NCBI GenBank assembly: GCA_963744305.1
Contig: CAVUTF010000016.1
Coordinates: forward strand, 4,459-68,458
Reading direction: 5' to 3'
DNA length: 64,000 nucleotides
Source: an uncultured Gammaproteobacteria bacterium
GTDB lineage: Bacteria; Pseudomonadota; Gammaproteobacteria; Steroidobacterales; Rariloculaceae
The position numbers and the translations under genes are program-made. How positions within the stretch are numbered: the first letter of the stretch is position 1; every line of letters begins with the position of its first letter. Below the pieces are notes generated by a model, which saw only the letters and a program-made list of their open reading frames with translations, did no database searches and was not told the origin of the DNA. Shown one piece after another: positions 1-64,000 of the stretch.

Positions 1-1348
1 CACCCTTCTCGACCCAGTTGACGAGGGAGCTCAAGAGATCGAACTCGTCGAGGGCGGCTGCGCCGCCGCGGCAGTGCAGCATGCCCGGAACGAGATAGAA
101 CCGGCTCCAATCCTGCACCTTGGCCATGCCGCCGTTCACGTTCGCCATCCTCTTGTAGTAGTCGAGCGTGTCCATCGCGTGGAACGTCGGATCGCTCATG
201 CCGTTGTAGAAGATGAGCTTGCCGCCATGGCCCGAGAAGCTCGTCAAGTTCGTCCACGTGCTGTTGGTCAACGCTTCGAGAGGGTCGTTCGCGAGCTCGA
301 ACAGGCGTGCGTCGACATCGGCTGCGGTCATCGGGGCTCGCACGGCCGCAGGCGGCTCCGCGCTCGGGAACATCACGGCAACGTCGGCGTCGTACAAGCT
401 CATCGGGGCGACGAGCTCGCCCGTCGAATTGCGCGGACCCGGGAACGCTTTCTTGAGCGCAGCGACTTGAGGTTGCGAGAGGCACGAATCGGTCTTCGCG
501 CCTTTGCAAGTCAGCACGGCGGGGTCGAACGTACAGGCGTCCGGGTTGAACACCATGCCGTCCTTGAGTCCGTCATTGGCGTCGCACGCGTTGAGCATGC
601 TGTCGACGAAGAGCTTCTTGTCCGCCTCCGAGTACAGCTTGTGCGGCTGCGGCTTGCCGGCGCTGTCCTTCGGCGCGAACTCCGCGAACGACGCTTGACG
701 CCACTGGTTGCCAAAGCGCGAGAAGCCCGTGCGCATTGCGGGATCGCCCGAGATCACGCCGTCGTAGTAGGTCGGATGGCGTTGCGTCATGAGCATCGCT
801 TCGCGGCCGCCCGTGGAGCAGCCCGTGAAGTACGAGTAGCGCGCGTCCTGGCCGTAGTAACGGGCGACGATCTGTTTGGCGACTCGCGTGACCTGCGCGA
901 CCGCGACTTGCGCGAAATCCAGGCTCGCCTGCTGGTCGACGTCGTAGCTCCTGCCCTCGCCTTGATGGCCCGTGTCCGACGTCGCGACGGCAAAACCGCG
1001 CGCGAGCGCCACGCTGCCGCCGGAGGCCGCCGCGCCGAGCGGCGGGCGCACCAAGCCGTTGTAGCCGCCGCCGCCCTGAAACAGGTAACGATTGTTCCAG
1101 TTGTCGGGCAGCGCGACGGCGAACCCGACACCGTAGGTTTTTCCGTCGGCGCCTTTGCGTTCGTTGATCATGCCGTCGACTTGGCAACGCGACGGCAAGC
1201 CTTCCGCGGCGGGCAGCACCGTCGCTTTGGTGATCACGAGCGGCTCGCCCGGAACTTGGAACGTGGTCATGTCCGCGCACTTGCTCGATGCCTGGCCGAA
1301 GGCGCTCCCGGCCAGCCCTAGCAATAGCAATAGGCTTAGATTCTTCAC
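1..1348 (-). CDS. tannase/feruloyl esterase family serine hydrolase, exported; 3' end runs off the window
   Basis: Absent from the ORF track because it is open at position 1. Hand translation from GTG 1348 (aaggggg SD upstream) gives signal peptide VKNLSLLLLLGLAGSAFGQA, then YSYFTGCSTGGREAMLMTQRHPTYYDGVISGDPA (G-C-S-x-G-G nucleophile block) and LVPGMLHCRGG, as in the tannase/feruloyl esterase family. Track ORFs 74..1321(+) and 573..1487(-) are shadow frames. Confidence 0.85.
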   Translation of the reverse strand, partial: MKNLSLLLLLGLAGSAFGQASSKCADMTTFQVPGEPLVITKATVLPAAEGLPSRCQVDGMINERKGADGKTYGVGFAVALPDNWNNRYLFQGGGGYNGLVRPPLGAAASGGSVALARGFAVATSDTGHQGEGRSYDVDQQASLDFAQVAVAQVTRVAKQIVARYYGQDARYSYFTGCSTGGREAMLMTQRHPTYYDGVISGDPAMRTGFSRFGNQWRQASFAEFAPKDSAGKPQPHKLYSEADKKLFVDSMLNACDANDGLKDGMVFNPDACTFDPAVLTCKGAKTDSCLSQPQVAALKKAFPGPRNSTGELVAPMSLYDADVAVMFPSAEPPAAVRAPMTAADVDARLFELANDPLEALTNSTWTNLTSFSGHGGKLIFYNGMSDPTFHAMDTLDYYKRMANVNGGMAKVQDWSRFYLVPGMLHCRGGAAALDEFDLLSSLVNWVEKG

Positions 1349-1713
1349 GGTTAGGTTCCCCCTTTGACAGCCTTGCTCGAGTGAGCTCATAGCCCGAGCC
1401 AGTATAAGACTCTAGATAGCTCCGCCGTCTAGGTTTGCCCGCAGCGTCGTTGGGAACACCGGAGCTCTGGCTACGCACGATCGTCATTCACAGGCACGGT
1501 TTAGCGAAAGCCTTCGTGCGAATCGGCCGGCGAATCTTCGTCGATCCCCGCAAGTTTCACGAGCTCGCCCGCGCCGCCTGTAGATTAGTGAACCGCGCCC
1601 TCGACCTCTTGATTTGAGCCCGGGCGTGCCGCACGCTCGGCGGGCGATTATCCGGTTTTTTCGATGGCTATGTGATGGCACCTGGTGCCGATCACAACTT
1701 TGCGGAGGCACAA

Positions 1714-2109
1714 ATGATTAGACAAGCTTTGGGATGTGTCGTCGTGTTCGGGTGTCTGATGGCCAGTGCGTCGCTCCAGGCGCATCATTCCACCGCCGGC
1801 GTCTATGACCCGGCGAAGGAGGGGGAGGTCAAGGGCACGCTGGCCGGCCTCAAGTTCGTGAATCCGCACGGATCGATTGTGGTTACGGTGAAGAACACCG
1901 ACGGCACGACGACCGACTGGACGTTCACGACCGGTTCGGCCACGGCGCTCGCCGAGCGCGGGATCACCAAAGTCGGCCCGAACGCGCTCAAGATCGGCGA
2001 AGAGTTGACCGTGACGTTCACCCCGGCACGGAACGGGAGTCCATTGGGAGGCCTCAAGACGATTAAGCGGGCGGACGGCTCGGTCATAGGTAACCAAGGC
2101 GGCAATTAG
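1714..2109 (+). CDS. small exported HHS-NPH domain protein (DUF6152-like), module 1
   Basis: ATG 1714 with GGAGG 5 nt upstream (track ORF 1672..2109 starts too early). Signal peptide MIRQALGCVVVFGCLMASASLQA, predicted mature N-terminus HHSTAG, FVNPH motif about 30 aa later. Paralogue of five other ORFs in the window. Confidence 0.8.
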   Translation: MIRQALGCVVVFGCLMASASLQAHHSTAGVYDPAKEGEVKGTLAGLKFVNPHGSIVVTVKNTDGTTTDWTFTTGSATALAERGITKVGPNALKIGEELTVTFTPARNGSPLGGLKTIKRADGSVIGNQGGN

Positions 2110-2137
2110 TCAACTGCGCCCTCGACTGGAGATCACT

Positions 2138-3283
2138 ATGGCTTCTCAAAAACGAACGATGCCGACAGGTGTCGCCATCGTCGCGACTCTCATGATCAGC
2201 GTGCCGTCCCTGTCGGGCGCTCAAGTTACAATTCGAAGCATAGAGACGGCAACGGCAGCCGGCGACCAAGCTCCCCGCCGAGAGGAAGCGGTGCCCGAGT
2301 ACACGCCTGCGCCCGGCGCAAAGGACCTGAAGTCGGTCCTGTTCAACTGGGCTTGGTACACGGGAATGCTGCGGAGCACTGAGGAACGAGATCTGATCAT
2401 GACGCTCGTCTATGAGGGCAAGGGCACCATCCAAGTGGACGGACAGCCCTGCAATGTGACGAGGTACCGAACCGACATCAGCTACCGGGCGTCCGGTGAG
2501 CGGATCCGGATCACCGGCACTCGGCCCAATGGTCAGAGTTGCTCCACTATCGAAGTCCTCAGTGGAGCTTATGCCTGGAACGAAGACATTCAGGGTGCCG
2601 AACTGATTCCGGGCCAAGGCAAAGCCACTCCGATGCCGGCAACCGTCGAGGAGCGGATGATTCGCCTGTGGGCAAACCCGCAGGGTGCGTGGAAGGCCGC
2701 CATGGCCGGCACTCAGTCCACGAACGCACCTCAAATGGCAGCCAGGCCGCAAGGGGTACCCGCCGATGTGATGACGGCAGGCAAAACGTCAGTCAAATGG
2801 GAAGGCAACAAGCCGGTGCTGACGTTCCCGGTCCCGGGCGTCCCCAATGCAACGGCCACCGCCACACTCGACGCAAAATTCATGGCCGAGAGCGTCGTGG
2901 TCAAGAAGGGCGCGGACACGTACGAGTTCACTTACAGCGACTATAGAGATTGGAACAATCCGCTCCACCCCGCCGAGGTGTTCTATGCCGGCAAGATGAC
3001 GGAGAAGAAGAACGGCACCGTCGTCCGCGACATTACGACGACGGTGACGGAAACGGGACAGATGTATGTCGTAGTGCCTGTGCCGGCAAGCGTCAAGGCG
3101 GCGATCAAGCCAACGAATCAGCCTCTCAACTGGACGCTCGAGGGAGCGCCCGCGAAGGAGACTGCAGCCGTCGCCACGCCGCGCCGCGCCGACGGGAAGC
3201 CGGACCTGGACCGGAGTCTGGGGTCGCTGCATTTAATCCAATCGCGGGTAATGGACGCCGCCGATGTGGTCCAACGCAGGTGA
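2138..3283 (+). CDS. exported protein of unknown function (about 355 aa); probably the N-terminal part of a frameshifted fusion with 3280..3975
   Basis: Signal peptide MASQKRTMPTGVAIVATLMISVPSLSGA and protein-like composition throughout. The last credible residues ..RRADGKPDL start the PD[FL][ST]GV[WY] motif that opens the partner domain in the other modules; the ORF tail after that looks out of frame. Confidence 0.65.
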   Translation: MASQKRTMPTGVAIVATLMISVPSLSGAQVTIRSIETATAAGDQAPRREEAVPEYTPAPGAKDLKSVLFNWAWYTGMLRSTEERDLIMTLVYEGKGTIQVDGQPCNVTRYRTDISYRASGERIRITGTRPNGQSCSTIEVLSGAYAWNEDIQGAELIPGQGKATPMPATVEERMIRLWANPQGAWKAAMAGTQSTNAPQMAARPQGVPADVMTAGKTSVKWEGNKPVLTFPVPGVPNATATATLDAKFMAESVVVKKGADTYEFTYSDYRDWNNPLHPAEVFYAGKMTEKKNGTVVRDITTTVTETGQMYVVVPVPASVKAAIKPTNQPLNWTLEGAPAKETAAVATPRRADGKPDLDRSLGSLHLIQSRVMDAADVVQRR

Positions 3284-3975
3284 AGGGTGGAGGAGTCAAC
3301 CCCGAGTTCGGCTGCAGAGGCGGGCAAGACAACTTCTGGGTGGAATACGCGTGGATCTCGCCCTCGCGGTTTGGGGTGCTAGGTCTTCCCACTTACAAGC
3401 CCGAGTTGTGGGACCAGATTCAGGAACTCGATATGTGGACGAACAAGTACGATCCAGTCATGACGTGCATCCCGCTGGGACTCCCACGGCACGGCACGCC
3501 CCGGCGGATCATCCAAACCGATAAAGACGTCATCTTCTTCTATGGAGAGAATGCCGATTACGGTGGCGGAGCCAACGAATACCGCGACATCCCCACGGAT
3601 GGTCGCGAGCGGACACCGCGACAGTTGTCCCTCCCGACGTACTACGGGCAGAGCATAGGAACCTGGCAAGGGGATACGCTCGTCATCGACTCCATTTCAT
3701 TCAACGATGCCACGTGGTTGGGACGAGGGGGCTTCATCCACTCCGGCAGCATGCATATCGTCGAGAAACTCACACGTGTCGGAAATGAGCTCCGATACGA
3801 CATGACGATCGAAGATCCAGAGATGTTTGTCGAGCCCTGGGTGATGCCGACCCGCGTCCTGGCCCTGGGGGGCGGTGGCGGTGGCGGCGGCGGTAACTTC
3901 GACGGAATCCAGCCAGAGCGCGCGAGTTGCGAAGTGTACGAAGAGGACAACGTCACGATTCAGAGTCGACACTGA
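3280..3975 (+). CDS. GDTLV-domain protein (partner domain of HHS-NPH proteins), module 1
   Basis: GTG 3280 overlaps the upstream TGA (GTGA), but there is no signal peptide from that start. Family motifs MTCIPLGLPR, IPTDGR, GTWQGDTLVIDS, TIEDPEMFVEPW, ERASCEVYEED are present, with an internal 9xGly insert (3868..3894). TGVWG is readable in the third frame at about 3206-3222, suggesting 1-2 indels joining it to 2138..3283. Confidence 0.7.
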   Translation: MKGGGVNPEFGCRGGQDNFWVEYAWISPSRFGVLGLPTYKPELWDQIQELDMWTNKYDPVMTCIPLGLPRHGTPRRIIQTDKDVIFFYGENADYGGGANEYRDIPTDGRERTPRQLSLPTYYGQSIGTWQGDTLVIDSISFNDATWLGRGGFIHSGSMHIVEKLTRVGNELRYDMTIEDPEMFVEPWVMPTRVLALGGGGGGGGGNFDGIQPERASCEVYEEDNVTIQSRH

Positions 3976-3992
3976 GAACTGACCAAAGCAGA

Positions 3993-4035
3993 GTTAAGGG
4001 ACAGAGAGCAGCTCCTCTCTGTCCCTTAACTTTTT
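3993..4035 (+). terminator. Rho-independent terminator after module 1
   Basis: Perfect 16-bp stem GTTAAGGGACAGAGAG / CTCTCTGTCCCTTAAC with 6-nt loop CAGCTC, followed by TTTTT. It lies 18 nt after the stop at 3975. Confidence 0.85.
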
Positions 4036-4117
4036 GTAGCGGAAGCCCGCCCCGGAGAGATGGCCGAGTAGTCGATGGCGGTGGGGTTGAAAACCACTGA
4101 CTTGGAAGAGAGCCTCA

Positions 4118-5161
4118 GTGCGGCCGAAGCGTTCGCAGCAACGTATGATTCGACCCCTCCCGCTTGCTCTAGTCGCGTTAGCGGCGACGCAGACCACGTG
4201 GACACAGCAGCCGCTCACGCACGATCTCGCGTTGGAGCCCGGGCATGTGCATTGGGGTTACTACGACTCCCGCGTACCGCCGGTGCTGCGGATCGCCTCG
4301 GGCGATCGCGTACGGGTGGAGACGATGGTCGCAGGCGGACTGCAGCGCGTCAGATTGGCGGGAGCAATTGAGTCTGAGATTCCGGAGTCGCTGAAAGCCG
4401 TCGAGCTCGGTGTCACTGAGCGGGGCCCAGGCGTACATCCAATGACCGGGCCGATCTTCGTAGAGGGCGCCGAGCCAGGCGACTCCCTGGAGGTACGTAT
4501 TCTCGCAATCGATTTCCTTCATCCATTCGGCGTTGTTGCGTTCAATCCCGGCGGAGGCGTCATCCCAGACGAGTTTCCCTACGCGCATTTCCGGATGCTG
4601 CGATGGCAGCCGGGGGCCGACCGCTTCGAGTTCAACCCTGGGATTTTACTAAGCCTTGCGCCCTTCTTCGGCTCGATTGGGGTAGCGCCCCCACCCCTCG
4701 TCGGAAGAATTTCGAGCCGCCCGCCTGGATGGCATGGCGGCAATCTAGACAACAAAGATCTCGTGGCAGGATCAACGCTGTACTTGCCGGTCCATGTGCC
4801 AGGCGCCCTTCTGTCGATCGGTGACGGCCACGGTATGCAGGGCGACGGCGAAGTCACGGGCACAGCGCTGGAAACGTCACTTCGGGGCACATTCGAGGTG
4901 CGCGTCCGCAAAGGCCAGCGGCTGCGTTGGCCTCGCGCGGAGACCTCAACGCACTACATCAGCATGGGACTTCACGAGGATCTCGATGAAGCCACACGGC
5001 TCGCCACCCGCGAGATGATCGAGTTTCTGGTCGCCGAGAAGGGGCTGTCACGAGACGAGGCATATGTGTTGTGTTCGCTGGCGGCCGATCTGCATGTGAC
5101 GCAAGCTGTCGATCAAACGAAAGGCGTGCACGCGACAATCGCGAAGTCCATCTTCAAATAG
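4118..5161 (+). CDS. acetamidase/formamidase family amidase, exported
   Basis: Blocks GPIFVEGAEPGDSLEV, GGNLDNKDLVAGSTLYLPV and GDGHGMQGDGEV are typical of the FmdA/AmdA family. The likely true start is ATG 4145 (MIRPLPLALVALAATQT signal peptide). Confidence 0.8.
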   Translation: MRPKRSQQRMIRPLPLALVALAATQTTWTQQPLTHDLALEPGHVHWGYYDSRVPPVLRIASGDRVRVETMVAGGLQRVRLAGAIESEIPESLKAVELGVTERGPGVHPMTGPIFVEGAEPGDSLEVRILAIDFLHPFGVVAFNPGGGVIPDEFPYAHFRMLRWQPGADRFEFNPGILLSLAPFFGSIGVAPPPLVGRISSRPPGWHGGNLDNKDLVAGSTLYLPVHVPGALLSIGDGHGMQGDGEVTGTALETSLRGTFEVRVRKGQRLRWPRAETSTHYISMGLHEDLDEATRLATREMIEFLVAEKGLSRDEAYVLCSLAADLHVTQAVDQTKGVHATIAKSIFK

Positions 5162-5438
5162 GGGGGGCCGGACGCGGTCGTTATGCGACTCTCCTATGAG
5201 CATCAGGCAGTCAGTCGTCTCGCACCTTGAGTTGCTCTCCCAGCCATCGCTACAGCCCTGGAGTACGAGGGCAAAGTCCCAATCGCCAACGTTCATGGTG
5301 AATTGGTCAGCGGCCTCTGCAGCGATTTGTATCACCCGAAGAGTCAACAGACTCGGTTTGCGGCCGCTGTCCTGACCGTGGGCGTATGATCCGGCTCAAA
5401 TGCGGCGTTCCAGCGTCTCTTCGAGCGGGAGCAGGTGC

Positions 5439-5690
5439 ATGAAGCCACTAGTGCTCACTTTGTTTTTCCTAACTGCTAGCGCCTTTGCGCAGAACACGCA
5501 CGACCCCGTGCAACTATGCCGACAAATCTTCAGCCTCGAACAAGCTGTCGGGAAACTGCTCGTCAAGTTCCCAGAAAACCATCCCGACATCGTATTGCTG
5601 CGCAAAGAGATCGAAGCGCAGCGCACGCTGCTTGAGCAAGTGGCGCCCGGTACTTGTTTAGTTCGCCGAATAGCGCCGAATACGAACTAA
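5439..5690 (+). CDS. small exported protein, unknown function; C-terminus possibly truncated by the adjacent IS remnant
   Basis: ATG 5439 gives signal peptide MKPLVLTLFFLTASAFAQ followed by helical-looking sequence. It sits in a lower-GC patch, and its 3' end overlaps the transposase remnant. No homology recognised. Confidence 0.35.
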   Translation: MKPLVLTLFFLTASAFAQNTHDPVQLCRQIFSLEQAVGKLLVKFPENHPDIVLLRKEIEAQRTLLEQVAPGTCLVRRIAPNTN

Positions 5691-5900
5691 GACGTCGGGG
5701 CGATGGAGCGTCGGCCGCGTGCGGACGATGGTAATTGTAGTAGTCCTCCCACTCACGGAGCTTCTGTATGAGATTCTCCTGGTGGCGCCGGCGTTCGCGG
5801 CACGTTCCGCGACCGATCGTCGATGCGCGGCCCGCCGTCGTGCCGATCCGACGAACGACGGCCGCTGCATCGGTGTGCGTGACCTCCGGCCGAAGCTGCG
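5660..5900 (-). mobile_element. degraded C-terminal remnant of a DDE (rve-type) transposase/integrase
   Basis: The minus-strand frame of track ORF 5563..6417 reads ..ENLIQKLREWEDYYNYHRPH.. (about 5719-5775), the characteristic end of the integrase core domain. Upstream sequence is only loosely rve-like and out of frame. No catalytic core and no inverted repeats were seen. Confidence 0.45.
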
Positions 5901-5960
5901 CATGCTGTCTCCAAGCAGTAACTCGTGGTGAAAGGGCCAGACGGCAGGTCGGCGAGCCGA

Positions 5961-7115
5961 TCACTGCACCTTGATGTATTTGCGTAGGTTGTTCGGCCCG
6001 ACGTCCGCTGCATAGATGTTGCCCTGCGCGTCGACGGCGATGCCGGACGCCGACGTGCCCGTGTCGGTCATCTTGCTGAGATCGGTCGGATCGGGAATCA
6101 GATACTTGAGCTCGCCCGAAATCGCGTCGCCGACGACGATGGCCCGATCGTTCGGCCCTGAGATCGCGGCCGTCGCCGACTCGCCGCGGGACGGATCCTG
6201 GTACGTAGCACCCACGTACAAGTTGTCCTCGGCATCCACGTACACGGAGCTCGGCTGACCGAACTGCGACCAGGCGGCAATGAACGTGCCCTCTTGATCG
6301 AAGACCTGCACGCGCCGATTCAACCGATCCGCAACGTAGACCCAGCCGCGCGATCCGCCGACGTAGAGATCGTGCGGCTCGCTGAAGTTTCCGGGCGTCG
6401 AGCCGGGGCTGCCCCACGATTTGACGTACTGGCCGTCGCGCGTGAACTTGATGATGCGGCTGTTGTTCGAGCGGTTGGTTGCGTGACCATCGGCCACGAA
6501 GATGTCGCCGTTCGCACCGATAGACACGCCCGTCGGCCGGTCGAACAGCCCGGGTGCGCTACCGCCCTGTCCCGGCGTGCCGAGCGTCATCAGCACTTCG
6601 CCGTCGGGGCTGATCTTGAGCGCGGTTTGCCCGAGCGGGCGTCCGCGCGCGTCTTTCGCCGGGATGCCGAGAATCGACTCTTTGTCGTTTGTATCGGTCG
6701 TCCACAGGTTGCCGTCGCGATCCACGGTGAACCCGTGCGGACTCGCGAACAGCCCGACGCCGATGCTGCGCAGCAACTCACCGGCTGGACTGAACTCGAG
6801 GAGCGGCGGATTGGCTGCGCCGCGCGCGAGGCACGTGGCGTCGCCGTTCGGCTGGTCGTGGAAGCAGCGATTGAACACCCAGATGTTGCCGTTCGGCGCC
6901 AAGTGGATGCGGATCACCTCGCCCCACTTGCGCCCGTTCGGCCCTTTCATCGACGCCGGCAACGTCGGCCAGTCCGGGTCGAGTCGGTACGGGTTCGGGA
7001 GCGTGGGCCTCGGCGCGGCCGGCGAGCTGCCTTGTGCGTACACCAGCACCGGCACGAAGGCCACGAGGACGAGGCTCAACAGAACCCCGACGCAGGAACG
7101 GGCTGGACCACGCAT
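5961..7115 (-). CDS. NHL-repeat six-bladed beta-propeller protein, exported
   Basis: True start is ATG 7115 (AGGAGG upstream) with signal peptide MRGPARSCVGVLLSLVLVAFVPVLVYAQG. Repeated NHL-like blades are present (GNIWVFN, GNLWTTD, GDIFVADG, GWVYVADRLNRRVQVFD, DNLYVG, GNIYAADV). Confidence 0.8.
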   Translation of the reverse strand: MRGPARSCVGVLLSLVLVAFVPVLVYAQGSSPAAPRPTLPNPYRLDPDWPTLPASMKGPNGRKWGEVIRIHLAPNGNIWVFNRCFHDQPNGDATCLARGAANPPLLEFSPAGELLRSIGVGLFASPHGFTVDRDGNLWTTDTNDKESILGIPAKDARGRPLGQTALKISPDGEVLMTLGTPGQGGSAPGLFDRPTGVSIGANGDIFVADGHATNRSNNSRIIKFTRDGQYVKSWGSPGSTPGNFSEPHDLYVGGSRGWVYVADRLNRRVQVFDQEGTFIAAWSQFGQPSSVYVDAEDNLYVGATYQDPSRGESATAAISGPNDRAIVVGDAISGELKYLIPDPTDLSKMTDTGTSASGIAVDAQGNIYAADVGPNNLRKYIKVQ

Positions 7116-7329
7116 CACTCGGGCCTCCTGTATGTTGTTCTTCGCGACCTTGCCCAATGCGAGGAGACTCGGACGGCTCGAATCGTCGGCCGATTGTAGC
7201 GCGAGATCCGTTTGGCGGTTCCTGAGGTTGACTCCCCATTTTCGGCTTCGTAGGCTCGTTAGCTCAGGGGAGCGCGCCGGTCCACAATCCGGCGGCCGTG
7301 AAATTCTTTCAACGCGTTGGGGGTGCTCA

Positions 7330-8647
7330 ATGAAGGCCAAGAATCGAGGGCGTAGGCAGTTCTTGAAGCAGAGCGCGGCCTTGGCCGGCGGACTGACCGC
7401 GACGTCAGCGCTTCTAAACGACTCAGCCCTTGGCCAGGCGGGCGATCCTCAGACCGATGCCACCAACTCCGTCGACGCCGTCCTGTACGGACGCCGCTCG
7501 CGCTTCGTCACGACCGTGCGCGTCATCGAGGGGTCGAGCAGCCCCGAGAATTCGCCGCCGCGGCCCGACCCGTATCGGCCCTCGGCCAAGACGCCCGTCG
7601 GCGATCTCATCGGCATCATCACGCCGACGTCCCTGCATTTCACGACGCAGCACTTCTATGGCATCCCGGACATCGATCCGGAACGGCATCGGCTCATGAT
7701 TCACGGCATGGTGGATCGTCCGCTCGTGTTCACGATGGAGGAGCTCAAGCGGATGCCGTCGGTGTCGCGCGTGCACTTCATCGAGTGCATCGGCAACCGC
7801 CCGAATCCGCAAGGCCGGACCGCCGCCGACACGCACGGCCGGATGGGCTGCAGCGAGTGGACCGGCGTGCCGTTGTCCTTCCTGCTGCAAAGAGGCCGGC
7901 GTCCAAGACGGCGCGAAGTGGATCGTCGGCGAAGGCGCCGACGGCGGCAAGCACGGCAAGAGCGTGCCGCTCGCCAAGGCGCTCGACGACGTGCTCGTGG
8001 CCTACGGCCAGAACGGCGAGCCTGTGCGGCCCGACCACGGCTTCCCCCTGCGGCTGCTCGTGCCGGGCATGGAAGGCATCTATCAGGTCAAGTGGCTGCG
8101 GCGCATCAAGGTCGTCGATCAGCCGTATCTGACCTACCAGGAATCCTCGCGCTTCCTGCACGACGATCCGCGGACGCAGCCGAACACCTATGAGTTCGGG
8201 CCGAAGTCGGTCATCACGGCCCCGTCGGGCGGTCAACGCTTGTCCCGCCCCGGCCTCCACACCGTGACCGGCCTCGCCTGGTCGGGTGGCGGGGCCATCC
8301 GCTCGGTGGAAGTGTCCACCGACGGCGGACGTACCTATCAGCCCGCGGAGATCGCGGGGCCCGCGCTGCCGCGAGCGTTCACTCGCTTCAACTTCCCGTG
8401 GACTTGGGACGGCAAGGAGACCGTGCTGCAGTCGCGTTGCGTGGACGAGCGCAACCAACGTCAACCGTCGGAGGCCGAGTTCATGGAGTACTGGGGCATG
8501 ACGCGCCCGGAGCTCTACCGCGCCTCGAACACGCGGCTCGGCCATTGCAACTGGATTCAGGCGTGGAAGGTCACGCCGACAGGCGACGTCGTCAACGGCC
8601 TCGAGCCCATCAACGTCACCATCACCGACGTCCACGAACATGCGTAA
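7330..8647 (+). CDS. sulfite-oxidase-family molybdoenzyme (SoxC/SorA-like), Tat-exported; interrupted by an apparent 1-nt indel
   Basis: ATG 7330 with Tat signal MKAKNRGRRQFLKQSAALAGG, then HFTTQHFYGIPDIDPERHRLMIHGMVDRPLVFTMEELKRMPSVSRVHFIECIGN. The protein continues in track ORF 7964..8647 (PLRLLVPGMEGIYQVKWLRRIKV plus dimerisation domain). The frames join at the AAA run 7889-7891 (..LSFLLQ / KEAGVQDGAKWIVGEGADGGKHGKSVPLAKAL..). Confidence 0.85.
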
Positions 8648-9263
8648 CGGCCGGAGGCTCGTCCTGCTGACCGTGGCAACACTCGCCACGAGCGTGTACG
8701 CGCAGACGGAGCAGGAGATGCGGACCGCGCCAATCCTGCGTGCCCCGGAGCCGCAAGCGGGGACCGGCCGCGGACCCAACCGGATCGGCCGCCCGCCCAC
8801 GGCACAGGAGATCGAGCAGTGGGACATCTCGATCGGGCCCGATGGCGCAGAGCTGCCGGAGGGCAGCGGAACGGCCACGCAAGGCGCGCTCGTCTTCACG
8901 CAGCGAGACTGCTCCACGTGCCACGGCCCGACGGGCGTCGAAGGACCGGCCAACGAGCTCGTCGGCGGCAAGCCCTCGACTTCGTCGAGTTACTTCCCGA
9001 TCGTGTATTGGCCCTTCGCCACGATGATCTGGGACTTCATCCATCGCGCCATGCCGTACGACCGCCCGGGTCGGCTGACGAATGACGAAGCCTACGCGCT
9101 GACGGCGTTCCTGTTGTTCCGCAACGGCATCATCGAGGAGGCGGATGTGATGGACGCGAACAGCCTGCCGCGAGTGCAGATGCCGCATCGGTCCGCGTAC
9201 ACCGTTCCCGAGCCGTGGAAGCCCGGCACGCATAAGGGGATGCAGGTCCTCGTCGGGCGGTGA
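8640..9263 (+). CDS. c-type cytochrome (SoxD/SorB-like partner)
   Basis: The ATG overlaps the upstream stop by 8 nt. Signal peptide present, and a single CSTCH haem-binding motif. Confidence 0.8.
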   Translation: MRNGRRLVLLTVATLATSVYAQTEQEMRTAPILRAPEPQAGTGRGPNRIGRPPTAQEIEQWDISIGPDGAELPEGSGTATQGALVFTQRDCSTCHGPTGVEGPANELVGGKPSTSSSYFPIVYWPFATMIWDFIHRAMPYDRPGRLTNDEAYALTAFLLFRNGIIEEADVMDANSLPRVQMPHRSAYTVPEPWKPGTHKGMQVLVGR

Positions 9264-11455
9264 GTCCGCACCTCGCACGCTGGGTGCGGCAGGCCCGCGC
9301 GATGGGCGCGGCGCTCGCCGTCGCCGCGACGGCTGTAACCGACGTCAGCGCGCAGAACGCGCATCCCCACACGCCCGGCGTGAGCGGCGTCGCCGGCGGC
9401 GTGCCGTACTTCTGCGCGAGCCCCACGACGACGAGCACTACGAGCGGGGCCTGGTCGGATGCGCGGACCTGGTCGAACGGCCGCGTGCCGGGCCGCGACG
9501 ACAAGGTCGCGATTGCCTCGGGCCACACGGTCACCTATGGCATCACGGCCGACGTCGATCTCAACTGCATCGAAGTCGGCGGCACGCTCGCGTTCGCGAC
9601 CGACGTCGACACACGCATGCGCGTCGGCACGATCATGGTGCTCGAGAACGGCGCCCTCGAGCTTGGTACGGTGGCGCAGCCCATGCAGGCGGACGCCACG
9701 AGCGTCATCGAAATCGTCGACCGGCCCTTTCTCGACGTCGACCCGGAGCAGCTCGGCAACGGCATCGTCGTGTTGGGACGGCTGTCGGCGCACGGCGCCG
9801 TGAAGACGCCGACGTTCTTGCGGCTCGCCAAGGATGCGCGGGCCGGCGAACGCGCGCTCGAGCTGGAAGGCTCCGTCGACGGGTGGCGACCCGGCGATCA
9901 CCTCGTCGTGCCGGACACGCGACAGCTGCGAGCGGGACAGAACGGGCGCGACTACCAACCGCAGACCGAGGTCGTCGAACTAGAGTCCGTCACGGCGGCG
10001 AGCGTCCGGCTCACCGCACCGCTGCGCTACGATCACTCCGGCGCGCGCAACGGCGACGGCACGACGGCGTTCCTGCCGCATGTCGCGAATCTCAGCCGTA
10101 ACGTGATCGTGCGTTCCGAGAATCCGGACGGCGTGCGCGGGCATCTGATCTTCGTGTCGCGCGCCGACGTCGACGTTCGCTATGTCGAGCTCGACGAGCT
10201 CGGACGCACGAAGATGGGCATCCTCGACAACACGCGCATCGCCGCCGACGGCCGCGTGGTGAAGATCGGCACCAATCAGATCGGCCGTTACGCTCTGCAC
10301 TTCCACCACACGTTCGGGCCGCGCGCGACGCCGGCGAGCGGCTACCAGTTCATGGCCGTCGGCAACGCGATCAACGGCTCGACCAAATGGGGCATCGTGG
10401 TGCACAACAGTCACTACGGCCTCATTCAGGGCAATGTCGTCTTCAACACGCGCGGCGGCGGCATCGTGACCGAAGACGGCACCGAGAGCTTCAACGTGTT
10501 CGAGCGCAACTTCTCGCTGCTCACGGCCGGCTCGCGAGACGCGGCGCCCAACAACGGCTACAGCGCGACGCTGCCGAACCCCGGCGGCGAGGGGTCGGCG
10601 TTCTGGTTCCGCGGGCCCAACAACTACATCCGCAACAACGTCGCCGCCAACGCCGCCGAGTCCGGGTTCGGGCTGCCGGTCACGGCGCTGGGCGTTGTTC
10701 GGATTCCGCGGTTCAAAGGCGCCGACACGAGCCTCGAAGCGGAAACCGTGCCGCTCGATACGGACGCAGCGGAGGTGCCGGAGTTCGTAAACAACGAAGC
10801 CTACGGTGCGCTGCGCAACGGCGTGACGTGGGCCTGGAGCGGCCGCATCGGCGAGTTCAGGGTCTGGCATGCATCCGATCGCGGCGTGTCGGCGAATCCC
10901 ACCCAGCGCGTCACGGTCGACGGGTTGATTGCCGTCGGCGACGCGTCGGTGCTGACGAGCGCCGAGAACCATCCGGTCGGCGTGTGGGTCGGCAACTACG
11001 TGGCGCGAGAGGTCACGGTCGATCGCGCCGACATCGGCGGCCTACGCGTTGGCGTCGAGAGCCCATTCTTCTATGGCCGTCCCCGTGACGCCAAGCGCGA
11101 CGGAATGCTCACGATCGCGAACAGCACATTTCGCACGAACGTGGGTGTGTCGGTCGCGACCGGGTACGTCGATGACGCGCACGCGGGCGCGCCGACCAAG
11201 AAGGCCGTCGTGAGGAGCTCGGTCTTCGAACCGCTGCGCATCGCGGCGAGCCCCGTGCCAGCCGAAGCGATCTCGATGAACTACGGCATGGCTCCACGCG
11301 ACCCTTCCCCGCGTGAGCCGCTGCTCGTTTACGACTTCAACGAGCAGACCGGGCGCAGCTTCAAGGTCTACTACTCACTGCAGGCACCCGAAGCCGTGGC
11401 GCCCTGCCACGACACGGTGCCCACCATCGGCGGGTGGGTCTGCGACGTCGACTGA
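9260..11455 (+). CDS. G8-domain / right-handed parallel beta-helix protein, exported
   Basis: The GTG overlaps the cytochrome stop (GTGA). G8-like N-terminus WSDARTWSNGRVPGRDDKVAIASGHTVTY...IEVGGTLAF...LGNGIVVLGRLSAHG, then beta-helix repeats (NSHYGLIQGNVVFNTRGGGIVTEDG...). Confidence 0.7.
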   Translation: MSPHLARWVRQARAMGAALAVAATAVTDVSAQNAHPHTPGVSGVAGGVPYFCASPTTTSTTSGAWSDARTWSNGRVPGRDDKVAIASGHTVTYGITADVDLNCIEVGGTLAFATDVDTRMRVGTIMVLENGALELGTVAQPMQADATSVIEIVDRPFLDVDPEQLGNGIVVLGRLSAHGAVKTPTFLRLAKDARAGERALELEGSVDGWRPGDHLVVPDTRQLRAGQNGRDYQPQTEVVELESVTAASVRLTAPLRYDHSGARNGDGTTAFLPHVANLSRNVIVRSENPDGVRGHLIFVSRADVDVRYVELDELGRTKMGILDNTRIAADGRVVKIGTNQIGRYALHFHHTFGPRATPASGYQFMAVGNAINGSTKWGIVVHNSHYGLIQGNVVFNTRGGGIVTEDGTESFNVFERNFSLLTAGSRDAAPNNGYSATLPNPGGEGSAFWFRGPNNYIRNNVAANAAESGFGLPVTALGVVRIPRFKGADTSLEAETVPLDTDAAEVPEFVNNEAYGALRNGVTWAWSGRIGEFRVWHASDRGVSANPTQRVTVDGLIAVGDASVLTSAENHPVGVWVGNYVAREVTVDRADIGGLRVGVESPFFYGRPRDAKRDGMLTIANSTFRTNVGVSVATGYVDDAHAGAPTKKAVVRSSVFEPLRIAASPVPAEAISMNYGMAPRDPSPREPLLVYDFNEQTGRSFKVYYSLQAPEAVAPCHDTVPTIGGWVCDVD

Positions 11456-11569
11456 CTGTTGAGCGCCGCTTTCATCCGCGCTATCCGCCGGCGAACGTGT
11501 GCACGCCGTGCGTAGCGAGCGCTAAACTGCGTCAGAGCGAATTGCCGACTCGGGGATCCGGGGGGAGCC

Positions 11570-12619
11570 ATGCATTCGACAGCGACGTTGATGTGTCTCG
11601 TCACCGCGGGCCTTGTGAGCCACGCGTCTCTTGTGTCCGCGCACCACTCGCGGGCGAACTTTCAGCTCGACAAGCTCGTTGAGCTCAGCGGCGTCGTCAC
11701 CGACGTCAAGTGGGCCAATCCACACGTGTACTTCGAGATGAAGCTCGAGGACGGCGAGACCTGGCTGATCGAGGGACATTCTGTTCCGGGTGCTTTGGGG
11801 CTCGGCTGGACTCGGGACACCCTCAAAGTCGGAGACCAGATTCGAATCGGCGCCAATCCCAATCGGAATACTGACAAGGAGTTCGCGCTGCTCCAGTGGG
11901 TGGTCGCAGCCGACGGCCTTGTGTACCCCGCGTTTTCGAGCCGGCAGATCCCAGCGGGGCTACTGGCCGCAGCGAGCGCTGGAGCGACGAGGAGCGACGA
12001 GCCTGCCGTGCAGCCCTCCACGGATTTCTCCGGCGTTTGGGAGGTGGACCTGCGCGGCGTCAATCTCACTACCGGAGTCTTCGATCCGGAGCCGGGCGTG
12101 CCTCTGACCGCCATCGGAGAGGAACAGGTCGCCCGTTTCGACGCCGACGAGAACCCTAGTTTCCAATGTATTACGAGTGGCATACCGTTCACGGGACCTT
12201 ACGGCCTGAAATTCACGCGCTACGACAACCGGCTCGTGATGGAAAAGGAGCACCAGGACGTGCGGGTCACCGTCTGGCTGAACGAGCCACCCGCAACTCC
12301 CCCGCCGCCGAGCCATCTCGGCTTCTCGGTCGGACGCCTAGAAGGTGATGACACACTGGTGTTCGAGACGACGCGTTTCACGCCTGCCAAATGGGGCATC
12401 TCCCGCGGTGTGGACTCGAGCGATATGAAGCACATCAAGGCCCGATTCGAGCTCCAGCCAGGGGGCCTTGCCATCGACTTCACGTACGAGATCACCGATC
12501 CGGTGTATCTGACGGCACCGCTGATCCGTACGGGCGTGCTGTTGAAGAAACCAGACCGCGAATTCATCGACGAACCTTGTGATCCGGCGATTAGCTCGTT
12601 GCATTTGAGCCAAGAATGA
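11570..12619 (+). CDS. fused HHS-NPH + GDTLV-domain exported protein, module 2
   Basis: ATG 11570 (GGGGGAG SD) with signal peptide ending ..SLVSA then HHSRAN and WANPH. After a linker come TDFSGVWEV, SFQCITSGIP, GRLEGDDTLVFETT, EITDPVYLTAPL, DEPCDP. Confidence 0.8.
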   Translation: MHSTATLMCLVTAGLVSHASLVSAHHSRANFQLDKLVELSGVVTDVKWANPHVYFEMKLEDGETWLIEGHSVPGALGLGWTRDTLKVGDQIRIGANPNRNTDKEFALLQWVVAADGLVYPAFSSRQIPAGLLAAASAGATRSDEPAVQPSTDFSGVWEVDLRGVNLTTGVFDPEPGVPLTAIGEEQVARFDADENPSFQCITSGIPFTGPYGLKFTRYDNRLVMEKEHQDVRVTVWLNEPPATPPPPSHLGFSVGRLEGDDTLVFETTRFTPAKWGISRGVDSSDMKHIKARFELQPGGLAIDFTYEITDPVYLTAPLIRTGVLLKKPDREFIDEPCDPAISSLHLSQE

Positions 12620-12635
12620 CTCGTCGAACGCAGGG

Positions 12636-13788
12636 TCAAAGCAGGGCAGCGAGCCGATGAAACTCGCGTCGCAGCATGCGGATGCGATCGTCGTTGCGGG
12701 TCGGATGCACACGGTTGCTGAGCAGCACGTAGATGGCCCGCGTCGGCGGATCGATCCACAAGCTCGTGCCCGTGAACCCGAGGTGGCCGAACGCGCGGCT
12801 CGACAGCGCGTGCCCGGTGGCGCCGCTGCCATCGGGACTCGGACCGTCGAAGCCGAGCCTGCGCGTTGAGCCGGGCACGGCCGAGGGTGTCGTGAAGGCG
12901 GTGATCACCGTCATGCTCGCATCGACGTCGAGCAGCGGTAGCGGCCCGTCGAGCCAAGCGCGCGCGAGCGCCAGCACGCCTGTCGCCGTGCCGAATAAGC
13001 CGGCATGCCCGGCGACGCCGCCCATCACGAGGCAGTTGTCGTCGTGCACGAGGCCGCGCGCGGTAGCCTGGCCGGCTCGCTCGCGAAGCGCATACCAGTG
13101 CGGCGGCGCGCCGTCGTGCAGGCTCGCGTCGTAGACTTCGGTCGCGGCGACCTCGCCGGAAGGTAAGGGCACGAGAGCCGGAAAGCCGAGCTCGCGCGCA
13201 AGCCCGAGCGGTCGCGCGACGCGATCCATGAACAGCTGATCGAGGCGTGCGCCACCGAGCTGCTCGAGCCATGCACCAAGCAGCAGGAAGCCGAGATCGG
13301 AGTAGATCGCCTGCGTGCCCGGCGGCGCCGCCAAGGGCACGCGCCGCGCCGCGGCGATGAGCTCGTCGCGCGCCCCGATGTCGAGCCACCAGGGTTCATA
13401 AAAGAATTCGCGGTGAGCCACGAGCCCGCTTGCGTGCTCGAGCAAGTCGCGCAACGTCGGCCGGTAGCGCTCGACTTGGCCCATTGCGGTCGGTACGTCT
13501 AGCGCGAGGGAGGCCGGCAGCCGATCGTCGAGCGCGAGCCGTCCAAGCCCGACTGCTTGGGCGGTCTAGTGTCGTGGTCGCGAGTACCTTGGTCAGCGAC
13601 GCGAGGTCATAGCGAGTCGCGAGCGAGACCGGCTCGAGCTCGGCGTGCGCGACGCCGTGCCGCGCGAGCCACCCGTGCGCACCTGCGTAGCGCAGCTCGC
13701 CGTCGCGCCACACGAGCGCCACACAGCCGGGTGCGATCTCGGCCGCGATCGCTTCGCGCAGCAGCTCGTCGAGTGTGTCGGCGCTCAC
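12636..13788 (-). CDS. beta-lactamase-related serine hydrolase (class C/EstB-like); apparent frameshift near 13565
   Basis: The N-terminal part lies in the frame of track ORF 13396..14640 (..YDLASLTKVLATTTL, an SxxK motif). It continues as AQAVGLGRLALDDRLPASLALDVPTAMGQVERYRPTLRDLLEH in track ORF 12636..13484 (YSDLGF, GHLGFTGTS). The start at GTG 13788 is tentative. Confidence 0.75.
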
Positions 13789-14259
13789 GCGGCGAGCTTG
13801 CCGAAGCGGGGCGGCGCTGGCTAGTTCGCCGACGACGTTTCTCGTTCGCAGCGCTGTGGGACGCGCGGCTGCGGTTGGACCGGTTGAATCAGTTGTAGTC
13901 GATCTGCATCCAGCGCGCGAGCCGCTCGGCGGGCAACACAAGTGCGGGACCGGCCACGCGAACGCCGCGAGCACCCCTGCTCGAGTATGTTCTGCGTAAC
14001 GCGCAGATTTCTCCACGAATCGGCCGTCGGCCGGCGACGCAGCTCTGGCGGCCGACGCCTCAGGGCTCGTCGCCGAACCGCCTCGTGCACCTGCAGCAGC
14101 GTGAGCCCAGTGAAGGTCCCGAGGTGGTTCTCGCATGTGGCCCGGCAGGCTACCTTCGCGTACCCTACCGCGAGCCCCCGGCGCCGACGCTGCTTCACTA
14201 GACTCGTGAAACCGGCAGGGGAGTCGGCCCCGCTGGCGGTCGAGGAGTCGCAATGCGGC

Positions 14260-15240
14260 TTGTCGTTTGGAGTGCCGTTGCTGGCCGCGTTGGCCCTCAA
14301 CGCCCCCGTCACGACCTTCGCTCACCATTCGGTCGCGTACTATTCGACCGAGATGATCGAGCTCGAGGGCGAGATCACGAAGATCGAATGGCAAAATCCG
14401 CACATCCGATTTGAGTTGCGCGCCGTCGATAGCGACGGTGCCGGAAAGACATGGCGGCTCGAAGCCAGCGCGATCTTCTTGCGCGAGAAAGAGGGTGTGA
14501 CGCGCGACCTCTTTCATGTTGGCGACGCGGTGAAAGTGTACGGACGTCCGGGGCGCCAAGATTCGTCCGCCTTGCTCGTGACGAATATGCTGCTTCCGGA
14601 CGGCCGAGAGGCACCGCTTTGGCCGAACACGACCGCGCACTTTGTGACGCTAGACAAATGGATCACCGCGAAGCCGCAGCTTGTTGAAGCGGCCGCGGAA
14701 AATCGAGGACTCTTCAGGGTATGGCGGCCGAACGGGGCTTCGCTCGCGGCGCTACCTTATACGGACACGGCGGTGGCTGCTCGCAAGTCGTTCGACCTGC
14801 TCGCTGCTGCCGGACGCTGCGGCCCGGAAGGTATGCCGCGGATCATGATCACGCTGTTCCCCTATGAGTTCGTTGACCGCGGCAACGAGATCTTGGTACG
14901 CGCGCAGCTATACGACACTGAGCGCGTCATTCATATGGATCGCACCGCGCCGCCGCCGGGTGAGCCTCATTCCGTGCTTGGTTACTCCGTGGGAGAATGG
15001 CGTGACGGCGTGCTGGTGATCAAGACGAGCCTCGTTAACTGGCCATATTTCGATCAGATCGGTACGCCGTTGAGCCCGGACGTGCAGATCGAGGAGCGCT
15101 ACACCGTGAGCGACGATCAGACTCGGCTTGATGTCGAAATCACGGCTACCGATCCGAGCACATTCACGGAGCCCGCGATCATCCAGAACTCGTGGTTGGC
15201 TTACGGCGACACGATTCAGCGCTACGAGTGCGTTAGATGA
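14260..15240 (+). CDS. fused HHS-NPH + GDTLV-domain exported protein, module 3
   Basis: ..LLAALALNAPVTTFA then HHSVAY and WQNPH; C-half AAGRCGPEGMPRIM, GYSVGEWRDGVLVIKTS, ITATDPSTFTEPA, QRYECV. The start is uncertain: in-frame TTG 14260 or GTG 14272, while an ATG at 14253 with a perfect GAGGAG SD is out of frame, hinting at another indel. Confidence 0.7.
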   Translation: MSFGVPLLAALALNAPVTTFAHHSVAYYSTEMIELEGEITKIEWQNPHIRFELRAVDSDGAGKTWRLEASAIFLREKEGVTRDLFHVGDAVKVYGRPGRQDSSALLVTNMLLPDGREAPLWPNTTAHFVTLDKWITAKPQLVEAAAENRGLFRVWRPNGASLAALPYTDTAVAARKSFDLLAAAGRCGPEGMPRIMITLFPYEFVDRGNEILVRAQLYDTERVIHMDRTAPPPGEPHSVLGYSVGEWRDGVLVIKTSLVNWPYFDQIGTPLSPDVQIEERYTVSDDQTRLDVEITATDPSTFTEPAIIQNSWLAYGDTIQRYECVR

Positions 15241-15458
15241 TGGTGCCGACTGCGGCGATCGTTACACACGCGCCGCGAAACGCACCATGCGGGTAAGACA
15301 GCGTCAGCGCAGAGCGCTGACGCGATCGAGGTAATCAGCGCCGTAACGCCTCCGGAGGCCGGCTAGATGTCGTTGGTCCGCGTGTCTTCGGAACGTGTTT
15401 AGCCGGGCGGGCCTGCGAAGTGAACCTCGCTGCACCCCGCATGCAGGAAACGCGAGTA

Positions 15459-15728
15459 TTACCGTGAGGTTCCGTGGTACTCACCGAGCAGGCAATGAGC
15501 GAGCTCGTGGCCGAGGTAAGTTGTTCGGCTGTCGTTAACGACCTGCGGGCGCTCTGCAAAAATCAAGCAAACCCACTCGCCGTTTCGCTTGCCCAGGACT
15601 GAGAAGCTCTTCACGCCATCGTCCCGTCGATAGGGGCCGAGGCGCGGGCCCGCCTGGGAGCGCTGAAGACGAGACTCGTAGCGCTTTCTGATCTCGGCGA
15701 GCTCCAGGCTGTCGGCGACCCAAGTCAC
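15459..15728 (-). CDS. short HExxH metallopeptidase-like ORF (possible gene fragment)
   Basis: 89 aa ending ..YLGHELAHCLLGEYHGTSR, with the HELAH zinc-binding motif close to the stop. No partner gene, and it lies in an 830-bp poorly coding stretch. Confidence 0.3.
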   Translation of the reverse strand: MTWVADSLELAEIRKRYESRLQRSQAGPRLGPYRRDDGVKSFSVLGKRNGEWVCLIFAERPQVVNDSRTTYLGHELAHCLLGEYHGTSR

Positions 15729-16070
15729 CTCAACGAGAACCGCGGAGAGATCGAGGGTGGGCTCGATGCAGCTCGGCCGCCATCGAGGCGGCGTTCGACA
15801 AGATCAATAGGCCCGCGAGAATACGGCTCCGCGCATGTCTGCGTGGCGGGATCACGTGGGCGATCCGGATCGAGGGTCGGCAGGTTTGTCGATTTCGTCT
15901 CGAAGCCACGTCGTCGTTACCGGGTGTCTACTCTCTTGGTCGATGGACGGGCCGGAGAAACGAGGTCTTCGGGCGGAACACCACCGTAGAGAAGGTCCCC
16001 TCAAAAAACATGGTCGTACGCTAAGATGATCTAAGACGGTCTCAGATCTCCTCGAGCAAGGGGGCGACGA

Positions 16071-18061
16071 GTGGACGAACGGCCCGTGATCTATCGTTTT
16101 GGTCGATTCGAGCTCGACGGTGGGCGCCGATCGTTGCGATCCACCGAGCCCGACAGAGCGGTCGCGCTGAGCGGCAAACCCTTCGATACCTTGCTTTATC
16201 TCGTCGAGCACCGCGGGCGGCTCGTCGGGAAGCGAGAGCTGCTCGAGGCGGTGTGGTCGAGCGTGGTCGTCGAGGAGGCCAATCTCGCCCAGACGATTTC
16301 GGTGCTCCGGCGCGCGCTGGAAGACGACGCCCGAGCGCATGTATACATCGCGACCATCGCAGGGCGCGGGTATCAATTCATAGCTCCCGTTGAAGTCGTA
16401 GCGTCGGAGTCGCCCGGCCCGGCTAGCGCGGCGCCGACTGTCGCTTCGCCGGAGTCGGATGCGGGGGCACGCTCGACGGCCGAGGCCGCGTATGCCAGCC
16501 GGAGCGATGCGCGACTGCACGTCGAGAGGTTGCGTCTCGCCGTGGTGGTCGCGTTGGTTGTCGTCGTTTTCGCTATCGGCGCAGGACGGTGGGTCTTCAA
16601 CGGCGGCGATGAGGGCGCGCGAGAGACTGCGTCCCGCTTGCCAAACTCCGTTGCCGTGCTGCCCTTCGAGGACCTGAGCCCGGATCCCGGCGACGCGTCC
16701 TTGGTGTTAGGAATTCAACAAGAAATCATCTGGCGACTGCAAAAGATCGAAGATCTCACTGTGATTCCGTGGAGCGCGGTCAGGCGTTACGCAGACACAC
16801 AAGCGCCTCTTCCGGAGATCGCCGCCGAGCTTCGTGTCGAAGCAGTTTTGCATGGCTCGATCCGCTACGCGGACGAGAGCGTCAAAGTCGTGCTTGAGTT
16901 GATTGACGGCCAAACCGGCGCGCTCCTCTGGACCGATCGGCACGACGGCGATCTGCTCGATACGTCAGACTTTCAGTCCAAAGTCGCAAGCACGATTGCC
17001 GATGAACTAGGTGCGAAGCTGCTGCCAACCGAGCGCGAAAGCATCGCGACTCGCCTGACAGAAAGTCCGGCGGCCTATGCGTACTACCTCAAAGCTGTCG
17101 CCGCCCTAAACGAGAGATCGTTGGACGAAAGTCTTCACTACCTCGATCGGGCGATTGCCCAAGACGCCGAGTTCCCCGCAGCCCACGGTCTCAGGGCGAT
17201 GAACCTGGCGTGGAGTCGTGATCACCACGACGCGCGTGGCCCTAGCGAGCTCGAGGACGTGCGTCCGCGGAGCAGGAGGCTCTGGCAGCCGCGACCAAAG
17301 CATTGAACGGGGATGAGAGCGTAAGCTCGGCGTGGGTGGCGCGAGCCAACCTTCATTTATTTCATTGGCGATGGAAACAGGCCGGCGAGGCTTACGAGAA
17401 GTCGATGGTGTTGGGCGCCAAGGATGCGAACACGTTGGTGCAATGCGCCGGCGTCCATTTCATCATCGGGAATCACGAAAAGGCTGTCGCGGTGTTTCGA
17501 CAAGCGATCGCCGTGGATCGCAACAGAGCCGATCTTCACTATTCGCTCGGGTTTGTGTTGGGCCTACTCGGTCGCCACGATGAACAGCTGGCGGCGTATC
17601 GTAGGGCATTCGAATTGGACCCCACATCCCCACTATTTCAGCGCGCCATTGGCGTCGCCCAACTGCGTCTCCAGCATGTTCGCGAAGCGGAGAAAGCGTT
17701 TCGCGACGCGGAGCATCTGATGGAAGGCTATCCGGGGCGGGAAATATGGTTACCCGGCCTCGCCTACGGCTACGCGATGTTGGACATGGACGACGACGCG
17801 GTGCGCCTGGCTAGGGAATACCTGTCAGGGGAGAACCGTTCCGGTGGCGCCGGCGACCGGGCCTTGGCTCACCTTGCGATGCGCGAACAAGGGAAAGAGC
17901 AGGCGCTCGCGGAGCTGAACGCGGCTGTTACGAAAATAGAGGCCGAAGAGCTTGACGCCGGATGGTGGGGATTGGTCGGCATCAAGTACAACTATCTCGG
18001 CGATCCCATGCTCGATCAACCGCAGTTCCGCGATTTGCGGGAGCGTATTCGCGGCCGTTGA
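16071..18061 (+). CDS. membrane-anchored winged-helix (OmpR/CadC-type) transcriptional regulator with periplasmic TolB-N-like and TPR domains; apparent frameshift near 17255
   Basis: GTG 16071 gives YRFGRFELD..SGKPFDTLLYLVEHRGRLVGKRELLEAVWS..IAGRGYQF. It has a TM helix LAVVVALVVVVFAIGAG and NSVAVLPFEDLS.., and TPR repeats continue in track ORF 17303..18061. Confidence 0.75.
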
Positions 18062-18550
18062 GCCGGAAGGCGCCCGCTAATCGGGGTTCCGTAGCCGCGT
18101 GCACTTCACCCCGGCGATCGCCCCAGGGGCTGGCGCGCCGCGCCGCCACGCGCCCGCCGGCGTTTTTCGGCGGCGCGGACTCGAATCGCGGGGCGCGATG
18201 GTCGAACTTGGCGCGTTGGTTCGAGGGAACCGAGAGACGCTTAATCGAGCACGTCGAAAGGTCTTGGAAGTGGAGTAGGGTGTCCGCCAGCACCCCGGAA
18301 CACCGCATAACTTCGCGGCATCATTTCAAGCGAATTGGAGGACAAATATACGCTACTACCTAATCGTTATCGAAACAGCGGTAACTTTTAATCCATTGGT
18401 CAGCTGGTTCAGACTCCAGCACGGCCCACCAATTCACACAGAAATTGTGCCAGTCAGCGCTAGAACGGGTGCCCCGCTTGACAGAAGGTCAGCACGCGCC
18501 CGCTCCTGCGGCGTGCAGCGAGGCCGTGCTTCGTCTGCGGGCTCACGTCC

Positions 18551-18591
18551 TAGCTGTAACCTAGTGGAACGGCTAAGGTATTAGCTGTAAC
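18551..18591. promoter_or_regulatory. two 10-bp direct repeats TAGCTGTAAC, 31 bp apart, upstream of the Kelch lipoprotein gene
   Basis: Exact copies at 18551-18560 and 18582-18591 in an AT-richer intergenic region, with a degenerate third copy cAGCgGTAAC at 18376-18385. Function is inferred only. Confidence 0.3.
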
Positions 18592-18627
18592 TCCTTAACA
18601 ATAATTCTAATTGCGGGGGCTGGCACC

Positions 18628-20582
18628 ATGGAACGCGGACATCGTGGGCTCTTCATTGCGGCGCTGGCCCTTGGTGCTTGCATCGGCGGTTGTGGAGGCA
18701 GTCACGGTGACGGGGCGCCCGCTGCGCCGACCCCCCGGCACCGCTGACGCCGCCGCCGACACCGGTCCGCGTCGAAGGCGCCGTGCAAAAGGGCCCCTTC
18801 CTCGTAGGCTCAACGGTTTTTATCAACCGGCGCGATGCGCGCGGAGTTTCGACTTCCTCGACGATCCTTTCGGAGATCGAGGACAGCATCGGCTCGTTCG
18901 ACTTCGTGACGACGGATCCGGGGCTAGCTCAGATCGTCGCGACGGGTTACTACTTCAGCGAGCTCACGGGCCAGGTGTCCAACGGCACGTTGACGCTCCG
19001 GGCGCTGTACGAGATCACCGATAAGCCCGGGCAAAAGGCCCATGTCAACATCATGACGCATCTGATCAACGATCGCGTCCTCGCTCTTCTTGCAGCGGGA
19101 AACATCGACGCGGCCGGGGCGATAGCAAAGGCCGAAGCGGAGCTAATCAAAGCGTTCCAAGACGCGCTGCCCGTCGCGGGCGTCGAGGGGTTCTCCGGCC
19201 TGAGCGTCTATAACACGAGCGGATCGGCGGGAGTCGGCAACACCTATCTCCTCGCGCTATCCACGGGATTCTACGAATACGCTGCCATCAAAGCGGAGGA
19301 GTTCGGCACCGCGACCGACCCCGAGCTGACGCTCGTACTGAACAGAATTTCGGACGATCTCGAGGCCGACGGCGACCTCGACACGACGGGATTCATTCGC
19401 GACTTCACGAGGGCCATACGCAGCCTGAGCCCGGAGACGATCACGGACAACTTGCGCAAGCGCGCAATCGTCGACTATCCGGCCGGGCTCGACGTGCCAG
19501 ACATCTCGGTGTTCCTGAATCTGTGCGCCGGCAACTTCGCGTGCCCGTGGCGCGCGGGCGCGCCGTTGCCGCAGGAGACGGAGTCGCACGCGACGGCCGT
19601 GCACGGCGGGAAGATTTATCTGTTCGGCGGCTTCACCTCGGCCGACGACTATTGCGGAGTAGGGCTTTGCGTCCCGCGCGACGCTTTCCGAGAGGTGTAC
19701 GCGTACGATCCGGTGGCAAACGCCTGGGAACCGCGCGCGCCGCTCCCCGTGGGCATGGCCCAGGTCGGCGCTCACACCGTCGGCGACAAGATCTATGTGA
19801 TTCCGAGTGCCGTCAGGAGCCCTTATGGGTACGGGGAGTCCGCCTGGGGCTCCGAGGTGTCGAGCAATGCGATCTTCGAGTACGACCCGGCGACAGATGG
19901 CTGGGTCGAGAAGGCGCCGCGACCGACCCACCGCCGCGATGTCGCGACAGTGGCCGTCGACGGCAAGATCTACGTGATCGGCGGACGCGGCGAACAGAAC
20001 AACGGTCCCACTCCCGAGTCGAACTGGACCACAGAGTTCAAAGCTCACGTCGAAATCTACGACCCGGCTACGAATAGCTGGTCCACCGGCCATCCTGCGC
20101 CGTTTCCGATGGTGGGTCGCACGAGTTGCGCCGTAGGTCACCAAATCTATGTGTTCGGCGTGTCCGCCGGAGGCCCCGGCTATAGCTATTGGAGTCCGTC
20201 GCTCCTCGTGTATGACGTTGCGGCGGATCAGTGGTCAACGAAGGCGCCGGAGCCCAAGGAAATCATCCTTCGAGCGTGCATCACGACCGGTGACGTGGTC
20301 CGGGTGTTCGGTGGCTACGACCGGTCAGAGCCGCTGGCGCGGGCATCCGATCGAGTGGACGTCTACGATCCGCTTGCCGACTCGTGGTCGTCGGATACGC
20401 GCCTGCCGACCGCGCGTCACAGTGCGAGCGCGTCGCGGATCGGCAACGATGTATTCGTCTTCGGTGGCCGGTCGGACTCCATCGTTGGCAGGACCAGCGG
20501 TGGCGTGATCATGGAGTGGCACCAGGCCGACGCCCTAGAGATACTGAACCTCGAGGTTCTCGCGGACGACGCCGTTCCCTGA
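18628..20582 (+). CDS. Kelch-repeat lipoprotein; frame broken in a C6 run
   Basis: ATG 18628 gives lipoprotein signal MERGHRGLFIAALALGAC. The frames join at 18731-18736 (..GAPAAPTP / PAPLTPPPTPVRVEGAVQKGPF..). Six Kelch-like blades are present (GGKIYLFGG, GDKIYVI, DGKIYVIGG, GHQIYVFG, GDVVRVFGG, GNDVFVFGG). Confidence 0.8.
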
Positions 20583-20682
20583 GGAGGCGCTTGGCCGTCG
20601 TCGACGTAATCCGTATAACGGACGCGCCTGGCGCGCGCGAGCGTCTTTTTGACGGTCTATTCCGGGGGACATCGGTAACAGT

Positions 20683-22560
20683 TTACGAATCCCCGCGAGG
20701 AGAGCAGGGAGGAACGTTCTCCGGAACAATAACCAGATTGGGACACATCAACCTCAACACTCCAACGGCCACACGGGGCAGCCCAACAATCTTCACATCG
20801 CGCCCCGCCCCTAAGACTTCAGTGAGGATGTCCTTTGTAATGGCAACCCATCCGCCCGACGTCTCATAACTGAGAACGAACTCCCCCTCTAGCCGACCGC
20901 GCAAGAGCTGCGTCTGGTCATAAGAATCAGCCTTGTGCGCAGCCACAATCTGCATGTCCGACGATCGGAAGTATTGGACCGGAAGATCCGGAATCAGCGA
21001 CGCCTTCGAATCAACCTGTAGATCCTCTTCGGGCAGGATGAATAGGCGCCCGGTTTGAACAGCAGCGTTCGCCTCACCATCGGAAACGCGTCTGCGCAGC
21101 GCATGCTCGAGCCGATCGAAAATGTCTTCGGCAAACTGTTGGGGGTAGTCGAACTGTTTTGCCACTTCCGGGTCGATGTGCGGCAACTTCCGCCAGCCGC
21201 TCACCCAAGCGAGCTTGTCGGCGTTGGCTTCCCCATCGACAAAGACGTCTTCCAGACTGAAGTGTGTCACGGCATCGGGCTGTAAGGCCTTGAGCGCCAT
21301 ATGCTCCAGGAGATTGGATGAAAACCCATAAAGGACCCCATACGGAGAATAGGTGCCGTCGACCGGCCTGAAATGTGGACAGTCGTCATACAACGGCTTC
21401 GACAGGCGACTGATCCGTGCTTCGTACTGTTGGAGCAGCTGAACGTGTCGCTGTCCCATGGGCGTATAGACAGCGTGCTCATCGCGATCCGTCGTTATGA
21501 AGAGATGCTCGATCATGCTGTAAGGACCCAGCAAGTCGAGGCGATTTAGAAACAACTCTGGATCCGGAGAAATGCCCTGACAAATGGCGGCTGCCAATTC
21601 GAGCCGCTTCTGGCCGTCGCCACTGTGCCTGGCGTGTTCGTAAGCCTCGAGCAGCGGCACGAGACCTTGAATCAGCAGGGCGAAATCAAGGGCATTGGAG
21701 TTGCGGGTGCTCAGAACCAGGCTGCTCTCATCGAGAGACACACCCTTCTGCATGGAGGAGTGGCGAAGCTGTGAACGTAGGTGCCCGCCAGCCATTCGAA
21801 CGCCGGCTTTGTGAATTTCAATCCGGTCCTCTTCCGAAAGGGTCTCTGCGATTTGTTCCGCGACTTCGAAATAGGCCGCCAACTCATCGGTCGTGGGGCT
21901 CTGTGCCACCGGGATCAGCCATCGCGCATCTCGCACGAGCACCGGCTGATCAGCCGGTGTGATTCTCCAGAGCTGGTCGAGCACGCTTTGAACTTGCGAG
22001 AGCCGATCGCCGGCGCTGCTCGAGCCGGCATCCCAGAGGCGCATACTCAACAGCGCAAGCAGCCGTATCACGTACAAGTTAAACAGAGTGTGCGCGTATC
22101 GAACGCGACCATTGCGACCCGGCCAACGAGTCTGCCGCCACAAAACAAAGCCGCGGATCATCATCTCCGCCGGATCGACTAGGTCGTTATGCAGTCCGGG
22201 AGACTCACGAGGCCTGAATCCACTTGCCCAATGCGCTTCTTGCAATTGACCTCTAAGACGAGCTTGGTCGTGGGTGATCCCAGTGAGCGTGAAGAAGCAA
22301 TCCTCGAAGTGACGAGACAGAAGGGGACGGTCTTGCAGGTATTGGATCGGCTTTCGTTGGGCGTTCAGCACGCCTTGTATTCTCTCGACGATTTCATCGC
22401 GACGGGCCAAGAACAATTGGAGAACTTCGACATGCGCCTGAAACGGCACATGGCCAAGACGTTGTGCGGCTGGCCTCTCTTCCGGCGCAAGGAACGGATG
22501 AAGCGATTCGCCTATCACAATGCTCCCCATGAATCGGAAGCCAAATAGTGGCTGAACCAC
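20683..22560 (-). CDS. 625-aa hypothetical protein, no recognisable domain, in a lower-GC island
   Basis: Long uninterrupted ORF with protein-like composition. Spot counts give about 52-55% GC against about 70% for the flanks. No signal peptide, P-loop, nuclease or HTH motif recognised. Confidence 0.6.
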   Translation of the reverse strand: MVQPLFGFRFMGSIVIGESLHPFLAPEERPAAQRLGHVPFQAHVEVLQLFLARRDEIVERIQGVLNAQRKPIQYLQDRPLLSRHFEDCFFTLTGITHDQARLRGQLQEAHWASGFRPRESPGLHNDLVDPAEMMIRGFVLWRQTRWPGRNGRVRYAHTLFNLYVIRLLALLSMRLWDAGSSSAGDRLSQVQSVLDQLWRITPADQPVLVRDARWLIPVAQSPTTDELAAYFEVAEQIAETLSEEDRIEIHKAGVRMAGGHLRSQLRHSSMQKGVSLDESSLVLSTRNSNALDFALLIQGLVPLLEAYEHARHSGDGQKRLELAAAICQGISPDPELFLNRLDLLGPYSMIEHLFITTDRDEHAVYTPMGQRHVQLLQQYEARISRLSKPLYDDCPHFRPVDGTYSPYGVLYGFSSNLLEHMALKALQPDAVTHFSLEDVFVDGEANADKLAWVSGWRKLPHIDPEVAKQFDYPQQFAEDIFDRLEHALRRRVSDGEANAAVQTGRLFILPEEDLQVDSKASLIPDLPVQYFRSSDMQIVAAHKADSYDQTQLLRGRLEGEFVLSYETSGGWVAITKDILTEVLGAGRDVKIVGLPRVAVGVLRLMCPNLVIVPENVPPCSPRGDS

Positions 22561-22914
22561 ATCTGACCGAGCAAGAGCGTCCTCGAGCCGTCCCCAAGAG
22601 GAGAAGCGCGGCGAATAACGGCAACGGCAACAATTGGCCGGACGCGGGAATTGCGGTCACTCTCTGTTATGCAAGTGACGTCAACAGCTTCAAGCATGGT
22701 CGTTTGCGACGGATCCAGCGCAGAATCTCGGCAACTGCGGACGTGCTCCGCGGCCGGACATAACACGAGCCTGTATGGCGCTTGACACTGATCTTTCCAG
22801 CGATGACGAGCTGCACCGCTTACAGAACATCCTGCTTGGTAGCGTGCTCCGCGACGCGCGACAACTGACGGGCGTGCGTCGAGGCCGAGCACGGCGAAAT
22901 GAAGGGGAGGGCAA

Positions 22915-22998
22915 ATGCGTTTGATCTCTTGGCTCGACGCGCTTGCTCAGGACACGCGCCATGCGGTGCGCGGATTGCGTCGAAGCCCCGGCTATGCC
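22915..22998 (+). pseudogene. N-terminal fragment of an ADOP/MacB-FtsX-type permease
   Basis: MRLISWLDALAQDTRHAVRGLRRSPGYA matches the hallmark L.QD.R.A.R.LR+SPGF start of ADOP-family permeases. The expected TM helix (AVLTLALGIGA) is missing in all frames. Confidence 0.5.
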
Positions 22999-23056
22999 TC
23001 ACGCCTCGCGTTTTTGTGGCAGACTTTCAACCCACAACAACAGGGCGGAGATACCG

Positions 23057-23449
23057 ATGTCCAAAGGCAGCTGTTTGTGCGGGAAGATCACGTACGAAGC
23101 GAAAGTCGAGCCCAACATCACGAAATGCCACTGCAAGATCTGCCAGAAGGTAAGCGGCTCGGCGTACGGCGACTACGCGACGGCCGCGATCGATAGCTTC
23201 AAGTGGACGAGCGGCGAAAAGCTACTGACGAAATACGAAAGCTCGCCAGGCAACTTCCGAAATTTCTGCTCCGTGTGCGGCACTCACATGCCGACGGGCC
23301 ACCCCTCGATGGGTATCTATTTCATTCAGCCCGGCACGCTCGACAGCGACGAGCCGCTCGTCGAGGTGGCGCACATGTTTCTGCGGTCTAGCGCTGCGTG
23401 GCACAAGCGGCAAGAAGGGCTCACGGAGTTTCCGGAGTATCCGGCCTAG
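23057..23449 (+). CDS. GFA (glutathione-dependent formaldehyde-activating / CENP-V-like) family protein
   Basis: ATG 23057 (GGAG upstream). Cys ligand pattern SCLCG...CHCKICQKVSGS...CSVCG. Confidence 0.8.
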   Translation: MSKGSCLCGKITYEAKVEPNITKCHCKICQKVSGSAYGDYATAAIDSFKWTSGEKLLTKYESSPGNFRNFCSVCGTHMPTGHPSMGIYFIQPGTLDSDEPLVEVAHMFLRSSAAWHKRQEGLTEFPEYPA

Positions 23450-23456
23450 CGCGAGC

Positions 23457-24485
23457 GTGTCGGTGGTCAAATTGCGCCCCTGGCCAGGCAGGACGCCCGG
23501 CGGCGCGCTGGTTAGCGCAGCAGCGATCTCGATCGCAGCCCTGACGGCGGCCGTTTCGGTCGAGGCACAACCGCGCGACGCGCGCATCGCCGCCGCAGTC
23601 GCCGCCGTGTCCGAGGATGAATTGCGCCGCTCGATGGCGACGCTAGTGTCTTTCGGTACTCGTTTCGCCGGTGCGCCGCGCAACACTGCCGACGAGCGTC
23701 ACGGCGTCGACGCCGCGCGTGATTGGATCGCCACGCAGTTTTCGAGCTTCAGCCCGCGGCTCGACGTCTTCTACGACATCCATCCCATACGGCGCGGGCG
23801 TATTCTCTATAATGTTGTCGCCGAGCTGCCGGGAACGCGCTTCCCAGCGCGGCGCATCCTGATCGTCGCGCACTACGATTCGGCGTCGTTGGAATCGTGG
23901 ACCGATCCGCGGGCACCGGCGCCCGGCGCGAGCGACAACGCGACCGGAACCGCCTGCATTCTCGAGGTCGCGCGCATCCTGAGTGGCTACGAATTCGACA
24001 AGACGATCGTCTTCATCGCGTTCTCCGGCGAGGAACACGGGTTGCTCGGCAGCACAGCTTACGTCGCTGCGCTACCGCCGGCCGAGCGCGGCATCGAAGC
24101 GGTGCTCAACAACGATATCGTCGGTAACGAATTCTCCGACAACGGTACACGCGTCGCGGATCGTATCCGTGTATTCGCCACGAGCGAGGCCGGCTCGCCC
24201 GCTCGGACGCTCGCCCATCGCGTCGTCGATGCAACCGCACGCCACGTCCCAGGGTTCGCGGCGGATGTGATTCCGGCCGTCGATCGCAGGGGGCGCGGCA
24301 GCGACCACATTTCGTTTCTCTGGGCCGGGTATGCTGCCGTGCGGCTCGTCGCCGTCGTCGAAATGCTAAAAAACCAGCACAACGACCGCGACACGCTCGA
24401 GCACGTGTCGATCCCCTACTTGGCGCAGGCGACCCGCGTCAACGTCGCGGCAATCGCGATGCTGGCTACCGTGGCACCGGACTGA
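23457..24485 (+). CDS. M28 family metallopeptidase, exported
   Basis: Signal peptide; blocks VAHYDS, PGASDNATG, FSGEEHGLLGS, GSDH. Confidence 0.8.
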   Translation: MSVVKLRPWPGRTPGGALVSAAAISIAALTAAVSVEAQPRDARIAAAVAAVSEDELRRSMATLVSFGTRFAGAPRNTADERHGVDAARDWIATQFSSFSPRLDVFYDIHPIRRGRILYNVVAELPGTRFPARRILIVAHYDSASLESWTDPRAPAPGASDNATGTACILEVARILSGYEFDKTIVFIAFSGEEHGLLGSTAYVAALPPAERGIEAVLNNDIVGNEFSDNGTRVADRIRVFATSEAGSPARTLAHRVVDATARHVPGFAADVIPAVDRRGRGSDHISFLWAGYAAVRLVAVVEMLKNQHNDRDTLEHVSIPYLAQATRVNVAAIAMLATVAPD

Positions 24486-25533
24486 ATCGCGCCCTCAGGG
24501 CGAGACTTCATTATTGCCGCGTAGTGGCCGCCGCCGGGCGCTGGGACAAACTGTTTGTCGGGCGCGCTGATGAAGTCCGCATACTCCTTCGCAAGCTCGA
24601 AAGGCGTGTAATCGTCTTCCGTGCCTTGAAAAATGAATATCGGAACGCCCAAATCGGGTCCGAGCGCTGGTAAGTCCACCGACACGAGCGGACCTTTCAT
24701 ATCCTTGCCGAAAAAGTGATCTTGACTCGCGAGAAAGCCACTCAGCCAATTACGCGCGTCCATGAGGCTGTAGCCCGGCGCATAAAGCAGGCTGGTGAGA
24801 ATTGCACTGGAGCTTGGGTTGCCGGCTTCGTAAGCGCCCGCCCATTTGCGTTGAGTTCGAAACTCCGTGTCCGACTCATAAGGCGGCGGGCCGATTGCTT
24901 CGAGCTCGCGATTGCCACTGCGTCGCCCCTGGCGCGCGCTTTGGCGAGCACTCGCTCGTACGCTAAGGCTTCGCCGCGCTGTAGGTTCATGTTCTGGCCG
25001 GTTCCGGCATAGCCATAGAACAGATCGGGCCGCTGCTTGATCATGTGAATGCCAATGATGGTGCCCCAGGAGGACGCGTGGAGCCCAACTTGGCGTTTGC
25101 CGAGATGGTTGCGCAAAAACTCGGCGACCCCAATTCCGTCCTGCGCGATGCGCTCGATGGTGAGATTCGGGTCGATCTGACCGCCTGCACGGCCGAACGT
25201 TTTACCGGCGCCGGGTTGGTCCCATTCGACAACAACAAAATCCCTCTCCCAGCGCGAGGGGAGAAACGCGCTTGCCGCCGCGCCTGGGCCGCCGTCGAGA
25301 AAGAGAAGCGCGGGATTGTCGCGATCTTGCCCGCGAACGACGACCCAGTGTTCAGTGTCGCCGACTTTCACGAACATCGCTTCCTGAATCCCGTTCGGCG
25401 ATGCGATCGCCATCGCTTCGGCATTTGCGCTTTGCCTGTGGGCGCGATAGCCGAGGAAGCTCGCGACGAGCACGGCAAGGACAATCGCGAGGGCAAAGAC
25501 GCCGATGCCCACAATTCTCAGAGCGAATTTCAC
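24416..25533 (-). CDS. alpha/beta hydrolase (proline iminopeptidase-like), N-terminal TM anchor; apparent frameshift near 24908
   Basis: GTG 25533 gives VKFALRIVGIGVFALAIVLAVLV, then LLFLDGGPGAA and GLHASSWGT (nucleophile elbow). The frames join ..ARGDAVAI / (R)ELEAIGPPPYESDTEFRTQRKW.. into track ORF 24416..24763. The 3' end overlaps the convergent M28 gene by 70 nt, so the stop is uncertain. Confidence 0.7.
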
Positions 25534-25577
25534 GGAGAGCCCTTTTGCCCGCCCAACGCGGCCTGCCCGGTAAGACC

Positions 25578-26338
25578 CTACTTGACCGACAAAAGGCCCT
25601 CCGCACACGAGAACTCGCGCAGCTCGTCGTTCGGCGGCGATGCTTTCCGATACGTACGAATCTGGGTGTGGGGTTCGAGTAACGCCTTCGGATCCGTTGC
25701 CGTGATCCGATCCTCGAGGATGCCAGGCGACGTAAATCTGATGCGCTCGTGCACGGTGAGCTGATCGCTGTGCGGCGAGAACAGGTCGAGCAGCGTGTCC
25801 TCGCGAATGGCCACGGTGTCGACGACGAGCGTGTCGCCTTCCCAATGCCCGACGGAATACCCCCCGAACGTCGGATCGTCGAGCGTTCTCTGTGACGGCT
25901 TGCGTCCGTCCAGATAAATCCGGCGATACACGTCGTTCAGCTCGCCGTACATGCTGACCTTGTCCTTCGTCTGCTGAATTTCCATGCCGTAGCCCATCGA
26001 CATCATCCCGGGCATGCCGGCAGAGAGGCAGTTGGCGTTCGGATCGGTGTCAGACTCTCCAGCCATGCGCGACTGCCGCATGGCCTCCCACTTGGCAAGG
26101 TACTCGGGCGCGAGCTTGGGCGCGGTCGCCGGCCGGCCCTCACGCCCGTCGATCACCCTCACGGGTCGCGGCGGCGTCCCCGCACCGCGCGGCGCGGCTG
26201 GCGCCGCGTCCGCGTTAAACGGATAGTACACGCCGGAAAAATCCGGATGCGCCGGCGTCTCCTGCGCGCGAATCATGCCGTCGATCCAGGCAGCAGGCAT
26301 ACGAGCGCCACGGAAAGCACAGCAATGGTCTTCGACAT
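25578..26338 (-). CDS. GDTLV-domain exported protein, module 4; apparent frameshift near 26290
   Basis: ATG 26338 (GGAGGGAGG SD, 21 nt after the stop of 26360..26731) encodes signal peptide MSKTIAVLSVALVCLLP and then hits a TGA. The mature part continues in track ORF frame: HPDFSGVYYP, NANCLSAGMP, YLDGR, GHWEGDTLVVDT, ITATDPKALLEP, EFSCAEG. Confidence 0.75.
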
Positions 26339-26359
26339 GATGTCCTCCCTCCGCCGCGA

Positions 26360-26731
26360 TTACTGAGGCGTCGTCTGTGACAGCACGGTGCCATCGGCGA
26401 GCGTGACGCGCGTGGCGAGACCGGTGTGGCTGCCGTCCCTCGCCGGGCTGAAATCCACCGTGATCGTGTCGCCGGGCTTGAAGGTGTTCTTCGACCATCC
26501 GGAACGGGCCAATATGCCGGGCGGGCGGCCCTCGATCTCCCACGCCGTCTTGCCGCCGTTGCCGTCGTCGACCGACAGAAAGATCCACACGTGCGGGTTC
26601 GTCCACCTCCATTCCGTGACCGTGCCTTTGAGCACGACCACCTTCTCGGGGTCGAACGCCGAGTTGCTGTGGTGCGCGAGGGCGGACGTCGCCGCCAGCA
26701 GCACCGCGATGACAACAAGCCAGGTTCTCAT
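26360..26731 (-). CDS. small exported HHS-NPH domain protein (DUF6152-like), module 4
   Basis: ATG 26731 (GGGAGG SD) gives MRTWLVVIAVLLAATSALA then HHSNSAFDPEKVVVLKGTVTEWRWTNPHVW. Confidence 0.85.
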   Translation of the reverse strand: MRTWLVVIAVLLAATSALAHHSNSAFDPEKVVVLKGTVTEWRWTNPHVWIFLSVDDGNGGKTAWEIEGRPPGILARSGWSKNTFKPGDTITVDFSPARDGSHTGLATRVTLADGTVLSQTTPQ

Positions 26732-26777
26732 GTGCAATCCTCCCGATGACGCCATGACATTAGCACGGAGGCGAGCA

Positions 26778-26793
26778 CTATGGGTGCCCATAG
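26778..26793. promoter_or_regulatory. 16-bp palindrome CTATGGGtgCCCATAG in the divergent promoter region between modules 4 and 5
   Basis: Perfect 7-bp arms, roughly central in the 128-bp intergenic region 26732-26859. A second small inverted repeat ACTGTttACAGT lies at 26810-26821. A regulatory role is inferred only. Confidence 0.3.
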
Positions 26794-26859
26794 AACGTCG
26801 GCCCCCTATACTGTTTACAGTCGACTAAGGCCCACTAGAAGCCGCTTCGGAGGTTGGCG

Positions 26860-27240
26860 ATGACGCGAAATCTTCTGGCCATCTTTGCACTCGTGGCGGT
26901 CACGGGGCCCGTTTTCGGTCACCACTCGGAAACGGCGGAGTTCGATCAGAGCAACCCGGTGAAGGTGACCGGCACCATCGTCAAAGTGGAATGGCTGAAT
27001 CCGCACGTCTGGTTCTACGTCGACGTGAAGGATGAGAAAGGAGACGTAACGACCTGGGGATTTTCCGGAGCGCCTCCGGGTGCTCTGATGCGTCGGGGCA
27101 TCACCAAGGAGGTCCTGAAAATCGGCGCGGTCGTCAACGTCGAAGGCTCACGCGCACGCGATGGGTCCAACAACGCTTCGGGCCGCAGCGTGACTTTCCC
27201 CGACGGCAAGAACGTGTTTACGGCAACACGAAGGTGGACG
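26860..27240 (+). CDS. small exported HHS-NPH domain protein (DUF6152-like), module 5; no in-frame stop before the next gene
   Basis: ATG 26860 (GGAGG 6 nt upstream) gives MTRNLLAIFALVAVTGPVFG then HHSETAEFDQSNPVKVTGTIVKVEWLNPHVW. It reads straight into ATG 27241 in the same frame. A TGA overlapping that ATG (ATGA) exists in the +2 frame, suggesting a lost frame near 27215-27240. Confidence 0.75.
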
Positions 27241-28007
27241 ATGAAAAACGCATGGCTACGGTCGAGCGTTCTTGCCGCAGCGATGGTGCTTGCGGCGGCC
27301 GCAACCTCGAGCGCTCAGGACATTCCCCGTATGCCGGACGGGAAGCCGGACTTCTCCGGTATCTACACGCCGCCATCAACGGTGAACGCGACCGGTCCCC
27401 GCGGCAACCTGATCTTCAACGCGGACAAGATGGCTCCGGTCAAGCCCGGCGCCGAAAGCTTGCTCTATGAGGCCCGCAACGGTGACCCGCGTCACGATGA
27501 GCCGCGCGCGATGTGCCTGCCGGCAGGCTTTCCTTCCGGCATGCTGTACATCTTGCCGATTCAGATCGTCCAGAATCCCAATCACATCGTGATCATTCCG
27601 GAGCTGCAGCGCGCGGCCCGGATCATCCCGACCGACGGTCGCCCGCACCGAGAGGGGATCGAGCCCTCGTACTACGGCGACTCGGTGGGACGGTGGGAAG
27701 GAGACACGCTCGTCATCGATACCGTCAACTTCAAGCGCTGGATCCTGGACGACTATCATTACACCGACCCGACCAAGACCCGCTGGCACAGCGATGCGCT
27801 CCGCACGACCGAACGCCTGAAGCGTGACGGCGACAAGCTCCTCTACCAGATCACGATCGACGACCCGAAGATTTTCATGCGGCCGTTCTCGCAGGACTTC
27901 GAATTGACGTTGCGCCCGGACTGGGAGAGCTCGGCCTTCTGGAGTACGTTTGCGAGGAGAACAATCGGTGCGCGGGAGGAAACTGCCGTCCGTCGGACGT
28001 TCAGTAG
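27241..28007 (+). CDS. GDTLV-domain exported protein, module 5; apparent frameshift near 27926
   Basis: ATG 27241 with AAGGTGGA SD and its own signal peptide MKNAWLRSSVLAAAMVLAAAATSSAQ. Motifs DGKPDFSGIY, RAMCLPAGFP, IPTDGR, GRWEGDTLVIDT, ITIDDPKIFMRPF. After ..RPDWE the family C-terminus LGLLEYVCEENNRCAGGNCRPSDVQ-stop (TAG 28005-28007) is in the -1 frame, so the track ORF end at 28155 is spurious. Confidence 0.75.
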
Positions 28008-28052
28008 ACATATATACAAGGTGTCGCGCCGATCGGCGGCGCGCCGTGCTCA

Positions 28053-28832
28053 TCAGCGACTGCCGAGGGACACTTGGCGTTTCCAGAGCTCCCATGCGCG
28101 CCCGCCGCCGTCGCCGCCACCACCAGCGGCACCGCGCGTGTCGAGCTCGAGGTAGATGATGTCGTCGCCGCGCGCGAGCAGGTCGCTCTGGATTTGCGCG
28201 TTCTTCTCGAGCCATACGCTCTGCTGCACGACTGCTGGCAGCGATCCGCCCACGAGCGCGACACCGTGGTTGCGCAACAGCACGACGGGCCGGTCGTCGA
28301 GGGTTACCGCGAGCGCGCGTCCCCTTTGCGGCGTATCGACGAGAGCGCCGTCGGCCGTGCCGAAATCGCGGTAATCCCAAATCGGCACGCCGCCGAGAAG
28401 GAACGCGGAGTCATGTGTCACCGCCTGCAAAGGTGTTGAGCCGGCACCGAACGAGATCACGGCCGGCGAATGGTTGTGGACGATCGCCTGCACGTCGGGG
28501 CGCGCCTTGTAGATCTCGCCGTGGATGAAGCGCTCGAGGTAGAAGGTGTACCCCTTCGAATCGACCGCGACGCTGTCGAGATCGAACTCGACGATGTCTT
28601 CGGCCGTAACGAGCTCCGGAGCGAGCGAGCGTGACAGCAAATAGTGGTTCGGGTTCTCGGGATGCCTCGCGCTCACATGGCCATAGCCTGGCAGGATGCC
28701 CTGCGCGGCGAGGATGCGATTGGCGGCGACGAGGTCCTCGATCACCGCGGTCACTCTCGCCGAGGGTTGCTGCGCCTGAGCGGCCAACGAAACGAGCGCC
28801 AAGGATACCAGTGCGGCCGTAATCGCTCTCAT
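28053..28832 (-). CDS. class II aldolase/adducin-family protein with a signal peptide
   Basis: ATG 28832 (GGAGG SD) gives MRAITAALVSLALVSLAAQAQ. Blocks GHVSARHP, IHGEIYKARPDVQAIVHNHSP, LLRNHGVALVG. Confidence 0.8.
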   Translation of the reverse strand: MRAITAALVSLALVSLAAQAQQPSARVTAVIEDLVAANRILAAQGILPGYGHVSARHPENPNHYLLSRSLAPELVTAEDIVEFDLDSVAVDSKGYTFYLERFIHGEIYKARPDVQAIVHNHSPAVISFGAGSTPLQAVTHDSAFLLGGVPIWDYRDFGTADGALVDTPQRGRALAVTLDDRPVVLLRNHGVALVGGSLPAVVQQSVWLEKNAQIQSDLLARGDDIIYLELDTRGAAGGGGDGGGRAWELWKRQVSLGSR

Positions 28833-28906
28833 CGCTCCTCCATTCGATCGGTTAAACGCGTCAAAGGGTACCACTGGCACGGCGGCGGTCTCGGGCTCAC
28901 TATGCC

Positions 28907-29908
28907 GTGGCGATGAAACGCAAAGAGGGGAAATCAGCGCTGAGCACGAGCAGAATCGGACGACGCACGTTCGTTCAGGCCGCGTGCATCGCGGCTCTCG
29001 CGGGCACGCGCGTGCTGCAGAGCGGTCGCGCCGAGGCGCAGGTCGCGGTACCGAATTCCTCGGGCACCGCTTCGCCCGCGCTCAAAGCTCCGGCCAACGC
29101 GGCCGACTGTCACATGCACATCTACGATCCGGCGCGCTTTGCCATGCCGCCGAGCGCGACCGCCGCGCCGGCGAACGCCACGGCCGCCGAATACCAGCTG
29201 CTGCAAAGACGCATCGGCACTTCGCGCGTTGTCATCGTCCAGCCGCGCAACTACGCGACCGAGAACGACGTGACGGTCGACGCGATCAAGCGGCTCGGTC
29301 CCGGCGCGCGCGGCGTCGCGGTTCTGCACCCGACCGTCACGGACGCCGAGCTGCAACGGCTCGACGCCGCGGGCATACGCGGCATTCGTTTCAGCCTCGG
29401 CAATGCGGCTGGCGACGTCGTCACGCCCGACATGATCGAGCCTTTGGCACGGCGCGTCGCGCCGCTCGGTTGGCACGTTCAGCTCAACGTTGCCGGTGCG
29501 CAGATCGTCGCACTGGCGGACGTGCTCGAACGATTGCCGACGACGATGGTGTTCGATCACATGGGCCGTCCAGGGCCGGAAGGGATCGAGCACCCTTCGC
29601 ACGCGATCGTCCGCGGCCTCATCGACGCGGGCCGCGCCTGGGTCAAACTGTCGGGCGCCTATGGCAACAGCCGGACCGGCCCGCCTTATCCGGAGGCGAC
29701 CGTGATTGCACGGGCTTTCGTCAGCGCCGCGCCCGAGCGCCTGGTCTGGGGCAGCGATTGGCCGCACCCGACCGCACCGAACGACGCGAAGCCCGACGAC
29801 GCGCTGCTATTCGATCTGCTTTCAGTGTGGGCGCTCGACGAAGCCGTGCGGCATCGTATCCTCGTCGAAAATCCACAAAGCCTGTACGGCTTCGTCGAGA
29901 CCGGTTGA
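28907..29908 (+). CDS. amidohydrolase_2 family (LigI-like lactonase/decarboxylase fold), Tat-exported
   Basis: Tat motif SRIGRRTFVQAACIAALAG. Blocks DCHMHIYD, VFDHMGRP, WGSDWPHP. Confidence 0.8.
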   Translation: MAMKRKEGKSALSTSRIGRRTFVQAACIAALAGTRVLQSGRAEAQVAVPNSSGTASPALKAPANAADCHMHIYDPARFAMPPSATAAPANATAAEYQLLQRRIGTSRVVIVQPRNYATENDVTVDAIKRLGPGARGVAVLHPTVTDAELQRLDAAGIRGIRFSLGNAAGDVVTPDMIEPLARRVAPLGWHVQLNVAGAQIVALADVLERLPTTMVFDHMGRPGPEGIEHPSHAIVRGLIDAGRAWVKLSGAYGNSRTGPPYPEATVIARAFVSAAPERLVWGSDWPHPTAPNDAKPDDALLFDLLSVWALDEAVRHRILVENPQSLYGFVETG

Positions 29909-29954
29909 TGTGCAGTACGTTGCCGCGCACCGGCGGGAGGACTCCGTGCTTCGA

Positions 29955-31375
29955 ATGAAAGTGATCGTGACCGGGCTGATCGCCGTCATGCTGCCTACAG
30001 GCGCAAGCCCAGAACGACGGCCAAGGCCTGACGGTATTCGAAGGTGCACGGCTCATCACCGGCGACGATGCGCCGCCGATCGACGACGCCGTCTTCGTCG
30101 TCGACGGCTCCTTGTTTGCGGCCGTTGGGCGGCGCGGCGACGTGCCGATTCCAGCAGGCGCGGCGCGTGTCGACCTCACCGGCAAGACCGTCATGCCCGG
30201 CAAGGTCGATCTCCACGGTCACATCGGATTCCAGCGCGCCGCCGACGGCACGATGGCCAAGGAGTACTACACGCGCGCGAACCTCATCGATCATCTCGAG
30301 CGACTGGCTTATTACGGCGTCAGTGCCGTGGTCAGTGTGGGTGACCTCGTGGATCGCAGCGATCTTACGGGCGGCCGCACCGGCTGGGGCGACGTGCCGC
30401 TGCGCGTCCGGGAGGAGGTGATTCCCGGCGCTGCACTGTTTCGCACGGCAGGCCCCGGCATCGCCTGGCCGGGCGCAGGTCCGCAAGGTCACCCGTCGAG
30501 GACCGACGTTCCTTACCCCGTCACGACCGCCGCGCAAGCGCGCGCCGCCGTCGCGGACTACGCGCGCATGCGGCCCACGTTCGTCAAGATCTGGATCGAC
30601 GACCGTGAGGGCACGATGAGCACTTTGCCGCCGCCCGTGTATCGCGCCGTGATCGAAGCGGCTCACGAGGCGAACCTGCCCGTGGCCGTGCACAACGTCA
30701 CGCTCGCGAACGCCAAGGAGCTCGTACGGGCCGGTGTCGTCGGTTGGCTGCACCTTCCCGTGCGTGGCGGCGAAGTGCCCGACGAGGAGCTGCTCACGAT
30801 GATCCGGGACAGCGCGACGCGCGGAGCGGCGCGCATGTGGTTCCATCCGAACGTTGGCACGGCGGCGACTAGCCCCGAAGATTGGAACGATCCGCTGCTC
30901 AAGGACACGGTGTCCGAGGAGCTCATCGAGAAGTATTGGGGCGAGACACTCCGGGCCCGAACACCGGAAGCCATCGCGCGCGCCAAGGAGAATCTGCGCC
31001 GCCTCGGCGAGACGACGGCGTTGCCGCTGAGACGCGCCGGGATGAAGATCGTGTTCGGGAGCGACACCGGCCAGAGTCGGTTCTTCATCGGCTGGATGGG
31101 GCAGCTCGAATTCGAAAATTGGGTGACCATGGGACTCACGCCGGCCGAGGCCATCGTCGCGGCGACGCGTGATTCGGCCGCAGCCGCTGGGCCTCAATAC
31201 CGGGCTCGTCGCGCCGGGGCGCAGTGCCGATTTCGTCGTGCTCGATGCGAATCCCCTAGCGGACATCGTCAACTCGCGACGGATCGCGGCCGTCTATCTG
31301 CGCGGCGGCAAAGTCGATCGCGATGCACTCAGAGCGAAATGGCAAGCGGAGTCGTCTCGGGAGGCAGGTCGCTAG
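29955..31375 (+). CDS. metal-dependent amidohydrolase (PF01979-like), exported; two apparent frameshifts (about 30000 and about 31185)
   Basis: ATG 29955 gives MKVIVTGLIAVMLP.., then AQAQNDGQGLTVFEGARLITGDD.. in the frame of track ORF 30112..33702. Blocks VDLHGHIG, VAVHNV, FGSDTG. The C-terminus LGLNTGLVAPGRSADFVVLDANPLADI lies in track ORF 31169..31375. Confidence 0.75.
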
Positions 31376-31377
31376 GT

Positions 31378-32389
31378 ATGAAGAAAGACAAGAGAGGGGC
31401 TTCTATGAAGAAACAGATGCGTGCAGGACTGTTCGTGGCGGCCTCCCTGGCGGCCACGGCGCTGTACGCTCAGGGCGGCGACTCGCGCACCGTGACCGCC
31501 GAGCAGTACGCGCGCTGGAAGACGGAGCTGTCCAACTGGGGGCGCTGGGGCGCGACCGACGAGATCGGCGCATTGAACCTCATCACGCCCGAGAAGCGGC
31601 GGCAGGCTGCCGGGCTCGTCCGCGACGGCGTGTCCGTGTCGCTGGCCTCGGACGCCGATACCGTACAGGCCGTCGACAATCCGCAACCTTACGAGGTCAC
31701 GATGCAGAGCATCGCCTCTGACCGGATCGCCGTGAGTTATCACGGCATCACCCACACGCACCTCGACTCGCTCGCGCACATCAACGAGCAGGGCGTGTTC
31801 TACAACGGCTACAAGCCGGAGGAGGCCGCGGTCCTCGCGAGTGGGCATGCGAAGAACTCGATCCACAACGTCAAGAACGGCGTGTTCACCCGCGGCATCT
31901 TGATCGACATCCCGAGGCTCAAACGCGTGCCCTACCTCGAGCCCGGGACGCCGATCTACGTCGAGGACCTCGAGGCATGGGAGAAGGAGGCGGGGATCAG
32001 AGTATCGGCGGGCGACGCGTTATTCGTGCGCACGGGCGTCTGGGCACGGCGCAAAGCCGTTGGACCGTGGCTGCGGGGTCGCGCGGAAGGCGGACGCTCG
32101 GCGGGGCTCCACCCGTCCGTTATCCCCTGGCTCAAAGCGCGCGATGTTGCGCTGCTCGGTAGCGACCATCCGCAGTATGTCTCGCCGGGAGAGACCGGGG
32201 CCCCGCGCGGGCGCGGTACACGACTTCGCGCTCGTGTACCTCGGCGTGCACTTGTTCGACAACTGCGACCTCGAAGCGCTGGCCGAGGCGGCTGCCGCAC
32301 GCAACCGGTGGGAGTTTCTCCTGACCGCGGCACCGCTGCCCATTCGCGGCGGTACGGGATCGCCGCTCAATCCAATCGCGACCTTCTAG
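31378..32389 (+). CDS. cyclase-family protein (kynurenine formamidase-like), exported; apparent frameshift in G4C4 at about 32197-32204
   Basis: ATG 31378 (or 31405). Signal peptide ..GLFVAASLAATALYAQG, then HGITHTHLDSLAHI. The C-terminus AVHDFALVYLGVHLFDNCDLEAL...RGGTGSPLNPIATF lies in track ORF 32060..32389. Confidence 0.8.
32345..32389 (+). repeat. 45-bp direct repeat, copy 1 (last 14 codons plus stop of the cyclase gene)
   Basis: cgcggcggtacgggatcgccgctcaatccaatcgcgaccttctag; 44/45 identical to 33710..33754. Confidence 0.9.
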
Positions 32390-32451
32390 GAAATCTGCAT
32401 CGAGTACGATGTCGTCGCAAATGCGAAGTTGAAGAAGGCACCGGACTACTT

Positions 32452-33702
32452 ATGACTGAGCACATCGTGAAGCTGGGTGGCGCGGCGCGCGCGTGTGTTT
32501 GCGCTGCCGTCGTGTTGGTCGCGTTCGCCCTTTCGTATGGCGCCGCCGACGCGGCTCCGCGAGTGCCGCCAGCGCCGCAAGCGGAGCGCAGCGCCGAGCA
32601 ACAAGCCATCGCTGCGGAGTTCGACGCGCTCGGCGCGCCGAACGCAGTGGCCACGTATCTCCGGCATCCGAAGCTCGCGACGAGCATCCTTCCGTACTTC
32701 CGCTACGTGGCGACTGCCACGGCGCTGCCGCCGCATGACCGCGAGCTCATCGCTCTGCGCACGGCTTGGCTCACGCGTTCGAGCTACCTGTGGGCGCATC
32801 GCGCGGCTGCGGCGAAGACAGTGGGGCTCACGGACGACGATCTCAGGCGGATCGCCGTCGGGCCCGCGGCCGCGGGCTGGGACGCGTTCGACGCCACCTT
32901 GCTGCGCGCCGCCGACGAGCTGCACGTCGATTCGTTCCTGAGCGACGCCACTTGGCGTGCCCTGACCGATCGGTACGACGTAAACCAGATGATCGATCTC
33001 GTGTACGGCATCGGCGACCTTACGATGCACGCCGGCGCGCTCAACACGCTCGGCGTCGAAGTCGAAGCCGGCCTTCCGCATCGTCTGCCCGAGGGCATTC
33101 CGTACACGACTGCCGCGCAGCGAACGAACCAGCGGCTCATCGGCAAGGCGGCGCGAATCCCGCCGCTGCAACCGCACGAGTGGTCACCCGAGCTGCGTCA
33201 ACGGCTCGATCCGACGGGCTCGGGGCGGCCCGCCGCGAACGTTTTCGCGACGTTCGTCCGCAACCCGCCCGTCGATGCGATCCGCAGCGCGGTCCCCGGG
33301 CACATTCGCGCGAACACGTTGTCGGATCGGCACCGCGAGCTGCTGCTCACGCGGATCGGCGTGTTGTGCCGATCGGAGTACGAGTACGCGGCACATTTGC
33401 GTGCCGGGCGTCGCGTGGGAATCACGGATGCGGACGTCGAGCGCATCACGAAGGGCCCCGAGGAGACGGAAGGCGACCCGCTCGACACGGCGCTGCTGCG
33501 CGCGACGGACGAGCTTTACCGGGACGATCGCATATCGGACGAGACGTGGGCGGCGCTCTCCGCCAAGCTCGATACGCCGCAGCTGCTCGACGTGCTGATT
33601 GCGGTCGGCGGCTATCGGGCCGCGTCGATGGCGATCAACAGCGCAGGTGTTCAGCTCGACGACAGTATGGCGGAGTTCCGCTTCCCGCCCGAGTTGCGCT
33701 AG
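32452..33702 (+). CDS. carboxymuconolactone decarboxylase (AhpD-like) family protein, two CMD domains, exported
   Basis: ATG 32452, in the same frame as the upstream genes. Signal/anchor ..ACVCAAVVLVAFALSYGAADA. Duplicated blocks RELIALRTAWLTRSSYLWAHR and RELLLTRIGVLCRSEYEYAAH. Confidence 0.75.
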   Translation: MTEHIVKLGGAARACVCAAVVLVAFALSYGAADAAPRVPPAPQAERSAEQQAIAAEFDALGAPNAVATYLRHPKLATSILPYFRYVATATALPPHDRELIALRTAWLTRSSYLWAHRAAAAKTVGLTDDDLRRIAVGPAAAGWDAFDATLLRAADELHVDSFLSDATWRALTDRYDVNQMIDLVYGIGDLTMHAGALNTLGVEVEAGLPHRLPEGIPYTTAAQRTNQRLIGKAARIPPLQPHEWSPELRQRLDPTGSGRPAANVFATFVRNPPVDAIRSAVPGHIRANTLSDRHRELLLTRIGVLCRSEYEYAAHLRAGRRVGITDADVERITKGPEETEGDPLDTALLRATDELYRDDRISDETWAALSAKLDTPQLLDVLIAVGGYRAASMAINSAGVQLDDSMAEFRFPPELR

Positions 33703-33709
33703 CTCGGCG

Positions 33710-33754
33710 CGCGGCGGTACGGGATCGCCGCTCAATCCAATCGCGACTTTCTAG
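33710..33754 (+). repeat. 45-bp direct repeat, copy 2 (orphan copy of the cyclase 3' end, 7 nt after the CMD stop)
   Basis: cgcggcggtacgggatcgccgctcaatccaatcgcgactttctag. The single difference (acc to act) is synonymous in the cyclase reading frame. Confidence 0.9.
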
Positions 33755-33951
33755 CAGGTTGCCGATCGGCCGCCGGGGCGCTCGCGCCTTGCGCATCGAG
33801 CGATGCGCACTCGGTATTCACGTATATCCACCTGTGCCCGGCAACGCTGTAATGAGGCTCGAGTGCGGCGCCGCCTCGGCAGCACCTGCCTTGCGAGGCC
33901 ACGGACGAGAGCGGAAGCGGTCGTCGTTGCGATCCGTTAAGAGGTGTAATC

Positions 33952-36900
33952 ATGGGAACGCGACTTGGCCGGGCATTCTTTGGCGTCGCATCGATCATGC
34001 TGACGCTGGTCTGCGGAGATACTTTCGCCCAGATCGACGACGCGCCGCACGCGGACGAGATCCTCCTCGGCGAGGATCCCGGTAGATCGCAGCTCGCTCC
34101 TCCAGACACTCTCGCATCGTCAACCACATCCGCGCCGTCCAAAGCTCAATCACGCGCACTCGTGCCGTCGCAGGCCGCGGCTCCTACCGCGGCGTACCAC
34201 CTGAAGGTGGTTTACATGGTTCCCAGGGACCGCGCACCTCAAGCGGGCGCCGAGCAAACGCTCCAACGATTCGTTGTCATGATGCACGAGTGGTTCGCCG
34301 ATCACATGGAACTCCTCGGATACGGCCGTAAGACATTTGCCTATGAGACCGAGGCGGATGGAACTACGCCGAAGATCAACTTGATGAACACCGAACGCCT
34401 ACACAGCGACTTTCACGGCAACTATGGCTACCGGTGGAGCAGCGTTCTGACGAGCGTGCAAGCTGCGGGCTTTCCGATCTGGCAGCCGGGCGTCGTCACG
34501 CTCGTGTTTGCGGAGATCCATGAGCAGACTCCGGGTGGCCTTCTGGTCGAGGACAGCATTTTTGTCGGCGGCGCATCAAACAGCTTGAGCGGTGTGGCGC
34601 TGATGACGGGTGACGCGCTTGCGAGAATGTCCGAAGGTTTGCTGACTGACGATCGACTTTATGGAGGTCTCGTCATACCTGGGATCGGTCCTTATCCGTT
34701 CGTGCAGGACGTGAGTTTCGCGGGGTTCGAAGGCAGGACCATGAGCTCCGTCAGCTCGAGCATCCAGGGCGCGGTCATGCACGAGCTCGGGCATGCGTTC
34801 GGCTTGTGGCATGACTTCAGGAATGACGCGAATTTCAACGGCAATCTCATGGGGAACGGCTTGCGCGGACTGCGAGGCTGGCTCTATCCGGACCGCTATC
34901 CAACGGATGACGTGCGCCTGTCCGCGGGCTCGGCAATGCTGCTGAACTACAGTCGTTTCTTCAACGCGGAGCGGACGTTCACCAGTGACGCTGCGCCCAT
35001 GACCTCGATACTGGAGTCGGGAACCGTCTATCCCCAAGACGGTTTGTGCGGCATCGCTTACACGGCGCAGGATTCAGCGATCGGCGGAGTGCAATTGGCT
35101 CGGGCGGGGCACGTTGTTGCCCACTCGGCCTTGGAGGTGTCGCAAGCGCTCGCCCGGATCCCCACTTGGGACTATGAGCCCGGCGTTCCGAACGACTGGG
35201 AGGTGTACGCGTTAAATAGCGAGGGCATCAGGGCCGTGTCGGCTGCCCGCACGATCGTTTGCGCTTCGGGCTACAACCGCGCGCCGCGGCCTCACATCAC
35301 GGTCAGCAAGACCACACTGAAGGTCAACGAGGAAGTGCAGCTCGATGCGACGCAGTCGACAAACTGGAACGGCGGCAGCGACGCGCTCGTCGCCGCGTGG
35401 GATGTGGATGGCGACGGCAAGTTCGACACGGAGCCGGCGACGTCCAAACGTCATACCACGGTGTACTCGAAGCCCGGCATCTATCAAGTCATCGCTCGGG
35501 TAGCTGAAGCAGGCGGCGCTGCGGCCATCTCCATGCCGATCGGCATTCGCGTCGAGCGCGACGAGACGCCGATGCCGGACACGACCGCTCCTTTGATAGT
35601 TCCGATGGTCACCGGTCGACTGGGAAACAGCGGCTGGTATACGAGTGACGCCACCGTCTCGTGGTCAGTCACGGACGACGAGTCCACCATCACTTCAAGT
35701 GTAGGGTGCGAAGCCGCGAGTGTAGCGTCGGACACGACCGGTTCGATGTTTATCTGTACTGCAACGAGCGCGGGGGGGACTGCCAGCGCGACGGCGGCCG
35801 TCAAGCGCGATGCGACGCCGCCGAATGCAATCGCGACCGTCACACCACCGCCGAACACCGGCGGCTGGCATAAGGAGGATGTGATAGTCCATTTTCGCGG
35901 CACGGATGCCGTGCCCGGTTCCGGAGTCGGGGCGTGCCGGCCCGACGTGATTCTCACAGGCGAAGGCGTCGGCCTGTCGGCGTCGGGAACTTGCTCGGAT
36001 GTCGCGGGCAATACGAGCGCGCCCGTCGCTGTGACTGCGAACATCGACCGCACGCTCCCGAGCATTGCGATCGTGACGCCGCGCGACGGTAGTTATGCTC
36101 AAGGGGCAGCCGTCAACGCGAGCTACTCCTGTGCGGACGCGTTGTCCGACATCGCTCAGTGCGAAGGGCCGGTTCCGAGCGGCGCCCCGCTGGACACTAG
36201 TACGGTCGGCGAGCGGACGTTCTCGGTAACGGCGACGGATCGCGCGGGAAATCGCGTCACGGCGACCTCGACGTATTCGGTCACAGCGCCAGTGCGCCGC
36301 GACACGACGCCTCCAGTGATCGGCGCCGTCGTCTCGGGAACGACCGGCAGCAACGGCTGGTACACGAGCGACGTGCAATTGAGTTGGAGCGTGGTGGACG
36401 AGGAGTCGCCGATGGGCGCAAGCAGCGGCTGTGACGCGGCAACAGTGAGCGCAGATACCGCGGGCACGACTTTCACCTGCGATGCGACGAGTGCGGGAGG
36501 TGCAAGCTCACGCAGTGTGACGGTTACACGCGACACTACTCCGCCGACGATAGCCGTCAGTACACCGGCGAGCGGGGCGACGTACACGCAGGGCGCGTCG
36601 GTCGTCGCAAACTATTCGTGCTTCGACGCCGTGGCGGGCATCGCGACCTGCAGCGGCACGGTTGCGAACAGCGCGCAGATCGACAGCAACAGCGTTGGAT
36701 CATTCACTTTCTCGGTCACCGCCACCGATGTCGCAGGCAACACGACGACGACGGACATCACTTACCAAGTCGTGGCAACTCCTGGCGGATCGGCCGGCAC
36801 AGGCGGAGATCAACCCGGAGGCGGAGGCGGGGGCGGGGGCGGAGGCGGAGGTGGTGCAGCCGACCCGTGGTGGCTGTTCGGTCTCGCGCTGGTCGCCTTT

Positions 36901-37206
36901 GCGGCCGAGTTTATGCGTCAGCGCCGTCGAGGACTCGATGCACTCCGTGCGGTCCCCACTTCACGTACGACCAATTTCCGCCCCTCCCGCGAGCGCCAGG
37001 CGCCGGCTTTCTTTCCTATCAGACATTCAGACTCGCCTCCGTACAGACTCGACCGCCGACTGCCCCGCCGCCACGAGATAGGCGAGCCGTTTCATTTCCT
37101 TTCGCCCGCGAGTCACCGTATCCAGAACCAGTCCACACGCGACACTGAGAAGGGCGGAAATCACCATGCCCGTCGCAAGAATCGCCGTCGGCAAGCGCGG
37201 TACTAG
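33952..37206 (+). CDS. large exported metzincin-like metalloprotease with PKD/Ig-like repeats and a C-terminal sorting-signal-like segment
   Basis: Signal peptide; HELGHAFGLWHD (HExxHxxGxxH); PKD-like VAAWDVDGDGKFD..YSKPGIYQV; two tandem super-repeats of about 240 aa (GWYTSD..SWSV.DEES..GC..). A 13xGly run plus ADPWWLFGLALVAFAAEFMRQRRRG lies at 36817..36933. The ORF then continues about 90 codons antisense into the GT2 gene, so the true stop is doubtful. Confidence 0.75.
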   Translation: MGTRLGRAFFGVASIMLTLVCGDTFAQIDDAPHADEILLGEDPGRSQLAPPDTLASSTTSAPSKAQSRALVPSQAAAPTAAYHLKVVYMVPRDRAPQAGAEQTLQRFVVMMHEWFADHMELLGYGRKTFAYETEADGTTPKINLMNTERLHSDFHGNYGYRWSSVLTSVQAAGFPIWQPGVVTLVFAEIHEQTPGGLLVEDSIFVGGASNSLSGVALMTGDALARMSEGLLTDDRLYGGLVIPGIGPYPFVQDVSFAGFEGRTMSSVSSSIQGAVMHELGHAFGLWHDFRNDANFNGNLMGNGLRGLRGWLYPDRYPTDDVRLSAGSAMLLNYSRFFNAERTFTSDAAPMTSILESGTVYPQDGLCGIAYTAQDSAIGGVQLARAGHVVAHSALEVSQALARIPTWDYEPGVPNDWEVYALNSEGIRAVSAARTIVCASGYNRAPRPHITVSKTTLKVNEEVQLDATQSTNWNGGSDALVAAWDVDGDGKFDTEPATSKRHTTVYSKPGIYQVIARVAEAGGAAAISMPIGIRVERDETPMPDTTAPLIVPMVTGRLGNSGWYTSDATVSWSVTDDESTITSSVGCEAASVASDTTGSMFICTATSAGGTASATAAVKRDATPPNAIATVTPPPNTGGWHKEDVIVHFRGTDAVPGSGVGACRPDVILTGEGVGLSASGTCSDVAGNTSAPVAVTANIDRTLPSIAIVTPRDGSYAQGAAVNASYSCADALSDIAQCEGPVPSGAPLDTSTVGERTFSVTATDRAGNRVTATSTYSVTAPVRRDTTPPVIGAVVSGTTGSNGWYTSDVQLSWSVVDEESPMGASSGCDAATVSADTAGTTFTCDATSAGGASSRSVTVTRDTTPPTIAVSTPASGATYTQGASVVANYSCFDAVAGIATCSGTVANSAQIDSNSVGSFTFSVTATDVAGNTTTTDITYQVVATPGGSAGTGGDQPGGGGGGGGGGGGGAADPWWLFGLALVAFAAEFMRQRRRGLDALRAVPTSRTTNFRPSRERQAPAFFPIRHSDSPPYRLDRRLPRRHEIGEPFHFLSPASHRIQNQSTRDTEKGGNHHARRKNRRRQARY

Positions 37207-37983
37207 ACCTGTCTCTAAGTAAGTCACGAAGATCGGAGTGGCTAGTACTACCGCTACCAACGCAAGAGCCAAACCTACGCAACCGAAGAACTGAAACGGC
37301 TTCTCGTTGCGCAAGAGCAATACGATCAGGTGCAGGATCTTCAAACCGTCGGAGTAGGTTTTCAGCTTGCTCTCAGAGCCTTCCGGCCGAGCGCCGTAAG
37401 GCGTGGACACTTCCGCGACTGGCATCTTGAGCTCAAGCGCATGGATGGTCAGCTCTGTCTCGATCTCGAAACCGCTCGAGAGGACGGGAAACGACTTCAC
37501 GAAGCGGCGCGAAAACACGCGAAACCCTGAAAGCATATCCGTGAAGCGATTGCCGAAGACGTATGACACGACACCGGTCAATGCCGCATTGCCGAAGCGG
37601 TGGCCGGGACGATACGACTCCGCTCGAGTATCGACTCGACATCCGACGACCATGTCGAGATCTTCCTCGACGAGCTTGCGCACCATCCCCGGCGCGCTGG
37701 CCACATCATACGTCGCGTCGCCATCCACCATGATGTAGACCGAAGCCTCGACATCGGCGAGCATTCGGCGCACGACGTTACCCTTGCCTTGCAGCCGCTC
37801 GGAGCGAACAATCGCCCCTTCCCTACGCGCGACTTCAACCGTGGAATCCGTCGAATTGTTGTCGTACACGTAGATTCGTGCGGTCGGAAGTGCCACGCGA
37901 AAACCGCGAATGACATGCCCTATCGTGACTTCTTCGTTGTGACAGGGAATCAAGACGGCGATGGGGAAGGTTGCATTGTCCAT
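37027..37983 (-). CDS. family 2 glycosyltransferase (polyprenyl-phosphate sugar synthase / GtrB-DPM1-like)
   Basis: ATG 37983 gives MDNATFPIAVLIPCHNEE, then VYDNNSTD, MVDGDATYD (DxD), and two C-terminal TM helices. About 55% GC. Confidence 0.8.
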   Translation of the reverse strand: MDNATFPIAVLIPCHNEEVTIGHVIRGFRVALPTARIYVYDNNSTDSTVEVARREGAIVRSERLQGKGNVVRRMLADVEASVYIMVDGDATYDVASAPGMVRKLVEEDLDMVVGCRVDTRAESYRPGHRFGNAALTGVVSYVFGNRFTDMLSGFRVFSRRFVKSFPVLSSGFEIETELTIHALELKMPVAEVSTPYGARPEGSESKLKTYSDGLKILHLIVLLLRNEKPFQFFGCVGLALALVAVVLATPIFVTYLETGLVPRLPTAILATGMVISALLSVACGLVLDTVTRGRKEMKRLAYLVAAGQSAVESVRRRV

Positions 37984-38394
37984 ATTGTATTTATTGTATT
38001 TGCGCGTATGCGATTGAGAACACGCTCGCCTTGCGGCTTGTCGTGGCCCACCGCACGCAGCAAAACGCTTGCGGACTATTGTCGAGTAGCACCGAAACGG
38101 GATCAAGCGATGCGGGTGCGAACGTGAGCGCAAACCGATTAAGTCACATGGTATAGGGTTGCCACTTCGAGCCGAGCCGTTTGCTCAGAGCGTGATGGCC
38201 GTGGCTGCCGCGATCATAATACTTCCGCGCCTGCGCCCGACGTGGTCTTGTGGCAGAAGCGCCACGCCGATTCCTTGGAAACCATCGCGCCGTAAGGCCA
38301 CAATTTGAGCCTGCGCTGCTCGCGATGGTACGCTGGAACGACAGTTGATCCGTTTTTTTCGTGGCTAGGTGCCGACGCAACACACGACCGCGCA

Positions 38395-39617
38395 ATGCGA
38401 ATAAGAAGAAGAACCGTCGTCCTCGGGATCGTGATGTTCTATCTCATGCTTGAAGCGGAGTCTTTCGCAGTCTTGCAGGGCCTGAATCTCTTCAGACCGA
38501 ATCTCTTTGTTCACGGCTTTGTCGATCGCCACTTCGATTCCATCACGGACGATTACCGAAAGGCGTTTGTCGAAGAAGGACAGTACGACGCCGCGCTCGG
38601 TTGGGACAACGTGCCCTCGATAACGTGGCAAGACAAGAACAGGGTAGGCGAGCTCTAGGCGAGCCAATCACGTACTCTTACGACGCCGACGGCTCTCGAG
38701 CGGACAACCTGCCGCCGAAACAGCTTCTCATCAGTACGTACGGGGACTCGTACACGAACTCTGACGAGGTCGAGAACCACGAAACCTGGCAATACTTTCT
38801 GGAATCGCGCATTGGCTACGAGGTGAAGAATTTCGGCGTCAGCGGCTATGGCACCGATCAAGCGGTGCTCAAGCTCGAAAAACACCTAGCTCACGGATTC
38901 TCAGCTCCGATCGTCATCCTCGGAATCTTGGACGAGAACATCAACCGCGTCGTCACCTCGTTCTACCCTCTTTACGCTGAAACGACCGGTGCCACACTCG
39001 CGTTCAAGCCGTCTTTCCGAGTCGCCGCGGACGGTCACGTGCAGATGAGCCCGAACCCGTACGGCCGGCCGGAATTGACGCTCCAGAACTTGCGGGAGCT
39101 GGCTCATCGAATTGCGGAACAAGACTTCTGGGTGCAGACAACGGGGAAAATCGACATTCGTTTTCCGTACACCTACCAGGTTGTTCGTGTGACATCCGTG
39201 GTCGCGGGCCGAAAAATCCGAGATTGGTCGGATTCCCCGAGCTACGTCGACTCCGTCAACCTATGGGAGACGGCGGAGGGTAGCGCCGTCATGCACCATC
39301 TGATCGATCGGTTCGTGGAGCTGACATCGCAGTCGCATGCGATCCCGCTAGTCTTGTTCATTCCGAGAGGCGAGCGCTTGCGTACCAACGAGCGGCGATA
39401 TGCGCGCTTTGCCGACGAGATTCGAGCACGCCACACCGGGCTTTACGTAGTTGATTTAATGGACCACGACTTCGACAAAGAGCGGTTCCAGATTCGGCCA
39501 TACGATGGGCATGCCTCCGCGTACGGCAACGAGGTCATCGCCCGTCTGATCGAGCAGACCTATGAGGACATCAAGAAAGAGCACGAGATCGCTCCGGCCT
39601 CGACGCTCACGCAATGA
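38395..39617 (+). CDS. SGNH/GDSL-like hydrolase with N-terminal TM anchor; apparent frameshift near 38650
   Basis: ATG 38395 gives MRIRRRTVVLGIVMFYLML (track ORF 38305..38658), which joins track ORF 38601..39617. Blocks STYGDSYT, GVSGYGTDQ, YDGHASAYGN. Confidence 0.7.
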
Positions 39618-39643
39618 TGACGCTCGGAAGTTACCTCAGCGAC

Positions 39644-40060
39644 CTACTTCTTGATGTCGAAGAATCCGTCATCAACGGGCTCTGCCGTTCCGCCGTCCCA
39701 ATCCTTGATGGATCCATCGGCGGCTTGCACGAAGCCGAGAAGACAGCCTTCCGATCCGTCCCTGAGTTGGTGGCAACGCGCCTTGATCTTGTCGCCGGGC
39801 TTGATGTAGCCCGGCACGACGCCGATCTTTAGAAGCCCCGCGCGGCCGGTGGCCTCCAACGCCCAGGTGGTCGCTTCACCGTTTGCGCTCTTCACTTCCA
39901 GGTACACCCAGGAGTGCGGATTTATCAGTTGCACTTCGGTGACCGTCCCCTGCACGTCGATGAAATCCTGTTTGTAGTTGCCGTGTGAATGATGTGCCGA
40001 GACGGGCAGCACGAGCGCCACCGCACAGATGACACCAAGACCGCAGGCCTTAAGCGACAT
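39644..40060 (-). CDS. small exported HHS-NPH domain protein (DUF6152-like), unpaired copy
   Basis: ATG 40060 (AGGAG SD) gives MSLKACGLGVICAVALVLPVSA then HHSHGNYKQDFIDVQGTVTEVQLINPHSW. Confidence 0.85.
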   Translation of the reverse strand: MSLKACGLGVICAVALVLPVSAHHSHGNYKQDFIDVQGTVTEVQLINPHSWVYLEVKSANGEATTWALEATGRAGLLKIGVVPGYIKPGDKIKARCHQLRDGSEGCLLGFVQAADGSIKDWDGGTAEPVDDGFFDIKK

Positions 40061-40112
40061 GCTGATGCTCCTGATTTCTGATCGACGCGATGCAAGCGGT
40101 ACGGGCTCTTCG

Positions 40113-40841
40113 TCACCGCGGCGCATCGATCCGCCCCTGACCCGATTGACTGTCCAGGCCCGTTCGGTCGACGCGGCCAGGGGGCGGGTGCCCGTTGAGG
40201 TGGATGTCCTGATTGCTGTAGACATCAAGATAGCGAAGCCCGATTCCGTTCTCGTCGAGCCACCCGAGGGACTGCTGGAACTGTTCCTGCCCGCGCATCC
40301 CCCGCGGCGCGGTGGCCTCCAAGATGTAGAGCTTGTTCTCGTGCATGTGCACCGACGCGAAGGTACGGGATTGGTCGGCGTTGCTAGTCATTTGTAGCCG
40401 ATGTCCCTCGACGAGGTCCGTGAAGCTCCACATGTAATGAGTCACCTTGACGTCCCGTTGCATGAACTGCCACGTCGCGTAAACGATGGCCCCGCGGAGA
40501 TCCGTCTTCCATTGTCCGGATCCGCTGGTGGCTAAGGTGCCGCTGCAAGTCTCGGCGCCTGGCGGACAGGCTTTGGCTTTCTCGGTCAGAATCCGCTCCA
40601 ACTGGCCATAGTCGACGACCGTCATCGAATAGCGGCTCTGGCCGTTCTCGGCACGGTAGACGCGCGCAGGCAGCTCGGCGCCGTACTCTGACGTGTAGGT
40701 CGTCTCCTCGATCTTCGGTTGGCCGGGGAAATTGAGAGTGAAGCGATCCTGCGTGCTGGCGAACTCGGTCCACTCCTGGCCGGCGGCTGACCCGGCCAGC
40801 GACAGGACCACGGCTCCCGCAAGCAGTGACGTCAGGCGCAT
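40113..40841 (-). CDS. exported protein of unknown function (242 aa)
   Basis: ATG 40841 (GGAGG SD) with signal peptide MRLTSLLAGAVVLSLAGSAAGQ. No recognised domain. Same strand as, and 52 nt upstream of, the unpaired HHS-NPH gene. Confidence 0.65.
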   Translation of the reverse strand: MRLTSLLAGAVVLSLAGSAAGQEWTEFASTQDRFTLNFPGQPKIEETTYTSEYGAELPARVYRAENGQSRYSMTVVDYGQLERILTEKAKACPPGAETCSGTLATSGSGQWKTDLRGAIVYATWQFMQRDVKVTHYMWSFTDLVEGHRLQMTSNADQSRTFASVHMHENKLYILEATAPRGMRGQEQFQQSLGWLDENGIGLRYLDVYSNQDIHLNGHPPPGRVDRTGLDSQSGQGRIDAPR

Positions 40842-40976
40842 TCGTTGTCCTCCCCAAAGCTCGCTCACGTGGCCTGATCATAGGCCGCTCGGATCCTACG
40901 CGCACGCCGCGTCGCCTTGACGGCCCTTAAGACCCCGATGTACACAAAACATCGCGACTCTCCTCGGAGAAAATCG

Positions 40977-41916
40977 ATGCGGCATGCGGGCCGTTTGCTG
41001 ACCGGCGCGATCTTGTGCTGCGTCGCTTCGTGGCTTCCCGCGTCCGGCGCCAGCGCGGCGGGGACAGCTGGGTATGCGGATCTGCCTGGTGTGCGGCTTT
41101 GGTACACCGATACAGGCGGTGACGGACAGGCCCTGATCCTGCTCCATGCGAACACGGGCACCAGCGCGAACTGGGAGCCGCAGAACGAAGCCTTCGCGGC
41201 GGCCGGTTATCGCGTGATCGCGTTCGATCGGCGAGGCTGGGGAAAGAGCATCGCCAATCCGGCAACCGGACCGCAGCCGGGCACCGTTGCTGAGGATCTG
41301 CACAACCTTGTGAACAGCCTCGACATCGAGCGCTTCCACCTGGTCGGCGTGGCGGGCGGCACTTTCATCGCGCTCGACTACGTTGCCTGGCACCCGGAGC
41401 GCGTGCTCACGTTGGTGGCTGCCGCCAGCACCGGAGCGCTGACCGATGCGCCGGAGGTCGCCTTCCGTGAGCGAATCGCCATTCCAGGTATCAGAGAGCT
41501 CCCGGCGATGTACCGGGAGCTCGGTTCCTCGTATATCGGCTCCAATCCCGAGGGCACGCAGAGATGGTCTGAGATCGAAGAGCACGCGCGGCAAGAAGGT
41601 GCGCCGAGCCAGCCGCTGCGCACTCCGAACACCTACGCGAAAATCGCCCAAATCGAGACGCGGATCTCTGGTCCTCGCGGCTGATGCCGATTTGCTTGCC
41701 CCGCCGGGTTTGATGAGGCAGTGGTCGGCCCACTTGCGCAACGGCGAGTGGGCGTCGGTGCCCGACTCGGGCCATTCGATCGCATGGGAGCAACCTGAGA
41801 TCTTCAACCGCACCGTCCTGCAATTCCTGCAAGGGTGTCGTGGCCCGAGCACGCGGGCTTTGGGTTTCGACATTCAATCCGAAGGGTCTGCGCTTTCGCT
41901 CTGCAGCGTTCAGTAG
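40977..41916 (+). CDS. alpha/beta hydrolase, exported; apparent frameshift near 41665
   Basis: ATG 40977 with a signal peptide. Blocks LILLHANTGTS, HLVGVAGG (nucleophile elbow). The C-terminus LVLAADADLLAPPG..VPDSGHSIAWEQPE lies in track ORF 41446..41916. Confidence 0.75.
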
Positions 41917-42116
41917 CGCGGCCTCTAGCTGCCCCGCGGACCGACAGCGGGAAGCGGCACCGACAGGCCCCAGTGGTTGGACTTAGGACCAATTCCACTT
42001 ACGGAAGCATCGCAACAGACTGATCCAAACGGGCTCGCCGCCCGGCAAATCGAAGACGCCGGCGATAGAGCGGTTGTACGCACTCTTGCATGCAGCACGA
42101 CCAAGGAGGACGGTCA

Positions 42117-43505
42117 ATGGTCACGGCATCTGCAAGGCAGCCGGTTTCGAAACCCCAAGCCGCATCGACGGTTACCGCCAGGGACTTGGCGGAACGGGCC
42201 ATGGAGCGCCGCGCCGTCGAGGCGGCGATCTGGGGCGTGCCGCTAGTCAAGTTCGACTCCATGCGCCAAGCGTATTTCCGCGACGCCAAGGCGAAATACA
42301 ACGACGTGATCTACTGGTCGAAGCCGTCCGACTGGAAGAACCAGACCACCACGCCGAACCACTCGACAAACTACGTCTTGACCTTCATGAACCTGAAGGA
42401 CGGGCCGGTGGTCGTGGACATCCCGGCTGCGCAGGAGGAGGCCCTCTATGGCACGCTGATCAATTCGTGGACAGAACCGCTGCTCAACGTCGGCAACACC
42501 GGCGAGGACCAAGGTAAAGGCGCGAAGTATCTGATGCTGCCGCCGGGGTACCACGGCAAGGTGCCCGAAGAGTACGTGTCGGTCCGGTGCTCCACATACA
42601 ACTGCTACACCCTTCTTCGGGTCATCACTAAAACTCACAGCCCGGAGAGTCTGGCCAACGGTATCGCCTACCTCAAACGGCTCAAGGTCTATCCGCTGGC
42701 AAGCGGCGAGGAAGCCAATAGGTTCATCGACATCGCCGACAAGGTATTCAACGGCGTTCCCGTCTTCGACATGAGTTTCTATGAGTCACTCGCCCGGATG
42801 GTTGCCGAGGAGCCCGTTTTAGAGCGTGACATGGCAATCATGGGGCAACTGCATTCGCTGGGCATCGGCAAGGAACATACATTCAAGCCCGATGCGGCGA
42901 CGACGCCGATCCTGAAAAGGGCTCTCGCCGAGGCTCACGCATACATGATGGAAGGCTTTGCCACAACCGGCGACGTGGCTTGGGAAGGCAAGCGGAAGTG
43001 GCGCCGACCGGCCAACATTGCGCCGTCGCACTCGACCAAGCTGACATTCGTCGTGCCGGGCAAGGGTATCTCGGTCGATGAGCGGTCTTACGCCTGGTTC
43101 GCGATGTATGGGCCGGTCGTTCCGCCGCCGCCGCAACTCTATCTCAAGACCCACGAGACGAATAAGGGTGAGCGGTTGAACGGAAGCTACACGTACCGCT
43201 TGCGCGTTCCGGCGAACGTGCCGGCCCGCCAGTTCTGGGCAGCGGATGTGTACGACGCAGAAACCGCTGCGTTCATCCGCGAGGTTCCCGTCGTGGGGAT
43301 CGACTCCTACAAACAGAAGCTGAAGAAGAACTCCGATGGCACGGTGGATATCTTCTTCGCGCCGAAGCCGCTTGCGGGGCAGGAAAACAACACGGTCACG
43401 ACGATCGAGGGAAAACCGTTCTTTCTCTTCTTCCGTTTCTACGGTCCAGAGAAGCCGCTCATCGATAAATCCTGGGTGCTCAACGACGTGGAGAAAGTGA
43501 ACTAG
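42117..43505 (+). CDS. DUF1254/DUF1214 domain protein
   Basis: ATG 42117 with AAGGAGG SD. N-half AIWGVPLVKFDSMRQ (DUF1254-like); C-half ARQFWAADVYD..DIFFAP (DUF1214-like). Family assignment is from memory. Confidence 0.7.
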   Translation: MVTASARQPVSKPQAASTVTARDLAERAMERRAVEAAIWGVPLVKFDSMRQAYFRDAKAKYNDVIYWSKPSDWKNQTTTPNHSTNYVLTFMNLKDGPVVVDIPAAQEEALYGTLINSWTEPLLNVGNTGEDQGKGAKYLMLPPGYHGKVPEEYVSVRCSTYNCYTLLRVITKTHSPESLANGIAYLKRLKVYPLASGEEANRFIDIADKVFNGVPVFDMSFYESLARMVAEEPVLERDMAIMGQLHSLGIGKEHTFKPDAATTPILKRALAEAHAYMMEGFATTGDVAWEGKRKWRRPANIAPSHSTKLTFVVPGKGISVDERSYAWFAMYGPVVPPPPQLYLKTHETNKGERLNGSYTYRLRVPANVPARQFWAADVYDAETAAFIREVPVVGIDSYKQKLKKNSDGTVDIFFAPKPLAGQENNTVTTIEGKPFFLFFRFYGPEKPLIDKSWVLNDVEKVN

Positions 43506-43602
43506 GCACTGCGCGCCGCAACGCCCGCCGTCGAATGATCGCGGCGTCTGCAAGTCGCGCTACGGTACCCGCTCTATTTCGGTCTCGTCCCGTTGACGCA
43601 AC

Positions 43603-44382
43603 TCACTGCATGCTCTGTCGCAGCTCGAAAAGGAACTGGTCGGCCGAGTCCACGCGGATCAGACCGAGACGCGGGAACTCGAGATCGACGATTACATACA
43701 CAGTGACCGACATGATGGCGGCGAAAATCAGCGTGTGGAACCAGCTCCGATTCTTGCTCGCGGATATGCCGTAGCCGACCACCGCTGCGCCAACGAGACT
43801 GAGCCCACCGAGCAACAAAAAGACGACCAGCGGCGGATGATTCTGCGTCGCCATCGCTCTCGTGGCCGTGATGTCGATCAACGCATTCAAGGCGGGGAGC
43901 AGGAGCAGGGTTGCTTGCGCGGATGCGTCCGGTCTTTTGCATGCGGCCAATGCCGTCTTCCAGATTTCGCCTTGCAACGCCGTACCCTCGGCGAGTCTGG
44001 CGTTCGTGGCGGCCACATCTCTCGCATTTCGATAGGCCGCCGCTCGGGCATCCAGATACCGGCGGAACAGGTCCCTCATCTCGGGCTGTGCGTCGGTCGG
44101 CAACAGATCGATGCGTAGGTAGGCAGTACCGATCGCGTTGGCCTCCTCGACGATCAAGTGTCGGCGGTCTTCGAACCTCGACGCCGCGCCGGAGAATGTG
44201 AACGTGATCAAAAGTCCCAACAGGACGAAAACAGCAGCCTCCGCCGCGCCGGATCCCTTCGCTGGACCTTCGGCGTCGCGTGCGAGTCTCGCGATACCGA
44301 TACGCCGTCCGATCTCGGTAGAGATCAGCATCAAAAAGAACAAAGAGACGCTCGCCAGCGCTGCAATCAGTGCAAGATTCAC
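43603..44382 (-). CDS. DUF4239-like integral membrane protein
   Basis: GTG 44382 with an N-terminal TM helix. Blocks GAASRFEDRRHLIVEEANAIGTAYLRIDLLP, and two C-terminal TM helices. Confidence 0.55.
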   Translation of the reverse strand: MNLALIAALASVSLFFLMLISTEIGRRIGIARLARDAEGPAKGSGAAEAAVFVLLGLLITFTFSGAASRFEDRRHLIVEEANAIGTAYLRIDLLPTDAQPEMRDLFRRYLDARAAAYRNARDVAATNARLAEGTALQGEIWKTALAACKRPDASAQATLLLLPALNALIDITATRAMATQNHPPLVVFLLLGGLSLVGAAVVGYGISASKNRSWFHTLIFAAIMSVTVYVIVDLEFPRLGLIRVDSADQFLFELRQSMQ

Positions 44383-44519
44383 GCTCCGTTCTCCCAGTCC
44401 GCTGCTTCGGGTTGTATGGCGGCCAGCTAACGAGCCTGCACGAAAAGTCCCGGTATTGTGGTCGGCCAAAGGTCGCATTGGCAACGCACCCGTGCTCACC
44501 ATTCCGGCGTAATAGCCCT

Positions 44520-45380
44520 TCAGCCTTCCTTGAGCTCGACGAGAATCCCGTTCGGGTCGCGGAAGCGCAGCAGGTCCTCGTCGTTCGACGTCACGATCAC
44601 GGCGCCGATCTCCTGGAGCCGCTGCGCAGCTTCACGCCGATCGAAGCCGGCCACGCGCAGAGCGAAATGATGGAAGCTCGGGCGCTCGCCAGGGGCGACT
44701 TGCTCGACCCCTAATCTCGTGTGCGTGCCGACGTCATACCAGAGCCGCGCCGGGCTTGTCGTGCGCTGCGCGGCTTTGCCGAAGATGAGGCGATAGAACT
44801 CGTCGGAGCGATCGAGGTCGGTTGCTGCCACCATGATGTGGTCGAGCCCCATGATCTGCACGATCGGGTCCTCATGCGTCACGCGCGTGGCCGGGATGAT
44901 CGTGCGCGACATGCCGCCCGGCGCGGCGCCGATCTGCAGGAACAGCCCATCCGGGTCGACCGGGAAGTAGCGGCCGGCGCCGAGCTCGATGCCGGCGTCG
45001 GTGAGCGCCTCGCGCAACTCCGTCTCGCGATAGTTCTCGATGCGGGCGCAAATGTGATCGAGGACCGGCAGAGTAACTTCGTCTTGTGTCCAATACGCAC
45101 GGTTGCCGATGGCCATATGCGCGGTGCCGAGCTTCACATACAAACGCGTGGGTGAGTCCATCTCGCGAAACAACTGCGGATCGAAGGCGCGGCCGAAGAA
45201 CTCGGCCGTCTTGACGGAATCGCGCACGGTGATGCCGAAGTGATCGAGATCGGTGGCTCGTACCGGGAGCAGCGGCTCTTGCGAATGCGCCGGCAGCGAT
45301 CCGAGTATGGGGACTGCGCAGGCTCCCAGCAACGCGCACGCCTCCCGCCTCGTGATGTTGCGATCTTTGTGTCGGTTCAC
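44520..45380 (-). CDS. two-domain VOC (glyoxalase/extradiol dioxygenase fold) protein with a Tat-like signal
   Basis: GTG 45380 (GGGAGG SD) gives NRHKDRNITRREACALLGACAVPILG. Blocks LDHFGITVRD, LDHIMVAATDLDRSDEFY, FHHFALRV. The track ORF extension to 45890 is antisense shadow. Confidence 0.75.
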   Translation of the reverse strand: MNRHKDRNITRREACALLGACAVPILGSLPAHSQEPLLPVRATDLDHFGITVRDSVKTAEFFGRAFDPQLFREMDSPTRLYVKLGTAHMAIGNRAYWTQDEVTLPVLDHICARIENYRETELREALTDAGIELGAGRYFPVDPDGLFLQIGAAPGGMSRTIIPATRVTHEDPIVQIMGLDHIMVAATDLDRSDEFYRLIFGKAAQRTTSPARLWYDVGTHTRLGVEQVAPGERPSFHHFALRVAGFDRREAAQRLQEIGAVIVTSNDEDLLRFRDPNGILVELKEG

Positions 45381-45406
45381 GTCGCCTCCCGGGTAGCCTA
45401 GGACCT

Positions 45407-46970
45407 TCACGCGAGCTTGGCGCGTGCAGCCGCGCTCTCGCCCGCGAGCATGCCCGTGACGACGGCCTGCAGAACGCCGCCGAAATATCCGCCGCGAGAT
45501 CCGCCCATCAATCCGCCGATCGCGTCGCCTGCCGCGTACAGCCCCTCGATCGGCTCCTCTTTCTCGTTCAAGACCTCTGCGTTGCCGTTGATCAGCACGC
45601 CGCCCATCGTAATCGTGATGCCCGGCACGACCTTCAGTCCGTAGAAACGGCCCGTGAGCGGCCGCGTCAACCCTGTGCGAGGAATCGGCAAGCTCGGAGC
45701 GTTTCCGGCTCGCACCGCTTGATTCACGCTCTCGATGCTGCGCTCGAGGTTCGCGCGGTCGACGCCGAGTGCGTCGGCCAACTGTGCGGGAGTCTCGCGG
45801 ATTTGCAAATCGCCGCCCTTCTCGATGAGCCACGGATTTGCGTTCGGTGGTTGCGAGTACTTCGAAGGGGTGTCCTTCGAGCGGTCCCACGCCTCTTGAT
45901 CGAACACCATCGCGTAACCGGTGGGATCGTCGGAGCGTGCTACCTCGTTCGCGACGGCCACGTCGCCGCGACCTTCGTCGACGAACCGATTGCCGCGGCG
46001 GTCCACGAGCAACCCTCCGTTCACGATGTTGTCTAGTCTCGGGTACGGCCAGAAGCGATCATCGGTCAGCGCCTTCAGTGAGTGGAGGTGTCCGTAGAAG
46101 TATTTGAGATTCACCGCTTTCGCGCCGGTCTCCGTCGCCATCCTCAACGCATCGCCTGTGCACGCCAGCGATCCCCGCAGCTTGCACCGGTGTGCCTGAG
46201 CGCCCACGTAGCGGCGCAGCATGTCGGTGTTGGCGTTGAAACCGCCGCTCGATAGCACGGTCGAGCGGCCGCGCAGCTCCGCCGTGTCGCCTCCTTTCCT
46301 TGCGGCGACACCTCGAATGCGCCCGCCGTCCGTGAGCAGCCGGGTTGCTTCGACGCCGCTCATGACGACGCCTCCCGACTCGACGAAGAGCGTCTTCAGC
46401 TTCGCGAGCGTGTTGCGGCCCGTATCCCTCTTGTAGACGGGTCCCGAAGCGACCGGGCTCTCCGGCTCGAGCTGATTGTCGCGCGCGACGCCGCACGCCT
46501 CTAGGAAGTCGAGGGCGCGCGCGCAGGTTTGCAGCCCACGCCTTCACGAGGTGCGGATACGCGATGCCTTCCGCCATCACGAAGTCGTACAGCTCCGCGG
46601 GATCTGCTCGCACGGGCCTTCCCCCGGTATTAATGAAGCCCGAGGTCATCGTCGTGTTGCCTTCGCCGATTCCGCTCGCGCTCCGGTCGATCAGCACCAC
46701 TTTCGAGCCGGTCCGCGCGGCGATGATCGCGGCGGTGGAACCGGCAAGGCCGGCGCCCACCACCAAGACGTCGCACTCGAGGTTGCCGAATCGCGCAGCA
46801 CCGACCTGCTGCGCGCGCGCTTCGTCGTTGCCGAGGAGCGGCAGCAGTCCCGCGGCGACGGTCGCGCTTCCGGCGAGGCGGGCCAGACGGTTCAAGAGCG
46901 TCCGACGACTGATGCGGCCGTGCGCGAAGTCGTCGCAGAGATCTCTGATCGTTTCGTTCTCTTTGATCAT
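45407..46970 (-). CDS. FAD-dependent oxidoreductase (fumarate reductase/KstD-type flavoprotein), Tat-exported; apparent frameshift at about 46515-46525
   Basis: ATG 46970 with Tat motif GRISRRTLLNRLARLAG. Blocks DVLVVGAGLAGSTAAIIAAR, GLYAAGDAIGG. The halves lie in track ORFs 46059..47045 and 45407..46363 and join at a GC-dinucleotide run. Confidence 0.8.
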
Positions 46971-46980
46971 TGTCTGCCCA

Positions 46981-48923
46981 TCACGGCAATGCCAACGCCA
47001 CGAGCTCGGCCGGATGCTCGGGCCCTCCGACGGGCACGACGACATACTGCCGGCCGTCGTGCAGATACGTCATCGGCGTGCCGTTCGCACCGGCACCCAA
47101 ATCGATCTCCCAAAGCTTGTCGGCCGGTCGCCTTGTCCAACGCCTTGAACATCGTGCCGCCGGCGCCCGGCGGTGTGCGCGGCGTGCCCGCGTCGCCTTC
47201 GGTCACGAACAGCAATGTCTTCGTCACGATCGCTCCCGAAGGCACGGCTTCGCCGAGCGGCGGAAGATCGAGCGCGCGCAGATCGGGGTGATCGCGCGGC
47301 CCATCGCCGTTCGGCACCATCCACGCAATTTCGCCGCGATTGAGATCGAGCGCGGTGATTCGGCCGTACGGCGGCTTAACGAGCGGCAGACCTCGGGGTC
47401 CTTGGAGCAGCGGCCGCGCGCCCGCGCGGTAGCGCAGGTTCGTTTGCGCGGAATCGCCTTTCACCAAGTCGGCGACGAACGGCACCGTGCGTGAGGGCAC
47501 GTAAAGCATGCCGGTCTCCGGATCGAAAGCCGCCCCGAGCCAACTCGGCCCGCCGGTGGCTCCGACCACCTGGATCGTGCCGAGCTTCGCGCCGGGCCCG
47601 TCGCCGCGGATCGACGGCGGCGTGAACTGCGGCCCGATGACGTACTTCTTGACGAGCTCGACGCGCCTCCGCGCGCAGCTCGGGCGTGAAGTCGATCAGA
47701 TCGTCGATCGCGAGACCTTGCCGCTCGATCGCCGGCGGCTTCGTCGGGAACGGCTGCGTCGGCGACGCGGTCTCGCCGGGCACGGTGGAGGCGGGCACGG
47801 CTCGTTCCTCGATCGGCCACACGGGCTCGCCGGTTGCCCGATCGAGCACGAACACGAAACTCTGCTTCGTGAGTTGCGCGAGCGCTTTGATGTTGCGGCC
47901 GCCGACGGTGATGTCGATCAGAATCGGCGCCGCGGGCAAGTCGTAGTCGAAGAGATCGTGGTGCACGGTTTGGAAGTGCCAAACGCGTTTGCCGGTTTTC
48001 GCATCGAGACAAACCACGGAGCTCGTATAGAGGTTGTCGCCCAGGCGGTGGCCGCCGTACATGTCGTTGGTCGGGCTCGACGTCGGCAGGTACACGAGCC
48101 CGAGCGCTTCGTCCGCGCTCATCATCGTCCAGACGTTGCCCGCGCCGGTGTAGCGCCAGGAGTCGTTCTCCCACGTTTCCGTCGCGGGATCGCCGGCGCG
48201 CGGGATCGGATGAAACGTCCACCGCAGCTCGCCCGTGCGGACGTCGTAAGCGCGCACGTCGCCCGGCACGCCTTCCATGTTCGCGGCGGAGTCTTGCTCG
48301 AGCATCGATGACCCGACGACGACGACGTCGCCTGCAACGAGCGGAACGCCGGCCGAGTGATAGCGATACCCCGCTAAGCTGAGATCGACCTTGCCGCCGT
48401 CGCCGAAAGTTTCATGAGCCTCCCCGGTGCGCGGATCGAGCGCGAACAGATACTGCTGCCGCACCGTGAGCAGCCGCGCTTCGGAACCTTCGCTCCAGTA
48501 GGCGACGCCTTTGCTGATCTGCAGCGACGGCAACCCTTCCGGCCCCGGCACGAGCGGGCGCTGGGTCCAAAGCGTTCGTCCGGTCGCAGGATCGATGGCC
48601 TCGGCCAACCCGAACCCGTTCGTCACGTAGAGCACGCCGTCGACCATGATCGGCGTCGCCATGTACCGGTTCGAGGGCTTGAGCTCGGGGTTGGCTGCGA
48701 GCAGCGCACGGTCCACGTGCGGATGGCGCCACGCGACGGCCAGCTTTGCGACATTGGCTTTGTCGATCTGATCGAGCGACGAGTATCTCGTCGAGCCGCT
48801 ATCCGCCGAGTAGTGGCGCCACTGCTGCGCGACCTGCGCACTCGCCGTGATCGCGAATAGCGCGCCGGCGAGAACGCCCGGTATCGTCGCCAGCCGCTCG
48901 ATCCGTCTCGACATCGCCTGCAT
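46981..48923 (-). CDS. PQQ-dependent dehydrogenase (quinoprotein, glucose/quinate dehydrogenase-like propeller); two apparent frameshifts (about 47665 and about 47125)
   Basis: Signal peptide. Repeated D..TG...W propeller motifs (AIDPATGRTLW, AYDVRTGELRW, CLDAKTGKRVWHFQTVHHDLFDYD, VLDRATGEPVW, ALDLNRGEIAW, ALDKATG..LWEIDL). The reconstructed C-terminus ..GANGTPMTYLHDGRQYVVVPVGG..LALP stops at TGA 46981-46983, 10 nt before the next gene. Confidence 0.8.
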
Positions 48924-48985
48924 TCCTTCTTCTTATCCTCGCCGCAGGCACTATAGTATCGTCCGGCACGCTCCGGGAGGCGCTC

Positions 48986-49720
48986 ATGAGGCACGGGCGG
49001 ATCGCAGTCACGCTGTTGCTTGGCGTTGTCGTGGGCATTTTCGCTACGAGACTCCTGCGGCAAGACAGCGTCGACGAAGCAGTGGAGATCGGCGCGCGCA
49101 GCGAGCGCGCCACGGCGACGACCGTTTCGCGGGCTCGTTTCGACTTGCCTCTCGAGCGGCCGGCCGGTGTGTCCGAGCGAGCGCAAGTGTACGACTTCGC
49201 AACTCGAGCGAACCTCGCGACGCTCGAGAGCGCAATCGACGAGGCGCTCGGCTCACCGCCGTCGTCGCAACGGCAGTTCGTGCTTGCTGCATTCACTGCC
49301 CGCGCCGCGGAGATCGATCCGGAAGACGCTCTCGAGTTGCTGCGTTCTTTGAATCTCGACTCACGCACCGCACGTGCATTGGGGTTGGTGGTGCTCGACG
49401 CGCTGCCGGCCAACTCCGGCAGCATCGCTTCGGTGATCGCTGCGTTGCCGCAGATGGATGCCCAGCGTTTCGAGATCGAGGCGCTCGCGCAGCTCGCCGC
49501 CGCAGCTCCCGACCGCGCGCTCAAGATTGCGCTCGCAATCGACGACGAGGCGCAACGCGTCGCGGCCGCGAGGGAGGTCGCGCGGATCTGGGCGGAGCAA
49601 GATCCGCAGGCCGCGCTCGTGCAGGGCGAAAGCATCGAAGACGACGACCTGCGCATGGAGTTCGCCGTCGCGGCGTTGCGTGAGCTTGCGCACGCCGACA
49701 TCGTCGCGGCGCTCGCTTAG
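48986..49720 (+). CDS. TM-anchored alpha-helical repeat protein, N-terminal part (ends at an in-frame TAG)
   Basis: TM helix IAVTLLLGVVVGIFATRLL. Degenerate helical repeats of the type ..A..WA..DP.AAL... The same frame continues after TAG 49718-49720. Confidence 0.55.
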   Translation: MRHGRIAVTLLLGVVVGIFATRLLRQDSVDEAVEIGARSERATATTVSRARFDLPLERPAGVSERAQVYDFATRANLATLESAIDEALGSPPSSQRQFVLAAFTARAAEIDPEDALELLRSLNLDSRTARALGLVVLDALPANSGSIASVIAALPQMDAQRFEIEALAQLAAAAPDRALKIALAIDDEAQRVAAAREVARIWAEQDPQAALVQGESIEDDDLRMEFAVAALRELAHADIVAALA

Positions 49721-49789
49721 GTCGAGGATCACCACGCCGACGGAACCCAAGAGCGCGCACGGCTCGTTCGCGTCGTTGTCGAGGAAACC

Positions 49790-50956
49790 GTGCAGACGGA
49801 TCCCGCACGCGCGCTCGGGCTCGCGGGCCGGATCGGCGGCCAGGCCGCGTTGCAGCTCCAGTGGCAGGCCATCGAACGGCTCGCTCGGCAGGATCCGCAC
49901 GCGGCGTTCGCGTATACCGAAAGCCTTGCGCCAGGCACTCAACGGAAAAACTTGCGCGACATCGTCGCACGCACGTTCGGGCAGCGCGATCCGGACGCGG
50001 CGCTCGCGTGGGTGGCGTCGTTTCCTCCGCCCGCTACGGATCTGCAGAAGAGCGTGCTCGACGGCGTCGCGCGCGTCGATCCACTACGTGCGATCGAGCT
50101 CTCGATCGCGTCTGATGCTCCCCGTCCGCCGTATGCAGGTGGGTTCCAGAACTTCGGTCTGATCAATGCCGCCTTTACGAGCGTTGCGACGCACCAGGTG
50201 CCGCGCGCCGCGATTGCCGAGCGCGTGCTCGCGATCGACGATGCGAAAACGCGCGAGGAGTGGGCGCAAAGCGTTGCGGGAGTCTGGGCGCGCGTTGACG
50301 CTCGGGCGGCCGTCGATTGGCTCGTCGCCAATCACGAGCGCGTAGGCAAAGCCGCATACAGCAGCGCGGCCCAAGGCATTGCACAGACCGACCCGACGGC
50401 AGGATTGCGTTACGGCAACCAGCTCCCGGCCGAGGTTCGCGACTCGTGGGTGGACGGCGTCGCGAGCATGGCCGCGATGAACGATCCGTCGGGCGCCGCC
50501 GAGTGGCTCGCGCAGTTCCGCGGCGAGCCGGTGTACGAGCGCGCCGCGAGCGCCGTCGTGCGCGCTGCGGCGCAAAGGGGCGATCCGGTACAGGTCTCGA
50601 CCTTGTTTGCGACGCTGCCCGAAGCCGAGCAGGTGCGATCGGCGGCCGCGCTCGGCGCGGCGTGGGCGCACCGCGATCTGGACGCGGGGACGCGCTGGGC
50701 ACTGAGCCTGCCGGCCGGGGCGGTGCGCGACGCAGCGCTCACCGGGGTGGTCGGAGCCGGTGATCGCATGCCGGATCCGGCGACGCTTGCGCTGTTCGGC
50801 ACGCGCGAGGCGCGCGAAGCGGCGCTCGTCAACGTCGTGCGGCGCATCGCCACGCGCGACGTCCCGCAAGCTCGCCGCTTGCTCGCCGAGCACATAACCG
50901 ATCCCGGCCTGCGCGCACGCATCGAGCACGAAATCCAGCAAATGAACCGTCGCTAG
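49790..50956 (+). CDS. alpha-helical (HEAT/ARM-like) repeat protein, C-terminal part or separate gene
   Basis: Same frame as 48986..49720 and the same repeat type (RDPDAALAWV, VDARAAVDWL, NDPSGAAEWL, RDLDAGTRWAL). Confidence 0.55.
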   Translation: MQTDPARALGLAGRIGGQAALQLQWQAIERLARQDPHAAFAYTESLAPGTQRKNLRDIVARTFGQRDPDAALAWVASFPPPATDLQKSVLDGVARVDPLRAIELSIASDAPRPPYAGGFQNFGLINAAFTSVATHQVPRAAIAERVLAIDDAKTREEWAQSVAGVWARVDARAAVDWLVANHERVGKAAYSSAAQGIAQTDPTAGLRYGNQLPAEVRDSWVDGVASMAAMNDPSGAAEWLAQFRGEPVYERAASAVVRAAAQRGDPVQVSTLFATLPEAEQVRSAAALGAAWAHRDLDAGTRWALSLPAGAVRDAALTGVVGAGDRMPDPATLALFGTREAREAALVNVVRRIATRDVPQARRLLAEHITDPGLRARIEHEIQQMNRR

Positions 50957-51074
50957 GCATCGACCCGCGAGGTCGCTCGCTCGCCCCAAAGTCGCATAGG
51001 ATTGGGCGAGCCGCTCGCGCGCGCATGACAATTAGATAGGTGATCGTCGCCGCGGGGTGTACCCTGACCGATAG

Positions 51075-53442
51075 ATGCCTTCTATCCCCCATGCTCCACC
51101 TCACCAGGACACCCGACGCGCGCAGCGCGGTAGCGCAGACTACCGGCTGCAGGCCTTGCCGAGCGACTCGGTCGACGTTGAGATCCCGGTAGCGTTCGTC
51201 GGCACGTACGGTCCGCGTCGTTGCGGAATCGCTACCTTTACTGGCGATCTCGCCCGTGCTGTTGCTGCCGATGAACGGCGCGTGCTCCCGATGGTGCTGG
51301 CCGTCACCGAACCTGGCGGCCAGTACCAGTATCCGGCCGAGGTCCAGTTTGAGATTCGGCAACACGTCAAGGCCGACTACGCGCGCGCTGCCGAGTTCGT
51401 GAACTACAGTCGCGTGCGCTTGGTTTGCATCCAGCACGAGTACGGCATCTTCGGCGGCGACGACGGCGGCTATATCCTCGATTTCGTGCACGCGTTGCGG
51501 GTGCCCGCCATCGTTACGCTGCACACCGTCCTCAAGCACCCGTCCGACAATCAAGCGGCGATCGTGCGCAAACTGGCCGCGGAATGCATGCAGCTCGTGG
51601 TGATGAGCCAGGTCGCCAAGGATCTTCTCGCAAGCTCGTACGGCGTCGGCGATCGGAGCGTGCGGATCATCCCGCACGGCATTCCGGTCATGGATCGCCA
51701 ACCCGATCAACAAGCTCTGAAAGCCAAATTCGGTGTGGCTGACCGGCGGGTGCTTTTGACGTTCGGCTTGCTGAGCCCGAACAAAGGCATCGAGACGGTG
51801 ATTCGAGCCCTACCTGCAGTGGTCCGGAGCTTCCCCGATCTCATCTACTTCGTAGTGGGTGCCACCCATCCGGTGATCCTGCGGCGCGAGGGCGAAGCCT
51901 ATCGAACGATGCTGGAGCGCGAAGCGGAGAAACTCGGCGTGCGCGAGCATCTGGTGTTTCGCGGGCAGTTCGTCTCGGCCGACGAGCTGCGGCAGTATCT
52001 GCAGGCCGCCGATATCTTCGTGAGCCCGTATCTCAATGAAGCACAGGTCACGAGCGGCGCGCTGTCATATGCGATGGGTGCCGGAGCCGCGGTGGTATCG
52101 ACGCCTTATTGGCATGCGCAGGAGTTGCTTTCGGGCCGGCGCGGCTGTTTGTTTCCTTTCAAAGATCACGCTGCTCTTAGCCGCATGCTGCTCGAGTTGC
52201 TCGGCTCGCCCGCGGAGCTCCGACGCGTGCGTGACGCCGCGTTTGCGTTTGCGCATTCGATGGCGTGGCCGCGAATCGGCGATGTCTATTTCGAGGTCAT
52301 CGGCCACACGCTGCGAGCTTCCACACAGCGGCGTGTGCCGAACGCATTGAGGGAGCCTGCGCCTGCGAGCAGCTTGCCGGAGCTGTGCCTGGATCACTTG
52401 CTGCGAATGACCGACGACACCGGCATCGTCCAGCATGCAACATACAGCGTGCCGGCGCGGCGCACCGGCTATTGCGTCGACGACAACGCGCGGGCACTGA
52501 TCGTGGCCGTGCACGCCGATCGTATGCAGGGCTCGGCGGACACGCGTGCGCTCGTCACGACGTACTTGAGCTATCTGCACGGCTCACAAGAGCCGGACGG
52601 AACCTTTCGTAATTTCATGAGCTACGAACGAGCTCTCGAAGCGGCTCCGCCGTCGGATGATTGCATCGGGCGCGCAGTCTGGGCTTTGGGCGTTGCCTCC
52701 GAGCTTGCCGAGGACCAAGGTTGTCGGCTGCTCGCGCGCGACATGATCGGGCGCGCGCTCCCGCACGTGCGCGCGCTTGGACCGCGTGGCACCGCGCAAG
52801 CCATCCTGGGTCTCGTAAGTCTTCTCGCCGTCGACGGCGCCGCCGAGCTACGCACCCTGCTCGACGCCTTGGTTGCAAAACTCAAGGAGTGCTATCGAAC
52901 GAACGCGACTGACGACTGGCGCTGGTTCGAGGCCACGCTCACCTACGACAATGCCATTCTGCCGCTCGCGCTGTTTGCCGCGTACGGTGTGACGAGCGAT
53001 CGGGCCACGCTGCGCGATGCGCGCGAGTCGCTCGAGTTTCTCGAAGACGTTTGCTTCCACGGCGATCGTCTACAGTTGGTGGGTAATACCGGTTGGCACA
53101 GCTTGGGTGGCGAGAAACCGTGCGCGGATGAGCAGGCCATCGATGCAGCCGCGTTCGTGCTCGCGTTCCGCTGTGCTTACGCGGTCACCGCAAGATCGGC
53201 ACTATCTACGACGGATGCGCGAAGCCTTTGCATGGTTCCTCGGCGCCAACCGCTTGGGCGTTCCGTTGTACGACTTCGAAACCGGCGGCTGTCGCGACGG
53301 CATGGGCGTGGCGCACGTCAATGAAAATCAAGGTGCCGAAAGCACGATCTGCTTCTTGATGTCTCTGCTCAAGATGCTCGAGCTGGCCGGCGAAGAGCTC
53401 GATCGCGACGCTGCCCATGAGGTCTCCGCTCACTCCCGATGA
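51075..53442 (+). CDS. GT4 glycosyltransferase fused to a C-terminal alpha/alpha-toroid-like domain; apparent frameshift near 53190
   Basis: GT4 blocks GIATFTGDL, LLTFGLLSPNKG, FVSPYLNEAQVTSGALSYAMGAG. The C-domain carries YCVDDNARAL. The C-terminus DRHYLRRMREAFAWFLG..NENQGAESTICFL lies in track ORF 53017..53442. The stop overlaps the next ATG (ATGA). Confidence 0.75.
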
Positions 53443-54924
53443 AACCCATCCCGATTACACGGACACGGCATCGCCTGTTGCCGGACGCAAGGCGCGTGCT
53501 CGCGAAGCCCTATCTGCCCGGCGAAGAGACGCTCCTGCCCGGTCAACCACGAGCCCATCTGCTGATAGAGCGAATATTGGCTATTCCGGAAGATCAGGTA
53601 AAAACGCTGAATGCGCAGATTCTGCAGCGCTTCGGCGGCCGTCATCGCGGCTTCACTGAGGTGCTGGAGCGTCAGTTCGAGGGGGTCGCGCACCACATAG
53701 CCAATGCCGCTGCGGTATCCGCGGCCCGCCGCCTGCTCATCGGCGCTTATTTCACGCATGAATTTGCGATAGAGGCCGCTGCGCTCTTCAACCCTTCAAT
53801 CGTGCCCGCGCCCGACCAGAGCGGCCTAACGACTGGCTCGAAGCGTTTCGTGATGAGCTTGCGTGCGGTCGGCGAAGGACACTTGTCGTCGATCGAGTTC
53901 CGTACTGGGGTGCTCGACGCCGACGGGGGCGTCACGATCGAGGACGTCGGAACGCAATTAGTCGGCGGCCGGCGGTCGCCGCCTCGGCAGTTCGACAAAC
54001 TGCATTTCAGCACCAAGTTGTTGGAGCTCGGCGCAACCAACGAGCTGTCGACCGGCGTTCTGCAGCGTCTCAACGCCAAGTTCACACTCGAGGAGCTCGA
54101 AGCGTCTTTGATCGCGCTCGAGGCAGCACGGACCACCCCCGGCGATCTGGTTCGAAACGGTCAAGATCATTCGGGTGCTGGCGTCGTCGAACTACGTAAC
54201 CACTTTCCCTGCGGACTCGCAGCTTGCCGAACGAGTGATTTTTCCCGCCGGACCGAACGAAACGCGCGGGATGGAAGACGCGCGGTTCGTGCTCTTCACG
54301 GCGGCTGACGGCAGCGCCAGGTACTACGCGACCTACACGGCGTACGACGGTTTTTCGATCCTGCCGCAGCTGATCGAGACCGAAGACTTCGTGCGTTTCA
54401 CGATCTCCACGTTGAATGGCGCGGCTGCGCAGAATAAAGGCATGGCGCTATTCCCGCGTCCTATCGACGGCAAGTACGTCATGTTGTCGCGCAAGGATCG
54501 TGAGAATTTGCATCTTTCGATCTCGAGCGACGTGCACCACTGGGACGACGTGACCGAGCTTTACCGCCCACAGCACCCATGGGAGATGCTACAAATCGGT
54601 AACTGCGGCTCGCCGATCGAAACGGAAGCCGGTTGGTTGGTGCTCACGCACGGTGTCGGGCCGATGCGCCGCTACGCCATCGGCGCCTTGTTGCTGGACC
54701 TCCACGATCCGCAACGCGTGCTCGGCCATCTGTCCGAACCGCTGATCGAGCCCGACGAGGACGAACGCGAAGGGTATGTGCCGAATGTCGTGTATACCTG
54801 CGGCGCGATTCTGCATGCTGGCCAACTCATCGTGCCGTACGGTTTTTCGGATTCCGGAGTGGCCATCGCGCGCTTGGCGCTTCCCGATGTGCTCGAGGCG
54901 TTGCTCTCGAGCCGGCGTTCCTAG
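53439..54924 (+). CDS. GH130-like glycosidase/phosphorylase with N-terminal extension; frame broken in C5 run 54136-54140
   Basis: Blocks GMEDARF, NKGMALFPRPIDGKYVMLSR, GNCGSPIETEAGWLVLTHGVG, YAIGALLLDLHDP, GYVPNVVYTCGA (track ORF 54175..54924), preceded by track ORF 53439..54308. Confidence 0.75.
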
Positions 54925-55233
54925 TCGAGAGTCGCTCGGTCGCGCTCGACTAAGTCCTGCACATCAGCGAGAGCTCGGATTCACACAGAAACTGCTGTTG
55001 GAAATCGGCGACCAGAACCGCTACACGCAGTCTATATCCGCGCTCAAGGCGACCCTTGTTGGAGATCTCGCGCTCGTGCTGTCATACACGATCAAGCACA
55101 ACTCCGACGTGCTGCCCGGCATCGAAAAGACCGACACGTTCACGGCCATCTCGTTGGAATACGGTTTCTAGGGCACTAGCCGGTTTTGCGTTGCACGCCG
55201 AATTCCGCGTAGTCTTGCCCCCGGAGTTCCACC

Positions 55234-55984
55234 ATGAGCACCGAGACCGTCCTCGTTCGACCGACGCTCCAGCGGCGCCACCGCAGCGCCGTTCAGCCGA
55301 TTTATCTATTCACGGCGGTGTTGTTTCTCGTGACCGCCGTCGTCGGGTTCGGCCCGAGATCGGCCGCGATCGTCGCGGGTGCGATGCCAGTTCCGCCGCC
55401 GATAGTGCACGTCCACGCTGCCTTGATGGTCTCCTGGTTGCTGCTGCTCGTGACGCAGACGAGCCTCGCCGCGACCGGCAAGCTGCGGCTGCATCGCACG
55501 CTCGGCGCGATGTCGATGGGGCTCGCCGCCGCTTTGCTCGTGGTGCTGATCGCGACCGCCGTCGTGCGCTACGGCGACATTCACGGCGGCCGGCTTCGGT
55601 CCGTTTGCTTCGAATATTCTGCTCTTGCAGATCCGCTCTGCGGTGCTGTTTCCGGCGTTCTACCTTTGGGCAATCCTCGCGCGCAACACCGCACCGGAGA
55701 CGCACAAGCGGATGATGCTGCTCGCGACGCTCGTCCTGCTCGACGCGGCAATCGCGCGAATGGGGTGGTTGCCCGGCAACGACACCACCGTCAGCTACGA
55801 CACGACTCACGCCTACCTCTTGCTGCTGCTCTTGCCCGCCATTGCATACGACCTCCTGCACCTCGGCCGCGTGCACCGCGCGTACGTGATCGGCCTCGCG
55901 CTGTTGTTGCCGTGGGTCGTGGCGACGTCCTTTCTGTGGAACGAGCCGTGGTGGCACGAGACCGCCGCAAGGCTCATGAGCTAG
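55234..55984 (+). CDS. polytopic membrane protein, unknown function; apparent frameshift near 55585
   Basis: Several hydrophobic helices in track ORF 55234..56067 (first 115 aa), continuing as AAGFGPFASNILLLQIRSAVLFPAFYLWAIL.. in track ORF 55625..55984. Confidence 0.55.
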
Positions 55985-56063
55985 ATGGCCACGATCTACA
56001 GTTTGCTGACCACACCCTATGCGCCCTGAGCGGTGCCGGCTCGGCAGGCAAGCGGAGCAGAGC

Positions 56064-56507
56064 ATGACTAGACGAAAGACATCCCTCTCGGTTGCGACGA
56101 TCGTGGTGGCGTCAACTGCCATCGCGCAGATCAGCCTTGTCCCGGGGCGGTACGAGGTGACGGTCGAAATGCAGCTGCCGCAAGCCCCGGCGCCGATGAC
56201 ATTCAATAACACGGACTGCATCACTGCCGAGGACGCGCAGGACATTGCGGCCCTCATGACAAAGGAGATCGCGGCCTCGGACGAGGATTGCGAAATCTCC
56301 AACCTCGAGGTCACGAGCACCAAGATTGCATTCGACTCCATGTGCATCGTCGGCGGTGCTCCCGCAACGGGCCACGCGGATATCACGTTTGGAGCCGATT
56401 CGTGGGCCGGCGTCATGACGACGCGGATGGAAGGGGGCGCGACGTTGGCGGCCAAAATGAACGGCAAGCGGGTCGGCGAGTGCACCGGGGATGAGGACGA
56501 GGAGTAG
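56064..56507 (+). CDS. DUF3617-like exported protein
   Basis: ATG 56064 with a signal peptide. Spaced Cys pattern ..NTDCIT..DEDCEISN..DSMCIVGG..KRVGEC, as I recall for DUF3617. Confidence 0.55.
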   Translation: MTRRKTSLSVATIVVASTAIAQISLVPGRYEVTVEMQLPQAPAPMTFNNTDCITAEDAQDIAALMTKEIAASDEDCEISNLEVTSTKIAFDSMCIVGGAPATGHADITFGADSWAGVMTTRMEGGATLAAKMNGKRVGECTGDEDEE

Positions 56508-56537
56508 CCAACCAACGCGAGGCCAAACGGGGGAACG

Positions 56538-58031
56538 ATGCGATCTTGGCGAAGGTTTTTTCCAGCGGCAACAGTGATTGGCTATGCATGCGTCGCGTCG
56601 GTGGCGATCGCGCAGCCAACTCCTGCGCGCACACTGCTCGAGCAGGCGGCGGCGGCGATGGGCGGGCTCGAGCGGCTGCAAGGTCTCGACAACGTCGTCT
56701 TGACGGGTTTCGGCGAATATCTGAACCAGTCGGGCGGCGGCAATCCGTCACCCGATCCGCGCGCGCCCGCGAAATTGACGGTGGCGCACGACGTCGAGCG
56801 CGTGTTCGACCTCGCCAACGAGCGCGCGGTCAATCGTGCGCGCAGCGGCTCGCTGTTTCCGTTCGCGATCGAACGGCCTTGGGATCGCAACGCTCAAGTG
56901 CAGACCGGAGTCGCGATGCTCGACCATCCGCTGCCCGCGCTGCTCGAAGCGCTCGATCCCGAGACACGCCTCGGTCCGGTGCACACGGAGGACGGCCGCA
57001 CCGTCGTCGAGTTCACGATTCAGCAGGGCGCAACATTGTGGCTTGCGCTCGACCCGACGACGAAGCTTCCGGCGTGGGTTCGCTGGATCAGCCCGAGCAC
57101 CACGCTCGGCGACGTGGTAAACACGGCCTACTTCACGGGGTACTTACCATTCGATGACGTGTGGTTGCCGGTCGGGCTCACGACCGGCATCGATTGGCGC
57201 GATACGACGCTCGTGAACTTCCACGTGGATTCCTATCGCCTCGACGTCGATGATCTCGACCCGTTCCCCGAAACGCCGGCGGTGCAAGCGCCGGTACGAG
57301 AGGCGGAAGCGAAACGCGTCGCCGACAAAGTCTGGGACGTGCGCATCGGCGGCAATGGCGGCGCGGTCATCGAGTTCGCCGATCACCTCACGATGTTCGA
57401 GGCGTACAACAATGAGTACGACACGTTCGCGCGCATCGACCTCGCAAACACACTGGTGCCGGGCAAGCAGGTAACGGAGGTCATCGTCTCGCATCATCAC
57501 TTCGATCACAGTGGTGGGCTGCGCGCGGCAGTCGCACGCGGTCTCACCGTAATCGCGCGCCGCGGCAACGAGGGCATTTTCCGCGAGATGACCGCGCGGC
57601 CCGCGCCGAATTTTCCGGACGCGCTGGCGCGCAATCCGCAGCCGCTGAAGTTCGTGCCGGTGGATGACCACCTCGTGCTCGACGACGGCACGATGCGCGT
57701 GGACGTCTATCACGCCGTCGGCCATCTGCACATGGCGGAGGCGGTGTTCGCCTACATTCCGGGGCCGCGCATCTTCCTCGAGGGCGACTTCACCACGTTC
57801 GACTGGCACTGGAACTGGTGGGGCGGAGCGTACCTCGACAACGTTGATCGCTACGACCTCGATCCTGCGATCAACATCCCGGTGCACGGCATCGTTACGA
57901 CGTTCGACGAGACGATCGCGACGATCGAGAAGCAGGTGCAAAACGCGAAGGAGTACTGCGCGGCGAGCGCAGAACGTGGCGTTTATCCGGCAGGGTGCCC
58001 GGTCCAGTATTCACGCGATCGTAGGAACTGA
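56538..58031 (+). CDS. exported MBL-fold metallo-hydrolase with an N-terminal beta-rich domain
   Basis: Signal peptide MRSWRRFFPAATVIGYACVASVAIAQP. Motif VIVSHHHFDHSGGLRAA, with later HAVGH. Confidence 0.75.
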   Translation: MRSWRRFFPAATVIGYACVASVAIAQPTPARTLLEQAAAAMGGLERLQGLDNVVLTGFGEYLNQSGGGNPSPDPRAPAKLTVAHDVERVFDLANERAVNRARSGSLFPFAIERPWDRNAQVQTGVAMLDHPLPALLEALDPETRLGPVHTEDGRTVVEFTIQQGATLWLALDPTTKLPAWVRWISPSTTLGDVVNTAYFTGYLPFDDVWLPVGLTTGIDWRDTTLVNFHVDSYRLDVDDLDPFPETPAVQAPVREAEAKRVADKVWDVRIGGNGGAVIEFADHLTMFEAYNNEYDTFARIDLANTLVPGKQVTEVIVSHHHFDHSGGLRAAVARGLTVIARRGNEGIFREMTARPAPNFPDALARNPQPLKFVPVDDHLVLDDGTMRVDVYHAVGHLHMAEAVFAYIPGPRIFLEGDFTTFDWHWNWWGGAYLDNVDRYDLDPAINIPVHGIVTTFDETIATIEKQVQNAKEYCAASAERGVYPAGCPVQYSRDRRN

Positions 58032-58831
58032 GCGCGCGGCAAAAACGTGTGCCGCGAACCGGTCGAGCGCCTGCGCCAGCTCGCTCGGCATGGACAGGTG
58101 CGGCGTGTGATCCGTGTCGAGCTCGACCACGATGGCACAGGGGTTCTCGGTGCTCATGCGGCGCTGCAATGGTGGCGGGATGGCACGATCCTGCGTGCAC
58201 ACGACGCAGTACAGGTTGATGCCTTCGAGAGCTCCAGGCGGTATGGACACCGGCGTCACGAACGGCGCCACGGGTTGCGGGCCCTGCCTTGCGATTGCCC
58301 ACTCAGCGACGTCCTCCGCGCACGATCCATACAACGCTTGCCGCGAGGCTACGGCCGGCATGACCGCTACGGGCGGATCTCCGTCGACCGTGATATTCGC
58401 TTGAACTTGGTCGCCGGCGCCCTCCGGCAGCTTCGTCAGAACGAGGAGGCTGCTGGCCATTTGCGGAATGAAGGCCGCTACGTAGACGAGCGCCGCAACG
58501 CGCTCGGGACAGGCGCCGCTCCCTGGGTTGCGACGATGCCGCCCATGCTGTGGCCGACCACGACGGCCGGTTCGGACCTTCCGAGCAGCACCTCGGATAA
58601 ACGGGCCGCGTAGGCATCCAAAGTAGCTTCGCTCGCGGGTGTCCGGTCGTCGCCCAACCCGGGCAGATCGAATGCCTCTGCCGAATGCCCGCTTCCCTGC
58701 AGACGCTCTATCAGCGGCGCCCAGATCCATGCGCCGGAGAACGCGCCATGCACGAGGACCAATCTGGCCTTGTTGATCCGATCTAATGATCGTATACTAT
58801 CGATCAAATGAGCGGTCGTAAACGCATCCAC
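58011..58831 (-). CDS. alpha/beta hydrolase (methylesterase-like); apparent frameshift near 58515; start uncertain (58762-58831)
   Basis: Blocks RLVLVHGAFSGAWIW, VVVGHSMGG. It continues as CPERVAALVYVAAFIP...ELDTDHTPHLS in track ORF 58011..58730. The longest ORF would overlap the divergent antitoxin start. Confidence 0.7.
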
Positions 58832-59251
58832 AAGTTACGCCTTGCAGACCTGCTGGCGGGCCGCAGCGACGCCGGGCGCGAGCCCACGCAATGGCACGAG
58901 CGCATCCTCGAAGGGTTGGGCTTCGACGCCGTCGAGAAAGTCAAAGCGCGCGCGTCTCTGACGGACGCGGAGGTGGCACGGCTGCTTGGCATCGGCGAGG
59001 CGACGCTACGTCGAGCTCGAGCTTCCGGTAATGCGCTCGATCCGTTCACGAGCGACCGGCTCTATCGGTTGTCAAAGGCGATCGCGGTGGCGGAGGAAGT
59101 GCTCGAGGGCACGGACAACGCGATGAGCTGGTTGCGGCGGCCGCAGCCGGCGCTCGGCGGGCGAGTGCCGCTCGATCTTCTCGTGACTCAGGCCGGAGCC
59201 GATCAGGTGGAGACGTTGCTGCGCCGTATCGATTACGGCGTGTACACGTGA
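58808..59251 (+). CDS. Xre-like antitoxin with C-terminal DUF2384 (ParS/MbcA-type)
   Basis: HTH ..LTDAEVARLLGIGEATLRRAR.., then C-terminal AMSWLRRPQPALGGRVPLDLL..AGADQVETLLRRIDYGVY. The stop overlaps the RES gene start. Confidence 0.8.
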   Translation: MSGRKRIHKLRLADLLAGRSDAGREPTQWHERILEGLGFDAVEKVKARASLTDAEVARLLGIGEATLRRARASGNALDPFTSDRLYRLSKAIAVAEEVLEGTDNAMSWLRRPQPALGGRVPLDLLVTQAGADQVETLLRRIDYGVYT

Positions 59252-59703
59252 CCGACGTCTATCGGCTCGTCAGAAAAGAACGGGCCGGCGAAGCGCTGTC
59301 CGGGGAGGGCGCACGGGTCTACGGCGGCCGCTGGAATCCACCGGGCACCGCCGTCGTCTACGCGTCCGAGTCGCGCGCGCTCGCCGTCCTCGAGACGTTC
59401 GTTCACCTCACGCTGGAAGCGCGCACGATGCAGTTTCTGCTGTATGCGATCACTTTGCCGAAGCGGGCTCGAGTGCAGCGCTACACGAGGCGGCGCGCCG
59501 GCGCGCGCGCGAACAGTCAGGAAAGGGGGCGCGCTTGGCTCGACGAGGGCTCAGCGTTGGTACTGGTGGTGCCGTCCGTGATCGTCCCGCAGGAGACGAA
59601 CTACGTCTTGAACGTTCAGCACGCCCAGTTCGCACAAGTGCAGTTGGGTGAGCCCGAACCGTTCTCGTTCGATCAGCGCCTGTGGCGATCGAGCGCCGCG
59701 TAA
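59248..59703 (+). CDS. RES-domain toxin (ParT/MbcT-type)
   Basis: The GTG overlaps the antitoxin TGA (GTGA). Blocks RVYGGRWNPPGTAVVYASESRALAVLE and LVVPSVIVPQETNYVLN contain the R, E and S signature residues. Confidence 0.8.
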   Translation: MTDVYRLVRKERAGEALSGEGARVYGGRWNPPGTAVVYASESRALAVLETFVHLTLEARTMQFLLYAITLPKRARVQRYTRRRAGARANSQERGRAWLDEGSALVLVVPSVIVPQETNYVLNVQHAQFAQVQLGEPEPFSFDQRLWRSSAA

Positions 59704-59708
59704 CCTCG

Positions 59709-60653
59709 TCAGCGAATTGCTATCGGATTTCCCGGCGACCCCGTCGCACCCTTCAGTCTCAGCGGCGCGAAAAAGAACGCGAACTCGTAGACGCGATCGC
59801 GCGCGAGATCCTCCGTCGCGAGGTTCTCGAAGATGTAGATCCCGTTTCGCGGGATCAGCAGCTGATGCACGGGAAACGCGCAGCTCCGCATTGGGGTTAG
59901 GGACGACCTCGATCGCCCAGGTATCCGATCCCACCATCACGACCTCTCGCTCCACGAGATACTCCGCGCGGACAGGCCGATACCCGGCGCGCTGCCGACG
60001 AACGTTGCGTTGTTCGTGAGCCAGAGCGATCCCCAGCCGGTGTGCACGAGCACGACGTCGCCGGCGCGAAGCTCGATGCGCTGGCGCTCGAGGGCGCCCG
60101 TGAGATCGGCGCGGGTGATCTCATAGCCGCCCGTAAGCTGCGGGACGCCTTTGAACGCGGCGACGTCGACGAGCACGCCGCGCGTCGCGAGCGCGCCGAC
60201 GTTCTCGACGCCGAGCTTCGTCAAGCCGTCCGCCTTCGAGAACTCGTTGCGGTTGTTGCCGTTGTAGAACAGGTCGCCGACGCCGATGTGGCCCAAGCCA
60301 TCGAACTGCGTGCCCACTTGGCCGATTTCGGCGCTCACGATCTCGTCGTGATACATCGTCCGATTCGAGCCGAGCGGTCCGAACGTCTGCGGAATGCGCA
60401 GGCTGTAGTGGCGGGTGCCGAACATCGGCATCGCCGTCTCGTAAACCCTGCCGAGCTGGTACACCGTGCCCGCCGTGATGAGGTTCTTCGCCTCGAGCAC
60501 CTTCGCCGGTGTAATGCGGTTGGCGGCGCCGCGTTGATCCGCCGCACCCCACCGCGACGGATACCAGTCGGCGGGTTGACCGCGCGTCACGGTCGCTATG
60601 AACACAACGGCAAAAGCCGTCACCACGAGTGCGAGTGAGAGTCGACCGCGCAT
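59709..60653 (-). CDS. cyclase-family protein (second paralogue), exported; two apparent frameshifts (about 59965 and about 59878)
   Basis: ATG 60653 (AGGAGG SD) with a signal peptide. Motif GTQFDGLGHIG. It continues as AEYLVEREVVMVGSDTWAIE, then FPVHQLLIPRNGIYIFENL..LKGATGSPGNPIAIR, across three track ORFs. Confidence 0.75.
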
Positions 60654-60813
60654 CGGGCCTCCTGACATTAGGTTTTTGGTGCGTCGCGCTCGCGCAGCGA
60701 TCACTACCCTAACCGTTGCCGTCGGACGCGCGCAAGAAGCGTAAAACGCTAGCGTCGGTGGTGGGCGGCTCCCCCCAGAGACCGATTTTGCCGCGCTGTC
60801 CGTCTAACCTGTC

Positions 60814-61557
60814 GTGGAGATTCATGTCATTAGCCACAGGCACTCGCTCGATCGACGCGCCTGCATCGCGGCCCGACTGCGGGAGCGGGGGCTTCCGCAT
60901 GTCTTCTTCGATGCGATAGACGGGCAGGACGGGCGGCGCCTTTTTCCCGCGATCGACGCCGAACGCTTTCTGACGAATACGGGCCGCGAACCGACGCCCG
61001 GTGAAATAGGCCGCTATGCCAGTCACTTGAGTCTGTGGCAATTGTGTGCCGAGCGGCGCGAGCCCTTGGTGGTCATGGAAGACGATGCGTTGCTGCGGCC
61101 CAATTTCGTGTCGGCGCTATCGGAGACCGACAAGCTGATCGCTCGATTCGGATTCATTCGGCTGGAGTTCGAAGGATCAGACAACAACTGCGCGAAAGTG
61201 GAAGTCGGCGCGTGCGGCGAATTTACACTGTATTACAGCTCGCGTTGTCCGTTCGGCGCGACGTGTTACGCAATCGCACCGCGTGTCGCCGCCGAGTTCG
61301 TCGCGGCGAGCCGCGTCCTCTCGGGTCCCGTGGACCTGTTTATCAAGAGGTTTTGGGTGCATGGGCAACCGCTATTCGCGCTATGCCCTTACTCGGTCGC
61401 CGGGAGCGTCCAGAGTGAATGTTCGACGATTGAGGCGCGCGACAAAAGACGGCCGACCCTGACGCTGAGAGCACGGCGCACACTAAGCAAAGCCCGTGAC
61501 GCGAGCAATCGCCTTCGGTTCAACAGGCAGATGCAAGCGAGATTCGCCGAAATGTGA
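60814..61557 (+). CDS. family 25 glycosyltransferase (LPS/LOS-type)
   Basis: EIHVISHRHSLDRRACIAARLRERGLPHVFFDAIDG..., VVMEDDA. Typical GT25 N-terminal layout. Confidence 0.65.
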   Translation: MEIHVISHRHSLDRRACIAARLRERGLPHVFFDAIDGQDGRRLFPAIDAERFLTNTGREPTPGEIGRYASHLSLWQLCAERREPLVVMEDDALLRPNFVSALSETDKLIARFGFIRLEFEGSDNNCAKVEVGACGEFTLYYSSRCPFGATCYAIAPRVAAEFVAASRVLSGPVDLFIKRFWVHGQPLFALCPYSVAGSVQSECSTIEARDKRRPTLTLRARRTLSKARDASNRLRFNRQMQARFAEM

Positions 61558-61732
61558 AGAACGGTAGTCATGACGGAGAGTCTGGCTACCTCTAGAAACA
61601 CCCCACCAAAGTCGGAACTTTGCGAGGTTCTCCCCTCAGACGCCGCGCACGGTTAAAGTGCCACACAGCGTGTCCTGGCGAGCTCAGATGTCTTCGAACA
61701 ACTTGGGGCAAAGTCGGCGAGGCACTGTCGCG

Positions 61733-63095
61733 ATGAAAACCTGGCTCAGGGGGGTGTGTCCGACGCTCCGACCACCTGCTTCCGCATGCGTCTTGCTCGC
61801 CGCGTTCTGCGCCGGCTGCGGGCAGACCACCACTTTCGATCGCGATTTTGTCTCGTCCGAGCTCCAAACCAGAGTTGGCGCTGCACTACCGCTCGAGACG
61901 ATCGGCACCGACGTTCAATTGCCGCCGGGAGTGTTTCTGTCGGACGGCCTTGGCGAAGAGGAAGCCGTCGCCATCGCGCTTTGGAACAACGCAAGCTTTC
62001 CACGCGGATCTCGCGGAGCTCGGCGTCGCCAGAGCCGACCTCCTGGAGGCGGGATTGCTGCCGAATCCGGTGCTGAGCCTGGTTTTTCCCGGAAACAGTA
62101 AGGCACGGGAAGGCACGCTGAGCGTTCCGATTCAGCTCCTGCAACGGCCGACGCGGATCGCGATCGCCGAGCTCAACGCTGAGCGCATCGCGCACGGGCT
62201 GCTCGAAACCGGTCTAGGCCTGGCCCGCGACGTGCGAATCGCCTACGCGCAGCTCGATTTTGCTCAAACGCGTGAAGCTCTCGCTGAACGAGGTGCTGCC
62301 CTAGCAGCAGAGGTCGCCGAAATCGCTGGCGGACAACGCGACGCCGGCCAAATCAGCGATGTCGAGGCCTCGCGGATCGAAGCCGAGGCGTTGGCCGCGA
62401 TGGCCGGGTTTCAAGACGCGGCGCGCCAATCAGCGGCAGCCAGGCATCGATTGCTCAGCTTGGCCGGTGTCGCAGAGGCACGCTACCTAGCGCTCGGTCC
62501 GCGGGCGACCAGTCCGGAGTCGCCTCCGCCACCTCTCCCGGCGTTGCTCGATTTAGCGCTCGCCTCGCGCCCCGATCTGCGAGCCGCGGAGCTCGCCGTC
62601 GAGGCTGCCGGCGAGTCGGCGCACTGGCAGCGCCAACAAACCTACGACTTCTTGGCGTTGCTCGACCTCGATGAGGAGGAAGGCGGCCCTCTCGAGACCG
62701 GCCCGGGTTTTGAGTTCGAGCTGCCGCTGTTCGACCGAAACCAGGGTGGGCGAGAGCGCGCGGCCGCACGCCTGGAGCAGGCCGCGCTTCGCTATACAGC
62801 CGTACGGCGCAGCATCGTTCTCGACGTCACCGAGAATTATGCCGCGCATGCGTCGGCTCGAGAGGCGGCGAGCGCGTGGCGCGAAGGCATCGTGCCGCGG
62901 CTCGAGGCGACTCACGAGGACACGAAGCGCGCTTTGTCGCTCGGCAGCGCGTCGGAGCTCACGGTGCTGCAAGCCGAGCAGCGCCTGCTCGGAGCGCAGC
63001 TTGCGAGCGCTGAGGCAAATTTGGAGCTCAAGCGTGCCTCGGCCGAGCTCGCACATAGCGTTGGTCAAAAAGCCGACTCGCAGTCGCAGGAGTAG
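61733..63095 (+). CDS. TolC/CzcC-type outer membrane efflux lipoprotein; apparent frameshift near 61990
   Basis: ATG 61733 with lipobox LLAAFCAGCG. The frames join ..AIALWNN / QAFHADLAELGVARADLLEAGLLPNP.. into track ORF 61848..63095. OEP-type coiled-coil repeats. Confidence 0.75.
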
Positions 63096-63099
63096 TTTC

Positions 63100-64000
63100 G
63101 TGAACGCTCTCGGTCGCCTCATGAACGTCGGGGTCGCGATGACCGGAATCGGGTTGTCCGCTTGCGGCAACGACAATGCGTCGGACGCGGCTGCTCCCGC
63201 GCACGTCGAGCACGCGGTGGCGGAAGCCGAGCTCACGAGGATCTCGCTGACGGCCGAAGCCATCGGCTCGTCTCGGTCTCGAAACGGCGGTCGTCGAGCG
63301 CCGCACGGTTGCGATGACGCGAACCTTGGGCGGGGATCTGCTGGTTCCGCCGGGCCACGTGATGACGGTCGCCGCGCCCACGGCTGGCATCGTGCTCGGC
63401 CCGCAGCGCGAGGCGATGCTTCCGGCCGGCGCGAAGCTCGAAGGCGGCGACGTCGTGATGGAGCTCTTGCCGCTGCCGCCGGACAGCGAGCTTCTCGCGG
63501 CGCGCGAGGACATCCCGGTGCGCGAAGCCGAGCTCAATGTCGCCCGCGCGCGCGCCGAGCGCGCGGCGCAGCTGCTCCAGGGGCGCTCGGGCAGTCAGGA
63601 GCAACTCGAGCAAGCGCAAGCGGAGCTCGTGCGCGCGGAAGCGGCGCTGCGGCTCGCGACGCTCGCAGCAAGCGTTGCTGCTCGGCGCCGACGCGAGCGG
63701 GTTGACGCCGATCACATTGGTGAGCCAAGAGCCGGGCGTGCTGGCCGAGCTGCATGTGGCGTCGGGACAGCTCGTCTCGGCCGGTGCACCGCTCTTCACC
63801 GTCGAAGGTCAAGACCGGCTCTGGGTGCGCGTGCCGGTGTACTCGTCGGATCAAATTGCGATCGACCCGGCAACTCCTGCCACGGTTGCGCCGCTCGGCA
63901 CGAGCGCCGGCCGTCGCCGCGTCGCGCAGCCCAGCCCGTCGCGGGTCCGCCGACCGCGAATCCGAACGCCGCGTCCGATCGATCTTTTCTACGAGATCGA
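63100..64000 (+). CDS. RND efflux membrane-fusion (HlyD/CzcB-type) lipoprotein, partial, with at least 3 apparent frameshifts
   Basis: GTG 63100 (GCAGGAG SD) with lipobox GIGLSACGN. Segments in three frames: ARLGLETAVVERRTVAMTRTLGGDL, coiled coil ELNVARARAERAAQLL..EQAQAELVRAEAAL, LTPITLVSQEPGVLAELHVASGQLVSAGAPLFTV, GPPTANPNAAS.DLFYEI. It runs off the window. Confidence 0.65.

Follow-up and report, generated by a model that had tools for sequence, protein, structure and literature searches.

The stretch analysed here (the window) is 64,000 nucleotides of DNA from an uncultured Gammaproteobacteria bacterium (GCA_963744305.1, CAVUTF010000016.1:4459-68458). It carries six copies of a small exported domain (A) whose mature chain is predicted to begin with His-His-Ser, and five copies of a second domain of about 230 residues (B) beside or fused to them. 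The locus raises the question of whether A and B form a conserved unit and what such a unit might do. The first-pass annotation of this DNA knew of no assigned function, and a search of one literature library likewise found no paper mentioning DUF6152 or PF19649, the family to which A belongs.

Copies of A and B in the window

In a regular expression search of all six frames, HH[ST]-x(15-45)-NPH occurred exactly six times, each time in one of the ORFs previously listed (Table 1). All six match DUF6152 (PF19649), which the first domain had earlier been noted to resemble, with 55.8-119.1 bits (E 5e-15 to 9e-35) against a gathering cut-off of 27 bits. The A-containing proteins match no other Pfam family at E<=0.01, save for a sub-threshold Glyco_hydro_30C match on A1. 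The translation of A1 shows a signal peptide ending in SLQA directly before HHS, with NPH further on. HMMs built from the window copies and run against its six-frame translation recovered six A and five B copies, and all other matches had E>=0.9. The orphan A6 sits downstream of an unrelated secreted 251-aa ORF (40113-40868), which is not a B relative and has no Pfam match.

Table 1 Positions of the A and B copies and of the intervening ORF X in the window.
Feature	Position	Strand	Description	Evidence
A1	1714..2109	+	stand-alone DUF6152 protein, 131 aa	PF19649 E 1.7e-19; regular expression; translation
X	2138..3283	+	secreted 381-aa ORF	three-frame reading of 3150-3420
B1	3196..3975	+	B domain, PDLTGVW start in another frame, body 3280-3975	B HMM E 5e-76; alignment; frames
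A2B2	11570..12619	+	true fusion, 349 aa	Pfam; 78 homologues; AlphaFold
A3B3	14260..15240	+	true fusion, most divergent copy	Pfam E 5e-15; A and B HMM matches in one ORF
B4	25578..26338	-	secreted B protein (253 aa in relative)	B HMM E 4e-99; indel mapped
A4	26360..26731	-	stand-alone DUF6152, 123 aa	Pfam E 9e-35; AlphaFold OB fold; Foldseek
A5	26860..27240	+	DUF6152	Pfam E 6e-25; comparison with relative L001 (128-aa gene there)
B5	27241..28007	+	secreted B protein (255 aa in relative)	B HMM E 5e-86; frames; indel
A6	39644..40060	-	orphan DUF6152, 138 aa, no B nearby	Pfam E 1e-22

We compared the gene models with those of a relative whose identity is 93-94% over these genes and ~95-96% over syntenic blocks. 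Three small deletions set the window apart from it: 1 nt at 26275, 2 nt at 27228 and 1 nt at 27926. The first deletion breaks B4, which is an intact secreted protein in the relative (P0001 is 97% identical and intact), and the third moves the C-terminal LEYVCEENN segment of B5 to another frame. Since a frameshift falls within each of them, the intervals given for B4 and B5 have lengths that three does not divide. A fusion of A5 with B5 was considered and rejected: the 2-nt deletion joins their frames, and in the relative they are separate genes with an ATGA overlap. On the minus strand A4 directly precedes B4, with a 21-nt gap, and A5 is divergent from A4 across a 128-bp spacer.

The only true fusions in the window are A2B2, in which DUF6152 occupies residues 1 to ~125 and B starts after a linker at about residue 140, and A3B3, whose start codon is uncertain. 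X stands between A1 and B1, so that B1 does not directly follow A1, and its end (DGKPDL, continuing as TGVW) appears to read on into B1 after frame changes. X has no Pfam or NCBIfam match, is unrelated to the B profile and has no homologue in the fetched loci. The earlier statement that five of the six A copies are immediately followed by or fused to B thus stands for the number of B copies and for their adjacency or fusion, except at A1/B1, where X intervenes. Its gene models hold apart from this extra domain, the restriction to two real fusions and the several frameshifts.

The five B copies represent a second exported domain without a database name. No match was found for them in Pfam, NCBIfam or PDB sequences; a profile search of the PDB gave nothing better than E>0.6, and 102 diverse members had no Pfam match at E<=1, lipocalin and lipid-binding families included. 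The family is very large and, at 50% identity, numbers 15,113 representative clusters. The sequence skeleton proposed for all five copies is exact in B4 and B5, but in B1 it can be read only by allowing two frame changes at about 3196-3260, and it is degenerate in the fused copies: B2 has no DGR, and B3 has GEWRDGVLV in place of W-x-GDTLV and no PDFSG. A G-x-W motif lies at the start of the domain, and E133, R139, E198, R199, D216 and E242 are conserved charged residues. The alignments contain no invariant histidine, and a conserved cysteine pair probably forms a disulfide.

Pairwise identities within the window are 21-37% for A and 22-35% for B, close to the ~25-40% estimated by eye. A counterpart of A4/B4 in a gammaproteobacterial MAG is closer (52-53% identical) than any window paralogue (<=37%), which supports the old expansion suggested earlier.

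Conservation of the A/B pairing

The pairing of A and B is a real and widespread two-part module that recurs across several bacterial phyla. DUF6152 was present in 55 of 80 genome loci anchored on B, and 67 of 121 B domains had an A domain within 700 bp. Conversely, B was carried by 27 of 37 metagenome loci that were anchored on A and had at least 1 kb on both sides. Fused homologues of A2B2 number 78, nearly all of ~350 aa and with PF19649, and both gene orders of the two domains occur. Adjacency or fusion, whose conservation outside this contig had been left to a neighbourhood analysis, is kept in Acidobacteriota, in Alpha-, Beta- and Gammaproteobacteria and in the one Acidimicrobiia locus; the one Gemmatimonadota locus showed B without A. 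Three to six paralogues lie within a few kb in the window and at other loci. The identity matrices of A and B are correlated (r=0.62), and none of 2000 permutations gave a value as high. Shared descent by itself would account for part of such a correlation between neighbouring genes.

Export signals and the N-terminal histidines

A hydrophobic leader with an AxA-type end precedes every A and B copy. In the genome-derived loci (L001-L083, several phyla), all 70 DUF6152 instances read HH[S/A/G]; in 69/69 copies with enough upstream sequence the residue at -1, just before the pair, is Ala, Gly or Ser, and the 70th, truncated copy has HHS. In these 70 copies xPH follows HH at a fixed spacing of 22-24 residues. 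An alignment of 72 A sequences shows no variation at H1, H2, S3, P27 and H28, and the W24-x-N-P-H28 motif places a conserved Trp near the candidate ligand histidine. Signal-peptidase cleavage at the predicted position would leave A with a free His1-His2 terminus. Histidine as the first residue, whose amine and imidazole can chelate copper in histidine-brace proteins (LPMO, pMMO PmoB, CopC, PmoF1, X325), is thus predicted for the six window copies and the 69 scorable relatives. The invariant histidine of NPH is a candidate for the second histidine that completes the T-shaped three-nitrogen coordination of such proteins.

Predicted structures and comparison with known proteins

The AlphaFold model of A4 (pLDDT 92) shows an OB fold of five strands, strands 3 and 4 being separated by a helix. 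Its top Foldseek matches are the OB folds of SSB, LysRS and Stn1 (probability 1.0, TM 0.5-0.6); neither CusF nor CopC is among the top matches listed. The model of B is a barrel of roughly 10 strands, and its best PDB matches, which are weak, are CRABP-II structures (probability 1.0, target TM 0.53-0.57, E ~6e-4). The fused A2B2 protein was modelled with a pLDDT of 87.9 and a pTM of 0.81.

In its model, the fold of B resembles the intracellular lipid-binding, calycin-like barrels. As in CRABP/FABP and lipocalins, the predicted barrel is antiparallel with G-x-W at the start of the domain. In contrast to them, B is secreted, is ~90 residues longer, has a helical segment at the N-terminus and a tail at the C-terminus that the cysteine pair ties, and shows no sequence relationship to lipocalin or lipid-binding Pfam families. 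In ZinT/YodA, which is periplasmic, a calycin-like barrel goes together with a mature N-terminus that is rich in histidine and used in metal handling, whereas the histidines of A/B lie on a separate OB domain, B has none that is invariant, and there is no ZinT Pfam match.

CusF is a small periplasmic OB-fold Cu/Ag chaperone with His/Met/Met ligands. A shares with it the fold and a Trp near the candidate ligand histidine, but its ligands would be His and amine. The CopC (PF04234), YcnI (DUF1775), CusF and BOF (YgiW) profiles do not match the A-containing proteins at E<=0.01. Copper proteins of the CopC, YcnI and PCuAC type are encoded beside the CopD-family membrane proteins with which they work, as A/B lies beside CopD-like DUF6644 in seven loci. 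They are small and exported, and the histidine that heads the mature chain helps to bind copper (PMC10952591); A would likewise start with histidine. They differ in having a single N-terminal His instead of His-His and a cupredoxin-like or Ig-like sandwich instead of an OB fold; A also has an obligatory barrel partner and many paralogues per locus, and copper at A is only putative. A known histidine-brace fold (Ig/FnIII-like or cupredoxin-like beta-sandwich) was rejected for A, given its OB fold.

Genomic neighbourhood

Of the 82 genome-derived loci that were clustered, 7 (L021, L029, L031, L038, L055, L071 and L080) have genes for DUF6644, mostly in tandem, next to A/B; the window has none. 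These proteins score above their own Pfam cut-off and below those of DUF2214 (E 2e-5, 25 bits vs 34.1) and CopD (E 1.5e-3, 19 bits vs 32.1), with a weak match to UPF0093 (HemJ-like) as well. By sequence, DUF6644 is likely a remote relative, not a member, of the CopD and DUF2214 families. TonB receptors flank A/B arrays in L082, L164, L166, L021, L055 and others; L021 and L055 thus have both a receptor and DUF6644 in the cluster. No classical copper genes were seen near A/B. The neighbours are mostly catabolic enzymes without a consistent theme. PQQ dehydrogenases, of which one or more carry a cytochrome c domain, occur in 8 loci, and one occurs in the window. Genes of the metallo-beta-lactamase fold, amidohydrolases and putative metallopeptidases recur, and an HbpS-like gene was found in two related loci.

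Possible functions of the module

For the function of the module, we infer a periplasmic 1:1 A/B complex in which an N-terminal histidine metal site, possibly of copper type, is docked on a ligand barrel; as a whole, this reading is put forward tentatively. A would be an OB domain of ~100 residues with the invariant Pro-His in the loop after strand 1, 22-24 residues beyond His1-His2, and B a domain of ~230 residues and roughly ten strands, the two pairing 1:1 in the periplasm or being covalently fused. That they form a physical complex is very probable, given the fusions, the confident fused model, the linkage and the correlated divergence. The metal would be held by the N-terminal amine, the terminal histidines and the loop histidine of A. 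Such a site is moderately probable from the sequence pattern; Cu(II), which histidine-brace and N-terminal X-His sites bind, would be the likeliest metal, and its assignment is plausible but falls short of probable. The OB fold occurs in no known histidine-brace protein, which counts against the metal reading, as do the small share of loci with CopD-like neighbours, their absence from the window and the lack of classical copper genes among the neighbours seen.

B, which has no invariant histidine, may offer either a pocket that takes a small ligand or a surface for docking. Ligand or partner would vary from one paralogue to the next. Some Proteobacteria encode the pair in a cluster with a TonB-dependent receptor and two CopD-like membrane proteins, which suggests a relay of metal or electrons between the outer and inner membranes; we regard this role as rather doubtful. 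The bacterial N-terminal-histidine copper proteins CopC, PmoF1 and YcnI serve mostly in copper transport and are clustered with transport genes (PMC10952591). Many paralogues within a few kb would be unusual for a metal chaperone and would better fit diversified ligand binding or catalysis.

A metal-independent protein that captures or shuttles ligands for the TonB-dependent import of organic nutrients, its N-terminal histidines touching the ligand or a receptor instead of a metal, would suit the flanking TonB receptors, the hydrolase and oxidoreductase neighbours typical of uptake and catabolic loci, the likeness of B to ligand-binding barrels and a diversification of paralogues towards varied ligands. 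It is nevertheless unlikely, leaving unexplained why His-His are the very first residues in 70/70 copies when elsewhere A has diverged to ~25% identity. The proximity of TonB receptors is weak evidence because they are very numerous in these lineages, and the receptor cluster was found in 7/82 genome-derived loci.

The invariant N-terminal His and the lipid-binding type of barrel would also fit a copper-dependent oxidative enzyme, in which A acts like the histidine brace of LPMO/pMMO, B holds a small hydrophobic substrate and the paralogues vary that substrate. The enzyme would draw its electrons from redox partners in the periplasm or from membrane proteins of the haem-binding CopD/HemJ-like kind; the PQQ dehydrogenases and the weak match of DUF6644 to haem-binding UPF0093 are in line with this. 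The conserved charged residues of B exceed what a plain binding barrel usually keeps, and the dense paralogue arrays stand amid catabolic neighbourhoods. However, no redox partner is consistently adjacent, the fold of A is unrelated to LPMOs, and known bacterial histidine-brace derivatives are mostly transport proteins whose redox activity has not been convincingly shown (PMC10952591). This makes a quite improbable alternative.

Binding of haem, another tetrapyrrole or a cofactor in the barrel, where the histidines of A would serve as axial ligands in the manner of nitrobindin-like barrels or haemophores, is very unlikely: the barrel fold, the invariant histidines on the partner, the HbpS-like genes and the TonB receptor context would allow it, but there is no match to any haem-binding family and no haem-uptake gene nearby, and axial ligation by chain residues 1-2 would be unusual. 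TIMPs are secreted OB folds whose free N-terminus chelates the catalytic zinc of the target, and a TIMP-like inhibition or regulation of secreted metallo-hydrolases by A, with B as a second barrel as in serralysin inhibitors, can be all but set aside, since, despite the OB fold, the obligatory free N-terminus and the recurring hydrolase genes, the N-terminal residue differs, neither TIMPs nor the serralysin inhibitor family give a sequence or top-ranked structural match, no one hydrolase family is consistently adjacent and the B partner is unexplained.

The boldest reading, which we consider improbable, is that DUF6152 constitutes a new and very widespread OB-fold N-terminal-His copper centre that, together with the barrel, would make periplasmic copper oxidases or peroxygenases acting on small hydrophobic molecules, each pair with its own substrate. 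If this were true, LPMOs and pMMO would have in A/B a bacterial counterpart that acts on soluble substrates.

Copies of the A/B module and their gene models

A six-frame scan of the window for HH[ST]-x(15-45)-NPH gave exactly six stretches, and these lie in the same six ORFs that the first-pass annotation had listed. All six copies of the first domain, A (A1–A6), matched PF19649 (DUF6152) in Pfam with 55.8–119.1 bits, above the cut-off of 27 bits, and the family suggested in that annotation was therefore correct. Profiles derived from the window recovered six A copies and five copies of B, the second, ~230-aa exported domain (B1–B5), from the six-frame translation, and all remaining matches had E ≥ 0.9. 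The E-values, together with homologues numbering in the thousands, rule out chance or artefact; the recurrent A/B module in the window is real, far beyond chance. Pairwise identities among the window copies are 21–37% for A and 22–35% for B. The motif skeleton proposed around GDTLV is exact in B4 and B5 but degenerate in the fused B2 and B3.

The window has a high GC content (60–67%). A 234-kb ENA contig (L001) is syntenic with it and ~95–96% identical, and three short gaps relative to L001 affect the B4, A5 and B5 reading frames (Table). The corresponding genes in L001 are intact, encoding A4 (123 aa), B4 (253 aa), A5 (128 aa) and B5 (255 aa), with A5 and B5 overlapping at ATGA. A2B2 and A3B3 are true fusions; A5 and B5 are joined only by a 2-nt gap. 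The PDLTGVW start of B1 is in a different frame from the B1 body and comes directly after ORF X, a secreted ORF of 381 aa with no homologue in Pfam, NCBIfam or the fetched loci. Because the start of B1 adjoins its end, ORF X is probably the N-terminal part of a longer protein of which B1 is the C-terminal domain; comparison by hhalign rejected ORF X as a degenerate B (probability 1%). A molybdopterin oxidoreductase gene is likewise split between frames, so the indels are general and probably assembly errors, with real mutations as the alternative. The frameshifts also suggested a pseudogene array, which we judged unlikely since the shifted frames are open and conserved and the close relative has intact genes.

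A6 has no B nearby. A secreted 251-aa ORF without a Pfam match lies 52 nt upstream of it and may be an alternative partner; hhalign rejected this ORF as a relative of B (probability 8%). Between the divergent A/B pairs, a 128-bp spacer in the window corresponds to a 5.3-kb block in L001 encoding Omp85-like, glycosyltransferase 25 and EptA-type sulfatase proteins. Downstream of B4, the window has an alpha/beta hydrolase gene and L001 a beta-lactamase-fold gene.

Table Positions of features in the window and in related loci.
Locus	Feature	Position (strand)	Remark
Window	ORF X	2138-3283 (+)	Between A1 and B1
Window	B1 start	3196-3260 region	Frame differs from B1 body
Window	Molybdopterin oxidoreductase gene	~7340-8647	Split between frames
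Window	Sulfite-oxidase-like molybdoenzyme and adjacent cytochrome c	7340-9263 (+)	SorAB-like
Window	G8/CEMIP beta-helix protein (731 aa)	9260-11455 (+)	After SorAB-like pair, just upstream of A2B2
Window	A2B2	11570-12619	True fusion
Window	A3B3	14260-15240	True fusion
Window	Indel	26275	1 nt missing relative to L001; B4 body cut off from its signal peptide
Window	Spacer	26732-26859	128 bp
Window	Indel	27228	2 nt missing relative to L001; A5 brought in frame with B5
Window	Indel	27926	1 nt missing relative to L001; B5 C-terminus shifted
Window	A6	39644-40060	No B nearby
Window	Secreted ORF	40113-40868 (-)	Upstream of A6
L001	5.3-kb block	4266-9564	Between divergent A/B pairs
L021	DUF6644	7046-8073	B-B-TonB receptor-A-DUF6644-DUF6644
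L038	DUF6644	802-1839	DUF6644-DUF6644-B-A
L080	DUF6644	4573-5628	DUF6644-DUF6644-B-A
L031	DUF6644	4996-5789	B-B-B-B-A-DUF6644
L055	DUF6644	455-2003	TonB receptor-DUF6644-DUF6644, divergent from B-A-A-B
L071	DUF6644	4747-5820	Beside A/B
L029	DUF6644	46-570	Beside A/B
L082	DUF6152 array	6731-11342	Three to five genes, mostly fused; Gammaproteobacteria
L164	DUF6152 array	6771-12559	Three to five genes, mostly fused; Gammaproteobacteria
L083	DUF6152 array	1-10087	Three to five genes, mostly fused; Gammaproteobacteria

Conservation of the A/B pairing

The neighbourhood of B was analyzed in 80 loci from species-representative genomes and MAGs of Acidobacteriota, Alpha-, Beta- and Gammaproteobacteria, Gemmatimonadota and Acidimicrobiia. 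Two of the sources are cultured strains that carry the module, Sphingobium xanthum NL9 and Alteraurantiacibacter buctensis M0322. The window itself has its nearest matches in Vicinamibacterales-type Acidobacteriota. DUF6152 was present within 6 kb in 55 of the 80 loci; 67 of 121 B domains had an A within 700 bp, and 64 of 68 A domains were clustered with B. The gene orders were AB (16), BA (15) and also ABB, BAAB and divergent arrangements. In a reciprocal set of 80 metagenome contigs anchored on A, 37 A domains had 1 kb or more of sequence to either side, and 27 of these had a B within 700 bp; of the A domains near a contig edge, 45 of 77 did. Adjacency and fusion, first noticed on this contig, are thus conserved outside it.

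The identity matrices of A and B are correlated over 68 adjacent pairs (r = 0.62), a value reached in 0 of 2000 permutations. The three loci nearest to A4 are also, in matching order, those nearest to B4, with A4/B4 identities of 97/95% (L001), 76/73% (L002) and 52/53% (a gammaproteobacterial MAG), and A5 and B5 behave likewise. Since partners share their nearest loci and no two paralogues inside the window exceed 37% identity, the A/B pairs are old units inherited, or transferred, together, in line with the old, maintained expansion initially proposed. Three and four fused genes occur within 5–6 kb on two gammaproteobacterial chromosomes, and another carries five DUF6152 genes in 10 kb. NHL, sulfatase, metallo-beta-lactamase-fold and HbpS-like genes are interspersed among these arrays, with TonB receptors at the flanks.

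Size and identity of the B family

The B4 sequence had 4,441 database matches, every one annotated as hypothetical and lacking a Pfam domain. A B profile searched against 1.84 billion representatives detected no fewer than 15,113 clusters (50% identity) with E ≤ 1e-3 (8,664 with E ≤ 1e-10). Of the top 150 representatives, 128 have one B domain (~250 aa), 21 have two in tandem (~500 aa; within P0200-P0333) and one is an A-B fusion. Pfam gave nothing for the window copies and no plausible family for 102 diverse members at E ≤ 1, and NCBIfam gave no match. Among PDB sequences, a single B query had no match and the 102-sequence profile found nothing (best E 0.6, streptavidin). The second domain is thus without an assigned family, and judged by sequence B belongs to no described one. 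Its absence from Pfam and NCBIfam, given the number of clusters, is a large gap. Homologues of A2B2 numbered 78, nearly all of ~350 aa with PF19649 and with identities down to 30%. Ten long homologues of B or A (P0342, P0281, P0212, P0200, P0348, P0310, P0321, P0196, P0153 and P0399), examined for extra domains that might hint at function, contained DUF6152 alone or no recognised domain.

Genomic neighbours

The neighbours in the window are heterogeneous: formamidase, an NHL propeller, molybdopterin oxidoreductase with cytochrome c, a G8/beta-helix protein, a serine beta-lactamase-fold protein, winged-helix regulators, a Kelch protein, class II aldolase, amidohydrolases, DUF1254/DUF1214, PQQ dehydrogenase and a metallo-beta-lactamase-fold protein. 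When neighbouring ORFs were clustered over 82 genome-derived loci (L001-L083), no family occurred in more than eight, which leaves no universal third partner. The most frequent were NHL propellers and PQQ dehydrogenases (8 loci each, at least one of the latter with a cytochrome c domain), followed by DUF6644 and TonB-dependent receptors (7 each), metallo-beta-lactamase folds (6) and short-chain dehydrogenases (5).

DUF6644 is the most informative of these neighbours. Its four-helix membrane proteins of ~170 aa adjoin A/B mostly as tandem pairs (Table) and have an invariant histidine in helix 1; none is encoded within the window. Their sub-threshold matches are to DUF2214 (E 2e-5), CopD (E 1.5e-3) and HemJ-like UPF0093.

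Export signals and predicted structures

Each A and B copy carries a hydrophobic leader that terminates in an AxA-type site. Both domains are exported, and conservation extends to their linkage, fusion and co-divergence. In the genome-derived loci, HH[S/A/G] is present in 70 of 70 DUF6152 instances (55 HHS, 7 HHA, 7 HHG and 1 truncated HHS), and HH directly follows the −1 residue in all 69 scorable cases (Ala 64, Gly 4, Ser 1). An xPH motif follows 22–24 residues after HH and is NPH in 65. The invariant residues of A in a 72-sequence alignment are H1, H2, S3, P27, H28, G59 and G68. Three close DUF6152 homologues (P0368, P0450 and P0452) carry the JGI label 'plastocyanin', with no supporting profile match.

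The folds of A and B are both confidently predicted. The AlphaFold model of mature A4 (pLDDT 92, pTM 0.85) has five strands with a helix between the third and fourth, and places NPH in the loop that follows the first strand. Foldseek against the PDB gave generic OB folds (probability 1.0, TM 0.5–0.6, E ~5e-4), the best being Rim1/SSB, the lysyl-tRNA synthetase anticodon-binding domain and Stn1/Ten1. No known periplasmic metal-carrier OB fold or TIMP was among the top 50 matches; all were nucleic-acid-type OB folds, and a specific structural link of A to CusF, TIMP or CopC was therefore rejected.

The model of fused A2B2 (pLDDT 87.9, pTM 0.81) consists of the OB domain, a linker of low confidence, a segment of helices and a short strand, ~10 strands and a helical tail. 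Its B part matched best with lipid-binding barrels of the CRABP-II type (probability 1.0, target TM 0.53–0.57, E ~6e-4), and B may resemble calycin barrels, though at the fold level only. Conserved in B are a G-x-W near the start, G108-x-P110, E133, R139, E198-R199, D216-P217 (B4 numbering) and the motif G-x-S-x-G-x-W-x-G-D-T-L-V, with no invariant histidine. The conserved Cys104 and Cys245 probably form a disulfide joining the N-terminal segment to the tail. In the fusions, a linker takes the place of the B signal peptide and the start motif of mature B is retained, as expected for a 1:1 A:B complex.

Proposed function

The conserved, co-inherited and sometimes fused pairing predicts a 1:1 complex, and this pattern together with the confident two-domain model makes it very likely that A and B bind each other in this ratio. 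The processed N-terminus of A is probably functional, most plausibly as a metal site with the NPH histidine, because nothing else explains why His-His always comes first while the domain drifts to ~25% identity. His1 with a free amine corresponds to the histidine-brace arrangement, and His2 with a free amine to the X-His Cu(II) motif. The universal His-His N-terminus predicts a metal site, probably of the copper type; Cu(II) itself is a reasonable candidate, with the chances somewhat against it, and the metal may instead be nickel or zinc. By profile score A is a member of DUF6152 and, having no profile match to them, lies outside the CopC, YcnI, CusF and BOF families. Known histidine-brace proteins also differ in fold from the OB fold of A in Foldseek comparisons, and A may work like them though it is not classifiable with them.

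Bacterial histidine-brace derivatives (CopC, PmoF1 and YcnI) have mostly been associated with copper transport and are clustered with transport genes (PMC10952591). The strings of TonB receptor, A, B and CopD-like genes parallel those clusters, and the CopD-like neighbours argue for a metal or electron hand-off. A metal relay is a tentative reading of the role, open to considerable doubt; a simple chaperone fits poorly with the number of paralogues and with the catabolic neighbours. Ligand capture independent of a metal is slightly less likely than a relay, and oxidation by copper of a ligand bound in B less likely again. The module may be an exported N-terminal-histidine metal protein, and a more distinct identity is possible.

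The label DUF6152 already exists, and the literature searched contained nothing relevant on DUF6152, PF19649, DUF6644 or DUF2214. Features that appear undescribed there are the partner family B, its conserved pairing and fusion with A, the predicted OB fold and universal His-His N-terminus of DUF6152 and the link to CopD-like proteins. In Acidobacteriota and Proteobacteria from soil and freshwater, A and B form a conserved pair that is inherited together and in some cases fused, and hosts with many pairs are organisms known to degrade complex organic matter. If the metal site is true, an OB-fold scaffold would join the short list of N-terminal-histidine copper proteins, and the role of dozens of paralogous pairs per genome would become a question.

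Follow-up and report, generated by a model that had tools for sequence, protein, structure and literature searches.

DUF6152, an OB-fold family with a predicted His-His mature N-terminus, as a candidate periplasmic metal-binding module

The six DUF6152 proteins encoded in the 64-kb stretch of DNA analysed here (referred to as the window) share a signal peptide, a His-His pair which is strongly predicted to become the N-terminus of the mature protein, and an invariant downstream histidine, and this arrangement is conserved throughout the family. Together with the fold of the domain, these features make DUF6152 a candidate for a new class of periplasmic metal-binding modules with an OB-fold and an N-terminal His, a reading to which we assign somewhat less than an even chance of being correct. 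DUF6152 is a Pfam family without assigned function, and no paper mentioning it was found in the literature searched.

The copy under study, c4, is an ORF of 123 amino acids on the minus strand (26360..26731, with the ATG at 26731 and the stop codon at 26360-26362), whose product begins with MRTWLVVIAVLLAATSALA and continues after the predicted signal-peptide cleavage site with HHSNSAFDPEKVVVLKGTVTEWRWTNPHVW. The signal peptide is encoded at 26675-26731, the His1-His2 pair at 26669-26674 and the Asn-Pro-His motif at 26591-26599. The c4 product matches PF19649 (DUF6152) with E = 9e-35 and 119.1 bits, at a gathering threshold of 27 bits, and the other five copies of the window, c1 to c6 in order of position, also match this family. 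The partner gene of c4, c4p (25578..26338, minus strand), starts 21 nt downstream and was recognised by phmmer and from its homologues as coding for a secreted protein of about 253 amino acids with two invariant Cys. As present in the window, c4p comprises 761 nt and carries a 1-nt frameshift within the signal-peptide region relative to a 97%-identical sequence (P0135), while the homologues have 253 amino acids and a signal peptide of the type MSKT..STASIRAQ. A Met-rich stretch of c4p, CLSAGMPGMMSMGYGM, was considered as a Cu(I) motif and rejected, as it is specific to one clade and missing from the other partners. Palindromes in the divergent promoter region between c4 and c5 occur only there within the window, and none of the other copies has them.

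The divergently oriented copy c5 (26860..27240, plus strand; HH at 26920-26925, NPH at 26998-27006) is followed by its partner c5p (27241..28007, plus strand), which has its own signal peptide (MKNAW..SSAQ) and whose C-terminal motif, EYVCEENN...C, is masked in the main frame by a 1-nt gap near 27925. Because of a 2-nt gap at its 3' end relative to a 94%-identical relative (L082), c5 reads through into the partner, and its interpretation as a third natural fusion was rejected, since the apparent fusion is due to indels relative to L082. Genuine fusions of an N-terminal DUF6152 and a C-terminal partner domain are represented by c2 (11570..12619, plus strand; HH at 11642-11647, NPH at 11717-11725), which codes for 349 amino acids and has an intact homologue of the same length (P0224, 12 member sequences), and by c3 (14253..15240, plus strand; HH at 14323-14328, NPH at 14395-14403), whose body is read in another frame than its ATG at 14253, probably because of an indel, an in-frame TTG being located at 14260. 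Copy c1 (1714..2109, plus strand; HH at 1783-1788) contains the motif as FVNPH (NPH at 1861-1869) and precedes a partner region (2138..3975, plus strand). Here an additional domain of some 340 amino acids lies N-terminal to the partner domain, which starts at about 3334, and two or more frameshifts around 3200-3340 interrupt the region. Finally, c6 (39644..40060, minus strand; 138 amino acids; HH at 39989-39994) is a solo gene with the motif LINPH (NPH at 39914-39922), in which an additional Cys pair flanks loop L45 (RCHQLRDGSEGC). The partner domain mentioned in the sequence-only reading occurs in only five of the six copies, c6 having no partner downstream.

The central observation of that reading, a predicted His-His mature start combined with a further His downstream, is borne out in 6/6 copies, each of which shows a hydrophobic signal peptide, HHS, and NPH 24-26 residues later. 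The accompanying motifs hold in part: the proposed Ala or Gly at position -1 is present (Ala in five copies, Gly in c5), but a complete A-x-A occurs in c4 only, the others having Leu, Val or Thr at -3, and of the supposedly invariant W-x-NPH the His is retained in 6/6, but the Trp in four, being replaced by Phe in c1 and by Leu in c6. The cleavage sites were assigned by a rule-based in-silico test of the h-region, Pro at -4, the -3/-1 residues and the subsequent HH. An alternative site compatible with the (-3,-1) rule is present four residues upstream in c1 (between ASA and S), c2 (between SHA and S) and c4 (between TSA and L), so the site is not unique as judged from a single sequence.

Among 150 representatives drawn from clusters at 50% identity, 145 combine a hydrophobic h-region, Ala, Gly or Ser at -1, HH followed by Ser, Ala, Gly or Asn, and xPH 24-26 residues further on; Ala occupies -1 in 132 of these 145, and the consensus of the c-region consists of Pro at -4, Ala, Val or Leu at -3 and Ala at -1. 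A signal peptide, HH and PH were likewise found in 153/153 DUF6152 domains from 80-odd independent genome loci, on contigs scanned with a single-protein query. Conservation of the alignment columns is below 50% before His1 and rises to 97% exactly at this residue, followed by 98% for His2 and 100% for His28, the His of the NPH motif, which strongly predicts that His-His forms the mature N-terminus. Position 7 is Phe or Tyr in 98%, and Asp8 and Glu48 are conserved in 87% and 89%, respectively, which fits a His/carboxylate metal site. Judged by these statistics, the signature is a property of the family and lies beyond chance, the family splitting into about 16,600 clusters when grouped at 50% identity. 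Note that position 3 of the mature protein is Ser in 85% and otherwise Ala, Gly or Asn, which does not supply the His of an ATCUN motif (NH2-X-X-His).

Two features of the domain arrangement suggest that the free N-terminus itself matters. In unfused gene pairs, the order of the DUF6152 and partner genes is about 1:1 (34 with DUF6152 first vs 36 with the partner first), whereas every natural fusion has DUF6152 in front, as in ten ORFs from the genome loci, in c2 and c3 of the window and in P0224, P0337 and P0394. Moreover, none of ten internal DUF6152 domains from tandem or internal arrangements contains both HH and xPH, in contrast to the full triad observed in 145/150 N-terminal domains. Four of the internal domains still retain HHSY, but carry Arg (in three of them) or Asn at position 28. 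HH may therefore have a structural function as well, since no free amine is available in these domains, and the replacement of His28 by Arg would also fit a role in binding an anion or in hydrogen bonding.

Such internal domains are also an argument for regarding HH and NPH as a purely structural motif, i.e., a hydrogen-bonded cap which stabilises the barrel and sits at the N-terminus by coincidence. They keep HHSY without His28, and AlphaFold arrives at a confident fold of the domain even with no ligand present. Yet near-absolute conservation of three His and two acidic residues over the whole family is excessive for a cap, confidence in the model is lowest for the four or so N-terminal residues, and the N-terminal-only architecture speaks against an incidental position. 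We consider this explanation very improbable.

The fold of the domain is clear from the AlphaFold (AF2) model of c4 (mean pLDDT 91.5), which exhibits a five-stranded OB barrel of the topology b1-b2-b3-alpha-b4-b5 with the helix between strands 3 and 4 (DSSP elements E13-23, E30-36, E42-48, H52-56, E70-78 and E84-92). Searches with Foldseek retrieved only generic OB folds with E of about 1e-3 and TMq values of 0.5-0.6, the best PDB matches being the OB domains of LysRS, SSB and Stn1, and a sequence search of the PDB (single sequence and profile) stayed at chance level (best E = 0.26). From the canonical OB topology we infer that loop L12 with the NPH motif, the end of beta3 with Glu48 and the C-terminus of beta5 (D94-G95) would be located at one end of the barrel, which the conserved N-terminal segment of 12 residues could reach. 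Because the first four or so residues, including His1-His2, are modelled with pLDDT <70, the apo model is indecisive on the convergence of His1, His2 and His28. A mean-field DCA of 433 domain sequences (Neff 235), directed at docking of the N-terminal segment to the NPH loop, yielded terminal-gap artefacts as top couplings and no signal for the invariant His residues.

For the partner protein, the sequence-only reading had reported two invariant Cys, and these correspond, in the mature c4p protein, to C78 and C219, both invariant in 40 sequences and probably forming a disulfide. Sec-type signal peptides are present on both DUF6152 and partner proteins, and the conserved Cys pairs of the partner and of the clade of c6 are consistent with an oxidising compartment. 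The partner has no match to a Pfam or NCBIfam family. Its AF2 model is of lower quality (mean pLDDT 65.6, core 70-92), and the Foldseek matches (CRABP2, FABP, avidins and nitrobindin) are weak, with E = 1.5e-3 or worse and TMq of about 0.4, suggesting a secreted barrel which is weakly calycin-like, calycins being up-and-down beta-barrels with eight to ten strands around a ligand pocket. A GxSxG motif was examined as the nucleophile elbow of an esterase and rejected, as it is located in a predicted beta-hairpin of the barrel and not in an alpha/beta-hydrolase fold.

Neither the 64-kb window nor the annotated recurrent neighbours of DUF6152 contain genes for Cu, Zn or Ni homeostasis or transport, copD/ycnJ, copAB and pmoCA being absent from both, and no metal or other riboswitches or tRNAs were found in the window. 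The annotated recurrent neighbours code for ABC ATPases, NHL propellers, MBL proteins, PQQ-ADH, Mo-hydroxylases, DUF1552 proteins and PETase-like hydrolases. In alphaproteobacteria, DUF6152 occurs alongside pairs of DUF6644 proteins with four TM segments, sometimes together with a TonB-dependent receptor. DUF6644 was considered as an analogue of CopD, but hhalign of a nine-sequence alignment against E. coli YebZ of the CopD family returned a probability of 0.2%; in Pfam, DUF6644 shows a faint match to DUF2214, and CopD appears for one member at E = 0.34. DUF6644 thus shows no relation to YebZ, and an analogy to CopC/CopD-type systems is not supported. The presence of six paralogues within 64 kb would be uncommon for a metallochaperone.

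In an alternative proposal, the pocket would bind no metal at all. The canonical ligand face of the OB-fold would carry a polar surface made up of the HHS-x3-[FY]-D segment and of the NPH turn, serving either an organic or anionic ligand or the docking of the partner or of the membrane protein DUF6644. OB-folds are generic ligand-binding modules, the neighbourhood looks catabolic or sulfonate-related instead of metal-related, and Arg takes the place of His28 in second domains; the linkage to the partner is tight, extending to gene overlaps of 4 bp and to fusions, and DUF6152 also occurs in solo arrays. However, this proposal leaves unexplained why HH is placed exactly at the mature N-terminus, why DUF6152 comes first in fusions and why internal domains lose the triad, and a set of three His, Asp and Glu is more usual for cation sites. 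We consider it unlikely.

For the metal-binding module preferred here, the following mechanism may be envisaged. DUF6152 would be a module of some 100 residues with an OB-fold, periplasmic or secreted, which is exported via Sec and cleaved by signal peptidase I after the conserved ...P-[AVL]-x-A, exposing His1-His2 as the mature N-terminus. One mononuclear transition-metal site would then be formed at one end of the barrel by the alpha-amine, the imidazoles of His1/His2 and His28 from the N-P-H turn in loop L12, with Asp8 and/or Glu48 probably serving as additional ligands. The chelate involving the N-terminal His may be either brace-like or of an NH2-X-His type as in NikM. Coordination chemistry suggests Cu(II) as the default guess, Ni(II) or Zn(II) being serious alternatives. 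DUF6152 would act together with its co-transcribed or fused secreted partner, a putative, weakly calycin-like barrel stapled by a probable disulfide. It would probably serve to capture a metal, alone or complexed with a ligand, in the periplasm or to pass it on, or else act as a small redox cofactor protein; a function in classical copper homeostasis is less likely.

A wider interpretation, which we put forward only tentatively, would regard DUF6152 as a very large and unrecognised class of periplasmic metalloproteins of soil Acidobacteriota and Proteobacteria (16,000 clusters or more at 50% identity), with an N-terminal His-His chelate on an OB-fold. Together with the partner and, in some lineages, with the DUF6644 pair and a TonB-dependent receptor, DUF6152 would make up a new periplasmic system of two or three components, which captures or passes on metals, free or bound to a ligand, or carries out redox chemistry. 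Many of the respective genomes contain several paralogues, usually together with the second uncharacterised protein, the partner. If the His-His site does bind a metal, the OB-fold would join the few scaffolds known from metalloproteins with an N-terminal histidine (LPMOs, CopC, PmoB, YcnI, DUF4198 and the anglerases), and a first approach to function would be gained for one of the larger secreted families of soil bacteria that are still uncharacterised. The metal hypothesis is directly testable, as DUF6152 is present in cultivable species of Novosphingobium, Sphingobium, Croceibacterium and Azospirillum, and should it prove wrong, the strictly N-terminal placement of the domain would still have to be explained.

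A view on the known histidine-brace proteins, to which the sequence-only reading had likened the domain, reveals common and separate traits. The brace is defined by a T-shaped 3N coordination of Cu by the NH2 and N-pi of His1 and the N-tau of a second His (PMC10952591). DUF6152 shares with LPMOs (AA9-AA17), CopC, PmoB and YcnI (with a mono-His brace) the secretion, the predicted His1 and a distal invariant His, the fully conserved His28 being the candidate for the second brace His, and further a conserved Asp, which CopC also has, and an aromatic residue conserved in the manner of the axial Tyr/Phe of LPMOs. Unlike these proteins, however, it exhibits an OB-fold instead of the Ig-like/FnIII beta-sandwich of LPMOs or the cupredoxin-like fold of CopC, PmoB and YcnI, an equally invariant His2, no sequence relationship (no Pfam match to LPMO, CopC or DUF1775 at E <= 10), and no copD, ycnJ or pmo-type neighbours. 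As judged from the fold, DUF6152 is not a member of any of these families. To our knowledge, a histidine brace has no precedent on an OB-fold. The label 'plastocyanin' given by JGI to three homologues was rejected in view of the OB-fold and the missing Cys ligand.

A true copper brace of oxidative function, in which His1 (NH2 and N-delta) and His28 (N-epsilon) bind Cu in the T-shaped 3N geometry with Phe/Tyr7 in axial position, would confer an activity resembling that of LPMOs or peroxygenases, directed at a substrate which the calycin-like partner presents. The N-terminal His, the invariant distal His and the aromatic residue at position 7 are compatible with it, as are the secretion of both proteins, the glycoside-hydrolase-like or G8/beta-helix proteins adjoining some copies (at 9260-11455 of the window, in Croceibacterium and, as a GH39-like protein, in N. 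humi) and the monooxygenase and peroxiredoxin genes located near DUF6152 in Sphingobium. Against this stand the OB-fold in place of a flat-faced beta-sandwich, the scant substrate-binding surface offered by a barrel of 100 residues, the conservation of His2 as strong as that of His1, which is no feature of a brace, and a heterogeneous context that is not specific for carbohydrates. We regard such an enzyme as quite improbable.

A further comparison concerns NH2-X-His sites as found at the N-terminus of NikM/CbiM, which are integral membrane proteins, and in the GHK peptide. His2 of DUF6152, present in 98%, fits the sequence requirement of these sites, with the free amine resting on the predicted cleavage, and we presume that it could form a 4N site with the distal His (amine, amide N, His2 imidazole and distal His imidazole), but there is no homology to NikM or CbiM. 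CusF, a Cu(I)/Ag(I) chaperone, is similar in being a small periplasmic OB-fold protein; DUF6152 lacks its His-Met-Met/Trp site, any Met motif and a cusCBA context, and no relationship was detected by hhalign (probability 1%).

A precedent is provided by the N-terminal-His metalloproteins identified through 'signal strapping', among them DUF4198 (binding Ni), DUF6702 and the anglerases Ang-1 and Ang-2 (PMC12537917). An N-terminal His freed by signal-peptide cleavage serves as metal chelator whatever the fold, as established by experiment for four new families (PMC12537917). Other N-terminal-His proteins favour nickel (PMC12537917), and copper is not specifically indicated for DUF6152. Both DUF6152 and these families are DUF-type secreted bacterial proteins with a conserved His at +1 and further conserved potential ligands, and for some members there is a link to membrane proteins or to TonB receptors. 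DUF6152 is absent from the families described there, which adopt beta-sandwich or other folds (PMC12537917). Its N-terminal His is conserved in 97%, compared to 65-79% in those families (PMC12537917).

The gene under study, c4, is a complete open reading frame on the minus strand (26360-26731; ATG at 26731, TGA at 26360-26362), encoding a protein of 123 aa which begins with MRTWLVVIAVLLAATSALA, continues after the predicted cleavage site with HHSNSAFDPEKVVVLKGTVTEWRWTNPHVWIFLSV and ends in TPQ. It matches the Pfam family PF19649 (DUF6152, "family of unknown function") with E = 9e-35 and 119 bits at a cut-off of 27, and an NCBIfam search with c4 gave no match. A phmmer search of all stop-to-stop ORFs in the window yielded six DUF6152 domains, all of them also matched by PF19649: c1 (1714-2109, +), a separate gene with a frameshifted partner region downstream; c2 (11570-12619, +) and c3 (~14253-15240, +), both fusions with the domain of a second secreted protein, the partner, at the C-terminus; c4, with the partner gene downstream; c5 (26860-~27240, +), a separate gene; and c6 (39644-40060, -), a solo gene without partner. 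The aligned copies share pairwise identities of 25-37%, and H20, H21, S22, G36, N45, P46, H47, W64, G78, G87, R98, D113 and G114 (c4 precursor numbering) are invariant among them. As the sequence-only reading had proposed, the His-His pair (codons 26669-26674 in c4) and the Asn-Pro-His motif (26591-26599) are present in all six copies, 24-26 residues apart. The Trp which it regarded as invariant before NPH is found in only four of them, c1 having F and c6 having L instead. Of its A-x-A/G motif preceding His-His, position -1 is borne out (A in five copies, G in c5), but A at -3 occurs only in c4, the other copies having L (c1), V (c2, c5, c6) or T (c3); c1, c2 and c4 contain a second (-3,-1)-compatible cleavage site four residues upstream. 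In the c6 clade (homologues P0123-P0134), loop L45 is flanked by two conserved Cys, RCHQLRDGSEGC, and the C-terminus carries the tail DDGFFD[IL]KK, which the other window copies do not have. The divergent intergenic region of 128 bp between c4 and c5 harbors the perfect palindromes CTATGGGTGCCCATAG and ACTGTTTACAGT (26778-26793 and 26810-26821), which are both unique within the window and could represent operator sites.

An exhaustive profile search returned 16,626 representatives of clusters formed at 50% identity with E <= 1e-3, of which 9,754 reach E <= 1e-10. Among the best 150 of the 16,626, a hydrophobic h-region is followed by His-His in 145 cases, typically at residues 21-30, with A (132), G (8) or S (3) at position -1, A, V or L at -3, and S (125), A (13) or G (6) as residue 3, and xPH follows exactly 24-26 residues after His-His. 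Counting from the first residue after the predicted cleavage, the conserved columns are H1 (97%), H2 (98%), S3 (85%), F/Y7 (98%), D8 (87%), G17 (97%), W24 (89%), N26 (97%), P27 (100%), H28 (100%, the His of NPH), W45 (98%), E48 (89%), R/K79 (96%) and G95 (90%). The signal-peptide columns are less than 50% conserved, except for P at -4 (65%) and A at -1 (89%), and the jump at His1 is the pattern expected of a mature N-terminus, the cleavage site having been called from the (-3,-1) rule together with this conservation pattern. Signal peptide, His-His and PH likewise occur together in all 153 domains of a second, independent collection taken from 80 genome loci and from plasmids. Direct inspection of the n-regions revealed no twin-arginine motif, which points to export by the Sec pathway.

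The domain architecture argues for a role of the free N-terminus. Unfused neighbours on the same strand occur in both orders in the loci (34 pairs with DUF6152 first, 36 with the partner first), mostly spaced by -4 to +25 nt. In the fusions, represented by 10 ORFs in the loci, c2 and c3 in the window, and P0224, P0337 and P0394, DUF6152 always comes first, right behind the signal peptide, and the partner is C-terminal (p about 1e-3 to 1e-4 for ~8-13 independent fusions at 1:1 prior odds, uncorrected for phylogeny). An apparent fusion in the reverse order, P0371, still carries the DUF6152 signal peptide internally and was rejected as a frameshift artefact. His-His together with the distal His is found in none of ten tandem or internal domains, compared to 145 of 150 N-terminal ones. 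Four of the ten keep HHSY, with NPH replaced by KPR, NPR, GGR or FPN, all being second domains of tandem two-domain proteins (P0259, P0264, P0272 and P0279); another four have lost His-His, and so have both internal domains of P0335, in which NPH is retained. The complete triad is thus found only where His-His is the predicted mature N-terminus. The exchange of His28 for Arg is the kind of change seen where the cation of a side chain takes the place of a metal; it would also agree with a role in anion binding or hydrogen bonding. A pocket for a non-metal ligand or for docking of the partner is regarded as a rather unlikely explanation. The fusion order and the losses in internal domains are the strongest arguments added here for a site that would depend on the N-terminus, and because of this N-terminal-only architecture an N-terminal-His metal site gains support.

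Mature c4 was modelled with AlphaFold2 from a 36-sequence alignment (mean pLDDT 91.5, pTM 0.84), giving strands at residues 13-23, 30-36, 42-48, 70-78 and 84-92 and a helix at 52-56. As judged from this model, the order b1-b2-b3-alpha-b4-b5 is that of an OB-fold. Foldseek comparison with the PDB returned generic OB domains only (E about 1e-3, TMq 0.5-0.6), such as the LysRS anticodon-binding domain, the mitochondrial SSB Rim1 and Stn1-Ten1, and neither a sequence nor a profile search with DUF6152 found anything in the PDB, indicating that no structure of the family has been solved. The label "plastocyanin" given by JGI to the close homologues P0020, P0102 and P0104 was rejected in view of the OB-fold and the lack of Cys/Met copper ligands. 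In the model, NPH is located in loop L12, E48 ends strand 3, and D94-G95 follow strand 5. In the canonical OB topology, L12, the end of strand 3 and the C-terminal side of strand 5 share one end of the barrel, and the N-terminal segment, which comprises 12 residues in DUF6152, starts from the opposite end. Going by this textbook topology, the segment could reach the end carrying NPH, E48 and D94-G95. Eight residues have pLDDT values below 70, the last four averaging 52 and the first ten 75, and therefore about the first four residues, including His1-His2, belong to the low-confidence part of the model; on the convergence of the three His, an apo model would in any case count for little in either direction. 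That the conserved residues form a purely structural cap is considered improbable.

The partners constitute one family, which includes the product of the gene 21 nt downstream of c4 (c4p, 25578-26338, -), the C-terminal halves of c2 and c3, the gene following c5 and the frameshifted region after c1. No Pfam or NCBIfam model matches this family; its profile search returned 3,657 proteins. Its members carry their own signal peptides, as in P0135, where MSKTTALLSVALVCLLPGSTASIRAQ is followed after the predicted cleavage by ETPAHPDFSGVYY. C78, G82, P84, G134, S136, G138, L145, S165, D190, P191, P197 and C219 are invariant in 40 sequences, which bears out the earlier observation of an invariant Cys near either end; given secretion, these two would most simply form a disulfide. 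The AlphaFold2 model (mean pLDDT 65.6, core 70-92, both Cys-bearing segments below 50) finds CRABP2, FABP, avidins, nitrobindin and a lipocalin-like protein as best Foldseek matches (E = 1.5e-3 or weaker, TMq about 0.4), suggesting with low confidence a calycin-like barrel.

Several DUF6152 and partner genes of the window show indels of 1-2 nt relative to relatives of 94-97% identity (locus L082 and P0135). The 3' end of c5 (27225-27245) has a 2-nt gap that creates a false fusion with its partner, so c5 was discarded as a natural fusion, and a 1-nt gap near 27925 conceals the C-terminal Cys motif of this partner. The signal-peptide region of c4p (~26275-26338) has lost 1 nt (761 nt instead of the expected 762), splitting the signal peptide from the body, the ATG of c3 is out of frame (14253-14262), and the c1 partner (3200-3340) contains at least two frameshifts. 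As long-read soil MAGs provide the closest relatives, these indels are likely long-read assembly errors, real pseudogenisation being a conceivable alternative. Several neighbouring enzymes also look truncated. The Pfam match of a molybdoenzyme (within 7964-9263) starts at profile position 110, its N-terminus thus being missing or frameshifted; a PQQ dehydrogenase (47376-48923, -) covers only profile positions 1-396 of 595, indicating truncation or a frameshift; and an ORF of 1196 aa (30112-33702, +) with amidohydrolase, cyclase and CMD domains may consist of several merged genes.

Close relatives all derive from soil MAGs of Acidobacteriota (Vicinamibacterales, Bryobacteraceae, Terriglobia), Gammaproteobacteria (Steroidobacteraceae, Woeseiaceae) and Micropepsaceae, and a partner lies within 8 kb of DUF6152 in 76 of 87 loci. 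Cultured hosts carry DUF6152 on replicons of Novosphingobium, Sphingobium, Croceibacterium and Azospirillum. At five Novosphingobium/Sphingobium loci (L083, L085, L088-L090), DUF6152 and partners adjoin a pair of DUF6644 genes with four TM helices, and in Azospirillum ramasamyi (L086) only one DUF6644 gene is present, right behind DUF6152, no partner being detected. DUF6644 proteins, also encoded at L009, L018 and L047 beside DUF6152 or in an operon with it, have about 165 aa; one His in TM1 is invariant, as are K, W and R. Their similarity to DUF2214 is faint, no relation to CopD could be detected, and the window contains none of them. A TonB-dependent receptor adjoins DUF6152 in Croceibacterium and Sphingobium. 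On the Croceibacterium atlanticum plasmid (L084), G8-domain proteins (5938-8655 and 13954-16533) flank a DUF6152-DUF6152-partner-TonB receptor cluster, and a G8/CEMIP-like beta-helix protein (9260-11455, +) immediately precedes c2 in the window; this association recurs across phyla. The plasmid of Sphingobium sp. TomTYG65 (L088, 1-14285) contains two partner-DUF6152 pairs, the DUF6644 pair and a TonB receptor within a sulfonate-utilisation cluster (tauD, sulfonate ABC-transporter binding protein, ssu-type alkanesulfonate monooxygenase(s), peroxiredoxin), which hints at a sulfur-scavenging context in this host. The annotated neighbours that recur in the MAG loci include an ABC ATPase, an NHL propeller, a metallo-beta-lactamase, PQQ alcohol dehydrogenase accompanied by cytochrome c, a Mo-hydroxylase, DUF1587/DUF1552 and a PETase-like hydrolase. 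In Woeseiaceae (L028-L030, L034, L039, L043), PQQ-ADH, a fumarylacetoacetase-family protein, partner, DUF6152 and amidohydrolase genes form a conserved order, followed by ORFs which by eye resemble nitrile hydratase beta and alpha subunits, the alpha-like one showing a CTLCSC motif. The window neighbours comprise a sulfite-oxidase-like Mo enzyme with cytochrome c, Kelch and NHL propellers, amidohydrolases, an M28 peptidase and a PQQ dehydrogenase; the genes of the molybdoenzyme and of the c-type cytochrome after it (7964-9263, +) are closely followed by those of the G8 protein and c2. No genes for the homeostasis or transport of copper, zinc or nickel were found in the window or among the annotated recurrent neighbours, and a riboswitch search of the window returned none.

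The copper histidine brace suggested previously would place DUF6152 next to LPMOs, CopC, PmoB and YcnI. LPMOs adopt an Ig-like sandwich and CopC, PmoB and YcnI a cupredoxin-like fold, whereas the c4 model predicts an OB-fold; since fold and homology tests failed and a copper context is absent, DUF6152 belongs to none of the known histidine-brace families. The metal-site interpretation itself gains from the N-terminal-only architecture, but fold, homology and missing copper context speak against the known brace families, and a canonical catalytic copper brace is improbable. A mononuclear N-terminal-His site for an unspecified metal is tentatively preferred, at a little short of an even chance, and may be tested in the cultivable hosts. 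In the literature library searched, no paper was found mentioning DUF6152, PF19649 or DUF6644, and none joining "histidine brace" with "OB-fold". In the histidine brace, an N-terminal His contributes its NH2 and pi-N and another His its tau-N, which together hold Cu in a T-shape (PMC10952591). Work from 2025 makes the case that a His freed at the N-terminus by signal-peptide cleavage chelates metals whatever the fold, and demonstrates this for DUF4198, which prefers Ni and has three N donors in a facially capping arrangement, as well as for DUF6702 and two "anglerase" families (PMC12537917). DUF6152 is not among the families of that study, and it may plausibly work through an N-terminal-His metal site.
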